Below, one piece after another: positions 1-64,000 of a DNA stretch of 64,000 nt. Under the pieces are notes generated by a model. It had not been told where the DNA came from, did no database searches, and saw only the letters and a list, made by a program, of their open reading frames with translations. A program made the translations under genes and the position numbers. Every line of letters starts with the position of its first letter. Position 1 is the stretch's first letter. Origin of the DNA: Macrostomum hystrix (taxonomy: Eukaryota; Animalia; Platyhelminthes); NCBI GenBank assembly GCA_950097015.1, contig CATNEN010000001.1:4278001-4342000 (forward strand). Direction: 5' to 3'.

Positions 1-225
1 ATCGAAGACTGCACTCCGGCCAGAGAACTTTGGCAATCGCAAGCTCAAGTTGTTTAATCCCACCGGTTTACGACTAATGCATTTGACTTATTCCCTTTTT
101 TTAAGAACTCGTATGGGCAGACAACCGTCAGAATTATACAGCAACCAATTTTTTTTTAGTTTGCTGTTCTGCGTCAAAATTACAGCATTTTTCATTTAGT
201 CTGCTTTTTATCTGTTGCTATTTAA

Positions 226-970
226 GTGGCTGAAATATCCAAGATTCTAACAGCTGTTCCAAAGATACTCTCACATGTAGCTGACATCCCTAATTTAGTC
301 TCACATGTAGCTGACATCCCTAATTTAGTCCCACAGGTGGCTGATATCCCTAATTTAGTCTCACATGTAGCTGACATCCCTAATTTAGTCTCACAGGTAG
401 CTGACATCCCTAATTTAGTCTCACAGGTAGCTGACATCCCTAATTTAGTCTCACATGTAGCTGATATCCCTAAAGATATCCCACAGGTAGCTGATATCCC
501 TAAAGATATCCCACAGGTAGCTGATATCCCTAAAGATATCCCACAGGTAGCTGATATCCCTAAAGATATCCCACAGGTAGCTGATATCCCTAAAGATATC
601 CCACAGGTAGCTGATATCCCTAAAGATATCCCACAGGTAGCTGATATCCCTAAAGATATCCCACAGGTAGCTGATATCCCTAAAGATATCCCACAGGTAG
701 CTGATATCCCTAAAGATATCCCACAGGTAGCTGATATCCCTAAAGATATCCCACAGGTAGCTGATATCCCTAAAGATATCCCACAGGTAGCTGATATCCC
801 TAAAGATATCCCACAGGTAGCTGATATCCCTAAAGATATCCCACAGGTAGCTGATATCCCTAAAGATATCCCACAGGTAGCTGATATCCCTAAAGATATC
901 CCACAGGTAGCTGATATCCCTAAAGATATCCCACAGGTAGCTGATATCCCTAAAGATATCCCACAGGTAA
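226..970. repeat. 30-bp minisatellite (GTAGCTGATATCCCTAAAGATATCCCACAG), ~24 units
   Basis: Directly visible tandem array. Short relic copies also occur at ~35127-35200/35320-35395 and ~46230-46300/46420-46500. Confidence 0.97.
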
Positions 971-1003
971 CATTACTGAACTGATTTTCAGCATTGCCAA
1001 CTC

Positions 1004-1594
1004 ATGCTGCTGCTGCTGCTTCTGCCGCTGCTTCTCCTGCTCACCAGCAGCGGTTGCCAGGCGGAAGATCTGGCCATAGTCGACAGGGCAGGTGCGTCTT
1101 ATCAGTCGCAGGTGTTCAACGAATCCACTGGCGATGCCTACAATGCCGAGGGTCCCCTGCTGCCGTGTCGCCTGCTGCCTGCGGAGTCTGTGAAATGCAA
1201 CCCGCCTCTTGATCTGCAGGGCAACTCCAGCCTGAAGGACATCCTTGGTCACGGCTGCACCAAATGGGGCGGCCAGACCTATCAGGAGGTTGAGCACACC
1301 AGGCTGCAATGCTTCGCTCTAGCTGACATTGAATGCTACGGCAGTCGCAGCTTTCTCAGAGGTCGATCGCCTTGTCTGAAGTACACGGGCCACTATTTCC
1401 TAACCACACTGCTTTACTCTGTGTTTCTGGGCTTCCTGGCAATCGACAGATTCTGCCTGGGCCACACAGGTGCCGCCATTGGCAAGATGCTCTGCTTAGG
1501 CGGCTTTGGAATCTGGTGGATTGTCGACGTCATCCTGCTGTGCACCGGCAGCTTGAGGCCTGCAGATGACAGCAGCTGGATGCCCTACTATTGA
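1004..1594 (+). CDS. TM2D2: TM2 domain-containing protein 2 homolog (copy 1, intact)
   Basis: Leu-rich signal peptide, Cys-rich ectodomain (GCTKWGGQTYQEVEHT..QC.AL..IEC), then CLKYTGHYFLTTLLYSVFLG..IDRFCLGHTG..IGK...LGG.GIWWIVD, which is characteristic of TM2D2. AATAAA at 1710-1715. Confidence 0.92.
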   Translation: MLLLLLLPLLLLLTSSGCQAEDLAIVDRAGASYQSQVFNESTGDAYNAEGPLLPCRLLPAESVKCNPPLDLQGNSSLKDILGHGCTKWGGQTYQEVEHTRLQCFALADIECYGSRSFLRGRSPCLKYTGHYFLTTLLYSVFLGFLAIDRFCLGHTGAAIGKMLCLGGFGIWWIVDVILLCTGSLRPADDSSWMPYY

Positions 1595-1794
1595 TGTACT
1601 TTGCCCAGCCATTGTACAGCCATTGTACAGCCATTGTACAGTTTCTTGATTTCAGTGTACAGCCTAATGATTGTGCTTTAGATATATTACTGCGTACCTG
1701 GGCTTCGTCAATAAAGCAACGGATTGCCTGAGCTCTGGTTTTATTTATTAAAGTATTGTGCTTTGTTGCTTGATCAATTTTCTAATATTCAATA

Positions 1795-1945
1795 CAGGTA
1801 ATGGGTACCAGCAAGCATATAGAGAAGTAGAAGCAATGGGATCTTGCTCATGGACACAAATCCTTTGCCCTCGGCTGAGATTCGAACTTAGACCTCTCAG
1901 ATCGGAGAGACTGTGCCAAAACCAAACAGTGAGCAGTGCCTCTCT
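1795..1945 (-). mobile_element. tRNA-derived SINE-like fragment (also at ~19572-19722)
   Basis: Minus strand has a B-box GTTCGAATC followed by a CORE-like GTGTCCATGAGCAAG. Family not identified. Confidence 0.4.
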
Positions 1946-1978
1946 CACAATGCATTTCAGCTTTTTCAGCTGAACACT

Positions 1979-2782
1979 ATGAGCTCAATGTCTCTCACCA
2001 CTCAGTCGACTCATTCACAATCAGCCCCAATGGCCGTTGACGATGCATCGGACCCGGATGTGAAGCCTCCAGAGCTGCAGCTGAAACTGGAGATGCAGGA
2101 CGATGAGGGCGAGTCAGCTGATGCACACGCCGATGACGTCACAGGCCAGTCAGCTGATGTACACGCCGATGACGTCACAGGCCAGTCAGCTGATGCGCAC
2201 GCCGATGACGTCACTAACCAGTTAGCTGATGCGCACGCCGTTGAAGCCGACGCTGACAAAAAGTGCTTCGAATGCGACTTCTGCGGCAAGCGTCTAGCAC
2301 AACGCAGCTACCTGATGGCGCACCTGAGTATTCACACCGGTGAGAAGCCGTTCGAATGCCATCAGTGCGGCAAGCGTTTCTCCAGGCCCGGCTACCTGCG
2401 GCTGCACAGCAAGGCCGTCCACCAGAACGAGCGCCGGCACCTGTGCCGATTCTGTGGCAAAGCCTTCCCAGAGACCTCCAGTCTTGGTAGGCACATTCGC
2501 ACTCACACTGGCGAGCGACCGTTTGTCTGCGAACTGTGCGGCGTCCGCTTCACCCAGGCTGGCAGTCTGGCTGATCACATGCGAGTCCACACCGGTGCTA
2601 AGCCTTTCACCTGTCTCACCTGTGGTGCCACTTTTAGTAGAGCATTCTCACTGACCAACCATCTGAGAATGCACAATGGCGACAAGCCTTTTAAGTGTTT
2701 GGTGTGCGGCAAGACATTCTCACAGTCCGGTCACTTGTACCGACACCAGCGATCTACTCACTCTGCCGCTGTGCAGGTGTGA
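1979..2782 (+). CDS. C2H2 zinc-finger protein, 6 fingers (copy 1)
   Basis: Six CxxC..HxxxH fingers with TGEKP-type linkers and an acidic 12-aa repeat (ADAHADDVTGQS). ATG at 1979 follows a TTTTTCAG acceptor-like site; could be a terminal exon. Confidence 0.88.
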   Translation: MSSMSLTTQSTHSQSAPMAVDDASDPDVKPPELQLKLEMQDDEGESADAHADDVTGQSADVHADDVTGQSADAHADDVTNQLADAHAVEADADKKCFECDFCGKRLAQRSYLMAHLSIHTGEKPFECHQCGKRFSRPGYLRLHSKAVHQNERRHLCRFCGKAFPETSSLGRHIRTHTGERPFVCELCGVRFTQAGSLADHMRVHTGAKPFTCLTCGATFSRAFSLTNHLRMHNGDKPFKCLVCGKTFSQSGHLYRHQRSTHSAAVQV

Positions 2783-2814
2783 GCAGTCTCTTCTCAAGGC
2801 AGTGATTGGATCTG

Positions 2815-3920
2815 CCAATCACTGATCCTCATCAGGTCACCCAATCACTGATCCTCATCAGGTCACCCAATCACTGATCCCCATCGGTTCTCCCAATCAC
2901 TGATCCTCATCAGGTCACCCAATCACTGATCCTCATCGGTTCTCCCAATCACTGATCCTCATCAGGTCACCCAATCACTGATCCCCATCGGTTCTCCCAA
3001 TCACTGATCCTCATTGGTTCTCCCAATCACTGATCCCCATCGGTTCTTCCAATCACTGATCCCCATCGGTTCTCACAATCACTGATCCCCATCGGTTCTC
3101 CCAATCACTGATCCTCATTGGTTCTCCCAATCACTGATCCCCATCGGTTCTCCCAATCACTGATCCTCATTGGTTCTCCCAATCACTGATCCCCATCGGT
3201 TCTTCCAATCACTGATCCCCATCGGTTCTCACAATCACTGATCCCCATCGGTTCTCCCAATCACTGATCCTCATTGGTTCTCCCAATCACTGATCCTCAT
3301 TGGTTCTCCCAATCACTGATCCTCATCGGTTCTCCCAATCACTGATCCCCATCGGTTCTTCCAATCACTGATCCCCATCGGTTCTCACAATCACTGATCC
3401 CCATCGGTTCTCCCAATCACTGATCCTCATTGGTTCTCCCAATCACTGATCCCCATCGGTTCTCCCAATCACTGATCCTCATTGGTTCTCCCAATCACTG
3501 ATCCCCATCGGTTCTCCCAATCACTGATCCTCATTGGTTCTCCCAATCACTGATCCCCATCGGTTCTCCCAATCACTGATCCTCATTGGTTCTCCCAATC
3601 ACTGATCCCCATCGGTTCTTCCAATCACTGATCCCCATCGGTTCTCACAATCACTGATCCCCATCGGTTCTCCCAATCACTGATCCTCATTGGTTCTCCC
3701 AATCACTGATCCTCATCGGTTCTCCCAATCACTGATCCCCATCGGTTCTCCCAATCACTGATTCACATCGGTTCTCCCAATCACTGATCCCCATCGGTTC
3801 TCCCAATCACTGATCCCCATCGGTTCTCCCAATCACTGATCCCCATCGGTTCTCCCAATCACTGATCCCCATCGGTTCTCCCGATCACTGATCCTCATTG
3901 GTTCTCCCAATCACTGATCC
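2815..3920. repeat. 26-bp minisatellite (CCAATCACTGATCCCCATCGGTTCTC)
   Basis: Tandem array just 3' of the zinc-finger gene; shorter paralog at 20630-21240. Confidence 0.96.
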
Positions 3921-4286
3921 CTTTCGGGATTATCAACCAATCAGAAATCTCCATTGGCTCTCCCAACCAATCAGATGTCCCTAACGCATTTCCCAAACAA
4001 TCTGAGATCCTTTTCAGTCTCCCATTCCGAGATCAGGATAAAACATTTATTTATCAGCAAATTTCATTCCTGTTAACACCGTGTAATATTTCGATAGTTT
4101 GTGCTAGTTCTATCTCATCTTATTAATCAAATCTATCGCTAGTCAATTATGTATGCTTGTGTCTGATCTGTTTGTTCACTCTGCTATTCCGTGCTATAAT
4201 TATTATCAGTGAAGTGCAGATAGGCTTTTTGGTTCGCTTATGTTGTCCATTTGTTATATGCAATTGTGAGCCATTTGTAGTCATTG

Positions 4287-7134
4287 TGTAACACGCGGTG
4301 TTTGGCGGTGTGAAACCAGATTCTACGAAGGCCCCGTGAGGCCGTGCTTGTTGTATTTATGTCAGTTGCGATTACGTAATCAGCGATGTACAGTAATGAA
4401 CGATGTTAAACGAACGAACAGCAAATACGATAGAATGATTCAGCAAATTATTAGAAAGATTGTTAACATTCAAAAACTGCCTCAAAGGCTAGGAATAAAA
4501 ACCATTACATTTCTCCCCCGCGAAACAATAGACGATCTGAATCGCAAAATTGAAAACGCAGAACCAGTTAAAAAAACACATTCACAGTCTCTAAACAGTC
4601 TCTGATCAGTCTCTGAACAGTCCATCGCTCTCCGCTCATTCACCGCTCACACCGAAGAAGTCCGGAGGTCGCCTCTCCCGCTCCGGGTACCGCCGCTCGG
4701 CCTGGCGGGTCTCAGACGCGACCTCGTGGGACACCGGCTGCTGGCGGAGCTGCTCGGTGTCAGGCAGGGCTACAAACCGCCTTCGCAGCCGGTTCACGTG
4801 CACCCAGCGGACCGGTCGGTTGCCGAAGGCGCGGCGGATGCACACCGAGTGGCCGCGCTGCTCGAGCACCGTCCAGCCAGGCTCCCAGTAGGGCGCGAGC
4901 TTCGAGCGCCGCATCTCGATGCTGAGCAGCACCTCGGCGCCTTGCGGGAACTGCGGCAGGTCCGCCGCTTTCTTGTCGTGAGCCGCCTTCTGTTGCTGCC
5001 CGGCGACCACCAGATTCTCCTCGACGAATTCGCGGATCCGGGCCAGTCGCCGCTCCAGCAGCGCTGAGTAGGTGCCGATGTCGAACTGCCGCTCGCTGCT
5101 CTGCACCTTCGGCGGGAGTTGCGGGTCGCGGCCGGTCATCACCGTCAGCGGTGCCACCTTGGTTGAGCTGTGGACCCTGGAGTTGTAGGACAGGACCACT
5201 AACGGCAGCTGCTCCTCCCAGCTGGACTCGGTCTCGGCGAACAGCCTCAGCAGCTGCAGCAGTGACTTGTTGCCGCGCTCCACTAGTCCGTTTCCCTGCG
5301 GATGATACGGCGTGGTGCGCGTTTTCCTGATGCCCAGCGCTTGCAGCGTCTCCTGGAACAGCTCGCTCTCGAAGTTCGCGCCTTGATCCGAGTGGATGAC
5401 GGACGGGACTCCAAACAGGGAGAAGACCTTCACTGCAGCATCCACGATGGTTTTGGCGGTCTGATCTGGCATCGGCACGGCGGTCAGGAACTTGGAAAAC
5501 TGATCCTGCATCACCAGCAGGTAGCTGTTGCCTCGATCTGATGTCGGCACCTTCAGTACGTCGACCGCCACCGTCTGCCAGGGCTTGCCGATCGGCATCT
5601 CACCGAGTGGGGCTGCGGGCCGGTGCTGCGCTTTTTTCAGCTGGCAGGTCTGGCACTCCTGACAGAAACTCACCGCGTCGCTCTGCAGCCCAGGCCAGTA
5701 CGCGGTCTGCTTCAGAGTGTCGGCCATTTTCTCCGGTCCGAAATGGCCGCCGATGCCCTCGTGGAAGTCAGTCAGGAACTGACGCTGCAGCAACTCCGGG
5801 ATCACAGGGACCTCTCTCGGCCCCGCAGCATCATTGAAAACCCGGCAGAGAAGACCGTCTTGAATTCGTAACTTCCGCCAGATACGGCTGAGGTGTCGCA
5901 GTCTGCTGTCGGACCATCTTGGCCGAGTCCCGCTGTCGTTCTGCAGGGCCTCGATGACCAGCTGGAGCTTCGGATCAGCCCTCTGCGCCTGTCGCAACTC
6001 CCGGTTGGACACCTGCGGCTGCAGCTCCGTTGCCGACGACGCTCCGATCGTTTCGCAGTGGCCCTCGTGCATCCTCGACAGGCCGTCCGCCTCCACGTTG
6101 TCGACGCCCTTGGTGTACTTGATGGTAAAGGCGAATTCCTGCAGCAGCAACCGCCAGCGCCCGAGCCGGCCGTGGCTGTCGACCCGCTGGGAATTCAGAA
6201 ACGTGAGTGGGCAGTGGTCGGTAAAGACCGTGAAATGCCGACCGAGCAAGTAGTGGCGGTAAGTCTTCAGCGCGTGCAGGATCGCCAGGCACTCCTTCTC
6301 GACGGTTGAATAGCCCTTCTCCGGAGCCGTGAGTGCTCTGCTGCAGTACTCTATCACCTGGTCGCCTTGCTTGAGCACGATTCCGACTCCGGTGTTGCTG
6401 GCATCCGTGTAGAGCTGAAACTCCTTGGAAAAATCCGGGTGGCCGATGATCGGCGGCTGCTGAAGGGCCTCTTTGAGCCGTCGAAATGCCGTGCCGCACT
6501 CGTCAGTCCACTCGAACTTCTCCGTCTTGCTGGTCAGTCTGTGCAGCGGTCCGGCGATATCGGAGAAACTCGGCACGTACTTCCTGTACTGGTTGCAAAG
6601 GCCTAGGAACTGCCGCACCTGCGTTGGGGACTGCGGCTCCGGCCACTCTTGGATGGCGTGCACCTTCTCGGGACTCACAGTGGCACCCTTGGCAGAGAAC
6701 ACGGTGCCGAGAAACGTGACCTCCGGCAGACCCAGCTGGCACTTGCTGCCCCTGACTGTGAGCCCGGCGCCTCTGATCTTCTCGAACACTTCTCGCAGGT
6801 GCTGTAGATGCTCGGCCTTTGACTTGGAGAAGCACAGCGTGTCATCCATGTAGGTGAAGGTTTGCTCGGCGCCTTTGAACACGCGGTTCATCAGGATGGT
6901 GAATGAGCTCGGGCCGCCGCAGACGCCCTGCGGCATCCTCTTGAACTGATAAAGCGGCATGCCGGGCCCAGGGCTGAAAGCTGTCTTCTGCCTGTCTTCC
7001 GGCTTCATCGGGATTTGGAAGTAGCCGCCGTTCAGGTCAATCACCGAGAAGATCTCGTTGCCAGCTAGCTTGTCCTTGACAAAGTCCATCTGCGGAATGC
7101 CCTGCGCCGACCGCACCGTCTTCTTGTTCAGCTT
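4287..7134 (-). mobile_element. Ty3/Gypsy LTR retrotransposon, 5'-truncated (3' LTR + partial pol)
   Basis: 3' LTR 4287-4509 with TGTAA...TTACA termini and polypurine tract GGGGGAGAAA at 4510-4519 (minus). The element is absent from the paralogous site at ~21601-21615 (TCATTG-TA-CAGCTTTT). Confidence 0.93.
4636..7134 (-). CDS. pol: Gypsy Pol fragment: RT (partial), RNase H, integrase
   Basis: KLNKKT, IDLNGGYFQI, RMPQG, YMDD; RNase H TDASNTG..EKECLA..TDH; integrase zinc finger H..GGH..CxxC and core D..D..E (VDV, HSDQG, LVER). RT-RH-IN order indicates Ty3/Gypsy. No gag or protease. Confidence 0.95.
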   Translation of the reverse strand, partial: KLNKKTVRSAQGIPQMDFVKDKLAGNEIFSVIDLNGGYFQIPMKPEDRQKTAFSPGPGMPLYQFKRMPQGVCGGPSSFTILMNRVFKGAEQTFTYMDDTLCFSKSKAEHLQHLREVFEKIRGAGLTVRGSKCQLGLPEVTFLGTVFSAKGATVSPEKVHAIQEWPEPQSPTQVRQFLGLCNQYRKYVPSFSDIAGPLHRLTSKTEKFEWTDECGTAFRRLKEALQQPPIIGHPDFSKEFQLYTDASNTGVGIVLKQGDQVIEYCSRALTAPEKGYSTVEKECLAILHALKTYRHYLLGRHFTVFTDHCPLTFLNSQRVDSHGRLGRWRLLLQEFAFTIKYTKGVDNVEADGLSRMHEGHCETIGASSATELQPQVSNRELRQAQRADPKLQLVIEALQNDSGTRPRWSDSRLRHLSRIWRKLRIQDGLLCRVFNDAAGPREVPVIPELLQRQFLTDFHEGIGGHFGPEKMADTLKQTAYWPGLQSDAVSFCQECQTCQLKKAQHRPAAPLGEMPIGKPWQTVAVDVLKVPTSDRGNSYLLVMQDQFSKFLTAVPMPDQTAKTIVDAAVKVFSLFGVPSVIHSDQGANFESELFQETLQALGIRKTRTTPYHPQGNGLVERGNKSLLQLLRLFAETESSWEEQLPLVVLSYNSRVHSSTKVAPLTVMTGRDPQLPPKVQSSERQFDIGTYSALLERRLARIREFVEENLVVAGQQQKAAHDKKAADLPQFPQGAEVLLSIEMRRSKLAPYWEPGWTVLEQRGHSVCIRRAFGNRPVRWVHVNRLRRRFVALPDTEQLRQQPVSHEVASETRQAERRYPERERRPPDFFGVSGE

Positions 7135-7474
7135 TTAGTTTCTTATTTTACAAGTCGAGTTCATGAGTTAACAGTCTCTGCTCTGTTCCTCTATCGATAC
7201 AAAATGCTAAATAGTAATTGGTTCGTGCAGTAGAGTCAGTTGACACAATACCATTGATACTAATTCAAACATTTGACAGCTGTTTGTGTTTAATCATTTC
7301 TGGAAACCGAATCTAACCCTAGCAGAATCAGCCTTCAAAACTTGATTGGCTGGGGATTCGGCCATTGAATTGGTGTCTATGGAAAATGCAAGCACTAAGT
7401 CGCCACAGCCAATAGAGATTTGAAGGCTGATTTGGTAAATTATGAGTTCATTGTTGTGGACTTCCTGCATTTCA

Positions 7475-8247
7475 GCAACTGCTTCGAATCAGCCAATTTT
7501 GGACGATGAGCTATCAATCCAGTGTCCGATGTGTCCAAAGTACTTCCTGAACTCGCACCTGATGCAGTACGATCAGCACGTGGAGTCGCACAGTCGAGAC
7601 AGCGCAGCTTCACACCAGGCTGCAGACATTGTCTCGGAGGCTGGCAAAGCCATTGTCCAGTTTCAGCAGCAGTCTATGGCTCAATACTCTGCCAGGCCAG
7701 TCGGTTTGTTCAAAGATCAGCAGACAGTGATTTGCGGTTTCATGATTCGCAATGAGTCAGCTGTGCAACTGCCTCCAAGGCACATTCAATTCAACAATAG
7801 CAGCTTCATCACTGATGATTCTGGCATTGCTGGGACACCGGCTTCAAGAACTTGCGTGCCCCGCTGCCAACACTGCAAGACACGTTGCTTCTGTGCACGC
7901 CACTCTATTACGGAAGCGGAAATCCATTGGCTTTGCCAAAGCTGACCAATCACGTTGCTTCTGAGCACGCCAAGCTGTTGCGGAAGCAGAAATCAGTTGA
8001 AACTGCCGAGCTGACCAATCACGTTGCTTCTGTGCACGCCAAGCTGTTGCAGAAGCAGAAATCAACTAGAAAGAAGGAGTTCCATTGCCAGCTGTTCAAG
8101 AAGCGCTTTGCCAAGGCCTGCAGTCTCAGCAGACACGAGACAGCTGTGCACGGAGTCAAGCCTGACCAAAGCGACCATTCGGTTGATTTGCGCATTCGAG
8201 TGAAGGCTGAAGATCAGAAACCGCTGGTGCTGTGCGACAGGCCTTGA
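7475..8247 (+). pseudogene. Degenerate zinc-finger gene (UBZ-like CPMC..HVESH, 69-nt repeats, C-terminal C2H2-like finger), copy 1
   Basis: Acceptor-like CATTTCAG at ~7474. Reading frame is split over ORFs 7442-7945 and 7852-8247, and the last finger lacks its second Cys (CQLF). Confidence 0.5.
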
Positions 8248-10174
8248 CAATGCTGCAGTTATTGCTCTGCAGTCTTGGCTATCCGCCCTCAGCATTGGCG
8301 CAGTTGCCATGACAACCAAGCTGGAAGTGAATACTGCATGTTATTGCCAGCTTTTCATTGAGCTTAAAAATGAATGTGAAACCCGTGTCCTCCATAATTA
8401 TCAGATGCTTTTTATCCTAGCAATCTAGCAATTATAAGTCAGCTATCAGCTATTCTGAGAATGATTCACACACCTTATTCCTGGAATTCATCGTGCAGTT
8501 TAATTCCATCGTTGTGCATTTTCCTGACAACCAGAATTTCTTTCCTATTCCTGTCAAACGACAATTTATAACATAGCTATGTAAACAGCATTTACACTCT
8601 GGGAGTTGCTGAATTTCCCAATTAATTCATGAAAATCTTCTGTTTCTGCTAGATCTCTTTCGGCCTAGCACGAATCCGCAAGTTGACACATTTTAAGTGT
8701 GCTCAAATACAACATCTTTTGAGAGAAGAAAACAGCAATGCACATCTCTTTTTGGAACTGTCTGAGTGCCTTGACTGTCTTTTCAATTATTTTTTGCAGT
8801 CAGAAATGTACAGTCGCCATGTCCGTTGCGTTGTCAGATATCCGTTGCTAGGCAACTGCTACTAAATCCTTTCAATCAGCACACAGAAGAGACAGCGGTT
8901 GCTGGGCAGATAGCTTGTTGTCAAATCCTGTTGCAATTTTCACACAGTAACAGCGCACTTTCTCTGTAAGAGTTAGGTTTAGCCATAGACTATGTTAGAT
9001 CACAAGTGTATCAAGTGAGACCTGTTAACACCTGCCCACTCCACTGCCTATGCTCAGTGGTGTACTTATCGACTTTGCTTTCGATGGGAATCAGCCAAGC
9101 GAGCTGATTGTCTGACGGCCCAAGGTGTCAAAAGAGGTGAGAAGGCAGGTGCGAAAACAGCATTGAAGCGGCCATGCCTGCCATTGTGGCATTCAGAATT
9201 GCCTGCTTTTATCTCAATGATTCACTGAGTTTATTGTGAACAAAATACTGGGACTTATTTAATAGATGACAAAAGCGTTAAATCAGGTGGCATAAAGGGT
9301 TATTAATATTTAAAAGTACATCAGAACTTTGTAGAGCGATTCTGTACAGGTGGGGAGTGCTGCGCAGACTGAGAGGTGAGCACTGGCTTGAGCAGTGGGG
9401 CTCGACAAGCAGACAGTTTTATGAGCAGCCCAGCTGCATATGAAATGACATCATTGAAGTGTTTTGCATGACATGTTAATGACATCTCTGCACTGCATAA
9501 GCTTTTATCTAATGGGCTAATTATGGGCTTGCAATTTACAAATACGATAAAAACAATAAAAATAATAAAAACATTCACACTACCATCTTAAAATGTCTCG
9601 GGTTTATTGGTGCACGTTTGATGGCCCTATTTTATGGCAGTGTGAATGAGACTGTACACAGGATTCACAGCAATGAACTATACCAAATATAAGTAAATAG
9701 GCTAATATTGTGGAAATGAGAAAATAATAAAACACATCAAAACATGTGTCTAAAAGGTAGCAGAAATCAAACTCGACATTTTCTAATTTCCGCTGACTTC
9801 CGTTAACACCTGCAAGCCTCCACTGACTGGAATTTAGAAGGTCTGAATTACATATATAACTTCCGCTAACTGTCAATTCCGCTAATTATCACTTCCGCTA
9901 TCTGACACTATCTTCCGATAACTGTCAATAGCTCCCAGAGGGATTTTACAATAACGAGTCACGTTTGTTTGACGCTTTGTGTTAAAGTAAAAATAAAATA
10001 GCTACAAAATTCCGCCTACAAAAAATAAATGTAGAGGCAACAACAACTCAACCAGAAGCATAAAATCTTAAGACCCAAAGTATGGTCCACGCCAATGCTC
10101 CTCAGCTCCAGGCCTTCAAATCACAGTCTAGCCACATTGATCTGGGCAGCAGGCGAAGGCCTCCTCAGCAGTTT

Positions 10175-13100
10175 TCACCTGCCGTCCTCTGCATTCAGCT
10201 TTCTACCTCTCCGCTGGCGCTCCATGCTGACGGACTCGCTCGCCGTCTCCATGGTGACGCATCGCTGATCATTCAGCGTCTCCGGCAGTGACTTCGCGAA
10301 CCGCTGCAGCTTCGCGTGGATCCAGCCGTCTCTCTGCTGCGCCACCGTTTCCATGGAGACGTTATTCCGCCAAATTCGTCGCAGCTTTTCCCTGACCCAG
10401 CGGATCTTCTCCTCATCCTGCGTCTCCATGGCGACGCGTCTCGCGTCCCTGACGGTCTCCATCTGTCGCAGGCTGAACTCCACGTGCTCAACTTGGTCGC
10501 TGTAGTGAGCCAGAGTGAGCAGCTCCTCCAAGTCCGGGTCCTCTTGCAGCTCTGAGAGCCACGCATCGAAGTCGATTGCTGTGCGATTGCGGAGCAGCTC
10601 AGCTTGGAGACTCCAGCTCAGGCAGCGGAAGTTCACGTACAGGTGCTCAGAGCGAGGCTGCGACAGTCTGGCTGTGAGCAGAGTCTGCGTGAACTCGGGA
10701 AGGAATGGGAATCGAGGCGGAGTGTCTGCGGGGAAGCAGAACCTCCACGCCCAGTCCGAATCTGATGGCAGATTGTATCTGATATCACTAGGCCTCATTC
10801 CACTCTGAACTCTGTGACTCTGGAGCTCCATCCCGAGTTTCTCAGCCTCCTTGGTGTCCCCGAACTTCAAATGCGCCATGGCAGTCATGCACAGGGCGGC
10901 GCACTTGCACCACCGCCGCTGATGCAGGAGACTGAGCTGCCCCATCTGGGTGTCTCTGTCTGCAGACTCTGACTGCAGCTCGCGAACACAATGGTGCACC
11001 ACACTGTACACTTCTGCTGACATCTCATAATCATGGATAATGGATTTCCTAATCTGAGTGACAGCAGGCGGCGCTGTCAGTGGCAGCAGAGTGAACAGGT
11101 GAAAGTAGAAATTCTCTGACTGCACAGGTCTCACGAGTCTCCTGATCTGCTCAACCACTCCGCCGATGTCGCTTCTCAGCTCTCTCAGTCGGTCTCGAAC
11201 CCTCACCTTCGTGTTGTCGAAGTCGCCGCCGATTCCAGCGTTCTTGAAGTAGAGCGGAGCGTCGGACATGAAGAAGTGCGGCATGCACTCATCGGATGAG
11301 CTGCTTGAGTCGATGAAGCTCAGCATCATGTCGAGAGACTCCTTCAGCAGTGAGATCAGATTCTGAGGCTGCCAAGCTTCAGCATTTGGGTCTGTGCCAT
11401 GCTTCTCCAGCATGAAGAAGAGCAGAGTCTTTGCATGGTAGGTCTTGAGTCCAGGTGTGTCCAGAGTGAGTGGCAAATGTCTCTTGAAGATGAACTTGAT
11501 GATTGAGAACAGCTGTCCCTGGACTGTGCTCAGCTGTCTCATGGCCTCTTTCTCTTGGAAGCTGAAGCTCACTCTGAGCTCATTGGTCTTATTCGGTCTG
11601 GTTGCCCTCACGAGGTGAGCCTTGTCGTTATTAATTCGCAGCTTCCTAACTCTGTGCTCACAGAATGAGCTGCAGCACTGGATCGCATGGCACGTGTCCT
11701 GAGCAGGCCGCACACCGCATGCCTTGGCTGAGACCGCAGGTTGGCTGCCTGCAGTGGGTGGTGAAACCCAGCATTTTTGTGACAAACGTCAAGTTCGGGA
11801 CTATTTTTAACCATAAAACTGTCCTGGATTGACACCAAACTACTCGTAAACCTCTAAACCCGTGAAGCACATGTCATGGCAGATGTCACTCACCTGACCC
11901 CACTGCCACCTGCGCGTGACCCTCCGTGACCCGCTGCTTCGTGGCAACTTCGCAGTCATTCCAATTATTCGTTTCATCGCAGCCGCCCTCCAGATGCAGC
12001 AGCTGCCCTTGAACCAGCACAGTCCAGTCAATGTCTGAGTCAGCCGCTGTCCTGCCGTTCACTTGCACCAGACTGTTGGCCCAGCCCTCTGCGTAGCTGC
12101 CTGACATATGCATCTCCCTGTTGTGAGTGAGGTCTTGAGCGACTCCTTCCAGCCAGTCAGCCATTTTCTGCTGACACTTTGCTCTCTCCTGAGTGAATCC
12201 CGCATCGCTGAGCAGTCGGTGCAGTTCCTCGCTGAGCTGCCTGTCCCGCTGTGAGTCGTCTCTGAGCCTGGAATGATGGGGAACTCAGTCAGCTGATGGA
12301 TTGTACACCTGCACAGACTGGCATCTCAAGCTGATCAGCAGAATCTGCAACTCACCCAGTGAGACTTGAGTCGGTGCAGAGTCCGGCTGTCTCCTTGGCA
12401 TTCGGTTCGCTGAAAAGTTCAGGAGGAAGTAGATCCGATTTACACCGATATCCTTTTGACCAGAGCATGAAAGTGTTCCCGGAATAATCATTAATACAAT
12501 AAAGCAACTGCTATAAATCACTTTGTATTTCAGCTGTTTCACATAGCTCACAATGGGGATTCAGTTAAAATGCTGACATAAGTAAAATCCACATCCTAAT
12601 TAAATCGCAGTTAAAACATTCTATGCATCGAGAGTTACATCCTTGGCCCTTGCATTTGTAGTCCTTGGGACAAAGTATGGAGGGGGAGGGAAAAAGCAGA
12701 AACGGGATGCAAATGCGTGGATAGGAAAATTTTGGTCCAATGAGTGAGTTCAGGCAATACTGCGGTCAAAGCCAGTTTGCAGCTCAGTTTTGATCTGAAA
12801 ATTCAAGTAGAAGCAAACTAACACGCAGGATCAGTTCCTGAAGATTGCATACTGAAGGAAATTAACACAGCATGACTGCCTCACCTCGATCGCGGGATCC
12901 CCAACAGTCGCAGCACCTGCTGATGTCCGCGCTGCTCCGCCAGCTGCGCACAAGTCCGACCCCGGCCGTCTCGATGACTCACATCCGCTCCTCTGTCCAT
13001 CAGAGTCTTGGCTGCTCGCACGTGACCCGCTTCACAAGCTCGCGACAGAGCTGTCCGACCCTGACTGTCTTCAGCTCGCACTGACGCACCGAGATCCACC

Positions 13101-14179
13101 AGCCTCTCAATGAGCTCGTGATGACCTGCATCAGCTGCCAGCATGAGAGCAGTGGCTCCTGAGCTGTCGTCTGGCTGATCGACGTGTTCTCTGCTGAGTC
13201 GCTCCTCATTGATGAGGGTGAGAGCCAGTGCGACATGGCCATGGGAGATTGAAGTACAGAGCAGCTGCGCGATCTGGGCTGGCTGCATTCGAGACAGAGT
13301 CTGGGTGAGAATCGAGTTCCTGCCCTCAATGGCCATCGAGGCGGTGAAGCTGAGCACTTGACTGAATTGGAAGAGCCACTCGGGCTGAAGATCGAGGATA
13401 GCAACGACATCTTCACGGAGACTAGAGCAGGCCGCGACTGCGCAGTCACGACAAACATTCTGTTTCAAAGTTTGGTCACCGACTGTCGGCAACAGAAACT
13501 TCACCACCTCCAACTGACCCTCGATTGCAGCAGATTTTGCAGCCCTGCTGCAGCACTGATCCCTCACTTTTTGGTCAGCGATTGTCGGCACCAGAAACTT
13601 CACCACCTCCAACTGACCATTGTTTGCAGCAGATTTCGCAGCCTCGCTGCAGCACTGATCTCTCACTTTTTGGTCAGCGATTGTCGGCACCAGAAACTTC
13701 ACCACCTCCAACTGACCATTGCTTGCAGCATATTGTGCAGCCTTGCTGCAGCACTGATCTCTCACTTCTTGGTCAGCGACTGTCGGCACCAGAAACTTCA
13801 CCACCTCCAACTGACCATTGCTTGCAGCATATTGTGCAGCCTTGCTGCAGCACTGATCTCTCACTTTTTGGTCAGCGATTGTCGGCACCAGAAACTTCAC
13901 CACCTCCAACTGACCATGGTATGCAGCAGATTTTGCAGCCTCACTGCAGCACTGATCTCTCACTTTTTGGTCAGCGACTGTCTGCACCAGAAACTTCACC
14001 ACCTCCCACTGATCGAATCTTGCAGCAGATTTCGCAGCCTCGCTGCAGCACTGATCTCTCACTTTTTGGTCAGCGACTGTCTGCACCAGAAACTTCACCA
14101 TCTCCAAGTCACCATTCGCTGCAGCATGTTCAATGCCATACTCATCAGGTGGAGCCGGGTCATTCGATTTGCTGGCCAT
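10175..14179 (-). CDS. Ankyrin-repeat / Mab-21 (cGAS-like receptor, cGLR) fusion, copy 1, ~1098 aa, 7 N-terminal 33-aa repeats
   Basis: Exons 14179-12885, 12409-12356, 12267-11894, 11748-10175, with GT-AG introns in phases 2,2,1; total 3297 nt, in frame. NTase motifs SGSYAEG..SDID, QDTCHAI, ELRVSFSFQEK, KTYHAKT, PHFF. Confidence 0.88.
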
Positions 14180-14259
14180 CTACTTCAGTCGCGGAATCAA
14201 GATGGTTGCTGTAATTCTGAAAGGCGCGAATTAGTTTTTTAAGCTTTCTCAAATTTTTC

Positions 14260-14520
14260 ATTAATTACACCTGCCATAATCAGGCCAGATGTGCAGCTGA
14301 CAACCCAGCGCAGCGCAGCAACTGAAGGCTGCGTACGGCTGTTCAGTCCATGGACTGGGGGAACGCCACACCCAGCCCCTAATTACCCAAGCAAATTCTG
14401 GTACCCATTTAACAACTGGGTGTACTGAAGAGTTAGGTGCCTTGCTAAAGGTAAAAATGTTTCTGTGGGTCGTGAATCGAACTTTTGACCGTGGGCGGCA
14501 TTTGGTCAAGCAGGGTACAG
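14260..14520 (-). mobile_element. tRNA-derived SINE-like element upstream of cGLR copies 1-3 (also ~28785-29030, ~40750-41000)
   Basis: Minus strand: B-box GTTCGATTC, then CCTTTAGCAAGGCACCT and CACCCAGTTGTTAAATGGGTACC, resembling conserved SINE central domains. Confidence 0.45.
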
Positions 14521-14939
14521 ATTGTCTATGGGAATGAGGAAAGGCTAGTATTACTTGGTAGAACAGAGAATAGTTGCTATGGAAATAGAGTTGCAAGTCG
14601 GTTTGTTGACTAAGTTCTAATTAAAAGGTTCATTTGAGACGCGACAGGTTCACTGTATGCACTAGTTTAGATATTCTTCCCATTCAAACCGTGATTTTTT
14701 AGAACTCAACCGGACAGATTGGAGCAATGGTCTCTTCATGTCCCGATTCTTTACTGTAATTCGAGCTGTCTCGATTTATTTGGACATTTCTTCGAAACGA
14801 CTGTAATCGCAGAGAAGCACAAGTCGGTGACTGCGCTTCCTACTGTCCTGTCGCAATTACTGGTGCAGCTGCAAGTTCCTAGCCGCTTGGCCAGTGGAGG
14901 ATCCGAGTGGCATAAAACCTGCCTGACTCTGCGCTGACA

Positions 14940-15905
14940 GACACAAGCACTGTGACAGCACATGCTGACAAGCACTCTGACAGCACATGCTGACAAGCAC
15001 TCTGACAACACATGCTGACAAGCACTCTGACAACACATGCTGACAAGCACTCTGACAACACATGCTGACAAGCACTGTGACAGCACATGCTGACAAGCAC
15101 TCTGACAGCACATGCTGACAAGCACTCTGACAACACATGCTGACAAGCACTCTGACAGCACATGCTGACAAGCACTCTGACAGCACATACTGACAAGCAC
15201 TCTGACAACACATGCTGACAAGCACTCTGACAACACATGCTGACAAGCACTCTGACAACACATGCTGACAAGCACTCTGACAACACATGCTGACAAGCAC
15301 TCTGACAACACATGTTGACAAGCACTCTGACAACACATGCTGACAAGCACTCTGACAGCACATGCTGACAAGCACTCTGACAGCACATGTTGACAAGCAC
15401 TCTGACAACACATGCTGACAAGCACTCTGACAGCACATGCTGACAAGCACTCTGACAACACATGCTGACAAGCACTCTGACAACACATGCTGACAAGCAC
15501 TCTGACAACACATGCTGACAAGCACTCTGACAACACATGCTGACAAGCACTCTGACAACACATGTTGACAAGCACTCTGACAACACATGCTGACAAGCAC
15601 TCTGACAGCACATGCTGACAAGCACTCTGACAACACATGCTGACAAGCACTCTGACAACACATGCTGACAAGCACTCTGACAACACATGTTGACAAGCAC
15701 TCTGACAGCACATGCTGACAAGCACTCTGACAACACATGCTGACAAGCACTCTGACAACACATGCTGACAAGCACTCTGACAGCACATGCTGACAAGCAC
15801 TCTGACAGCACATGCTGACAAGCACTCTGACAACACATGCTGACAAGCACTCTGACAACACATGCTGACAAGCACTCTGACAACACATGCTGACAAGCAC
15901 TCTGA
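14940..15905. repeat. 25-bp minisatellite (TGACAAGCACTCTGACAACACATGC)
   Basis: Tandem array; accounts for the three overlapping Cys-rich ORFs. Confidence 0.97.
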
Positions 15906-16139
15906 CCCGCTCCCTAATGAACCGGACTTGTCTCTAAGACCTGTCCATAGACAAATATCTGGCTTAACCCTCCTCTGTCAGAGCCTTTGTCAGACCCCAG
16001 TTAGAAATAGCCAGACACATTGCCCAGACACTTTGGCCTTCTAAACTGCATTTGGTCTCCTCCGTGGGTGCGCTCAATCTAAAATATTTTAGCGATAGTT
16101 TAAGTCTGCTGCTAGCCTTAGTAGCACCTTTCCAAGACT

Positions 16140-16805
16140 CTTTCCTTTGGGGAAATCCCATGATGCAACCTGATTTCCTTTGGGGAAATCCCATGCGACC
16201 TGATTTCCTTTGGGGAAATCCCATGATGCAACCTGATTTCCTTTGGGGAAATCCCATGCGACCTGATTTCCTTTGGGGAAATCCCATGCGACCTGATTTC
16301 CTTTGGGGAAATCCCATGATGCAACCTGATTTCCTTTGGGGAAATCCCATGCGACCTGATTTCCTTTGGGGAAATCCCATGCGACCTGATTTCCTTTGGG
16401 GAAATCCCATGATGCAACCTGATTTCCTTTGGGGAAATCCCATGCGACCTGATTTCCTTTGGGGAAATCCCATGCGACCTGATTTCCTTTGGGGAAATCC
16501 CATGCGACCTGATTTCCTTTGGGGAAATCCCATGATGCAACCTGATTTCCTTTGGGGAAATCCCATGCGACCTGATTTCCTTTGGGGAAATCCCATGCGA
16601 CCTGATTTCCTTTGGGGAAATCCCATGCGACCTGATTTCCTTTGGGGAAATCCCATGCGACCTGATTTCCTTTGGGGAAATCCCATGCGACCTGATTTCC
16701 TTTGGGGAAATCCCATGCGACCTGATTTCCTTTGGGGAATTCCCATGCGACCTGGTTTCCTTTGGGGAATTCCCATGCGACCTGATTTCCTTTGGGGAAA
16801 TCCCT
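16140..16805. repeat. 30/33-bp minisatellite (CCTGATTTCCTTTGGGGAAATCCCATGCGA)
   Basis: Tandem array; each unit has an internal inverted repeat GATTTCC..GGAAATC. Confidence 0.96.
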
Positions 16806-17074
16806 TGTGAGGAGTGTCTCAATTCATTGACGGGTGATAGGGAATCCATTATATCGAAAATGGATGAAGACGGAACAAAATGGTTTTCTTTTTTGAACTC
16901 AGCACCCCTAAAAACCCGATGGACACAGATTTATCACCCACTAAAAGTGGAACTATTTTATAGGATTAAGATTCAAAAGGGGCCTATGGGACTGGCTATA
17001 GACTAAGGCCAATAGGACCATTCCCTTTCTGTCACTGACCCTTTCTTTTGCTTCCCAATCCTCTTCTCCCCATC

Positions 17075-17205
17075 CTCTCCTTTAGCTGTTTTTTCCTCTC
17101 CTTTAGCTGTTCGCTCCTCTCCTTTAGCTGTTTGTTCCTCTCCTTTAGCTGTTTGTTCCTCTACTTTAGCTGTTTGTTTCTCTTCTTTAGCTGTTTGTTC
17201 CTCTT
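17075..17205. repeat. 21-bp pyrimidine-rich minisatellite (TCCTCTCCTTTAGCTGTTTGT)
   Basis: About 6 degenerate tandem units. Confidence 0.85.
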
Positions 17206-17264
17206 CCCCCTTCTAATAGCTACCCTTCCAACTACCCCCCAAAAAGATAGCTCCCTTCTAAACA

Positions 17265-17652
17265 AGTTGGAGGGGCGGATAGTTGGAGGGGCGGATAGTT
17301 GGAGGGGCGGATAGTTGGAGGGGCGGATAGTTGGAGGGGCGGATAGTTGGAGGGGCGGATAGTTGGAGGGGCGGATAGTTGGAGGGGCGGATAGTTGGAG
17401 GGGCGGATAGTTGGAGGGGCGGATAGTTGGAGGGGCGGATAGTTGGAGGGGCGGATAGTTGGAGGGGCGGATAGTTGGAGGGGCGGATAGTTGGAGGGGC
17501 GGATAGTTGGAGGGGCGGATAGTTGAAGGGGCGGATAGTTGAAGGGGCGGATAGTTGAAGGGGCGGATAGTTGGAGGGGCGGATAGTTGGAGGGGCGGAT
17601 AGTTGAAGGGGCGGATAGTTGAAGGGGCGGATAGTTGAAGGGGCGGATAGTT
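17265..17652. repeat. 16-bp G-rich satellite (GGAGGGGCGGATAGTT)
   Basis: Tandem array with a GGGGCGG core. Confidence 0.96.
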
Positions 17653-18249
17653 CAGCTCTCAATTCACCACACTCTATGAGCATGCATATACTGGCACAGT
17701 TAAACATTCACTAAATCAGTGCTGATTGACTCACCAGCTGCTCACGGGCAGTTCGACCTACTTGGCTGCTGAAGTTCGATGGAATTTCTTGCAGTCTTTG
17801 CTCGAGCCGTCAGTTTGATGCTAGGAACAAGAGTTAGGTTGTGGGTCTGCGCACTGGGGCTGCGCACGAACGCAGCCTCTTTAAAACCATTTAAAGGCAG
17901 TGCAACGATTCGGATCAGATAAGATTTCATCAGTTTTACTTAGCTTTAGCTTCATCAGTTTTAAGCAGCCAGTTGTCTCTTCTTTCTGGCCTCTCTATTT
18001 GTCCACTCCTAGCATTCAAGTTCTAATCTTGGCTTCGTTGTCGATTAGAATCCCGCGGAGTTGGTTTGTTGATTTTGTTGCTAGGCAGTTTGGCTGCTGG
18101 CTCGCACCGGCGGGACACGAAGCCTGTGAGGTATGACCAGCCCGCGAGCTACGGTGTGCGCAGTTTATGGCGAGTAGTACGACTTTATGCCACCCTGCCG
18201 CACTATAGCCGAGATAGGCGGAAAATGGCAGGACGTGGGGAGAGAGTTT

Positions 18250-18340
18250 GGGGGGGTTGGCAAACTGGGGTTGGGGTGGGGGTTAGCAATCTGGGGTTGG
18301 GGTGGGTGGTTAGCAATCTGGGGTTGGGGTGGATGGTTAG
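18250..18340. repeat. G-rich ~26-bp repeat (GGGGTTGGGGTGGGGGTTAGCAATCT); also ~31805-31910 and ~43148-43253
   Basis: 3-4 units containing runs of G4-5. Confidence 0.85.
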
Positions 18341-18419
18341 CTGTACCCAGTGCAAACAGATAGGCCGGCCTATCCTCCTATCTCTACAGTGTTAGCCGTA
18401 CCCAGTGTAATTAGATAGG

Positions 18420-18787
18420 TCCAGTTCATCCCCAAACCGAACAATCACATAAAATGAACATCCCCACCCTCCCAACCAATCCAGTTCATCCCCAAACCGA
18501 ACAATCACATAAAATGTACATCCCCACCCTCCCAACCAATCCAGTTCATCCCCAAACCGAACAATCACATAAAATGTACATCCCCACCCTCCCAACCAAT
18601 CCAGTTCATCCCCAAACCGACAAATAACCATAAAATGTACATCCGCACCCTCCCAAACGATCCAGTTCATCCCTAAACCGACCAATCACCATAAAATGTA
18701 CATCCGAACCCTCCCAACCAATCCAGTTCATCCCCAAACCGACCAATCACCATAAAATGAACATCCCCACCCCCCAACCAATCCAGT
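18420..18787. repeat. 60/61-bp minisatellite (inverted relative to 32140-33180 and 43483-44280)
   Basis: Unit CCAGTTCATCCCCAAACCGAACAATCACATAAAATGTACATCCCCACCCTCCCAACCAAT. Confidence 0.95.
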
Positions 18788-19371
18788 TGCTACTTTTTCT
18801 GCTTCTGCCGCTGCTTCTCCTGCTCACCAGCAGCGGTTGCCAGGCGGAAGATCTGGCCATAGTCGACAGGGCAGGTGCGTCTTATCAGTCGCAGGTGTTC
18901 AACGAATCCACTGGCGATGCCTACAATGCCGAGGGTCCCCTGCTGCCGTGTCGCCTGCTGCCTGCGGAGTCTGTGAAATGCAACCCGCCTCTTGATCTGC
19001 AGGGCAACTCCAGCCTGAAGGACATCCTTGGTCACGGCTGCACCAAATGGGGCGGCCAGACCTATCAGGAGGTTGAGCACACCAGGCTGCAATGCTTCGC
19101 TCTAGCTGACATTGAATGCTACGGCAGCTTTCTCAGAGGTCGATCGCCTTGTCTGAAGTACACGGGCCACTATTTCCTAACCACACTGCTTTACTCTGTG
19201 TTTCTGGGCTTCCTGGCAATCGACAGATTCTGCCTGGGCCACACAGGTGCCGCCATTGGCAAGATGCTCTGCTTAGGCGGCATTGGAATCTGGTGGATTA
19301 TCGTCGTCATCCTGCTGTGCACCGGCAGCTTGAGGCCTGCAGATGACAGCAGCTGGATGCCCTACTACTGA
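18757..19371 (+). pseudogene. TM2D2: TM2D2 copy 2 (native start lost; open frame starts in a satellite-derived ATG)
   Basis: Near-identical to 1004-1594, but the 5' end is fused to the 60-bp array, there is a 6-nt deletion (GSRSF>GSF), and the conserved WWIVD is changed to WWIIV. Confidence 0.7.
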
Positions 19372-19765
19372 TGTACTTTGCCCAGCCATTGTACAGCCAT
19401 TGTACAGCCATTGTACAGTTTCTTTATATCAGTGTACAGCCTAATGATTGTGCTTTAGATATATTACTGCGTACCTGGGCTTCTTCAATAAAGCAACGCA
19501 TTGCCTGAGCTCTGGTTTTATTTATTAAAGAATTGTGCTTTTTTGCTTGATCAATTTTCTAATATTCAATACAGGTAATGGGTACCAGCAAGCATATAGA
19601 GAGGTAGAAGCAAAGGGATCTTGCTCATGGACACAAATCCTTTGCCCTCGGCTGAGATTCGAACTTCAGACCTCTCAGATGGGAGAGACTGTGCCAAAGC
19701 CAAACAGTGAGCAGTGCCTCTCTCACAATGCATTTCAGCCTACTCAGCAGAACATTTCGAGCTCA

Positions 19766-20596
19766 ATGTCTCTCACCACTCAGTCGACTCATTCGCAATC
19801 AGCCCCAATGGCCGTTGACGATGCACCGGACCCGGATGTGAAGCCTCCAGAGCTGCAGCTGAAACTGGAGATGCAGGACGATGAGGGCCAGTCAGCTGAT
19901 GCACACGCCGATGACGTCACAGGCCAGTCAGCTGATGCGCACGCCGATGACGTCACTGGCCAGTCAGCTGATGCGCACGCCGATGACGTCACTGGCCAGT
20001 CAGCTGATGCGCATGCTGATGACGTCACTGGCCAGTCAGCTGATGCGCACGCCGTTGAAGCCGACGTTGACAAAAAGTGCTTCGAATGCGACTTCTGCGG
20101 CAAGCGTCTAGCACAACGCAGCTACCTGATGGCGCACCTGAGTATTCACACCGGTGAGAAGCCGTTCGAATGCCATCAGTGCGGCAAGCGTTTCTCCAGG
20201 CCCGGCTACCTGCGGCTGCACAGCAAGGCCGTCCACCAGAACGAGCGCCGGCACCTGTGCCGATTCTGTGGCAAAGCCTTCCCAGAGACCTCCAGTCTTG
20301 GTAGGCACATTCGCACTCACACTGGCGAGCGACCGTTTGTCTGCGAACTGTGCGGCGTCCGCTTCACCCAGGCTGGCAGTCTGGCTGATCACATGCGAGT
20401 CCACACCGGTGTTAAGCCTTTCACCTGTCTCACCTGTGGTGCCTCTTTTAGTAGAGCATTCTCACTGACCAACCATCTGAGAATGCACAATGGTGACAAG
20501 CCTTTTAAGTGTTTGGTGTGCGGCAAGACATTCTCACAGTCAGGTCACTTGTACCGACACCAGCGATCTACTCACTCTGCCGCTGTGCAGGTGTGA
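19766..20596 (+). CDS. C2H2 zinc-finger protein, 6 fingers (copy 2)
   Basis: Paralog of 1979-2782 with one extra 36-nt acidic repeat; the first ATG is lost and the second ATG at 19766 is retained. Confidence 0.85.
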   Translation: MSLTTQSTHSQSAPMAVDDAPDPDVKPPELQLKLEMQDDEGQSADAHADDVTGQSADAHADDVTGQSADAHADDVTGQSADAHADDVTGQSADAHAVEADVDKKCFECDFCGKRLAQRSYLMAHLSIHTGEKPFECHQCGKRFSRPGYLRLHSKAVHQNERRHLCRFCGKAFPETSSLGRHIRTHTGERPFVCELCGVRFTQAGSLADHMRVHTGVKPFTCLTCGASFSRAFSLTNHLRMHNGDKPFKCLVCGKTFSQSGHLYRHQRSTHSAAVQV

Positions 20597-20629
20597 GCAG
20601 TCTCTTCTCAAGACAGTGATTGCATCTGC

Positions 20630-21240
20630 CAATCACTGATCCTCATCAGGTCATCCAATCACTAACCTCATCGGTTCTCCAAATCACTGATCCTCATCAG
20701 TTCTCCCAATCACTGATCCCCATCGATTCCCCCAATCACTGATACTCATCCGTTCTCCCAATCACTGATCCTCATCGGTTCTCCCAATCACTGATCCCCA
20801 TCGGTTCTCCCAATCACTGATTCACATCGGTTCTCCCAATCACTGATCCTCATCGGTTCTCCCAATCACTGATCCCCATCGGTTCTCCCAATCACTGATT
20901 CACATCGGTTCTCCCAATCACTGATCCCCATCGGTTCTCCCAATCACTGATCCTCATCGGTTCTCCCAATCACTGATCCCCATCGGTTCTCCCAATCACT
21001 GATTCACATCGGTTCTCCCAATCACTGATCCTCATCGGTTCTCCCAATCACTGATCCCCATCGGTTCTCCCAATCACTGATCCCCATCGGTTCTCCCAAT
21101 CACTGATCCCCATCGGTTCTCCCAATCACTGATCCCCATCGGTTCTCCAAATCACTGATCCTCATCGGTTCTCCCAATCACTGATCTTCATCGGTTCTCC
21201 CAATCACTAATCCTCATCGGTTCTCCCAATCACTGATCCC
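20630..21240. repeat. 26-bp minisatellite (paralog of 2815-3920)
   Basis: Tandem array. Confidence 0.95.
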
Positions 21241-21952
21241 TTTCGGGATTATCAACCAATCAGAAATCTCCATTGGCTCTCCCAACCAATCAGATGTCCC
21301 TAAAGCATCTCCCAAACAATCTGAGATCCCTTTTCAGTCTCCCATTCCGAGATCAGGATAAAACATTTATTTATCAGTAAATTTCATTCCTGTTAACACC
21401 GTGTAATATTTCGATAGTTTGTGCTAGTTCTATCTCATCTTATTAATCAAATCTATCGCTAGTCAATTATGTATGCTTGTGTCTGATCTGTTTGTTCACT
21501 CTGCTATTCCGTGCTATAATTATTATCAGTGAAGTGCAGATAGGCTTTTTGGTTCGCTTATGTTGCCCATTTGTTATATGCAATTGTGAGCCATTTGTAG
21601 TCATTGTACAGCTTTTAGTTTCTTATTTTACAAGTCGAATTCATGAGTTAAGAGTCTCTGCTCTGTTCCTCTATCGATACAAAATGCTAAATAGTCATTG
21701 GTTCGTGCAGTAGAGTCAGTTGACACAATACCATTGATACTAATTCAAACATTTGACAGCTGTTTGTGTTTAATCATTTCTGGAAACCGAATCTAACCCT
21801 AGCAGAACCAGCCTTCTAAACTTGATTGGCTGGGGACTCGGCCATTGAAGGTGTCTATGGAAAATGCAAGCACTGAGTCGCCACAGCCAATAGAGATTTG
21901 AAGGCTGATTTGGTAAATTATGAGTTCATTGTTGTGGACTTCCTGCATTTCA

Positions 21953-22931
21953 GCAACTGCTTCGAATCAGCCAATTTTGGACGATGAGCTATCAATCAAG
22001 TGTCCGATGCGTCCGATGTACTTCCTCAGCTCGCACCTGATGCAGTACGATCAGCACGTGGAGTTGCACAGTCGAGACAGCGCAGCTTCACACCAGGCTG
22101 CAGACATTGTCTCGGAGGCTGGCAAAGCCATTGTCCAGTTTCAGCAGCAGTCTATGGCTCAATACTCTGCCAGGCCAGTCGGTTTGTTCAAATGATCAGC
22201 AGACAGTGATTTGCGGTTTCATGATTCGCAATGAGTCAGCTGTGCAACTGACTCCAAGGCACATTCAATTCAACAATAGCAGCTTCATCACGGAGATCCT
22301 GGCATTGCTGGGACACCGGCTTCAAGAACTTGCGTGCCCCACTGCCAACACTGCAAGACACGTTGCTTCTGTGCACGCCACTCTATTACGGAAGCAGAAA
22401 TCCATTGGCTTTGCCAAGCTGACCAATCACGTTGCTTCTGTGCACTCCACTCTATTACGGAAGCAGAAATCCATTGGCTTTGCCAAGCTGACCAATCAAG
22501 TTGCTTCTGTGCACGCCGAGCTGTTGCGGAAGCAGAAATCAGCTTAATCTGCTGAGCTGACCAATGAAGTTGCTTCAGTGCACGCCGAGCTGTTGCGAAA
22601 GCAGAAATCAGCTTAATCTGCTGAGCTGACCAATCAAGTTGCTTCTGTGCACGCCGAGCTGTTGCGGAAGCAGAAATCAGCTGAATCTGCTGAGCTGACC
22701 AATCAAGTTGCTTCTGTGCACGCCGAGCTGTTGCAGAAGCAGAAATTAACTAAAAACAAGGCGTTTCATTGCCAGCTGTGCAAGAAGCGCTTTGCCAAGG
22801 CCTGCAGTCTCATCAGACACGAGACAGCTGTGCACGGAGTCAAGCCTGACCAAAGCGACCATTCGGTTGATTTGCGCAATCGAGTGAAGGCTGAAGATCA
22901 GAAACCGCTGGTGCTGTGCGACAGGCCTTGA
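21953..22931 (+). pseudogene. Degenerate zinc-finger gene, copy 2
   Basis: Paralog of 7475-8247 with CPMC>CPMR, a frameshift near 22193, TAA stops in expanded 69-nt repeats, and an intact final finger CQLCKKRF..HETAVH. Confidence 0.5.
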
Positions 22932-24729
22932 CAATGCTGCAGTTATTGCTCTGCTGTCTTGGCTATCCGCGCTCAGCATTGGCGCAGTTGCCATGACAAC
23001 CAAGCTGGAAGTGAATACTGCATGTTATTGCCAGCTTTTCATTGGGCTCAAAAATGAATGTGAAACCCGTGTCCTCCATAATTATCAGATACTTTTTATC
23101 CTAGCAATCTAGTTATTATTAGTCAGCTATCAGCTATTCTGAGAATGCTTCACACACCTTATTCCTGGAATTCATTGTGCAGTTTAATTACATCGTTGTG
23201 CATTTTCCTGACAACCAGAATTTCTTTTCTATTCCTAGAAGCTAAGCATTTACACTCTGAGAGTTGCTGAATTTCCCAATTAATTCATGAAAATCTTCTG
23301 TTTCTGTTAGATCTCTTTCAGCCTGGCACGAATCCGCAAGTTGACACATTTTAAGTGTGCTCAAATACAACATCTTTTGAGAGAAGAAAACAGCAATGCA
23401 CATCTCTTTTTGGAACTGTCTGAGTGTTCTTAATTGTCTTTTCAGTTATTTTTTGCAGTCAGAAATGTACAGTCGCCATGTCCGTTGCGTTGTCAAATAT
23501 CCGTTGCTAGGCAACTGCTACAAAGCCTTTCAGTCCGCATACAGCAGATACAGCGGTTGCTAGGCAGATAGCTTGTTGTCGAATCCTGTTGCAATTTTCA
23601 CACATTAACAGCGCACTTTCTCTGTAAGAGTTAGGTTTAGCCATAGACTGTGTTAGATCACAAGTGTATCAAGTGAGACCCGTTAACACCTGCCCACTCC
23701 ACTGCCTATGCTCAGTGGTGTACTTATCGACTTTGCTATCGATGGGAATCAGCCAAGCGAGCTGATTGGCTGACGGCCCAAGGTGTGAAAAGAGGTGAGA
23801 AGGCAGGTGCGAAAACAGCATTGAAGCGGCCATGCCTGCCATTGTGGCATTCAGAATTACCTGCTTTTATCTCAATGATTCACTCAGTTTATTGTGAACA
23901 AAATACTGGGACTTATTTAATAGATGACAAAAGCGTTAAATCAGTTGGCATTCAGGGTTATTAATATTCAAAAGTACATCACGACTTTGTAGAGCGATTC
24001 TGTACAGGTGGGGAGTGCTGCTCAGACTGAGAGGTGAGCACTGGCTTGAGCAGTGGGGCTCGACAAACAGGCAGTTTTATGAGCAGCCCAGCTGCATATG
24101 AAATGACATCATTGAAGTGTTTTGCATGACATGTTAATGACATCTCTGCATTGCATAAGCTTTTATCTAATGGGATAATTATGGGCTTACGAATTACTAA
24201 TAGTGAAATAAAACATAGGCTTGGTCACACTGCCTTCTTAAAATGCCTCGTGATTATTGGTGTACTTTAGTGTGATGTTCAAAAGTGCAGTCTTTAGAAT
24301 GCACAGTCGTGCGTTAGAGCCCTATTTTATGGCAGTGTGAACGAGACTGTACACAGGATTCAAAGCAATGAACTGTACCAAATATAAGTAAATAGGCCTG
24401 CAAGCCTCCACTGACAGGGATTTCGAAGGTCTGAATTCAATGTCAATTCCACAAACTGTAACTGACTTCTGATGTAACTATCTTCCGCTATCTTTCTCTA
24501 TCTTTCGATATCTGTCAATAAGCTTCCAATAGCGAGTCGATTGTTTGCGTTTGTTAAATTATGAATAATAAAGGTACAAAATTCCGCATACAAATTAATG
24601 CAGAGGAAAAAAACAACTAAACCAGAAGCACAAAATCCTAATTCCCAAAGTATGGTGCACGCCTATGCTACTCAGCTCCTTCAAATCGCAGTCCAGCGAC
24701 CTTGAGCTGGGCAGCAGGCGGAGGCCTCC

Positions 24730-27700
24730 TCAGCAGTTTTCACCTGCCGTCCTCTGCCTTCCGCTTCCTGCCTCTCCGCTGGCGCTCCAGGCTGACGGAC
24801 TCGCTCTCCGTCTCCATGGCGACGCGTCGCTGATCAGCGTCTCCGGCAGCGATTTCGCGAACCGCTGCAACTTCGCGTGCATCCAGCCGTCTCTCTGCTG
24901 CGCCACTGTTTCCATAGCAACCAGCCGACCGAGCTCATCATTGATCAGATGCAGCCGCGCTCTCACCCACAGCCTCCGCTCCTCATCCTCCAAACTCGAG
25001 TGGCTGTCGCTGCGAGTGGAAATTCGCCACAGCTTCTCCCTGACCCAGCGGATCTTCTCCTCATCCTGCGTCTCCATGGCGACGCGTCTCTCGTCCCTGA
25101 CGGTCTCCATCTGTCGCAGGCTGAACTCCACGTGCTCAACTTGGTCGCTGTAGTGAGCCAGAGTGAGCAGCTTCTCCAAGTCCGGGTCCTCTTGCAGCTC
25201 TGAGAGCCACGCATCGAGGTCGACTGCTGTGCGATTGCGGAGCAGCTCAGCTTGGAGACTCCAGCTCAGGCAGCGGAAGTTCACGTACAGGTGCTCAGAG
25301 CGAGGCTGCGACAGTCTGGCTGTGAGCAGAGTCTGCGTGAACTCGGGAAGGAATGGGAATCGAGGCGGAGTGTCTGCGGGGAGGCAGAACCTCCACGCCC
25401 AGTCCGAGTCTGATGGCAGATTGTATCCGATATCACCAGGCCTCATTCCACTCTGAACTCTGTGACTCTGGAGTTCCATCGCGAGTCTCTCAGCCTCCTC
25501 GAAGTCTCCGAACTTCAAATGCGCCATGGCGGTCATGCACAGGGCAGCGCACTTGCACCACCGCAGCTGATGCAGGAGACTGAGCTGCCTCATCAGGGTG
25601 TCTCTGTCTGCAGACTCTGACTGCAGCTCAAGAAAACAATGGTGCACCACACTGTACACGTCACTGTATAAGAATGTAGATAAATCTACATTCACACAAC
25701 CAACTGGCTTACGATGATTAGATCCTTTCCTTATTTTCGTGAAAGCAGGCGTTGTCAGTGGCAGCAGAGTGAACGGGTGAAAGTAGAAATTATTTGACTG
25801 TAAAGGTCTCACGAAACTGCTCATCTGCTCAACCACTCCGCCGATGTCGCTTCTCAGCTCTCTCAGTCGGTCTTGAACCCTCACCTTCGTGTTGTCGAAG
25901 TCGCCGCCGATTCCAGCGTTCTTGAAGTAGAGCGGAGCGTCGGACATGAAGAAGTGCGGCATGCACTCATCGGGTGAGCTGCTTGAGTCGATGAAGCTCA
26001 GCATCATGTCGAGAGACTCCTTCAGCAGTGAGATCAGATTCTGAGGCTGCCAAGCTTCAGCATTCGGGTCTGTGCCATGCTTCTCCAGCATGAAGAAGAG
26101 CAGAGTCTTTGCATGGTAGGTCTTGAGTCCAGGTGTGTCCAGAGTGAGTGGCAAATGTCTCTTGAAGATGAACTTGATGATTGAGAACAGCTGTCCCTGG
26201 ACTGTGCTCAGCTGTCTCATGGCCACTTTCTCGTGGAAGCTGAAGCTTACTCTGAGCTCATTGGTCTTATTTGGTCTGGTTGCCCTCACGAGGTGAACAT
26301 CTTTGAGATAAATGCTCAGCTTCCCAACTCTGTGCTCACAGAATGAGCTGCAGCACTCGATCGCATGGCACGTGTCCTGAGCAGGCCGCACACCGCATGC
26401 CTTGGCTGAGACGGCAGGTTGGCTGCCTGCAGTGGGTGGTGAAACCCAGTAGCAGTTTTTTGGCAAACGTCAAATTCGGGACTCAATTTATAACCATTAA
26501 CCATTAACCTGGATTGACACCAAACTACTCGTAAATTTCAAAATCTGTCTCACCAGTACTTCACCACAGCCTCCTCCTCCTACAGCCTCTACTGCTGGAC
26601 TCCATGTGAAACCCAATTTTGATTCTTTTGAAGCACATGTCATGGCAGATATCACTCACCTGACCCCACTGCCACCTGCGCGTGACCCTCCGTAACCCGC
26701 AGCTTCGTGGCACCTTCGCAAGCATGCCAATAAGTTTTCATTCCACCGCAGCCACCCTCCAGATGCAGCAGCTGCCCTTGAACCAGCACAGTCCAGTCAA
26801 TGTCTGAGTCAGCCGCTGTCCTGCCGTTCACTTGCACCAGACTGTTGGCCCAGCCCTCTGCGTAGCTGCCTGACATATGCATCTCCCTGTTGTGAGTGAG
26901 GTCTTGAGCGACTCCTTCCAGCCAGTCAGCCATTGTCTGCTGCCACTCTGCTCTCTCCTGAGTGAATCCCGCATCGCTGAGCAGTCGGTGCAGTTCCTCG
27001 CTGAGCTGCCTGTCCCGCTGTGAGTCGTCTCTGAGCCTGGAATGATGGGGAACTCAGTCAGCTGATGGATTGTACACCTGCACAGACTGGCATTTCAAGC
27101 TGATCAGCAGAATCAGCAACTCACCCAGTGAGACTTGAGTCGGTGCAGAGTCCGGCTGCCTCCTTGGCATTCGGTTCGCTGAAAAGTTCAGGAGGAAGTA
27201 GATCCGATTTACACCGATATTGTTTTGACCAGAGCATGAAAGCGTTCCCGGAATAATCATGAATACAAGAGAGCAACTGCTGTAAATCAGGTTGTATTTC
27301 AGCTGTTTCACATAGCTCACAATGGGCATTCAGTCAAAATGCTTGAGTAAGCAAAATAATCATCCTTAATAAAGTGTCCGATCGGCGCTCTCTGATTGGG
27401 TGTAAACACCCACCCCAGGCACCCACCCCAGGCACCCACCCCTCCGCCTTGAGCTGGGTTGTATTTCAGCTGTCGCCCGCGTACTGCCAAGCCCTACCTC
27501 ACCTCGATCGCGGGATCCCCAGCAGTCGCAGCAATTGCTGATCTCCGCGCTGCTCCGTCAGCTGCGCACAAGTCCGACCCCGGCCGTCTCGATGACTCGC
27601 ATCCGCTCCTCTGTCCATCAGAGTCTTGGCTGCTCGCACGTGACCCGCTTCACAAGCTCGCGACAGAGCTGTCCGACCCTGACTGTCTTCAGCTCGCGCT

Positions 27701-28695
27701 GACGCACCGAGATCCACCAGCCTCTCAATGAGCTCGTGATGACCTGCATCAGCTGCCAGCATGAGAGCAGTGGCTCCTGAGCTGTCGTCTGGCTGATCGA
27801 CGTGTTCTCTGCTCAGTCGCTCCTCATTGATGAGGGTGAGAGCCAGTGCGACATGGCCATGGGAGATTGAAGTACAGAGCAACTGCGTTATCTGGGCTGG
27901 CTGCATTCGAGACAGAGTCTGGGTGAGAACCGAGTTCCTGCCCTCAATGGCCATCGAGGCGGTAAAGCTAAGCACTTGACTGAATTGGAGCCACTCGGGC
28001 TGAAGACCAAGGAAGGCAACGACATCTTCATGGAGACTAGAGCAGGCCGTGACAGCGCATTCACGATGAACATTCTGTTTCAAGGTTTGGTCAGCGATTT
28101 TCTGCACCAGAAACTTCACGACCTCCAACTGACCCGATCTTGCAGCAGATTTCGCAGCCTTGCTGCAGAACTGATCTCTCACTTTTTGGTCAGCGACTGT
28201 CTGCACCAGAAACTTCACCACCTCCAACTGACCCTCGATTGCAGCAGATTCCGCAGCCTTTCTGCAGCACTGATCTCTCACTTTTTGGTCAGCGATTGTC
28301 GGCACCAGAAACTTCACCACCTCCAACTGACCCGATCTTGCAGCAGATTCCGCAGAATTGCATATGCAACGATCTCTCACTTTTTGGTCAGTGACTGTCT
28401 GCAACAGAAACTTCACCAGCTCTAACTGACCCTTGTATGCAGCAGTTTCCGCAGCCTGGCTGCAGCACTGATCTCTCACGGTTTGGTCAGCGACTGTCTG
28501 CACCAGAAACTTCACCACCTCCAACTGACCCGATCTTGCAGCAAATATCGCAGCCTAGCTGCAATATTGATCGCTCGCTTTTTGGTCAGCGACTGTCTGC
28601 ACCAGAAACTTCACCATCTCCAAGTCACCATTCGCTGCAGCATGTTCAATGCCATAGTCATCAGGTGGAGCCGGGTCATTGGATTTGCTGGCTCA
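24730..28695 (-). pseudogene. Ankyrin/cGLR copy 2 (6 repeats; start codon lost, in-frame TAG in repeat 1)
   Basis: Exons ~28692-27503, 27178-27125, 27036-26660, 26426-24730. The ATG is replaced (plus strand GGCTCAGAATT versus GGCCATCT in copy 3) and GAG>TAG occurs at 28557-28555. Confidence 0.8.
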
Positions 28696-29667
28696 GAATT
28701 ACTTAAGTCTCGGAATCAAGATAGTTGCTATTCTGAAAAGCGTGAATTTTTTAATTTGTTTAATCTTTCTCATATTTTTCATTAATTACACGCGCCATAA
28801 TCAGGCCAGATGTGCAGCTGACAACCCAGCGCATCGCAGCAACTGAAGGCAGCGTACGGCTGTTCAGTCCATGGACTGGCAACGCCACACCCCAGCCCCT
28901 AATTACCCAAGCTAATGCTGTTACCCATTTAACAACTGTGTGTGCTGAAGAGTTAGGTGCTAAAGGTAAAAATGTTTCAGTGGGTCGTGAATCGAACTTT
29001 CGACCGTGGGCGGCATTTGGTCAAGCAGGGTACAGATTGTCTATGGGAATGAGGAAAGGCTAGTATTACTTCATAGAACAGGGAATAGTTGCTATGGAAA
29101 TAGAGTTGCAAGTCAGTTTATTGACTAATTTCTAATTTAAAGGTTCATTTGAGACGCGACAGCTTCAATGCATGCACTAGTTTAGACATTCTTCCCATTC
29201 AAACCGTGATTTTTTAGAACTCATCCGGACCGATCGGAGCAATGGTCTCTTCATGTCCTAATTCTTTACTGTAATTCGAGCTGTCTCGATTTATTTGGAA
29301 ATTTCTTCGAAACGACCTGTCCATAGACAAATGTCTGGCTTAACCCTCAGAGCCTTAGTCGGACCCCAGTTAGAAATAGCCAGACACATTGCCCAGACCT
29401 TTACACTTTGGCCTTCTAAACTGCATTTGGTCTCCTCCCTGGGTGCGCTCAATCTAAAATACTTGAGCGATTGTTTAGGTCTCCTGGTAGCCTTAGAAGC
29501 ACCTTTCCAAGACCCCCATGACGTGATTTGAGGAATCCCTCGTGAGGCGTGTCTCAATTCATTGACGGGTGATAGGGAATCCAATATATAGAAAATAGAT
29601 GAAGACAGAAAAATGGTTTTCTTTTTTGAACTTGGACTCAGATTTCTCGGATGGGGCGGATAATTAG

Positions 29668-31207
29668 ATGGCGGATAGTTGAAGGGGCGGAGAGTTGGAA
29701 GGGGCGGAGAGTTGGAGGGGCGGAGAGTTGGAGGGGCGGAGAGTTGGAGGGGCGGATAGTTGGAGGGGCGGAGAGTTGGAAGGGGCGGAGAGTTGGAGGG
29801 GCGGATAGTTGAAGGGGCGGATAGTTGGAGGGGCGGAGAGTTGGAGGGGCGGAGAGTTGGAAGGGGCGGAGAGTTGGAGGGGCGGATAGTTGAAGGGGCG
29901 GAGAGTTGGAGGGGCGGAGAGTTGGAGGGGCGGAGAGTTGGAAGGGATTGTTGGTGGGGCGGAGAGTTGGAAAGGATTGTTGGAGGGGCGGAGAGTTGGA
30001 AGGGATAGTTGGTGGGGCGGAGAGTTGGAAGGGATTGTTGGTGGGGCGGAGAGTTGGAAGGGATTGTTGGTGGGGCGGAGAGTTGGAAGGGATTGTTGGT
30101 GGGGCGGAGAGTTGGAAGGGATTGTTGGTGGGGCGGAGAGTTGGAAAGGATTGTTGGAGGGGCGGAGAGTTGGAAGGGATTGTTGGTGGGGCGGAGAGTT
30201 GGAAGGGATTGTTGGTGGGGCGGAGAGTTGGAAAGGATTGTTGGAGGGGCGGAGAGTTGGAAGGGATTGTTGGTGGGGCGGAGAGTTGGAAGGGATTGTT
30301 GGTGGGGCGGAGAGTTGGAAAGGATTGTTGGAGGGGCGGAGAGTTGGAAGGGATTGTTGGTGGGGCGGAGAGTTGGAAGGGATTGTTGGTGGGGCGGAGA
30401 GTTGGAAGGGATTGTTGGAGGGGCGGAGAGTTGGAGGGGCGGATAGTTGGAGGGGCGGAGAGTTGGAAGGGATTGTTGGTGGGGCGGAGAGTTGGAAAGG
30501 ATTGTTGGAGGGGCGGAGAGTTGGAAGGGATAGTTGGTGGGGCGGAGAGTTGGAAGGGATTGTTGGTGGGGCGGAGAGTTGGAAGGGATTGTTGGTGGGG
30601 CGGAGAGTTGGAAGGGATTGTTGGTGGGGCGGAGAGTTGGAAGGGATTGTTGGTGGGGCGGAGAGTTGGAAAGGATTGTTGGAGGGGCGGAGAGTTGGAA
30701 GGGATTGTTGGTGGGGCGGAGAGTTGGAAGGGATTGTTGGTGGGGCGGAGAGTTGGAAAGGATTGTTGGAGGGGCGGAGAGTTGGAAGGGATTGTTGGTG
30801 GGGCGGAGAGTTGGAAGGGATTGTTGGTGGGGCGGAGAGTTGGAAAGGATTGTTGGAGGGGCGGAGAGTTGGAAGGGATTGTTGGTGGGGCGGAGAGTTG
30901 GAAGGGATTGTTGGTGGGGCGGAGAGTTGGAAAGGATTGTTGGAGGGGCGGAGAGTTGGAAGGGATTGTTGGTGGGGCGGAGAGTTGGAAGGGCGGATAG
31001 TTGGAGGGGCGGATAGTTGGAGGGGCGGATAGTTGGAGGGGCGGATAGTTGGAGGGGCGGAGAGTTGGAAAGGATTGTTGGTGGGGCGGAGAGTTGGAAG
31101 GGCGGATAGTTGGAGGGGCGGATAGTTGGAGGGGCGGATAGTTGGAGGGGCGGATAGTTGAAGGGGCGGATAGTTGAAGGGGCGGATAGTTGAAGGGGCG
31201 GATAGTT
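29668..31207. repeat. G-rich satellite, 16-bp units grading into 29-bp units (GGAGAGTTGGAAGGGATTGTTGGTGGGGC)
   Basis: Tandem array with a higher-order 3x29-bp pattern. Confidence 0.96.
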
Positions 31208-32139
31208 CAGCTCTCAATTCACCACACTCTATGAGCATGCATATACTGGCACAGTTAAACATTCACTAAATCAGTGCTGATTGACTCACCAGCTGCTCAC
31301 GGGCAGTTCGACCTACTTGGCTGCTGAAGTTCGATGGAATTTCTTGCAGTCTTTGCTCGAGCCGTCAGTTTGATGCTAGGAACAAGAGTTAGGTTGTGGG
31401 TCTGCGCACTGGGGCTGCGCACGAACGCAGCCTCTTTAAAACCATTTAAAGGCAGTGCAACGATTCGGATCAGATAAGATTTCATCAGTTTTACTTAGCT
31501 TTAGCTTCATCAGTTTTAAGCAGCCAGTTGTCTCTTCTTTCTGGCCTCTCTATTTGTCCACTCCTAGCATTCAAGTTCTAATCTTGGCTTCGTTGTCGAT
31601 TAGAATCCCGCGGAGTTGGTTTGTTGATTTTGTTGCTAGGCAGTTTGGCTGCTGGCTCGCACCGGCGGGACACGAAGCCTGTGAGGTATGACCAGCCCGC
31701 GAGCTACGGTGTGCGCAGTTTATGGCGAGTAGTACGACTTTATGCCACCCTGCCGCACTATAGCCGAGATAGGCGGAAAATGGCAGGACGTGGGGAGAGA
31801 GTTTGGGGGTTGGTAATCTGGGGTTGGGGTGGGGGTTAGCAATCTGGGGTTGGGGTGGGTGGTTAGCAATCTGGGGTTGGGGTGGGGGTTAGCAATCTGG
31901 GGTTGGGGTCAGGTCAAAAGAAAGCTTTTTGTGATGATTTTTGTCTGCTAGAACCCTAGATTTCACAGCAGTGTACACAGAGTTTTGGAGAGAGACAGAA
32001 AAAAGGAGGCCCAGCACAGCTGCGCTTACGCTATTTATTTTTTATAAATGCAAACTTTTTATATCTTGTCCAAATCTCAAGGCTTACTGAGTGCGTTTGC
32101 ACTAGTTAAAGGCGAATATTAACACGGCTTGCTTATCGT

Positions 32140-33180
32140 ACATTTTATGGTGATTGGGAGGGTTCGGATGTACATTTTATGGTGATTGGTCGGTTTGGGG
32201 ATGAACTGAATTGGTTGGGAGGGTGGGGATGTTCATTTTATGGTGATTGGTCGGTTTGGGGAAGAACTGGATTGGTTGGGAGGGTGGGATGTACATTTTA
32301 TGTGATTGGTCGGTTTGGGGATGAACTGGAGTGATTGTGAGGGTGGGGATGTACATTTTATGGTGATTGGTCGGTTTGGGGAAGAACTGGATTGGTTGGG
32401 AGGGTGGGGATGTACATTTTATGGTGATTGGTCGGTTTGGGGATGAACTGGATTGGTTGGGAGGGTGGGGATGTACATTTTATGGTGATTGGTCGGTTTG
32501 GGGATGAACTGGATTGGTTGGGAGGGTGGGGATGTACATTTTATGGTGATTGGTCGGTTTGGGGATGAACTGGATTGGTTGGGAGGGTGGGGATGTAAAT
32601 TTTATGTGATTAGTCGGTTTGGGGATGAACTGGATTGGTTGGGAGGGTGGGGATGTACATTTTATGGTTATTGGTCGGTTTGGGGAAGAACCGGATTGGT
32701 TGGGAGGGTGGGGATGTACATTTTATGTGATTGGTCGGTTTGGGGATGAACTGGATTGGTTGGGAGGGTGGGGATGTACATTTTATGTGATTGGTCGGTT
32801 TGGGGATGAACTGGATTGGTTGGGAGGGTGGGGATGTACATTTTATGGTGATTGGTCGGTTTGGGGATGAACTGGATTGGTTGGGAGGGTGGGGATGTAC
32901 ATTTTATGGTGATTGGTCGGTTTGGGGATGAACTGGATTGGTTGGGAGGGTGGGGATGTACATTTTATGGTGATTGGTCGGTTTGGGGAAGAACTGGATT
33001 GGTTGGGAGGGTGGGGATGTACATTTTATGTGATTAGTCGGTTTGGGGATGAACTGGATTGGTTGGGAGGGTGGGGATGTACATTTTATGGTTATTGGTC
33101 GGTTTGGGGAAGAACCGGATTGGTTGGGAGGGTGGGGATGTACATTTTATGGTTATTGGTCGGTTTGGGGATGAACTGGG
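32140..33180. repeat. 60/61-bp G-rich minisatellite
   Basis: Tandem array, reverse complement of 18420-18787. Confidence 0.95.
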
Positions 33181-33534
33181 CCTGTCTAATTACACTGGGT
33201 ACGGCTAACACTGCAGAGATAGGAGTATAGGCCGGCCTATCTGTTTGCACTGGGGATAGGATGGCACTGAATATGGCACTTGTGGCTATTGCAGTGAATA
33301 ATTAATCGGTCACGCTGAAGAGAGTAGGAAGAGAGGCTGGCCTATCACTATTAGTGGTTGTTAGAAGTTCAGTTATGAACTTTACTGTAGTAAAAGTTTT
33401 CATTGATTTTCTTCTTGATAATTGCGAGGTTTTGAGTGGCAAGACAATGCACTGTTTTCCACTATAGATAATTATAATATGTAGCTAAATACATTAGAAA
33501 ACTGATGGCATGACACCCACCCCACTCCGCCTGG

Positions 33535-33540
33535 TATAAA
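33535..33540 (+). promoter_or_regulatory. Putative TATA box of the PC4-like gene (also 44637-44642)
   Basis: GGTATAAAGGG ~90 nt upstream of the ATG, preceded by a GC-box-like CCACTCCGCC. Confidence 0.45.
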
Positions 33541-33627
33541 GGGTGTTGTTTTTAGTTAGAATTCGAAAGAAAAATTGAAATTAACTTACACTCTTTAATA
33601 AACTTTTTTGCCTCGAGATATTTTGCT

Positions 33628-34332
33628 ATGGCTGTGTGCGTTAAAGTGCGAATCCAAGAATATGAAGCTCATCGTTTCATTGCAACCCGGCGATTCTTTC
33701 CCTCTGAAGGAGGCATGAGGGCTGGCATTCCTGGCTTCAACCTCAACGCGCACCAATGGGAGAAGCTTAAGCAACTGAAACGTCAGCTGGCGCTTTCGGC
33801 TCTCAACCGCCGCAACGTGAGCGTCAAACTGGGCTTTGACAAGCTGGCAATTGTCAACAGGGGCATGATCTGGCTAAAGTGGCTACCTGAAGATTGCACT
33901 GAAGACTACCTGAAGCGCAACTCAGTGGCGCTGACTCCTCGCCTGTGGGGAGCGCTCAGGAGAAAGGCTCCGCTGATCGAAGAAGAGCTGCGCGGCAAAG
34001 CACCTGAGAGCGAGTACGAGGTGGACGCTGAGGATGTCAAGTCCGAAGGCTCCGAATTACGCCAGGAAACATTGTCTGGTGAGGAGGTCGACGATGACAA
34101 GACACTGCTCATCAGCCAGTCGGACAACGCAACAGATGGTCTGCCAGTGACTCCATCCAGCCGCATCTCGCAGCAGGACAGCAACTTGACGCAGGATCCG
34201 CTGTGGTACCAGTTTCGCGCTTCTTCAGGGCTAAGCAACGCGCCGAGCAAACGGAAGCTTCCATGGCCTCTGCGCAGGCAAGATGCGGTCAAGTTGCCGA
34301 GGATCGACTATGTCGAGAACGACAATGAATGA
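33628..34332 (+). CDS. Intronless protein with PC4/Sub1-like ssDNA-binding domain(s) and acidic tail (copy 1)
   Basis: VRIQEYEAHRFIATRRFF..GGMRAGIPGFNLNAHQWEKLK resembles the PC4 signature V.V.eF.G...idiR.yy...g...PgkkGisL...QW..Lk. A second, weaker unit follows (SVALTPRLWGALRRKAPLIEEEL). Confidence 0.65.
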   Translation: MAVCVKVRIQEYEAHRFIATRRFFPSEGGMRAGIPGFNLNAHQWEKLKQLKRQLALSALNRRNVSVKLGFDKLAIVNRGMIWLKWLPEDCTEDYLKRNSVALTPRLWGALRRKAPLIEEELRGKAPESEYEVDAEDVKSEGSELRQETLSGEEVDDDKTLLISQSDNATDGLPVTPSSRISQQDSNLTQDPLWYQFRASSGLSNAPSKRKLPWPLRRQDAVKLPRIDYVENDNE

Positions 34333-35443
34333 ACTGCTGAATTACTGTTACTATGCTTCCTAATTCTAAAATCCCAATATTGTAGCACAATTTTGTTAAA
34401 GTTAGTTACAACATCTTGCAATTGCAATCAAATTCAAAGTCAGCATTAGCGTGGTTATACTATTCTAAGCCTGCCGTTAAAACTATTGTGTAAACCTAAG
34501 AAAAGAAGCTACTTTGTCTTTTCCGATTCTTGAATCTTATTTGAGCTTGGAATGGAAAATATTTTCTTCAATCCTGAACAGCCAGCCAGTTTCTCTGGCT
34601 GCAATAAATTTGTTTTTGAACTTAAAAATCAGGGTGTCCGTGGTGCGAGTTACACAACTGGCTAAATGATCAGACAGTTTGCACGCTACACAATCCCGCC
34701 AGAAGAAATTACCGCCGGTCACCAATTATAGTCTGAGCCATGGATGACCTGCAGTGGGAGTTGGATCTGGTTAAATTGATACCATTTGCTAAGTACGATA
34801 ACGGATACAAATACATGCAACATGCATTGATGTGCTGTCCAAGTTTGCCAGGGCCAAACCTCGGAAAACAAAGCCAGCGGCTGATGTGAAATCTGCATTT
34901 GAGTCCATTCTGAAGAGCACAAAGCGCAGGCCTCGAACAGTTCGCTCAGATCAGGGAAAATAATTTGTAAACTCTAGCTTTCGTCAGTTCGGTATTGCTA
35001 GTGGAATTCTAGCATTTAGGATTAAAAGTGAGCAGAAGCTAAATAAAGTCATTTCTACGAGAAGCTAAAGACGGAATTCGAGACATGTCATAGCGCTACC
35101 AAGATCAAACTTTGTGGGGGCGACATAGTAGCTGATATCCCTAAAGATATCCCACAGGTAACTGATATCCCTAAAGATATCCCACAGGTAGCTGATATGC
35201 CTAAATACACTCAGCAACATTTAAAACGCAACACTCTAACTAGAAGAAAAATCAACTCACTCAGAAGAGTCAAAGCGCATAGTCTATGGTTCAAATCGAG
35301 CTTCAGAAACGCGTACCTGTATATCCCACAGGTAGCTGATATCCCTAAATATATCCCACAGGTAGCTGATATCCCTAAAGATATCCCACAAGTAACATCA
35401 CTTAACTGACTTTCAGCATTGCCAACTCATGCTGCTGCTGTTG

Positions 35444-35708
35444 TTGTTGTTGAGTACGGACTGGGCTCCAAACCCAGCAGCCACCCCGCGAGGCCCAGCC
35501 TCCCAGAGGAAGAAGGACCCACGAGGCCGCCGCCAGGTGGAGCCCCAACCACCGCCCCCTGGAGAGGAGCGGTGACCGAGTCCCGGCACTCTTAGCCGCC
35601 CGGTGGGAGCCGCCCACCGGTGGGAGCGTTGCCTCCCCTCCGCGACGAAGACGCGGTGCCGGATAGGAGCCACGGCAATGCCGTGGGCCGAGCGTAAAGC
35701 CCGACGGG
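35444..35708 (-). mobile_element. GC-rich insert with (CAA)n 3' tail and 14-bp target-site-like duplication, in a TM2D2 5' relic (also 46546-46810)
   Basis: TGCTGCTGCTGTTG at 35430-35443 and 35709-35722. The plus-strand (TTG)n is a minus-strand (CAA)n tail, typical of some non-LTR elements and SINEs. Confidence 0.5.
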
Positions 35709-36897
35709 TGCTGCTGCTGTTGCTGCGTTTACTAGGCAGATAGCTTGTTGTCAAATCCTGTTGCAATTTTCACACATTAACAGCATTCTTTCTATGTAAG
35801 AGGTTTAGCCATAGACTGTGTTAGATCACAAGTGTATCAAGTGAGACCCGTTAACACCTGCCCACTCCACTGCCTATGCTCAGTGGTGTACTTATCGACT
35901 TTGCTTTCGATGGGAATCAGCCAAGCGAGCTGATTGGCTGACGGCCCAAGGTGTGAAAAGAGGTGAGAAGGCAGGTGCGAAAACAGCATTGAAGCGGCCA
36001 TGGCAGCCATTGTGGCATTCAGAATTACCTGCTTTTATCTCAATGATTCACTCAGTTTATTGTGAACAAAATACTGGGACTTATTTAATAGATGACAAAA
36101 GCGTTAAATCAGTTGGCATTCAGGGTTATTAATATTCAAAAGTACATCACGACTTTGTAGAGCGATTCTGTACAGGTGGGGAGTGCTGCTCAGACTGAGA
36201 GGTGAGCACTGGCTTGAGCAGTGGGGCTCGACAAACAGGCAGTTTTATGAGCAGCCCAGCTGCATATGAAATGACATCATTGAAGTGTTTTGCATGACAT
36301 GTTAATGACATCTCTGCATTGCATAAGCTTTTATCTAATGGGATAATTATGGGCTTACGAATTACTAATAGTGAAATAAAACATAGGCTTGGTCACACTG
36401 CCTTCTTAAAATGCCTCGTGATTATTGGTGTACTTTAGTGTGATGTTCAAAAGTGCAGTCTTTAGAATGTACAGTCGTGCGTTAGAGCCCTATTTTATGG
36501 CAGTGTGAACGAGACTGTACACAGGATTCAAAGCAATGAACTGTACCAAATATAAGTAAATAGGCCTGCAAGCCTCCACTGACAGGGATTTCGAAGGTCT
36601 GAATTCAATGTCAATTCCACAAACTGTAACTGACTTCTGATGTAACTATCTTCCGCTATCTTTCTCTATCTTTCGATATCTGTCAATAAGCTTCCAATAG
36701 CGAGTCGATTGTTTGCGTTTGTTAAATTATGAATAATAAAGGTACAAAATTCCGCATACAAATTAATGCAGAGGAAAAAAACAACTAAACCAGAAGCACA
36801 AAATCCTAATTCCCAAAGTATGGTGCACGCCTATGCTACTCAGCTCCTTCAAATCGCAGTCCAGCGACCTTGAGCTGGGCAGCAGGCGGAGGCCTCC

Positions 36898-39800
36898 TCA
36901 GCAGTTTTCACCTGCCGTCCTCTGCCTTCCGCTTCCTGCCTCTCCGCTGGCGCTCCAGGCTGACGGACTCGCTCTCCGTCTCCATGGCGACGCGTCGCTG
37001 ATCAGCGTCTCCGGCAGCGATTTCGCGAACCGCTGCAACTTCGCGTGCATCCAGCCGTCTCTCTGCTGCGCCACTGTTTCCATAGCAACCAGCCGACCGA
37101 GCTCATCATTGATCAGATGCAGCCGCGCTCTCACCCACAGCCTCCGCTCCTCATCCTCCAAACTCGAGTGGCTGTCGCTGCGAGTGGAAATTCGCCACAG
37201 CTTCTCCCTGACCCAGCGGATCTTCTCCTCATCCTGCGTCTCCATGGCGACGCGTCTCTCGTCCCTGACGGTCTCCATCTGTCGCAGGCTGAACTCCACG
37301 TGCTCAACTTGGTCGCTGTAGTGAGCCAGAGTGAGCAGCTTCTCCAAGTCCGGGTCCTCTTGCAGCTCTGAGAGCCACGCATCGAGGTCGACTGCTGTGC
37401 GATTGCGGAGCAGCTCAGCTTGGAGACTCCAGCTCAGGCAGCGGAAGTTCACGTACAGGTGCTCAGAGCGAGGCTGCGACAGTCTGGCTGTGAGCAGAGT
37501 CTGCGTGAACTCGGGAAGGAATGGGAATCGAGGCGGAGTGTCTGCGGGGAGGCAGAACCTCCACGCCCAGTCCGAGTCTGATGGCAGATTGTATCCGATA
37601 TCACCAGGCCTCATTCCACTCTGAACTCTGTGACTCTGGAGTTCCATCGCGAGTCTCTCAGCCTCCTCGAAGTCTCCGAACTTCAAATGCGCCATGGCGG
37701 TCATGCACAGGGCAGCGCACTTGCACCACCGCAGCTGATGCAGGAGACTGAGCTGCCTCATCAGGGTGTCTCTGTCTGCAGACTCTGACTGCAGCTCAAG
37801 AAAACAATGGTGCACCACACTGTACACGTCACTGTATAAGAATGTAGATAAATCTACATTCACACAACCAACTGGCTTACGATGATTAGATCCTTTCCTT
37901 ATTTTCGTGAAAGCAGGCGTTGTCAGTGGCAGCAGAGTGAACGGGTGAAAGTAGAAATTATTTGACTGTAAAGGTCTCACGAAACTGCTCATCTGCTCAA
38001 CCACTCCGCCGATGTCGCTTCTCAGCTCTCTCAGTCGGTCTTGAACCCTCACCTTCGTGTTGTCGAAGTCGCCGCCGATTCCAGCGTTCTTGAAGTAGAG
38101 CGGAGCGTCGGACATGAAGAAGTGCGGCATGCACTCATCGGGTGAGCTGCTTGAGTCGATGAAGCTCAGCATCATGTCGAGAGACTCCTTCAGCAGTGAG
38201 ATCAGATTCTGAGGCTGCCAAGCTTCAGCATTCGGGTCTGTGCCATGCTTCTCCAGCATGAAGAAGAGCAGAGTCTTTGCATGGTAGGTCTTGAGTCCAG
38301 GTGTGTCCAGAGTGAGTGGCAAATGTCTCTTGAAGATGAACTTGATGATTGAGAACAGCTGTCCCTGGACTGTGCTCAGCTGTCTCATGGCCACTTTCTC
38401 GTGGAAGCTGAAGCTTACTCTGAGCTCATTGGTCTTATTTGGTCTGGTTGCCCTCACGAGGTGAACATCTTTGAGATAAATGCTCAGCTTCCCAACTCTG
38501 TGCTCACAGAATGAGCTGCAGCACTCGATCGCATGGCACGTGTCCTGAGCAGGCCGCACACCGCATGCCTTGGCTGAGACGGCAGGTTGGCTGCCTGCAG
38601 TGGGTGGTGAAACCCAGTAGCAGTTTTTTTGGCAAACGTCAAATTCGGGACTCAATTTATAACCATTAACCATTAACCTGGATTGACACCAAACTACTCG
38701 TAAATTTCAAAATCTGTCTCACCAGTACTTCACCACAGCCTCCTCCTCCTACAGCCTCTACTGCTGGACTCCATGTGAAACCCAATTTTGATTCTTTTGA
38801 AGCACATGTCATGGCAGATATCACTCACCTGACCCCACTGCCACCTGCGCGTGACCCTCCGTAACCCGCAGCTTCGTGGCACCTTCGCAAGCATGCCAAT
38901 AAGTTTTCATTCCACCGCAGCCACCCTCCAGATGCAGCAGCTGCCCTTGAACCAGCACAGTCCAGTCAATGTCTGAGTCAGCCGCTGTCCTGCCGTTCAC
39001 TTGCACCAGACTGTTGGCCCAGCCCTCTGCGTAGCTGCCTGACATATGCATCTCCCTGTTGTGAGTGAGGTCTTGAGCGACTCCTTCCAGCCAGTCAGCC
39101 ATTGTCTGCTGCCACTCTGCTCTCTCCTGAGTGAATCCCGCATCGCTGAGCAGTCGGTGCAGTTCCTCGCTGAGCTGCCTGTCCCGCTGTGAGTCGTCTC
39201 TGAGCCTGGAATGATGGGGAACTCAGTCAGCTGATGGATTGTACACCTGCACAGACTGGCATTTCAAGCTGATCAGCAGAATCAGCAACTCACCCAGTGA
39301 GACTTGAGTCGGTGCAGAGTCCGGCTGCCTCCTTGGCATTCGGTTCGCTGAAAAGTTCAGGAGGAAGTAGATCCGATTTACACCGATATTGTTTTGACCA
39401 GAGCATGAAAGCGTTCCCGGAATAATCATGAATACAAGAGAGCAACTGCTGTAAATCAGGTTGTATTTCAGCTGTTTCACATAGCTCACAATGGGCATTC
39501 AGTCAAAATGCTTGAGTAAGCAAAATAATCATCCTTAATAAAGTGTCCGATCGGCGCTCTCTGATTGGGTGTAAACACCCACCCCAGGCACCCACCCCAG
39601 GCACCCACCCCTCCGCCTTGAGCTGGGTTGTATTTCAGCTGTCGCCCGCGTACTGCCAAGCCCTACCTCACCTCGATCGCGGGATCCCCAGCAGTCGCAG
39701 CAATTGCTGATCTCCGCGCTGCTCCGTCAGCTGCGCACAAGTCCGACCCCGGCCGTCTCGATGACTCGCATCCGCTCCTCTGTCCATCAGAGTCTTGGCT

Positions 39801-40666
39801 GCTCGCACGTGACCCGCTTCACAAGCTCGCGACAGAGCTGTCCGACCCTGACTGTCTTCAGCTCGCGCTGACGCACCGAGATCCACCAGCCTCTCAATGA
39901 GCTCGTGATGACCTGCATCAGCTGCCAGCATGAGAGCAGTGGCTCCTGAGCTGTCGTCTGGCTGATCGACGTGTTCTCTGCTCAGTCGCTCCTCATTGAT
40001 GAGGGTGAGAGCCAGTGCGACATGGCCATGGGAGATTGAAGTACAGAGCAACTGCGTTATCTGGGCTGGCTGCATTCGAGACAGAGTCTGGGTGAGAACC
40101 GAGTTCCTGCCCTCAATGGCCATCGAGGCGGTAAAGCTAAGCACTTGACTGAATTGGAGCCACTCGGGCTGAAGACCAAGGAAGGCAACGACATCTTCAT
40201 GGAGACTAGAGCAGGCCGTGACAGCGCATTCACGATGAACATTCTGTTTCAAGGTTTGGTCAGCGATTTTCTGCACCAGAAACTTCACGACCTCCAACTG
40301 ACCCGATCTTGCAGCAGATTTCGCAGCCTTGCTGCAGAACTGATCTCTCACTTTTTGGTCAGCGACTGTCTGCACCAGAAACTTCACCACCTCCAACTGA
40401 CCCTCGATTGCAGCAGATTCCGCAGCCTTTCTGCAGCACTGATCTCTCACTTTTTGGTCAGCGATTGTCGGCACCAGAAACTTCACCACCTCCAACTGAC
40501 CCGATCTTGCAGCAGATATCGCAGCCTCGCTGCAATATTGATCGCTCGCTTTTTGGTCAGCGACTGTCTGCACCAGAAACTTCACCATCTCCAAGTCACC
40601 ATTCGCTGCAGCATGTTCAATGCCATAGTCATCAGGTGGAGCCGGGTCATTGGATTTGCTGGCCAT
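36898..40666 (-). CDS. Ankyrin/cGLR fusion, copy 3, ~1040 aa, 4 N-terminal repeats
   Basis: Exons 40666-39672, 39347-39294, 39205-38829, 38594-36898; total 3123 nt, in frame; all NTase motifs intact. Confidence 0.87.
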
Positions 40667-41564
40667 CTACTTAAGTCTCGGAATCAAGATAGTTGCTATT
40701 CTGAAAAGCGTGAATTTTTTAATTTGTTTAATCTTTCTCATATTTTTCATTAATTACACGCGCCATAATCAGGCCAGATGTGCAGCTGACAACCCAGCGC
40801 ATCGCAGCAACTGAAGGCAGCGTACGGCTGTTCAGTCCATGGACTGGCAACGCCACACCCCAGCCCCTAATTACCCAAGCTAATGCTGTTACCCATTTAA
40901 CAACTGTGTGTGCTGAAGAGTTAGGTGCTAAAGGTAAAAATGTTTCAGTGGGTCGTGAATCGAACTTTCGACCGTGGGCGGCATTTGGTCAAGCAGGGTA
41001 CAGATTGTCTATGGGAATGAGGAAAGGCTAGTATTACTTCATAGAACAGGGAATAGTTGCTATGGAAATAGAGTTGCAAGTCAGTTTATTGACTAATTTC
41101 TAATTTAAAGGTTCATTTGAGACGCGACAGCTTCAATGCATGCACTAGTTTAGACATTCTTCCCATTCAAACCGTGATTTTTTAGAACTCATCCGGACCG
41201 ATCGGAGCAATGGTCTCTTCATGTCCTAATTCTTTACTGTAATTCGAGCTGTCTCGATTTATTTGGAAATTTCTTCGAAACGACCTGTCCATAGACAAAT
41301 GTCTGGCTTAACCCTCAGAGCCTTAGTCAGACCCCAGTTAGAAATAGCCAGACACATTGCCCAGACACTTTGGCCTTCTAAACTGCATTTGGTCTCTTCC
41401 TGGGTGCGCTCAATCTAAAATACTTGAGCGATTGTTTAAGTCTCCTGGTAGCCTTAGAAGCACCTTATAGATGAAGCACCTTATAGAAAATAGATGAAGA
41501 CAGAAAAATGGTTTTCTTTTTTGAACTTGGACACAGATTTCTCGGATGGGGCGGATAATTAGAT

Positions 41565-42551
41565 GGCGGATAGTTGAAGGGGCGGAGAGTTGGAAGGGGC
41601 GGAGAGTTGGAGGGGCGGAGAGTTGGAGGGGCGGAGAGTTGGAGGGGCGGATAGTTGGAGGGGCGGAGAGTTGGAAGGGGCGGAGAGTTGGAGGGGCGGA
41701 TAGTTGAAGGGGCGGATAGTTGGAGGGGCGGAGAGTTGGAGGGGCGGAGAGTTGGAAGGGGCGGAGAGTTGGAGGGGCGGATAGTTGAAGGGGCGGATAG
41801 TTGGAGGGGCGGAGAGTTGGAGGGGCGGAGAGTTGGAGGGGCGGATAGTTGGAGGGGCGGAGAGTTGGAAGGGATAGTTGGAGGGGCGGAGAGTTGGAAG
41901 GGATTGTTGGAGGGGCGGAGAGTTGGAAGGGATTGTTGGAGGGGCGGAGAGTTGGAAGGGATAGTTGGTGGGGCGGAGAGTTGGAAGGGATTGTTGGTGG
42001 GGCGGAGAGTTGGAAGGGATTGTTGGTGGGGCGGAGAGTTGGAAGGGATTGTTGGTGGGGCGGAGAGTTGGAAGGGATTGTTGGTGGGGCGGAGAGTTGG
42101 AAAGGATTGTTGGAGGGGCGGAGAGTTGGAAGGGATTGTTGGTGGGGCGGAGAGTTGGAAGGGATTGTTGGTGGGGCGGAGAGTTGGAAAGGATTGTTGG
42201 AGGGGCGGAGAGTTGGAAGGGATTGTTGGTGGGGCGGAGAGTTGGAAGGGATTGTTGGTGGGGCGGAGAGTTGGAAAGGATTGTTGGAGGGGCGGAGAGT
42301 TGGAAGGGATTGTTGGTGGGGCGGAGAGTTGGAAGGGCGGATAGTTGGAGGGGCGGATAGTTGGAGGGGCGGATAGTTGGAGGGGCGGATAGTTGGAGGG
42401 GCGGAGAGTTGGAAAGGATTGTTGGTGGGGCGGAGAGTTGGAAGGGCGGATAGTTGGAGGGGCGGATAGTTGGAGGGGCGGATAGTTGGAGGGGCGGATA
42501 GTTGAAGGGGCGGATAGTTGAAGGGGCGGATAGTTGAAGGGGCGGATAGTT
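41565..42551. repeat. G-rich 16/29-bp satellite (shorter paralog of 29668-31207)
   Basis: Tandem array. Confidence 0.95.
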
Positions 42552-43482
42552 CAGCTCTCAATTCACCACACTCTATGAGCATGCATATACTGGCACAGTT
42601 AAACATTCACTAAATCAGTGCTGATTGACTCACCAGCTGCTCACGGGCAGTTCGACCTACTTGGCTGCTGAAGTTCGATGGAATTTCTTGCAGTCTTTGC
42701 TCGAGCCGTCAGTTTGATGCTAGGAACAAGAGTTAGGTTGTGGGTCTGCGCACTGGGGCTGCGCACGAACGCAGCCTCTTTAAAACCATTTAAAGGCAGT
42801 GCAACGATTCGGATCAGATAAGATTTCATCAGTTTTACTTAGCTTTAGCTTCATCAGTTTTAAGCAGCCAGTTGTCTCTTCTTTCTGGCCTCTCTATTTG
42901 TCCACTCCTAGCATTCAAGTTCTAATCTTGGCTTCGTTGTCGATTAGAATCCCGCGGAGTTGGTTTGTTGATTTTGTTGCTAGGCAGTTTGGCTGCTGGC
43001 TCGCACCGGCGGGACACGAAGCCTGTGAGGTATGACCAGCCCGCGAGCTACGGTGTGCGCAGTTTATGGCGAGTAGTACGACTTTATGCCACCCTGCCGC
43101 ACTATAGCCGAGATAGGCGGAAAATGGCAGGACGTGGGGAGAGAGTTTGGGGGTTGGTAATCTGGGGTTGGGGTGGGGGTTAGCAATCTGGGGTTGGGGT
43201 GGGTGGTTAGCAATCTGGGGTTGGGGTGGGGGTTAGCAATCTGGGGTTGGGGTCAGGTCAAAAGAAAGCTTTTTGTGATGATTTTTGTCTGCTAGAACCC
43301 TAGATTTCACAGCAGTGTACACAGAGTTTTGGAGAGAGACAGAAAAAAGGAGGCCCAGCACAGCTGCGCTTACGCTATTTATTTTTTATAAATGCAAACT
43401 TTTTATATCTTGTCCAAATCTCAAGGCTTACTGAGTGCGTTTGCACTAGTTAAAGGCGAATATTAACACGGCTTGCTTATCG

Positions 43483-44280
43483 TACATTTTATGGTGATTG
43501 GGAGGGTTCGGATGTACATTTTATGGTGATTGGTCGGTTTGGGGATGAACTGAATTGGTTGGGAGGGTGGGGATGTTCATTTTATGGTGATTGGTCGGTT
43601 TGGGGAAGAACTGGATTGGTTGGGAGGGTGGGATGTACATTTTATGTGATTGGTCGGTTTGGGGATGAACTGGAGTGATTGTGAGGGTGGGGATGTACAT
43701 TTTATGGTGATTGGTCGGTTTGGGGAAGAACTGGATTGGTTGGGAGGGTGGGGATGTACATTTTATGGTGATTGGTCGGTTTGGGGATGAACTGGATTGG
43801 TTGGGAGGGTGGGGATGTACATTTTATGGTGATTGGTCGGTTTGGGGATGAACTGGATTGGTTGGGAGGGTGGGGATGTACATTTTATGGTTATTGGTCG
43901 GTTTGGGGATGAACTGGATTGGTTGGGAGGGTGGGGATGTACATTTTATGGTGATTGGTCGGTTTGGGGATGAACTGGATTGGTTGGGAGGGTGGGGATG
44001 TAAATTTTATGTGATTAGTCGGTTTGGGGATGAACTGGATTGGTTGGGAGGGTGGGGATGTACATTTTATGGTTATTGGTCGGTTTGGGGAAGAACCGGA
44101 TTGGTTGGGAGGGTGGGGATGTACATTTTATGTGATTGGTCGGTTTGGGGATGAACTGGATTGGTTGGGAGGGTGGGGATGTACATTTTATGGTTATTGG
44201 TCGGTTTGGGGAAGAACCGGATTGGTTGGGAGGGTGGGGATGTACATTTTATGGTTATTGGTCGGTTTGGGGATGAACTG
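43483..44280. repeat. 60/61-bp G-rich minisatellite
   Basis: Shorter paralog of 32140-33180. Confidence 0.95.
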
Positions 44281-44729
44281 GGCCTGTCTAATTACACTGG
44301 GTACGGCTAACACTGCAGAGATAGGAGTATAGGCCGGCCTATCTGTTTGCACTGGGGATAGGATGGCACTGAATATGGCACTTGTGGCTATTGCAGTGAA
44401 TAATTAATCGGTCACGCTGAAGAGAGTAGGAAGAGAGGCTGGCCTATCACTATTAGTGGTTGTTAGAAGTTCAGTTATGAACTTTACTGTAGTAAAAGTT
44501 TTCATTGATTTTCTTCTTGATAATTGCGAGGTTTTGAGTGGCAAGACAATGCACTGTTTTCCACTATAGATAATTATAATATGTAGCTAAATACATTAGA
44601 AAACTGATGGCATGACACCCACCCCACTCCGCCTGGTATAAAGGGTGTTGTTTTTAGTTAGAATTCGAAAGAAAAATTGAAATTAACTTACACTCTTTAA
44701 TAAACTTTTTTGCCTCGAGATATTTTGCT

Positions 44730-45434
44730 ATGGCTGTGTGCGTTAAAGTGCGAATCCAAGAATATGAAGCTCATCGTTTCATTGCAACCCGGCGATTCTT
44801 TCCCTCTGAAGGAGGCATGAGGGCTGGCATTCCTGGCTTCAACCTCAACGCGCACCAATGGGAGAAGCTTAAGCAACTGAAACGTCAGCTGGCGCTTTCG
44901 GCTCTCAACCGCCGCAACGTGAGCGTCAAACTGGGCTTTGACAAGCTGGCAATTGTCAACAGGGGCATGATCTGGCTAAAGTGGCTACCTGAAGATTGCA
45001 CTGAAGACTACCTGAAGCGCAACTCAGTGGCGCTGACTCCTCGCCTGTGGGGAGCGCTCAGGAGAAAGGCTCCGCTGATCGAAGAAGAGCTGCGCGGCAA
45101 AGCACCTGAGAGCGAGTACGAGGTGGACGCTGAGGATGTCAAGTCCGAAGGCTCCGAATTACGCCAGGAAACATTGTCTGGTGAGGAGGTCGACGATGAC
45201 AAGACACTGCTCATCAGCCAGTCGGACAACGCAACAGATGGTCTGCCAGTGACTCCATCCAGCCTCATCTCGCAGCAGGGCAGCAACTTGACGCAGGATC
45301 CGCTGTGGTACCAGTTTCGCGCTTCTTCAGGGCTAAGCAACGCGCCGAACAAACGGAAGCTTCCATGGCCTCTGCGCAGGCAAGATGCGGTCAAGTTGCC
45401 GAGGATCGACTATGTCGAGAACGACAATGAATGA
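44730..45434 (+). CDS. PC4-like protein (copy 2)
   Basis: 234 aa, differing from 33628-34332 at three residues in the C-terminal tail; offset 11,102 bp. Confidence 0.65.
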   Translation: MAVCVKVRIQEYEAHRFIATRRFFPSEGGMRAGIPGFNLNAHQWEKLKQLKRQLALSALNRRNVSVKLGFDKLAIVNRGMIWLKWLPEDCTEDYLKRNSVALTPRLWGALRRKAPLIEEELRGKAPESEYEVDAEDVKSEGSELRQETLSGEEVDDDKTLLISQSDNATDGLPVTPSSLISQQGSNLTQDPLWYQFRASSGLSNAPNKRKLPWPLRRQDAVKLPRIDYVENDNE

Positions 45435-48017
45435 ACTGCTGAATTACTGTTACTATGCTTCCTAATTCTAAAATCCCAATATTGTTGCACAATTTTGTTA
45501 AAGTTAGTTACAACATCTTGCAATTGCAATCAAATTCAAAGTCAGCATTAGCGTGGTTATACTATTCTAAGCCTGCCGTTAAAACTATTGTGTAAACCTA
45601 AGAAAAGAAGCTACTTTGTCTTTTCCGATTCTTGAATCTTATTTGAGCTTGGAATTGAAAATATTTTCTTCAATCCTGAACAGCCAGCCAGTTTCTCTGG
45701 CTGCAATAAATTTGTTTTTGAACTTAAAAATCAGGGTGTCCGTGGTGCGAGTTACACAACTGGCTAAATGATCAGACAGTTTGCACGCTACACAATCCCG
45801 CCAGAAGAAATTACCGCCGGTCACCAATTATAGTCTGAGCCATGGATGACCTGCAGTGGGAGTTGGATCTGGTTAAATTGATACCATTTGCTAAGTACGA
45901 TAACGGATACAAATACATGCAACATGCATTGATGTGCTGTCCAAGTTTGCCAGGGCCAAACCTCGGAAAACAAAGCCAGCGGCTGATGTGAAATCTGCAT
46001 TTGAGTCCATTCTGAAGAGCACAAAGCGCAGGCCTCGAACAGTTCGCTCAGATCAGGGAAAATAATTTGTAAACTCTAGCTTTCGTCAGTTCGGTATTGC
46101 TAGTGGAATTCTAGCATTTAGGATTAAAAGTGAGCAGAAGCTAAATAAAGTCATTTCTACGAGAAGCTAAAGACGGAATTCGAGACATGTCATAGCGCTA
46201 CCAAGATCAAACTTTGTGGGGGCGACATAGTAGCTGATATCCCTAAAGATATCCCACAGGTAACTGATATCCCTAAAGATATCCCACAGGTAGCTGATAT
46301 GCCTAAATACACTCAGCAACATTTAAAACGCAACACTCTAACTAGAAGAAAAATCAACTCACTCAGAAGAGTCAAAGCGCATAGTCTATGGTTCAAATCG
46401 AGCTTCAGAAACGCGTACCTGTATATCCCACAGGTAGCTGATATCCCTAAATATATCCCACAGGTAGCTGATATCCCTAAAGATATCCCACAAGTAACAT
46501 CACTTAACTGACTTTCAGCATTGCCAACTCATGCTGCTGCTGTTGTTGTTGTTGAGTACGGACTGGGCTCCAAACCCAGCAGCCACCCCGCGAGGCCCAG
46601 CCTCCCAGAGGAAGAAGGACCCACGAGGCCGCCGCCAGGTGGAGCCCCAACCACCGCCCCCTGGAGAGGAGCGGTGACCGAGTCCCGGCACTCTTAGCCG
46701 CCCGGTGGGAGCCGCCCACCGGTGGGAGCGTTGCCTCCCCTCCGCGACGAAGACGCGGTGCCGGATAGGAGCCACGGCAATGCCGTGGGCCGAGCGTAAA
46801 GCCCGACGGGTGCTGCTGCTGTTGCTGCGTTTACTAGGCAGATAGCTTGTTGTCAAATCCTGTTGCAATTTTCACACATTAACAGCATTCTTTCTATGTA
46901 AGAGGTTTAGCCATAGACTGTGTTAGATCACAAGTGTATCAAGTGAGACCCGTTAACACCTGCCCACTCCACTGCCTATGCTCAGTGGTGTACTTATCGA
47001 CTTTGCTATCGATGGGAATCAGCCAAGCGAGCTGATTGGCTGACGGCCCAAGGTGTGAAAAGAGGTGAGAAGGCAGGTGCGAAAACAGCATTGAAGCGGC
47101 CATGCCTGCCATTGTGGCATTCAGAATTGCCTGCTTTTATCTCAATGATTCACTTAGTTTATTGTGAACAAAATACTGGGACTTATTTAATAGATGACAA
47201 AAGCGTTAAATCAGTTGGCATTCAGGGTTATTAATATTCAAATCTACATCTAAATCTAAATCTACATCACGACTTTGTAGAGCGATTCTGTACAGGTGGG
47301 GAGTGCTGCTCAGACTGAGAGGTGAGCACTGGCTTGAGCAGTGGGGCTCGACAAACAGGCAGTTTTATGAGCAGCCCAGCTGCATATGAAATGACATCAT
47401 TGAAGTGTTTTGCATGACATGTTAATGACATCTCTGCATTGCATAAGCTTTTATCTAATGGGATAATTATGGGCTTACGAATTACTAATAGTGAAATAAA
47501 ACATAGGCTTGGTCACACTGCCTTCTTAAAATGCCTCGTGATTATTGGTGTACTTTAGTGTGATGTTCAAAAGTGCAGTCTTTAGAATGTACAGTCGTGC
47601 GTTAGAGCCCTATTTTATGGCAGTGTGAACGAGACTGTACACAGGATTCAAAGCAATGAACTGTACCAAATATAAGTAAATAGGCCTGCAAGCCTCCACT
47701 GACAGGGATTTCGAAGGTCTGAATTCAATGTCAATTCCACAAACTGTAACTGACTTCTGATGTAACTATCTTCCGCTATCTTTCTCTATCTTTCGATATC
47801 TGTCAATAAGCTTCCAATAGCGAGTCGATTGTTTGCGTTTGTTAAATTATGAATAATAAAGGTACAAAATTCCGCATACAAATTAATGCAGAGGAAAAAA
47901 ACAACTAAACCAGAAGCACAAAATCCTAATTCCCAAAGTATGGTGCACGCCTATGCTACTCAGCTCCTTCAAATCGCAGTCCAGCGACCTTGAGCTGGGC
48001 AGCAGGCGGAGGCCTCC

Positions 48018-51000
48018 TCAGCAGTTTTCACCTGCCGTCCTCTGCCTTCCGCTTCCTGCCTCTCCGCTGGCGCTCCAGGCTGACGGACTCGCTCTCCGTC
48101 TCGATCGCGACGCATCGCTGATCAGCGTCTCCGGCAGCGACTTTGCAAACCGCTGCAGCTTTGCGTGGATCCAGCCGTCTCTCTGCTGCGCCACTGTTTC
48201 CATAGCAACCAGCCGACCGAGCTCATCATTGATCAGATGCAGCCGCGCTCTCACCCACAGCCTCCGCTCCTCATCCTCCAAACTCGAGTGGCTGTCGCTG
48301 CGAGTGGAAATTCGCCACAGCTTTTCCCTGACCCAGCGGATCTTCTCCTCATCCTGCGTCTCCATGGCGACGCGTCTCTCGTCCCTGACGGTCTCCATCT
48401 GTCGCAGGCTGAACTCCACGTGCTCAACTCGGTCGCTGTAGTGAGCCAGAGTGAGCAGCTCCTCCAAGTCCGGGTCCTCTTGCAGCTCTGAGAGCCACGC
48501 ATCGAAGTCGATTGCTGTGCGATTGCGGAGCAGCTCAGCTTGGAGACTCCATATCAGGCAGCGGAAGTTCACGTACAGGTGCTCAGAGCGAGGCTGCGAC
48601 AGTCTGGCTGTGAGCAGAGTCTGCGTGAACTCGGGAAGGAATGGGAATCGAGGCGGAGTGTCTGCGGGGAGGCAGAACCTCCACGCCCAGTCCGAGTCTG
48701 GTGGTAATTTAACAGAATTGCGTTGCAGACGAGAAACTTTACTGGGCTTGAGTCCACAAACTACTTGATGATTCCGGAGCTCCATCGCGAGTCTCTCAGC
48801 CTCCTTGGTGTCCCCGAACTTCAAATGCGCCATGGCGGTCATGCACAGGGCAGCGCACTTGCACCACCGCAGCTGATGCAGGAGACTGAGCTGCCTCATC
48901 AGGGCGTCTCTGTCTGCAGACTCTGACTGCAGCTCGCGAACACAATGGTGCACCACACTGTACACGTCTGCTGACATCTTATAACTAAATTTCCTAATCT
49001 GAGTGACAGCAGGCGGCGCTGTCAGTGGCAGCAGTGTGAACAGGTGAAAGTAGAAATTCTCTGACTGCAGAGGTCTCACGAGTCCCGTCATCTGCTCAAC
49101 CACTCCGCCGATGTCGCTTCTCAGCTCTCTCAGTCGGTCTCGAACCGTCGCCTTCGTGTTGTCGAAATCGCCGCCGATTCCAGCGTTCTTGAAGTAGAGC
49201 GGAGCGTCGGACATGAAGAAGTGCGGCATGCACTCATCGGGTGAGCTGCTTGAGTCGATGAAGCTCAGCATCGTGTCGAGAGACTCCTTCAGCAGTGAGA
49301 TCAGATTCTGAGGCTGCCAAGCTTCAGCATTCGGGTCTGTGCCATGCTTCTCCAGCATGAAGAAGAGCAGAGTCTTTGCATGGTAGGTCTTGAGTCCAGG
49401 TGTGTCCAGAGTGAGTGGCAAATGTCTCTTGAAGATGAACTTGATGATTGAGAACAGCTGTCCCTGGACTGTGCTCAGATTTCTCATGGCCTTTTTCTCT
49501 TGGAAGCTGAAGCTCACTCTGAGCTCATTGGTCTCATTCGGTCTGGTTGCCCTCACGAGGTGAACATTTACTTTATAAATGCTCAGCTTCCTAACTCTGT
49601 GCTCACTGAATGAGCTGCAGCACATGATCGCATGGCACGTGTCCTGAGCAGGCCGCACACCGCATGCCTTGGCTGAGACCGCAGGTTGGCTGCCTGCAGT
49701 GGGTGGTGAAACCCAGCATTTTTGTGACAAACGTCAAGTTCGGGACTCTATTTTTAACCATAAAACTTTCCTGGATTGACACCAAACTACTCGTAAACCT
49801 CTAAACCCGTGAAGCACATGTCATGGCAGATGTCACTCACCTGACCCCACTGCCACCTGCGCGTGACCCTCCGTGACCCGCTGCTTCGTGGCAACTTCGC
49901 AGTCATTCCAATTATTCGTTTCATCGCAGCTGCCTTCCAGATGCAGCAGCTGCCCTTGAACCAGCACAGTCCAGTCAATGTCTGAGTCAGCCGCTGTCCT
50001 GCCGTTCACTTGCACCAGACTGTTGGCCCAGCCCTCTGCGTAGCTGCCTGTCATCTGCATCTCCCAGTTCTGAGTGAGGACTTGAGCGACTATTTCCAGC
50101 CAGTCAGCCATTGTCTGCTGACACATTGCTCTCTCCTCAGTGAATCCCGCATCGCTGAGCAGTCGGTGCAGTTCCTCGCTGAGCTGCCTGTCCCGCTGTG
50201 AGTCGTCTCTGAGCCTGGAATGATGGGGAACTCAGTCAGCTGATGGATTGTACACCTGCACAGACTGGCATCTCAAGCTGATCAGCAGAATCAGCAACTC
50301 ACCCAGTGAGACTTGAGTCGGTGCAGAGTCCGGCTGGCCTCCTCGCTGAAATCCGGTTTGCTGAAAAGTTCAGGAGGAAGTAGATCCGATTTACACCGGT
50401 ATCCTTTTGACCAGACCAAGTGTTCAGTGCATAATCATTAATACAATTACTAAATCGCAGTTAAAACATTCTATGCATCGAGAGTTACATCCTTGGCCCT
50501 TGCATTTGTAGTCCTTGGGACAAAGCAGGGAGGGTGGAGAAAAGGCAGAAACGGGATGCAAATACGTGGATAAGGAAAATTTGGTCCAATGAGTCTGTTC
50601 AAGCAATACTGCATTCAAAGCCAGTTTGGAGCTCAGTTTGATCTGAAAATTCAAGTAGAAGCAAACTAACACGCAGGATCAGTTCCTGAAGATTGCAAAC
50701 TGAAGGAAATTAACACAGCATGACTGCCTCACCTCGATCGCGGGATCCCCAACAGTCGCAGCACCTGCTGATGTCCGCGCTGCTCCGCCAGCTGCGCACA
50801 AGTCCGACCCCGGCCGTCTCGATGACTCACATCCGCTCCTCTGTCCATCAGAGTCTTGGCTGCTCGCACGTGACCCGCTTCACAAGCTCGCGACAGAGCT
50901 GTCCGACCCTGACTGTCTTCAGCTCGCACTGACGCACCGAGATCCACCAGCCTCTCAATGAGCTCGTGATGACCTGCATCAGCTGCCAGCATGAGAGCAG

Positions 51001-53317
51001 TGGCTCCTGAGCTGTCGTCTGGCTGATCGACGTGTTCTCTGCTGAGTCGCTCCTCATTGATGAGGGTGAGAGCCAGTGCGACATGGCCATGGGAGATTGA
51101 AGCACTGAGCAGCTGCGCGATCTGGGCTGGCTGCATTCGAGACAGAGTCTGGGTGAGAATCGAGTTCCTGCCCTCAATGGCCATCGAGGCGGTGAAGCTG
51201 AGCACTGGACTGAATTGGAAGAGCCAGTCGGGCTGAAGATCGAGGATAGCAACGACATCTTCAAGGAGACGAGAGCAGGCCGCGACTGCGCAGTCACGAC
51301 AAACATTCTGTTTCAAGGCTTGGTCAGCGACTGTCGGCACCAGAAACTTCACCACCTCCCAGTGACCAATGATTGCAGCAGATTTCACAGCCTTGCTGCA
51401 GCACTGATCTCTCACTTTTTGGTCGGTGACTGTCGGCACCAGAAACTTCACCACCTCCCACTGACCCTCGATTGCAGCAGATTTCGTAGCCTCGCTGCAG
51501 CACTGATCTCTCACTGTTTGGTCAGCGATTTTCGGCACCAGAAACTTCACCACCTCCAACTGACCCCTGTATGCAGCAGACTTCGCAGCCTCGCTGCAGC
51601 ACTGATCTCTCACTTTTTGGTCAGCGACTGTCGGCACCAGAAACTTCACCACCTCCCAATGACCCTCGATTGCAGCAAATATCGTAGCCTCGCTGCAGCA
51701 CTCATCTCTCACATTTTGGGCAGCGACTATCGGCACCAGAAACTTCACCACCTCCAACTGACCATTCATTGCAGCAGATATCGCAGCCTCGCTGCAGCAC
51801 TGATCTCTCACATTTTGGTCAGCGACTGTCGGCACCAGAAACTTCACCACCTCCCAGTGACCATTTTTAGCAGCAGATTCCGTAGCCTCGCTGCTGCACT
51901 GATCTCTCACTTTTTGGTCAGCGACTGTCGGCACCAGAAACTTCACCACCTCCATCTGACCCTTGATTGCAGCAGATTTTGCAGCCTCGCTGCAGCACTG
52001 ATCTCTCACTTTTTCGTCAGCGACTGTCGGCACCAGAAACTTCACCACCTCCAACTGACCCTTGAATGCAGCAAATTTCGCAGCCTCGCTGCAGCAATCA
52101 TCTCTCACATTTTGGTCAGCGACTGTCGGCACCAGAAACTTCACCACCTCCCACTGACCCTCGATTGCAGCAGATATCGCAGCCTCGCTGCAGCACTGAT
52201 CTCTCACTTTTTGGTCAGTGACTGTCGGCACCAGAAACTTCACCACCTCCAACTGACCATTCATTGCAGCAGATTTCGCAGCCTCGCTGAAGCACTGATC
52301 TCTCACTTTTTGGTCAGTGACTGTCGGCACCAGAAACTTCACCACCTCCAACTGACCATTCATTGCAGCAGATATCGCAGCCTCGCTGCAGCACTGATCT
52401 CTCACATTTTGGTCAGCGACTGTCGGCACCAGAAACTTCACCACCTCCCAGTGACCATTTTTAGCAGCAGATTCCGTAGCCTCGCTGCTGCACTGATCTC
52501 TCACTTTTTGGTCAGCGACTGTCGGCACCAGAAACTTCACCACCTCCATCTGACCCTTGATTGCAGCAGATTTTGCAGCCTCGCTGCAGCACTGATCTCT
52601 CACTTTTTCGTCAGCGACTGTCGGCACCAGAAACTTCACCACCTCCAACTGACCCTTGAATGCAGCAAATTTCGCAGCCTCGCTGCAGCAATCATCTCTC
52701 ACATTTTGGTCAGCGACTGTCGGCACCAGAAACTTCACCACCTCCCACTGACCCTCGATTGCAGCAGATTTCGCAGCCTCGCTGCAGCACTGAACTCTCA
52801 CTTTTTGGTCAGCGATTGTCGGCACCAGAAACTTCACCACCTCCAACTGACCCCATCTTGCAGCAGATTCCGCAGCCTCGCTGCAGCACTGAACTCTCAC
52901 TTTTTGGTCAGCGATTGTCGGCACCAGAAACTTCACCACCTCCAACTGACCCCATCTTGCAGCAGATTTCGCAGCCTCGCTGCAGCACTGAACTCTCACT
53001 TTTTGGTCAGCGATTGTCGGCACCAGAAACTTCACCACCTCCAACTGACCCTTGAATGCAGCAAATTTCGCAGCCTCGCTGCAGCACTGAACTCTCACTT
53101 TTTGGTCAGCGATTGTCGGCACCAGAAACTTCACCACCTCCCACTGACCCTTGATTGCTGCAGATTTCGCAGCCTCGCTGCAGCACTGATCTCTCACTTT
53201 TTGGTCAGTGACTGTCTGCACCAGAAACTTCACCACCTCCCACTGACCCAATGACGCAGCGAGCTTTATAATACAGACGCGCCATTGAAGTGATGGATCT
53301 TCGCGCTGTGAGTCCAT
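48018..53317 (-). CDS. Ankyrin/cGLR fusion, copy 4, 20 N-terminal repeats (~1544 aa if micro-exon 2 is skipped)
   Basis: Exons 53317-50733, (50360-50303, 58 nt, frame-disrupting), 50214-49841, 49693-48018. Exon 1 to exon 3 splicing is in frame. TGSYAEG..SDID, QDTCHAI, ELRVSFSFQEK and KTYHAKT are intact. Confidence 0.78.
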
Positions 53318-53556
53318 ATCTTTAATTCTGAAATTAGCAAGTTCAGAAAACCTTTTGTGAATAAAGAAGCTTCAATTCAAATTATCTAGCTTTGATGTCG
53401 TGTATTGTGACGATTTGATTTCCGAGATATAGGATTTCCTGTCAGCCAAGTTCTGTGATTCAGAAAGCGGCCACCTTTCAGCGTGATGTGTTTTGACAAC
53501 TGCTCATGAGACCATCAGCAGACCGTCCTTCTTCATTGCATTAAAGGTCAATATCA

Positions 53557-54322
53557 AGTTGGAGGGGCGGATAATTGGAGGGGCGGATAGTTAAAGGGGC
53601 GGATTGTTGGAGGGGCGGATTGTTGGAGGGGCCGATAGTTGGAGGGGCGGATAGTTGGAGGAGCGGATAGTTGGAGGAGCGGATAGTTGGAGGGGCGGAT
53701 TGTTGGTGGCGGATGGTTGGAAGGGCGGATAGTTGGAAGGGCGGATAGTTTGAGGGGCGGATTGTTGGAGGGGCGGATAGTTGGAGGGGCGGATAGTTGG
53801 AGGAGCGGATAGTTGGAGGGGTTGATAGTTGGAGGGGCGGATAGTTGGAGGGGCGGATAGTTGTAGGAGCGGATAGTTGGAGGGGCGGATAGTTGTAGGA
53901 GCGGATAGTTGGAGGGGTTGATAGTTGGAGGGGCGGATAGTTGGAGGAGCGGATAGTTGGAGGGGCGGATAGTTGGAGGGGTTGATAGTTGGAGTGGCGG
54001 ATTGTTGGAGGAGCGGATAGTTGGAGGGGCGGATAGTTGGAGGGGTTGATAGTTGGAGGGGCGGATAGTTGTAGGAGCGGATAGTTGGAGGGGTTGATAG
54101 TTGGAGGGGCGGATAGTTGGAGGAGCGGATAGTTGGAGGGGCGGATAGTTGGAGGGGTTGATAGTTGGAGGGGCGGATTGTTGGAGGAGCGGATAGTTGG
54201 AGGGGCGGATAGTTGGAGAGTCGGATAGTTGGAGGAACGGATTGTTGGTGGCGGATTGTTGGAGGGGCGGATAGTTGGAGGGCGGATTGTTGGAGGGCGG
54301 ACAGTGTGAGGGGCGGATAGTT
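53557..54322. repeat. 16-bp G-rich satellite (degenerate GGAGGGGCGGATAGTT)
   Basis: Tandem array starting ~240 bp upstream of the copy 4 ATG. Confidence 0.95.
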
Positions 54323-55237
54323 TTAGAACTGCTAGTTGTGTTGTGGATGGTGGGTGTTAAGTTGCTACACCAGTTTTGCGACAAACGTATGTACAGTATG
54401 TACAGCTAAGAGGGTGGAGTCGTGTCGTACTTGCCTGAAAACTGCAGGAATGACGTTTCAGTAGAAAACTATTTTTAACTTGCACTTTGATCTGGGAATC
54501 GCAACTGCCTTATGTCTATGGCAAAAATGATCAAAACAGCAAGCGAGTTCTCACCTTGTCAGTAGAGTTCTTAGTAGACAAAAGGAGTAGTCAAAGCACT
54601 TCAAACTCCAAATTACTTCACAGAAAAGTCTCAGTAAAATGTGCTGCTGGAGTCAGACGGAATCAACAGAAATCAATGGAAGCAGATTTTCGGAGCTGCT
54701 AATTTTATAGACTTAAAGTTCATTTTTCGTTTTACATCCAAACAGCTCTGTTGAGAACTCTCATAGCCCATGCAGTTCTGGGTGGGTCGGTCTGGGCTTG
54801 GGGCTCGGCAGAGTACAGTTGCCCCTAGCAACTACACCCATTCAACTCAATGCGCAATCTCAAACTCAGAACCGAGATGAGCCGAGCAGAGAAGATGCGG
54901 CTGTGCTCAGCAACCCGTCCTCAGGCGGGGTGGCGGCAGTCTGGATCTGGGGGTCGAGTTTGCAGCAATGGGACAGAAGGAAAGCCAGCCAGAAGGAAAG
55001 TCAGTGAACTGGTCTGCACAATGGCCAGTGGAAGAATGAGATTTGAGATCATCTGTGAGTACAAATGTACGATCCTGCTTGTCGAAGCAAGCTTGCACAC
55101 AGGAACTCATCACTGCACAGCCGCGGGACTTGGCTTTAGATTGGTTCTCTCTGCTTTCAAACCTGCTACACTTCTTCTCCACTTAAGAATAGCATTATAC
55201 TGTAACTTTGTTAACCAAAAGCTTTTAACTAACAGAT

Positions 55238-56522
55238 GAATGGGTAGATCTAACAGTGGAATTGGGTAGATCTAACAGTGGAATGGGTAGATCTGACAGT
55301 GGAATGGGTAGATCTGACAGTGGAATGGGTAGATCTAACAGTGGAATGAGTAGATCTCACAGTGGAATGGGTGAATCTAACAGTGGAATGGGTAGATCTA
55401 ACAGCGGAATGGGTAGATCTAAGAGTGGAATGGGTAGATCTAACAGTGTAATGGGTAGATCTAACAGTGGAATGGGTAGATCTCACAGTGTAATGGGTAG
55501 ATCTAACAGTGGAATAGGTAGATCTAACAGCGGAATGGGTAGATTTACCAGCGGAATGTGTAGATCTCACAGTGGAATGAGTAGATCTCACAGTGGAATG
55601 GGTAGATCTGAAAGTGGAATGGGTAGATCTAACAGTGGAATGGGTAGATCTCACAGTGGAATGAGTAGATCTAACAGTGTAATGGGTAGATCTAACAGCG
55701 GAATGGGTAGATCTAACAGTGGAATGGGTAGATCTAACAGTGTAATGGGTAGATCTAACAGTGGAATGGGTAGATCTCACAGTGTAATGGGTAGATCTAA
55801 CAGTGGAATGGGTAGATCTAACAGCGGAATGGGTAGATTTACCAGCGGAATGGGTAGATCTCACAGTGGAATGAGTAGATCTCACAGTGGAATGGGTAGA
55901 TCTAACAGTGGAATGGGTAAATCTAACAGCGGAATGGGTAGATCTAACAGTGGGATGGGTAGATCTAACAGCGGAATGGGTAGATCTAACAGTGGGATGG
56001 GTAGATCTAACTGATGAATGAGTAGATCTAACTGATGAATGAGTAGACCTAACTGATGAATGAGTAGATCTAACTGATGAATGAGTAGATCTAACTGATG
56101 AATGAGTAGACCTAACTGATGAATGAGTAGATCTAACTGATGAATGAATAGATCTAACTGATGAATGAGTAGATCTAACTGATGAATGAGTAGATCTAAC
56201 TGATGAATGAGTAGACCTAACTGATGAATGAGTAGATCTAACTGATGAATGAGTAGACCTAACTGATGAATGAGTAGATCTAACTGATGAATGAGTAGAT
56301 CTAACTGATGAATGAGTAGACCTAACTGATGAATGAGTAGATCTAACTGATGAATGAGTAGACCTAACTGATGAATGAGTAGATCTAACTGATGAATGAG
56401 TAGACCTAACTGATGAATGAGTAGATCTAACTGATGAATGAGTAGATCTAACTGATGAATGAGTAGATCTAACTGATGAATGAGTAGACCTAACTGATGA
56501 ATGAGTAGACTTAACTGATGAA
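55238..56522. repeat. 21-bp minisatellite, two variants (GTAGATCTAACAGTGGAATGG, then GTAGATCTAACTGATGAATGA)
   Basis: Tandem array with an abrupt variant switch at ~56010. Confidence 0.96.
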
Positions 56523-57155
56523 TGTGTAATTCCAGTTACCCATAATCAACTTCAAGCAGGTGAAGCTGATGGTGCAAGTGGCTGTGATCGCTCCGACGCA
56601 GATTATTTAAATAGCTTTTCTTTTAATGTAATTTTTTTAATTTGCAAAGACGATAAAACTGACCAACTGCGCCATGCTGGTTGATCCTGTTGATTACATT
56701 GTTAGATAAAAGTACATTACTGAACCGATGCGCTAATTTACGGATTCGCCATGGAGGTTAATACAGAGCAATGTTAGTTGTCCTTGTCATCAGGGTCATC
56801 GCTGAATATCTGGACGATGCTGACGTCGGGCTGCCATGATAGTTACTTCATCGCAATGGGTGGGAAATTTTGATCCATATGGTTGACTTTCACGAAAATC
56901 GGTTATTCGGTTTCGGAGCTATCGCGTGAAGTAGGAATCGAAAAGTATTTGAAATATCCCAGCGGTTTTTTACTGTGTGATAAGGGATTTAGGATAAGAG
57001 AACTGTGAATTGAGGGATTTGAACTATTCGAGATAACTTAAATATAGCCAATTTTTGTTTAACGAAAAGACACAAAAGCTTAGAGAGACACATTTCAATT
57101 AGCAGGTGATTTCAAAGGCAAACTTAATACTCGCTACATGCAGAATCAGCAAATT

Positions 57156-57345
57156 AGCAATGGTCAGCAATGGTCAGCAATGGTCAGCAATGGTCAGCAA
57201 TGGTCAGCAATGGTCAGCAATGGTCAGCAATGGTCAGCAATGGTCAGCAATGTTTAGCAATGGTCAGCAATGGTCAGCAATGTTTAGCAATGGTCAGCAA
57301 TGGTCAGCAATGTTTAGCAATGTTTAGCAATGGTCAGCAATGGTC
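57156..57345. repeat. 10-bp minisatellite (AGCAATGGTC)
   Basis: Tandem array. Confidence 0.95.
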
Positions 57346-57743
57346 TAGGATTCAATAATATTTATTTACAAATCGAATAATAAAATAATAACACAGCTAT
57401 AATTATTTAAGAGAAGATTCGCATTAATAATTTTATTCCCCTGTTTACCGTTGGCGATGCAAAGCCGATAGGATAAATGTAGGAAAAGTACAATTGGGAA
57501 TATGAAATTAGCGAAGCAAAGCGATAGAAACGTCTACAAACTCGATAAAAACACTGGAGACAACTGGACTTGCCGATGTCCAATAATTTAACTGACATCA
57601 AATGTTGCCAAATTGTTAATTATAAAACCGATTGACACTTTTACCTTGAGTTTTTTAGCACATTGTATGCAGTATGCCAAATAAAAATAAACAAATTAAT
57701 CTTTAATTCTATTAATATGCTAGATATCAACACAAAAGACAAA

Positions 57744-60248
57744 TAGGGATTCTTAACTGATGGAGGGGATAAGTCGGTAGATTTTAGGGATTCTTAACTG
57801 ATGGAGGGGATAAGTCGGTAGATTTTAGGGATTCTTAACTGATGGAGGGGATAAGTCGATAGATTTTAGGGATTCTTAACTGATGGAGGGGATAAGTCGG
57901 TAGATTTTAGGGATTCTTAACTGATGGAGGGGATAAGTCGGTAGATTTTAGGGATTCTTAACTGATGGAGGGGATAAGTCGGTAGATTTTAGGGATTCTT
58001 AACTGATGGAGGGGATAAGTCGATAGATTTTAGGGATTCTTAACTGATGGAGGGGATAAGTCGGTAGATTTTAGGGATTCTTAACTGATGGAGGGGATAA
58101 GTCGGTAGATTTTAGGGATTCTTAACTGATGGAGGGGATAAGTCGGTAGATTTTAGGGATTCTTAACTGATGGAGGGGATAAGTCGGTAGATTTAGGGAT
58201 TCTTAACTGATGGAGGGGATAAGTGGGTAGATTTTAGGGATTCTTAACTGATGGAGGGGATAAGTCGGTAGATTTTAGGGATTCTTAACTGATGGAGGGG
58301 ATAAGTGGGTAGATTTTAGGGATTCTTAACTGATGGAGGGGATAAGTCGGTAGATTTTAGGGATTCTTAACTGATGGAGGGGATAAGTCAATAGATTTTA
58401 CGGATTCTTAACTGATGGAGGGGACAACTCGATAGATTTTAGGGATTCTTAACTGATGGAGGGGATAAGTCGGTAGATTTTAGGGATTCTTAACTGATGG
58501 AGGGGATAAGTCGGTAGATTTTAGGGATTCTTAACTGATGGAGGGGATAAGTCGATAGATTTAGGGATTCTTAACTGATGGAGGGGATAAGTCGGTAGAT
58601 TTTAGGGATTCTTAACTGATGGAGGGGATAAGTCGGTAGATTTTAGGGATTCTTAACTGATGGAGGGGATAAGTCGATAGTTAAAGGGATTCTTAACTGA
58701 TGGAGGGGATAAGTCGATAGATTTAGGGATTCTTAACTGATGGAGGGGATAAGTCGATAGATTTTAGGGATTCTTAACTGATGGAGGGGATAAGTGGGTA
58801 GATTTTAGGGATTCTTAACTGATGGAGGGGAAAAGTCGGTAGATTTTAGGGATTCTTAACTGATGGAGGGGATAAGTGGGTAGATTTTAGGGATTCTTAA
58901 CTGATGGAGGGGATAAGTGGGTAGATTTTAGGGATTCTTAACTGATGGAGGGGATAAGTCGGTAGATTTTAGGGATTCTTAACTGATGGAGGGGATAAGT
59001 CGGTAGATTTTAGGGATTCTTAACTGATGGAGGGGATAAGTCGGTAGATTTTAGGGATTCTTAACTGATGGAGGGGATAAGTCGGTAGATTTAGGGATTC
59101 TTAACTGATGGAGGGGATAAGTCGGTAGATTTTAGGGATTCTTAACTGATGGAGGGGATAAGTCGATAGATTTAGGGATTCTTAACTGATGGAGGGGATA
59201 AGTCGGTAGATTTTAGGGATTCTTAACTGATGGAGGGGATAAGTCGATAGATTTTAGGGATTCTTAACTGATGGAGGGGATAAGTCGGTAGATTTAGGGA
59301 TTCTTAACTGATGGAGGGGATAAGTCGGTAGATTTAGGGATTCTTAACTGATGGAGGGGATAAGTCGGTAGATTTAGGGATTCTTAACTGATGGAGGGGA
59401 TAAGTCGGTAGATTTTAGGGATTCTTAACTGATGGAGGGGACAAGTCGATAGATTTAGGGATTCTTAACTGATGGAGGGGATAAGTCGGTAGATTTAGGG
59501 ATTCTTAACTGATGGAGGGGATAAGTCGGTAGATTTTAGGGATTCTTAACTGATGGAGGGGACAAGTCGATAGATTTAGGGATTCTTAACTGATGGAGGG
59601 GATAAGTCGGTAGATTTAGGGATTCTTAACTGATGGAGGGGATAAGTCGGTAGATTTAGGGATTCTTAACTGATGGAGGGGATAAGTCGGTAGATTTAGG
59701 GATTCTTAACTGATGGAGGGGATAAGTCGGTAGATTTTAGGGATTCTTAACTGATGGAGGGGACAAGTCGATAGATTTAGGGATTCTTAACTGATGGAGG
59801 GGATAAGTCGGTAGATTTTAGGGATTCTTAACTGATGAAGGGGATAAGTCGGTAGATTTTAGGGATTCTTAACTGATGGAGGGATAAGTCGGTAGATTTT
59901 AGGGATTCTTAACTGATGGAGGGGATAAGTCGATAGATTTAGGGATTCTTAACTGATGGAGGGATAAGTCGATAGATTTTAGGGATTCTTAACTGATGGA
60001 GGGGATAAGTCGGTAGATTTTAGGGATTCTTAACTGATGGAGGGGATAAGTCGATAGATTTAGGGATTCTTAACTGATGGAGGGATAAGTCGGTAGATTT
60101 TAGGGATTCTTAACTGATGGAGGGGATAAGTCGGTAGATTTTAGGGATTCTTAACTGATGAAGGGGATAAGTCGATAGATTTAGGGATTCTTAACTGATG
60201 GAGGGGATAAGTCGATAGATTTAGGGATTCTTAACTGATGGAGGGGAT
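57744..60248. repeat. 40/41-bp minisatellite (TAGGGATTCTTAACTGATGGAGGGGATAAGTCGGTAGATTT), ~60 units
   Basis: Tandem array with no unique spacers. Confidence 0.97.
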
Positions 60249-60324
60249 GAAGCACAGTTGGGGATTCATCATTCGCAGATAATCCCATTCTAAGTTTCCC
60301 AGTCCATATGGAATTGCCGCAGTC

Positions 60325-63103
60325 TCAAACGTCGGGCTCAGTGCTGTCCTTGGTTCGAGCCTTGGCATAGACCAGATCCCATCGGTAGGGGAATCTGGAG
60401 CAGCAGAATCTGAAGCAATTGATGAAGTAGCCTTCGTGAAACGGATTGAAAGCGTCCGAGGATAAATATTTCAGATAGCTGATGCGTTCTCTTGACACCT
60501 GTTCCCAGGTAGTGGAGTTGCTGAATGCCAAATAGCAATGGAATAGGCCTAGGAATAGCAGTGGAATAGCTGATAGTAGGGCCACACTCATGCCAGCTAG
60601 ATAGGACCAGTTAAACCATAGCCATTGACCAGTGTCAGTGTGCTGCTCAAGTGACTGCCTGCTCAGTTGGTCATGATGGATGTGTCTGTCAGGTGAGACC
60701 TACTCAATTATTGTTTCATTTCGGTGAGCAGTCATAGATGGGAGGAGATGAGATGACCTGAGACAGATAAGACAGAGATGAGATAGAGATGAGACAGATT
60801 ATATGAGCTGAGACAGATTAGACAGAGATGAGATAGAGATGAGACAGATGAGATGAGCTGGGACAGATAAGACAGAGATGAGATAGAGATGAGACAGATG
60901 AGATGAGCTGGGACAGATAAGACAGAGATGAGATAGAGATGAGACAGATGAGATGAGCTGAGACAGATAAGACAGAGATGAGATAGAGATGAGACAGATG
61001 AGATGAGCTGGGACAGATAAGACAGAGATGAGATAGAGATGAGACAGATGAGATGAGCTGGGACAGATAAGACAGAGATGAGATAGAGATGAGACAGATG
61101 AGATGAGCTGGGACAGATAAGACAGAGATGAGATAGAGATGAGACAGATGAGATGAGCTGGGACAGATAAGACAGAGATGAGATAGAGATGAGACAGATG
61201 AGATGAGCTGGGACAGATAAGACAGAGATGAGATAGAGATGAGATAGATGAGATGAGCTGGGACAGATAAGACAGAGATGAGATAGAGATAAGACAGATG
61301 AGATGAGCTGAGACAGATAAGACAGAGATGAGATAGAGATGAGACAGATGAGATGAGCTGGGACAGATAAGACAGATAGGTGAGACGAAAGGACAGAATT
61401 GAGACAACCTACCAGAGCAGGCCGACAGTCCAGCAGTTGAGCACAAACTGGCTCATAATGAAGGCCAAAAATAAAGAATGGTTTCGCTCTCCGATGCAGT
61501 TCTCAACCCAGGGGCAGTGATGATCGAATCTGGCTACGCAGCGATGGCAGTCTTCGCAGTGACGCGACCGCAGCGGCTGCTCCTGCATGCAGTGCCGACA
61601 GAAGCGAAGCTGCACATTCGATGGCAGGGGAGAGCTGGCCTTCTTATTGCCGGCCTGGGCCAAGCCTCGACCATTCCGACCGATGTTGACTCGAAAATGC
61701 TTGGACCTACTGCCATTGTTCAGCATGCCGGATGTACTGCCAGTGTCGTCGTCTAATTCAACTCTGATGTCTTCGTCTAGATTGGATTCGGCCTCTTCAA
61801 GACTGGGATTGGATGCTTCGGATTCATCGTCAGAGGCTGGGCCAGTGCGAGCTGTTGACTGGATCAATGGTTTGGTGGGGTTTCAATTCAACTGATTGGC
61901 TCTTCACTTTGACTCTTTTAGCTACAAAACTAATAAGAAAATTGATATTGCAGTACCTACTTTTCTGGAAAAGTATCCCTTCTCTGATTATTCCCTTATT
62001 TTCTCACCAGTTTATTCCCTTATCTACTTATCTGTTCATTCCCTTATCTGCCTATCTGTTCATTCCCTTATCTACTTATCTGTTTATTTCCTTATCTGTT
62101 CATTCCCTTATCTACTTATCTGTTCATTCCCTTATCTACTTATCTGTTTAACCCCTATCTGTTCATTCCCTTATCTACTTATCTGTTCATTCCCTTATCT
62201 ACTTATCTGTTTATTTCCTTATCTGTTCATTCCCTTATCTACTTATCTGTTTATTTCCTTATCTGTTCATTCCCTTATCTACTTATCTGTTCATTCCCTT
62301 ATCTACTTATCTGTTTATTTCCTTATCTGGTTATTCCCTTATCTACTTATCTGTTTATTTCCTTATCTGGTTATTCCCTTATCTACTTATCTGTTTATTT
62401 CCTTATCTGTTCATTCCCTTATCTACTTATCTGTTATTTCCTTATCTGTTCATTCCCTTATCTACTTATCTGTTTATTTCATTATCTGTTCATTCCCTTT
62501 TCTACTTATCTGTTTATTTCCTTATCTGTTCATTCCCTTATCTACTTATCTGTTTATTCCCTTATCTACTTATCTGTGTATTCTTTTATCTACTTATCTA
62601 TTCATTCACTAATCTAATTATTAGTTTATTCTCTTATCTACCTGTCGGTTTATTCTATTATCTGCCAATTTTTTTTCATATCTTTTTATCTGTTTTTTTC
62701 TCCTACATTTCAATGTTTATCCCCTATCCGTATTATTCCCTCATCATCTTATCTGCTCCTGTCAGTTGATATCCTTCCGTGTCAGAGTACACACCGGTAG
62801 CATATCCTTGGTAACGTAGCCGGGGTCAATCAGGCTAGTAGCAAGGTAAAGACTCAATGCGATGAGAAACAGTGCCAAATAAGCTAGGCCTTCAATGAGA
62901 GACTTCTGCAAGAACAAGTCGGCATAGAGTCGCGAGCTAGATTTAACTAGCAGTGCTGTTAGCACGGAACAGCACAGGGCTGTGTGTGCTAGCCTCATCA
63001 GCCAAGCCTTCCATTGACACTGCTGACTACCACTGAAGCAGCAACAGCAGCAGCGGCCGCCGTTGCCGCAATCCGTGGTTGACGAACTGTTGCCAAAGCG
63101 ACG
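60325..63103 (-). CDS. ZDHHC12: DHHC palmitoyltransferase, ZDHHC12-like
   Basis: Exons 63103-62795, 61858-61413, 60658-60325 splice in frame (phases 0, 2). Motifs: [63 protein letters not shown]. Start uncertain (MRLAH in the first exon, or an upstream exon). Confidence 0.88.
60745..61380. repeat. 50-bp purine-rich intronic minisatellite
   Basis: GAGACAGATGAGATGAGCTGGGACAGATAAGACAGAGATGAGATAGAGAT in tandem, within a ZDHHC12 intron. Confidence 0.95.
62010..62605. repeat. 16/24-bp pyrimidine-rich intronic repeat (TTATCTGTTCATTCCCTTATCTAC)
   Basis: Tandem array within a ZDHHC12 intron. Confidence 0.93.
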
Positions 63104-63794
63104 CTGAAAAAATGAATTGCAAAATTTCACTTATGAAAGAAAGTGCAGATTTAAAAAAATCAATTAAATTAGCAAGAAAAACTTTTTAAACAAAAAAACC
63201 ACCCACAAAAACTTCGAAGCTATTTTTTCAAACGTTTTATTTTATTAAATCAAAGTAAAGTACAGTAAATTCAAACTCATTGCAAACACAACAATTGAAA
63301 AATAAACATACGGAGGCCCAGTTACCACAGACAGAATCGGTGCTTGGAAACCAGATTGGATAATTAATGACGATGGGAAAATTAGGTTTTATGTACGAGA
63401 TTATATTGTATTGAGGGAAAGATGGATGGGTCCTTAAATACGCAGGTGAGTGAATGAATAATTAGTAGTTTATACAACAGAATAATTAAGATTCAAGCAA
63501 GTTGATTAATTAAAACTAAAAAGCAAATAATTCAAATTAGATTAAACGGAAATAAAACATCTGAAATAACGCATTTGGCATAGGAAACTTATGTAGAAAC
63601 AGTCAGTAACAATACAGTCTTGCAGCATTGCATTTGTAATTAATAAACATATATAATTATACAATCGGTTTGTTAGTTTGTATTTTAATCACTTCTTAGA
63701 ATCGGGGCAATTTATTTAGCAAGAAACTGTCTAGTAATATTAAGCCCCATAAAATTTACTTTTTGTCAACTCAATACAATTTATATCTCACGTC

Positions 63795-64000
63795 CCTTAA
63801 AAGAGACAGCTTCAAAATCTCACCCATTAAGCGAGACAGTTTCAAAATCTCACCCATTAAACGAGACAGCTTCAAAATCTCACCCATTAAGCGAGACAGT
63901 TTCAAAATCTCACCTATTAAGAGAGACAGCTTCAAAATCTCACCTATTAAGAGAAACAGCTTCAAAATCTCACCCAATAAGAGAGACAGCTTCCAAATCT
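63795..64000. repeat. 30-bp minisatellite (AGAGACAGCTTCAAAATCTCACCCATTAAG)
   Basis: Tandem array running off the window end. Confidence 0.92.

Follow-up and report, generated by a model that had tools for sequence, protein, structure and literature searches.

Four tandem ankyrin-array/cGAS-like fusion genes lie on the minus strand of the window, the 64-kb stretch of Macrostomum hystrix DNA analyzed here, and these genes are real, transcribed, and spliced. Self-BLAST of the window placed the paralogues at 10175-14179, 24730-28692, 36898-40666, and 48018-53317, and copies 2 and 3 are related by a 12.17-kb tandem duplication with 99.2% identity, which bears out the four-copy tandem arrangement proposed in a preliminary description of this DNA. 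The sequence GATCGAG|GTGAG, which encodes PRSR and then a TGA within the splice donor, occurs at exactly four sites in the window (12880, 27498, 39667, and 50728). Copies 1 and 3 are intact, and copies 2 and 4 are damaged. The exons are arranged as follows.

12885..14179, minus strand: copy 1 exon 1, ATG at 14179, from sequence reading, Pfam, and junction 12409|12885 in run X19; it encodes six variable 33-aa ANK units with a cap unit, as well as a helical spacer and three canonical ANK repeats
13471..14126, minus strand: tandem array of copy 1 with a 99-nt unit (6.6 copies, 91% matches)
12356..12409, minus strand: copy 1 exon 2, a 54-nt linker micro-exon (ttttcag|...|gtgagt), both junctions in contigs
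11894..12267, minus strand: copy 1 exon 3, 374 nt (ccag|...|gtgagt), junctions in contigs; by family conservation, the part of the nucleotidyltransferase core with the spine helix, GS loop (SGSYAEGW), and SDID
10175..11748, minus strand: copy 1 exon 4, acceptor ctgcag|, stop codon at 10175-10177; it carries the third acidic residue (QDTCHAI), the Mab-21_C lobe, and a helical C-terminal domain specific to the family, with a tail
27503..28692, minus strand: copy 2 exon 1, damaged, open only over the last 350 codons
27125..27178, minus strand: copy 2 exon 2, 54 nt, intact splice sites
26660..27036, minus strand: copy 2 exon 3, 377 nt, open in frame
24730..26426, minus strand: copy 2 exon 4, 564 codons, open
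39672..40666, minus strand: copy 3 exon 1, ATG at 40666, three variable units and a cap
39294..39347, minus strand: copy 3 exon 2
38829..39205, minus strand: copy 3 exon 3
36898..38594, minus strand: copy 3 exon 4, 564 codons
50733..53317, minus strand: copy 4 exon 1, ATG at 53317, 19 variable units and a cap
50303..50360, minus strand: copy 4 exon 2 homologue, 58 nt compared with 54
49841..50214, minus strand: copy 4 exon 3
48018..49693, minus strand: copy 4 exon 4, 557 codons

In copy 1, exon 1 ends with AG|GTGAGG at 12885, and hence the TGA at 12881-12883 is intronic. The apparent stop of the ankyrin ORF (PRSR*) is indeed made by a phase-2 splice donor in all four copies, as had been read earlier, and such donor-made stops (AG|GTGAGT or AA|GTAAGT) are also present in 10 other paralogues. 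The intron phases of copy 1 (2, 2, and 1) give a continuous frame, and its exons add up to 3294 nt, or 1098 uninterrupted codons; those of copy 3 add up to 3120 nt, or 1040 uninterrupted codons, so that both of the full-length frames claimed previously are reproduced by the exon lengths. Transcript-like contigs from the public runs X19 and X20 contain the junction 12409|12885, which skips 475 nt with GT..AG on the gene strand, as well as 12267|12356 (skipping 88 nt) and 11748|11894 (skipping 145 nt); all three predicted junctions are exact. The depth is 0-8 in the intron bins versus 25-300 in the exons. In M. lignano, the gene models also place ANK and Mab-21_C within a single protein. The contig joints 10706>11160, 11455>13124, 10645>10736, and 10140>10219 were rejected as isoforms because their ends are not splice sites, and these non-canonical joints are treated as paralogue or assembly effects.

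The damage in copy 2 comprises a lost start (agtagATGgcc to agtaattctgagcc) and a TAG at 28555-28557 within the first ANK unit. Exon 1 of copy 3 is two units (198 nt) shorter than that of copy 2, with flanks 99.2% identical, and the array of copy 4 shows an internal block duplication in which units 5-8 equal units 11-14. Inclusion of the 58-nt exon 2 of copy 4 puts exon 3 out of frame, while skipping it would keep the frame; none of the contigs joins the ANK exon straight to exon 3, so rescue of copy 4 is unsupported. The last exons, of 523-564 codons, are open in all four copies. Recent segmental duplication generated the cluster, and the arrays change in length through in-register unequal recombination. 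The earlier view that the cluster itself stands out is not supported: it is one of several in a family of at least 80 related loci, most without stops, and of its four copies just two are undamaged. Some family members (P0025, P0035, and P0062) are array-less. Two frames considered as intronless fusions were rejected, since one of them, at C2:3.32 Mb (1192 codons), consists of an exon 4 with a low-complexity decapeptide-repeat tail, and the other, at C1:0.37 Mb (795 codons), of an exon 4 running into the ankyrin exon of the next gene.

All searches were performed exon by exon, and the fold was assessed from the M. lignano homologue P0005 (58% identical) and the C-terminal part of exon 4 in the window. 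Every motif listed in the preliminary description (SGSYAEG...SDID, QDTCHAI, ELRVSFSFQEK, KTYHAKT, and PHFF) was found, and all four copies carry the active-site set SGSYAEGW...SDIDW with QDT 58 residues on. The cGLRs were defined by a GS loop plus [DE]h[DE]h-X50-90-h[DE]h (Li et al. 2023), and the window copies agree with this definition except that the residue preceding the third D is Q and not hydrophobic; the third acid of the subfamily is situated in AQDTC instead of a hydrophobic-D-hydrophobic context. Of 43 family members, all keep the GS, 42 and 41 the two DxD aspartates, and 37 the third D (38 an acidic residue), which falls 58 residues later on a predicted strand. In Pfam, the last exons of all four copies match Mab-21_C (PF20266) at 28.5-30.3 bits against a cut-off of 24.1. 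The Mab-21 core model (PF03281) matched neither exon 3, with E up to 1, nor eight full-length M. lignano members, which we attribute to divergence of the nucleotidyltransferase core beyond the reach of the sequence model and which leaves the fold evidence intact. The profile check of the proposed domains succeeded for Mab-21_C and Ank_2 and failed for the Mab-21 core.

The AlphaFold model of P0005 has a pLDDT of 84.6, with the linker (residues 86-104) below 50. The model superposes on Cv-cGLR1 (8gjw) with Z 20.1 over 268 aligned residues (rmsd 3.6), and also on mouse cGAS (Z 18.2), MB21D2 (17.9), Sp-cGLR1 (17.4), MAB21L1 (16.0), and MiD49 (15.2), and Foldseek finds cGAS at E 1.2e-06. As modeled, the domain has the cGAS/Mab-21 bilobal nucleotidyltransferase fold, which it shares with cGAS, Cv-cGLR1 (8GJW), Sp-cGLR1 (8GJY), and Tc-cGLR (7LT2) at Z 16.5-20.1, together with the GS loop, the [DE]h[DE]h...h[DE]h triad (58-residue spacing), RVSFS.xEK, and YHxKT. 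However, the identity to cGAS and the characterized cGLRs is only 11-18%, and the window family lacks the zinc thumb and extends the enzyme with an ankyrin array at the N terminus and a helical domain at the C terminus. The zinc thumb of cGAS presumably sits between the positions matching RVSFSFQEKE and the QGQLF helix, where nothing is inserted here, in agreement with its earlier reported absence; the GS-to-DxD spacing is ~10 residues longer than in cGAS. MAB21L1, MiD49, and MB21D2, which have no known product, share the fold of the P0005 model (Z 15.2-17.9), but the window family retains the GS and the acidic residues of catalysis; Mab21L1/2/3 are without a predicted functional active site (Li et al. 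2023). A profile from array-less members only, compared with the PDB, reached cGAS/cGLR at E 0.1-0.4, which is suggestive and not significant. Ankyrin matches dominated the result for the profile built from the full family alignment.

The net charge of the enzyme domain is -2 to -8, compared with pI >8.5 for the nucleic-acid-sensing cGLRs (Li et al. 2023), and this acidic to near-neutral character was counted for a non-nucleic-acid ligand. Among the local copies, the dN/dS of the enzyme domain is ~0.9-1.8, a range compatible with either relaxed constraint or selection, and that of exon 3 (spine helix and insertion loop) between the window copies is 1.2-3.2. The family-specific C-terminal domain of ~300 residues is mostly helical in its model (pLDDT 85.4). 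Pfam gave no match to it, Foldseek returned nothing at E <= 0.001, and the structure search found only generic TPR-like or helical matches, the best with Z 9.2, below the caution line for helical folds; the ESM Atlas provided weak leads only (scores <=0.87).

The ANK frames match Ank_2 with E values from 1.7e-49 (copy 1) to 1.1e-93 (copy 4), in up to 11 stretches over the array (Pfam). The array period of 99 nt corresponds to a 33-residue unit; the variable units are without the TPLH signature, and the canonical C-terminal ANK repeats of P0005 superpose on designed ankyrin proteins with an rmsd of 0.8-0.9 Å. The number of units varies from 3 to 36 per gene, and unit-to-unit identity is 91% in DNA and 79-82% in protein. 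In the window, entropy is highest at repeat positions 13 and 14 (2.6-2.7 bits), and the same positions peak (1.95 and 2.29 bits) in 137 units from 14 other loci; both independent sets show their greatest variability at positions 13, 14, and 9. In these 137 units, pN/pS is 1.42 at the sites predefined from the window versus 0.51 elsewhere. The units carry a small di-residue alphabet (IN, IK, RN, IE, RK, SE, and others), with 2-5 types per array. We take the variable positions to lie on the concave ankyrin face, following DARPin numbering. From their sequences, the arrays look like a diversifying binding surface; the variable ankyrin array may, as suggested earlier, be the recognition module.

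Neither the gene family nor this type of fusion is new as a kind, since both had been catalogued by 2023. ANK-cGLR is a listed domain architecture in Li et al. 2023, where Table S2 gives Ank_2 on M. lignano PAA68676.1 and others, and five M. lignano members, two of them of the same subfamily, were cloned for the screen (Table S3 #89-93) with the arrays left out; the note column that marks the 15 actives is blank for these five constructs. The caution that ankyrin/Mab-21 fusions might already exist as predictions was thus more than justified. PAA93208.1 and PAA68676.1 have the same architecture and belong to the same subfamily as the window genes, and their screen constructs share RxxDSQRxRQLSEELH...GSYAEGWANSL...SDID...GSQPAV...QDTC at the start. 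The best database matches to exon 4 of the window are M. lignano proteins with 72-79% identity. Compared with the ANK-cGLRs of Li et al. 2023, the M. hystrix genome is distinct (220 Mb, 42 contigs) and the databases hold no identical protein; the near-identical hypervariable units, the range of repeat numbers, the clusters, and the extra C-terminal domain are undescribed there. A literature search for Macrostomum with cGAS, or cGLR with flatworm, found nothing specific. The cluster supplies further members and detail for a family already on record, and the arrays are the part worth keeping.

Fungal NLRs carry highly internally conserved ANK, TPR, or WD repeats, and repeats of this kind are rare in animals, at 0.8% of repeats (Dyrka et al. 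2014, PMC4986451). The window arrays resemble those of the fungal NLRs in their near-identical units, repeat-number differences, apparent concerted evolution, and variation at few positions of the presumed concave face, with a unit protein identity (79-82%) slightly under the 85% criterion of that study. In contrast, the signalling module here is a cGAS-like nucleotidyltransferase instead of a NACHT/NB-ARC ATPase, the array is N-terminal, and the host is an animal.

The explanation that we favor, with modest confidence in it as a whole, is that the ANK-cGLR protein would be a ligand-gated nucleotidyltransferase. The concave face of the array, with hypervariable positions 13, 14, 9, and 6, would bind a ligand other than nucleic acid, probably a protein from a pathogen or a mobile element; this would switch on the flexibly tethered enzyme via relief of inhibition or clustering, and the enzyme would make a nucleotide second messenger, to be read by a receptor that is STING-like or of another type. 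Counting against this explanation are the blank notes for the five screened M. lignano members, the miss by PF03281, the weak PDB profile matches to cGAS, the longer GS-to-DxD spacing, the AQDTC context of the third acid, the dN/dS of the local copies with two of the four damaged, and the low score of the STING-like frame. It is unlikely that an active cGLR instead takes its ligand on the rear surface of its nucleotidyltransferase domain, as happens in cGAS and Drosophila cGLR1, with the ankyrin array serving localization, autoinhibition, or partner recruitment and not sensing. The frequent substitutions in exon 3 and the array-less members suit such a protein, but the enzyme domain is not basic, and both the variation at few array positions within a conserved framework and the large repeat-number differences are left unexplained.

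A non-catalytic Mab-21 scaffold, as proposed for MAB21L1 or MiD49/51, attached to fast-evolving ankyrin adaptors is rather improbable, and its role need not be immune (e.g., allorecognition or reproduction). No family member is reported active, MiD49 and MAB21L1 are also good structural matches, the enzyme-domain dN/dS is near 1, and the genome search gave no clear STING; nevertheless, the top structural matches are active cGLRs, and without catalysis it is difficult to account for the GS and three acids persisting in 37-43 of 43 diverse members. As to STING, a weak STING-like frame at C2:9104529-9104996, minus strand, scores 25.6 bits, short of the 27-bit cut-off, over STING_LBD positions 3-145 of 182, and carries AFAWNFAFTFLRLILPKL; all 14 of its PDB matches are STING, but at E 0.06-1.2, a shorter cut compared with the PDB was blank, and a word-based homologue search gave no match. 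We regard it as very unlikely that the whole cluster is decaying, with recent duplicates becoming pseudogenes and neutral slippage producing the array variation. Copy 2 without its ATG and with a TAG, the frameshifting exon 2 of copy 4, and dN/dS of ~1 would agree with decay, but copies 1 and 3 retain their uninterrupted frames, all four last exons are open, the locus is transcribed and spliced, the array framework has a pN/pS of 0.51 in independent paralogues, and most of the genomic loci are without stops.

A broader form of the ligand-gated reading is distinctly doubtful: the ANK-cGLRs may be the main intracellular recognition repertoire of this flatworm. Recombination would shuffle the near-identical units with their small di-residue alphabet into many binding specificities, each linked straight to a cyclic-nucleotide synthase, and the repertoire, if true, would parallel in an animal the hypervariable NLRs of fungi or the VLRs of lampreys. 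The flatworm phylum is said to have lost TLRs and most cGLRs. As a sub-case of this repertoire, a unit-by-unit code for a linear polymer, as in TALE/PUF repeats, is much less likely. If the arrays are sensors, a diversifying repeat receptor would be paired with direct second-messenger synthesis, a combination that, as far as we know, is familiar in outline from domain catalogues and has never been characterized; it would also give a concrete reason why the array-less 2023 constructs were missing among the actives. Copies 1 and 3, both intact over their full length and differing in their arrays, are usable for expression, and copies 2 and 3, nearly identical and two repeat units apart, constitute a natural experiment.

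Self-comparison of the window delimits four ANK-cGLR paralogues (copies 1-4), in each of which an ankyrin-array exon precedes a short exon 2 and two exons for a cGAS/Mab-21 nucleotidyltransferase.

The ANK-cGLR copies and the downstream exons of copy 1
10175-14179, minus strand, copy 1
24730-28692, minus strand, copy 2
36898-40666, minus strand, copy 3
48018-53317, minus strand, copy 4
12409-12356, minus strand, copy 1 exon 2 (54 nt, canonical AG/GT borders)
12267-11894, minus strand, copy 1 exon 3 (374 nt, canonical AG/GT borders)
from 11748, minus strand, copy 1 exon 4 (canonical AG/GT border at its start)

By direct reading, the ankyrin frame of copy 1 closes in ...CGA TCG AG/GTGAGG at 12885 (slash, exon border). 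The donor is in phase 2, and the ankyrin TGA is therefore this donor read in frame, as the preliminary description had proposed; the motif occurs four times, once in each copy. Ten further paralogues from the genome close their ankyrin frames identically, with AG/GTGAGT or AA/GTAAGT, so that the overlap of stop and donor is a family-wide consequence of intron phase and no special device. The exon phases of copy 1 preserve a single frame, and the summed exon lengths (1098 codons in copy 1, 1040 in copy 3) agree exactly with the spliced frames described beforehand. Copies 1 and 3 are intact. In copy 2, the ATG is replaced, GAG is changed to TAG at 28555-28557 in the first unit, and exon 1 is open only over its last 350 codons. 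Exon 2 of copy 4 measures 58 nt; whether it is included whole or spliced at an internal acceptor, exon 3 loses the frame. The frame is kept only if exon 2 is skipped, a joint shown by no contig of the public runs on the copy 1 stretch 10100-13450. The frames of exons 3 and 4 are open in all four copies.

We compared four public sequencing runs with this same stretch (3351 letters). Between 37 and 40% of the contigs from two runs, X19 and X20, match the assembly at ≥99% identity and therefore come from the same species. These contigs join 12409 to 12885 (475 skipped), 12267 to 12356 (88 skipped) and 11748 to 11894 (145 skipped), each with GT..AG on the gene strand, and thus contain all three junctions predicted from the genomic sequence. 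Coverage drops to 0 in the last intron and to 1.5-8.6 in the first, compared with 25-300 in the exons; the run type is not stated in the record, and the pattern is that of RNA. The X19 and X20 contigs are short, showing each junction separately and none spanning all four exons. Independently of the window, gene models of M. lignano place ANK and Mab-21_C within one protein. Towards the 3' end of copy 1, the assembly is not followed exactly by contigs of X19/X20 and of a further run, X1: 78 nt are skipped at 10140-10219 without splice-site ends, and 15 nt are exchanged for 102 letters at 10356-10372. These differences are probably paralogue or allele variation in the variable C-terminal tail.

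The enzyme domain was searched exon by exon and on database homologues, and its fold was predicted on P0005, a 58%-identical M. lignano protein. All database relatives with a strong match are M. lignano proteins, with 72-79% identity to exon 4 of the window. The Mab-21 assignment made earlier held for the last exon, on which Pfam Mab-21_C scores above the cut-off in all four copies, but exon 3 has no Pfam match. In a 43-member family alignment, GS is invariant, 42 and 41 members retain the two aspartates of DxD, and 37 retain a third D, which lies 58 residues downstream on a predicted strand; this pattern fits the active-site motif by which active cGLRs are defined (Li et al. 2023, bioRxiv 10.1101/2023.02.22.529553, PMC9980059). 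The AlphaFold2 model of P0005 (pLDDT 84.6, pTM 0.78) has a disordered ankyrin-to-enzyme linker, and its residues 104-425 match Cv-cGLR1 with Z 20.1 (rmsd 3.6, 268 aligned), followed by mouse cGAS (18.2), MB21D2 (17.9), Sp-cGLR1 (17.4), MAB21L1 (16.0), MiD49 (15.2) and bacterial CD-NTases (13-15). The best Foldseek matches are likewise cGAS (E about 1e-6). The enzyme domains of the window copies carry a net charge of -2 to -8; cGLRs that sense nucleic acid have a pI above 8.5 (Li et al., PMC9980059). A family-conserved His/Cys pattern, HLxGxCxC...GH and then CC and PCH, lies in exon 3 and the start of exon 4 (for example 11950-12010 and 11640-11700, minus strand), and C199, C244 and H264 of P0005 are kept in at least 90% of members. 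The pattern suggests a putative metal site placed differently from the cGAS zinc thumb.

The last ~300 residues (10178-11104, minus strand) are predicted with confidence (pLDDT 85.4) as a helical, TPR-like fold that includes a small sheet of three strands and two long terminal helices. Solved structures gave this domain no convincing match (best Z 9.2), and Foldseek returned nothing at E ≤ 0.001.

Exon 4 matched the 220-Mb assembly (42 contigs) 96 times, at 80 loci or more, a lower bound given 209 candidates at first look. Most loci lack stops. About 25 have at least 80% identity and lie mostly on one contig, C1, of which the window occupies 4278001-4342000; they are grouped at 3.35, 4.29-4.33 (the window itself), 9.6, 11.4, 12.72-12.82 and 13.85 Mb. 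The four clustered genes are therefore an unexceptional part of a very large family, and the earlier view that an organised variable cluster stands out here gives way to one cluster among several. Ankyrin-repeat fusions are a named cGLR architecture (Li et al. 2023, PMC9980059): Table S2 of that study lists Ank_2 on M. lignano PAA68676.1, PAA86972.1, PAA45980.1 and PAA58690.1, and Table S3 lists five M. lignano constructs (nos. 89-93), of which 92 and 93 belong to the same subfamily as the window copies and were cut to begin at the start of exon 3. None of the five has an entry in the Note column, where the 15 actives are labelled; according to the same study, many cGLRs were inactive, probably for want of the right ligand, and most flatworms are without cGLRs. 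Every detail of the preliminary description that could be checked is confirmed, and its interpretation is supported in part: these are transcribed ANK-cGLR fusion genes that keep a complete set of catalytic motifs and carry an array that appears to diversify. Neither the architecture nor the family is new.

What gives the cluster moderate interest is its arrays. TRF finds 99-nt arrays in all four copies, with 6, 4 or more, 3 and 19 in-register variable units in copies 1 to 4, plus a cap. The 32 window units vary most at ankyrin positions 13 and 14, where entropy reaches 2.6-2.7 bits with 8-9 residue types, followed by positions 9, 6, 17, 31 and 10. We take positions 13 and 14 to be the AAxxGH positions randomised in designed ankyrin binders. 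Against circularity, we used the ankyrin exons of 14 other paralogues (137 units), in which positions 13 and 14 (1.95 and 2.29 bits) and 9 are again the most variable; pN/pS is 1.42 at the sites predefined from the window and 0.51 at the remaining sites. Units are 91% identical in DNA and 79-82% in protein, and number 3 to 36 per gene. Copies 2 and 3 lie in a 12.17-kb tandem duplication and are 99.2% identical over 4.9 kb, yet their arrays differ in length by exactly two units, direct evidence that units recombined in register not long ago. Each array holds only 2-5 residue pairs at positions 13/14, a low diversity that may be mere block duplication. All these array counts ignore unit relatedness and are descriptive rather than a formal selection test. 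Between local copies, dN/dS is 0.9-1.8 in the exon-4 part of the enzyme domain and higher in exon 3, where it reaches 3.2; the C-terminal domain has 0.7 and the canonical ankyrin part 0.5-0.65. The copies have diverged by only some 4%, which makes these values noisy, and either relaxed constraint or a diversification that affects the entire protein could account for them. The arrays resemble those described for fungal NLRs, in which the repeats are highly conserved within an array, vary in number and are under positive selection on their concave face; in animals, such arrays are described as rare (Dyrka et al. 2014, PMC4986451); Li et al. 2023 (PMC9980059) contains no description of hypervariable arrays. 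We infer that the array would serve in sensing and the enzyme in nucleotide signalling, with an immune role.

A six-frame STING_LBD search of the genome gave a single frame, at 9104529-9104996 (minus strand) of a second contig, C2, scoring 25.6 bits (cut-off 27) over model positions 3-145 of 182. The frame begins ...AFAWNFAFTFLRLILPKLDECI and aligns with the first helix of solved STING domains, and its PDB matches are STING in 14 of 14 cases, but at E 0.06-1.2; a word search with the frame found no homologues. We take it for a probable, though unproven, divergent STING. Over C2:9104028-9105038 (minus strand; 1000-2010 of locus L001), the frame carries an LRLILP helix motif, and an upstream exon ending in gtgagt can be seen at about 2255-2460 of L001.

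Several family members have unusual frames. In a different cluster, at C1:367767-369989 (plus strand; 3268-5490 of locus L003), a frame resembling exon 4 meets no stop before it enters the following gene's ankyrin array (740 codons). Such an arrangement could account for the multi-unit models of M. lignano (P0004, 2381 aa; P0014 and P0052, each having two GS motifs) as read-through proteins or chained gene models. At C2:3317332-3320877 (minus strand; 833-4378 of locus L002), the last exon of a paralogue extends in the same open frame (1181 codons) into ~60 tandem PSKLRASSVNH-like decapeptides. The M. lignano models P0007 and P0119 (PAA59752.1, PAA80948.1) combine an N-terminal Mab-21, ankyrin and a C-terminal caspase (Peptidase_C14, E 2.7e-25); if real, they would wire a cGLR-like enzyme directly to a death protease, and they may instead be chained neighbouring genes.

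The surroundings of copies 1-4 are segmentally duplicated and rich in minisatellites. A G-rich minisatellite (16-nt unit AGTTGGAGGGGCGGAT, or a 29-nt variant) occupies 17265-17652, 29701-31057, 41548-42551 and 53557-54322, lying 0.2-3 kb upstream of the ATG in all four copies and causing the strong GC skew of the region; it may promote unequal exchanges or be a promoter-proximal element. The long open frames at 29664-31262 and 41410-42606 are merely this minisatellite in translation and have no Pfam match. Two frames lie between copies 1 and 2.

18757-19371, plus strand, TM2-domain frame (Pfam E 3.7e-11)
19535-20596, plus strand, C2H2 zinc-finger frame (zf-H2C2_2, E 1.5e-39)

Both fall within a second segmental duplication, with 94-97% identity to 1016-4287. 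A duplicated 234-codon frame between gene copies (33628-34332 and 44730-45434, plus strand) has a weak PC4-like match below the cut-off (E 0.0023). Large satellites with periods of 21, 41 and 50 nt (62, 62 and 13 copies) lie just past the cluster at 55229-56528, 57744-60248 and 60746-61376.
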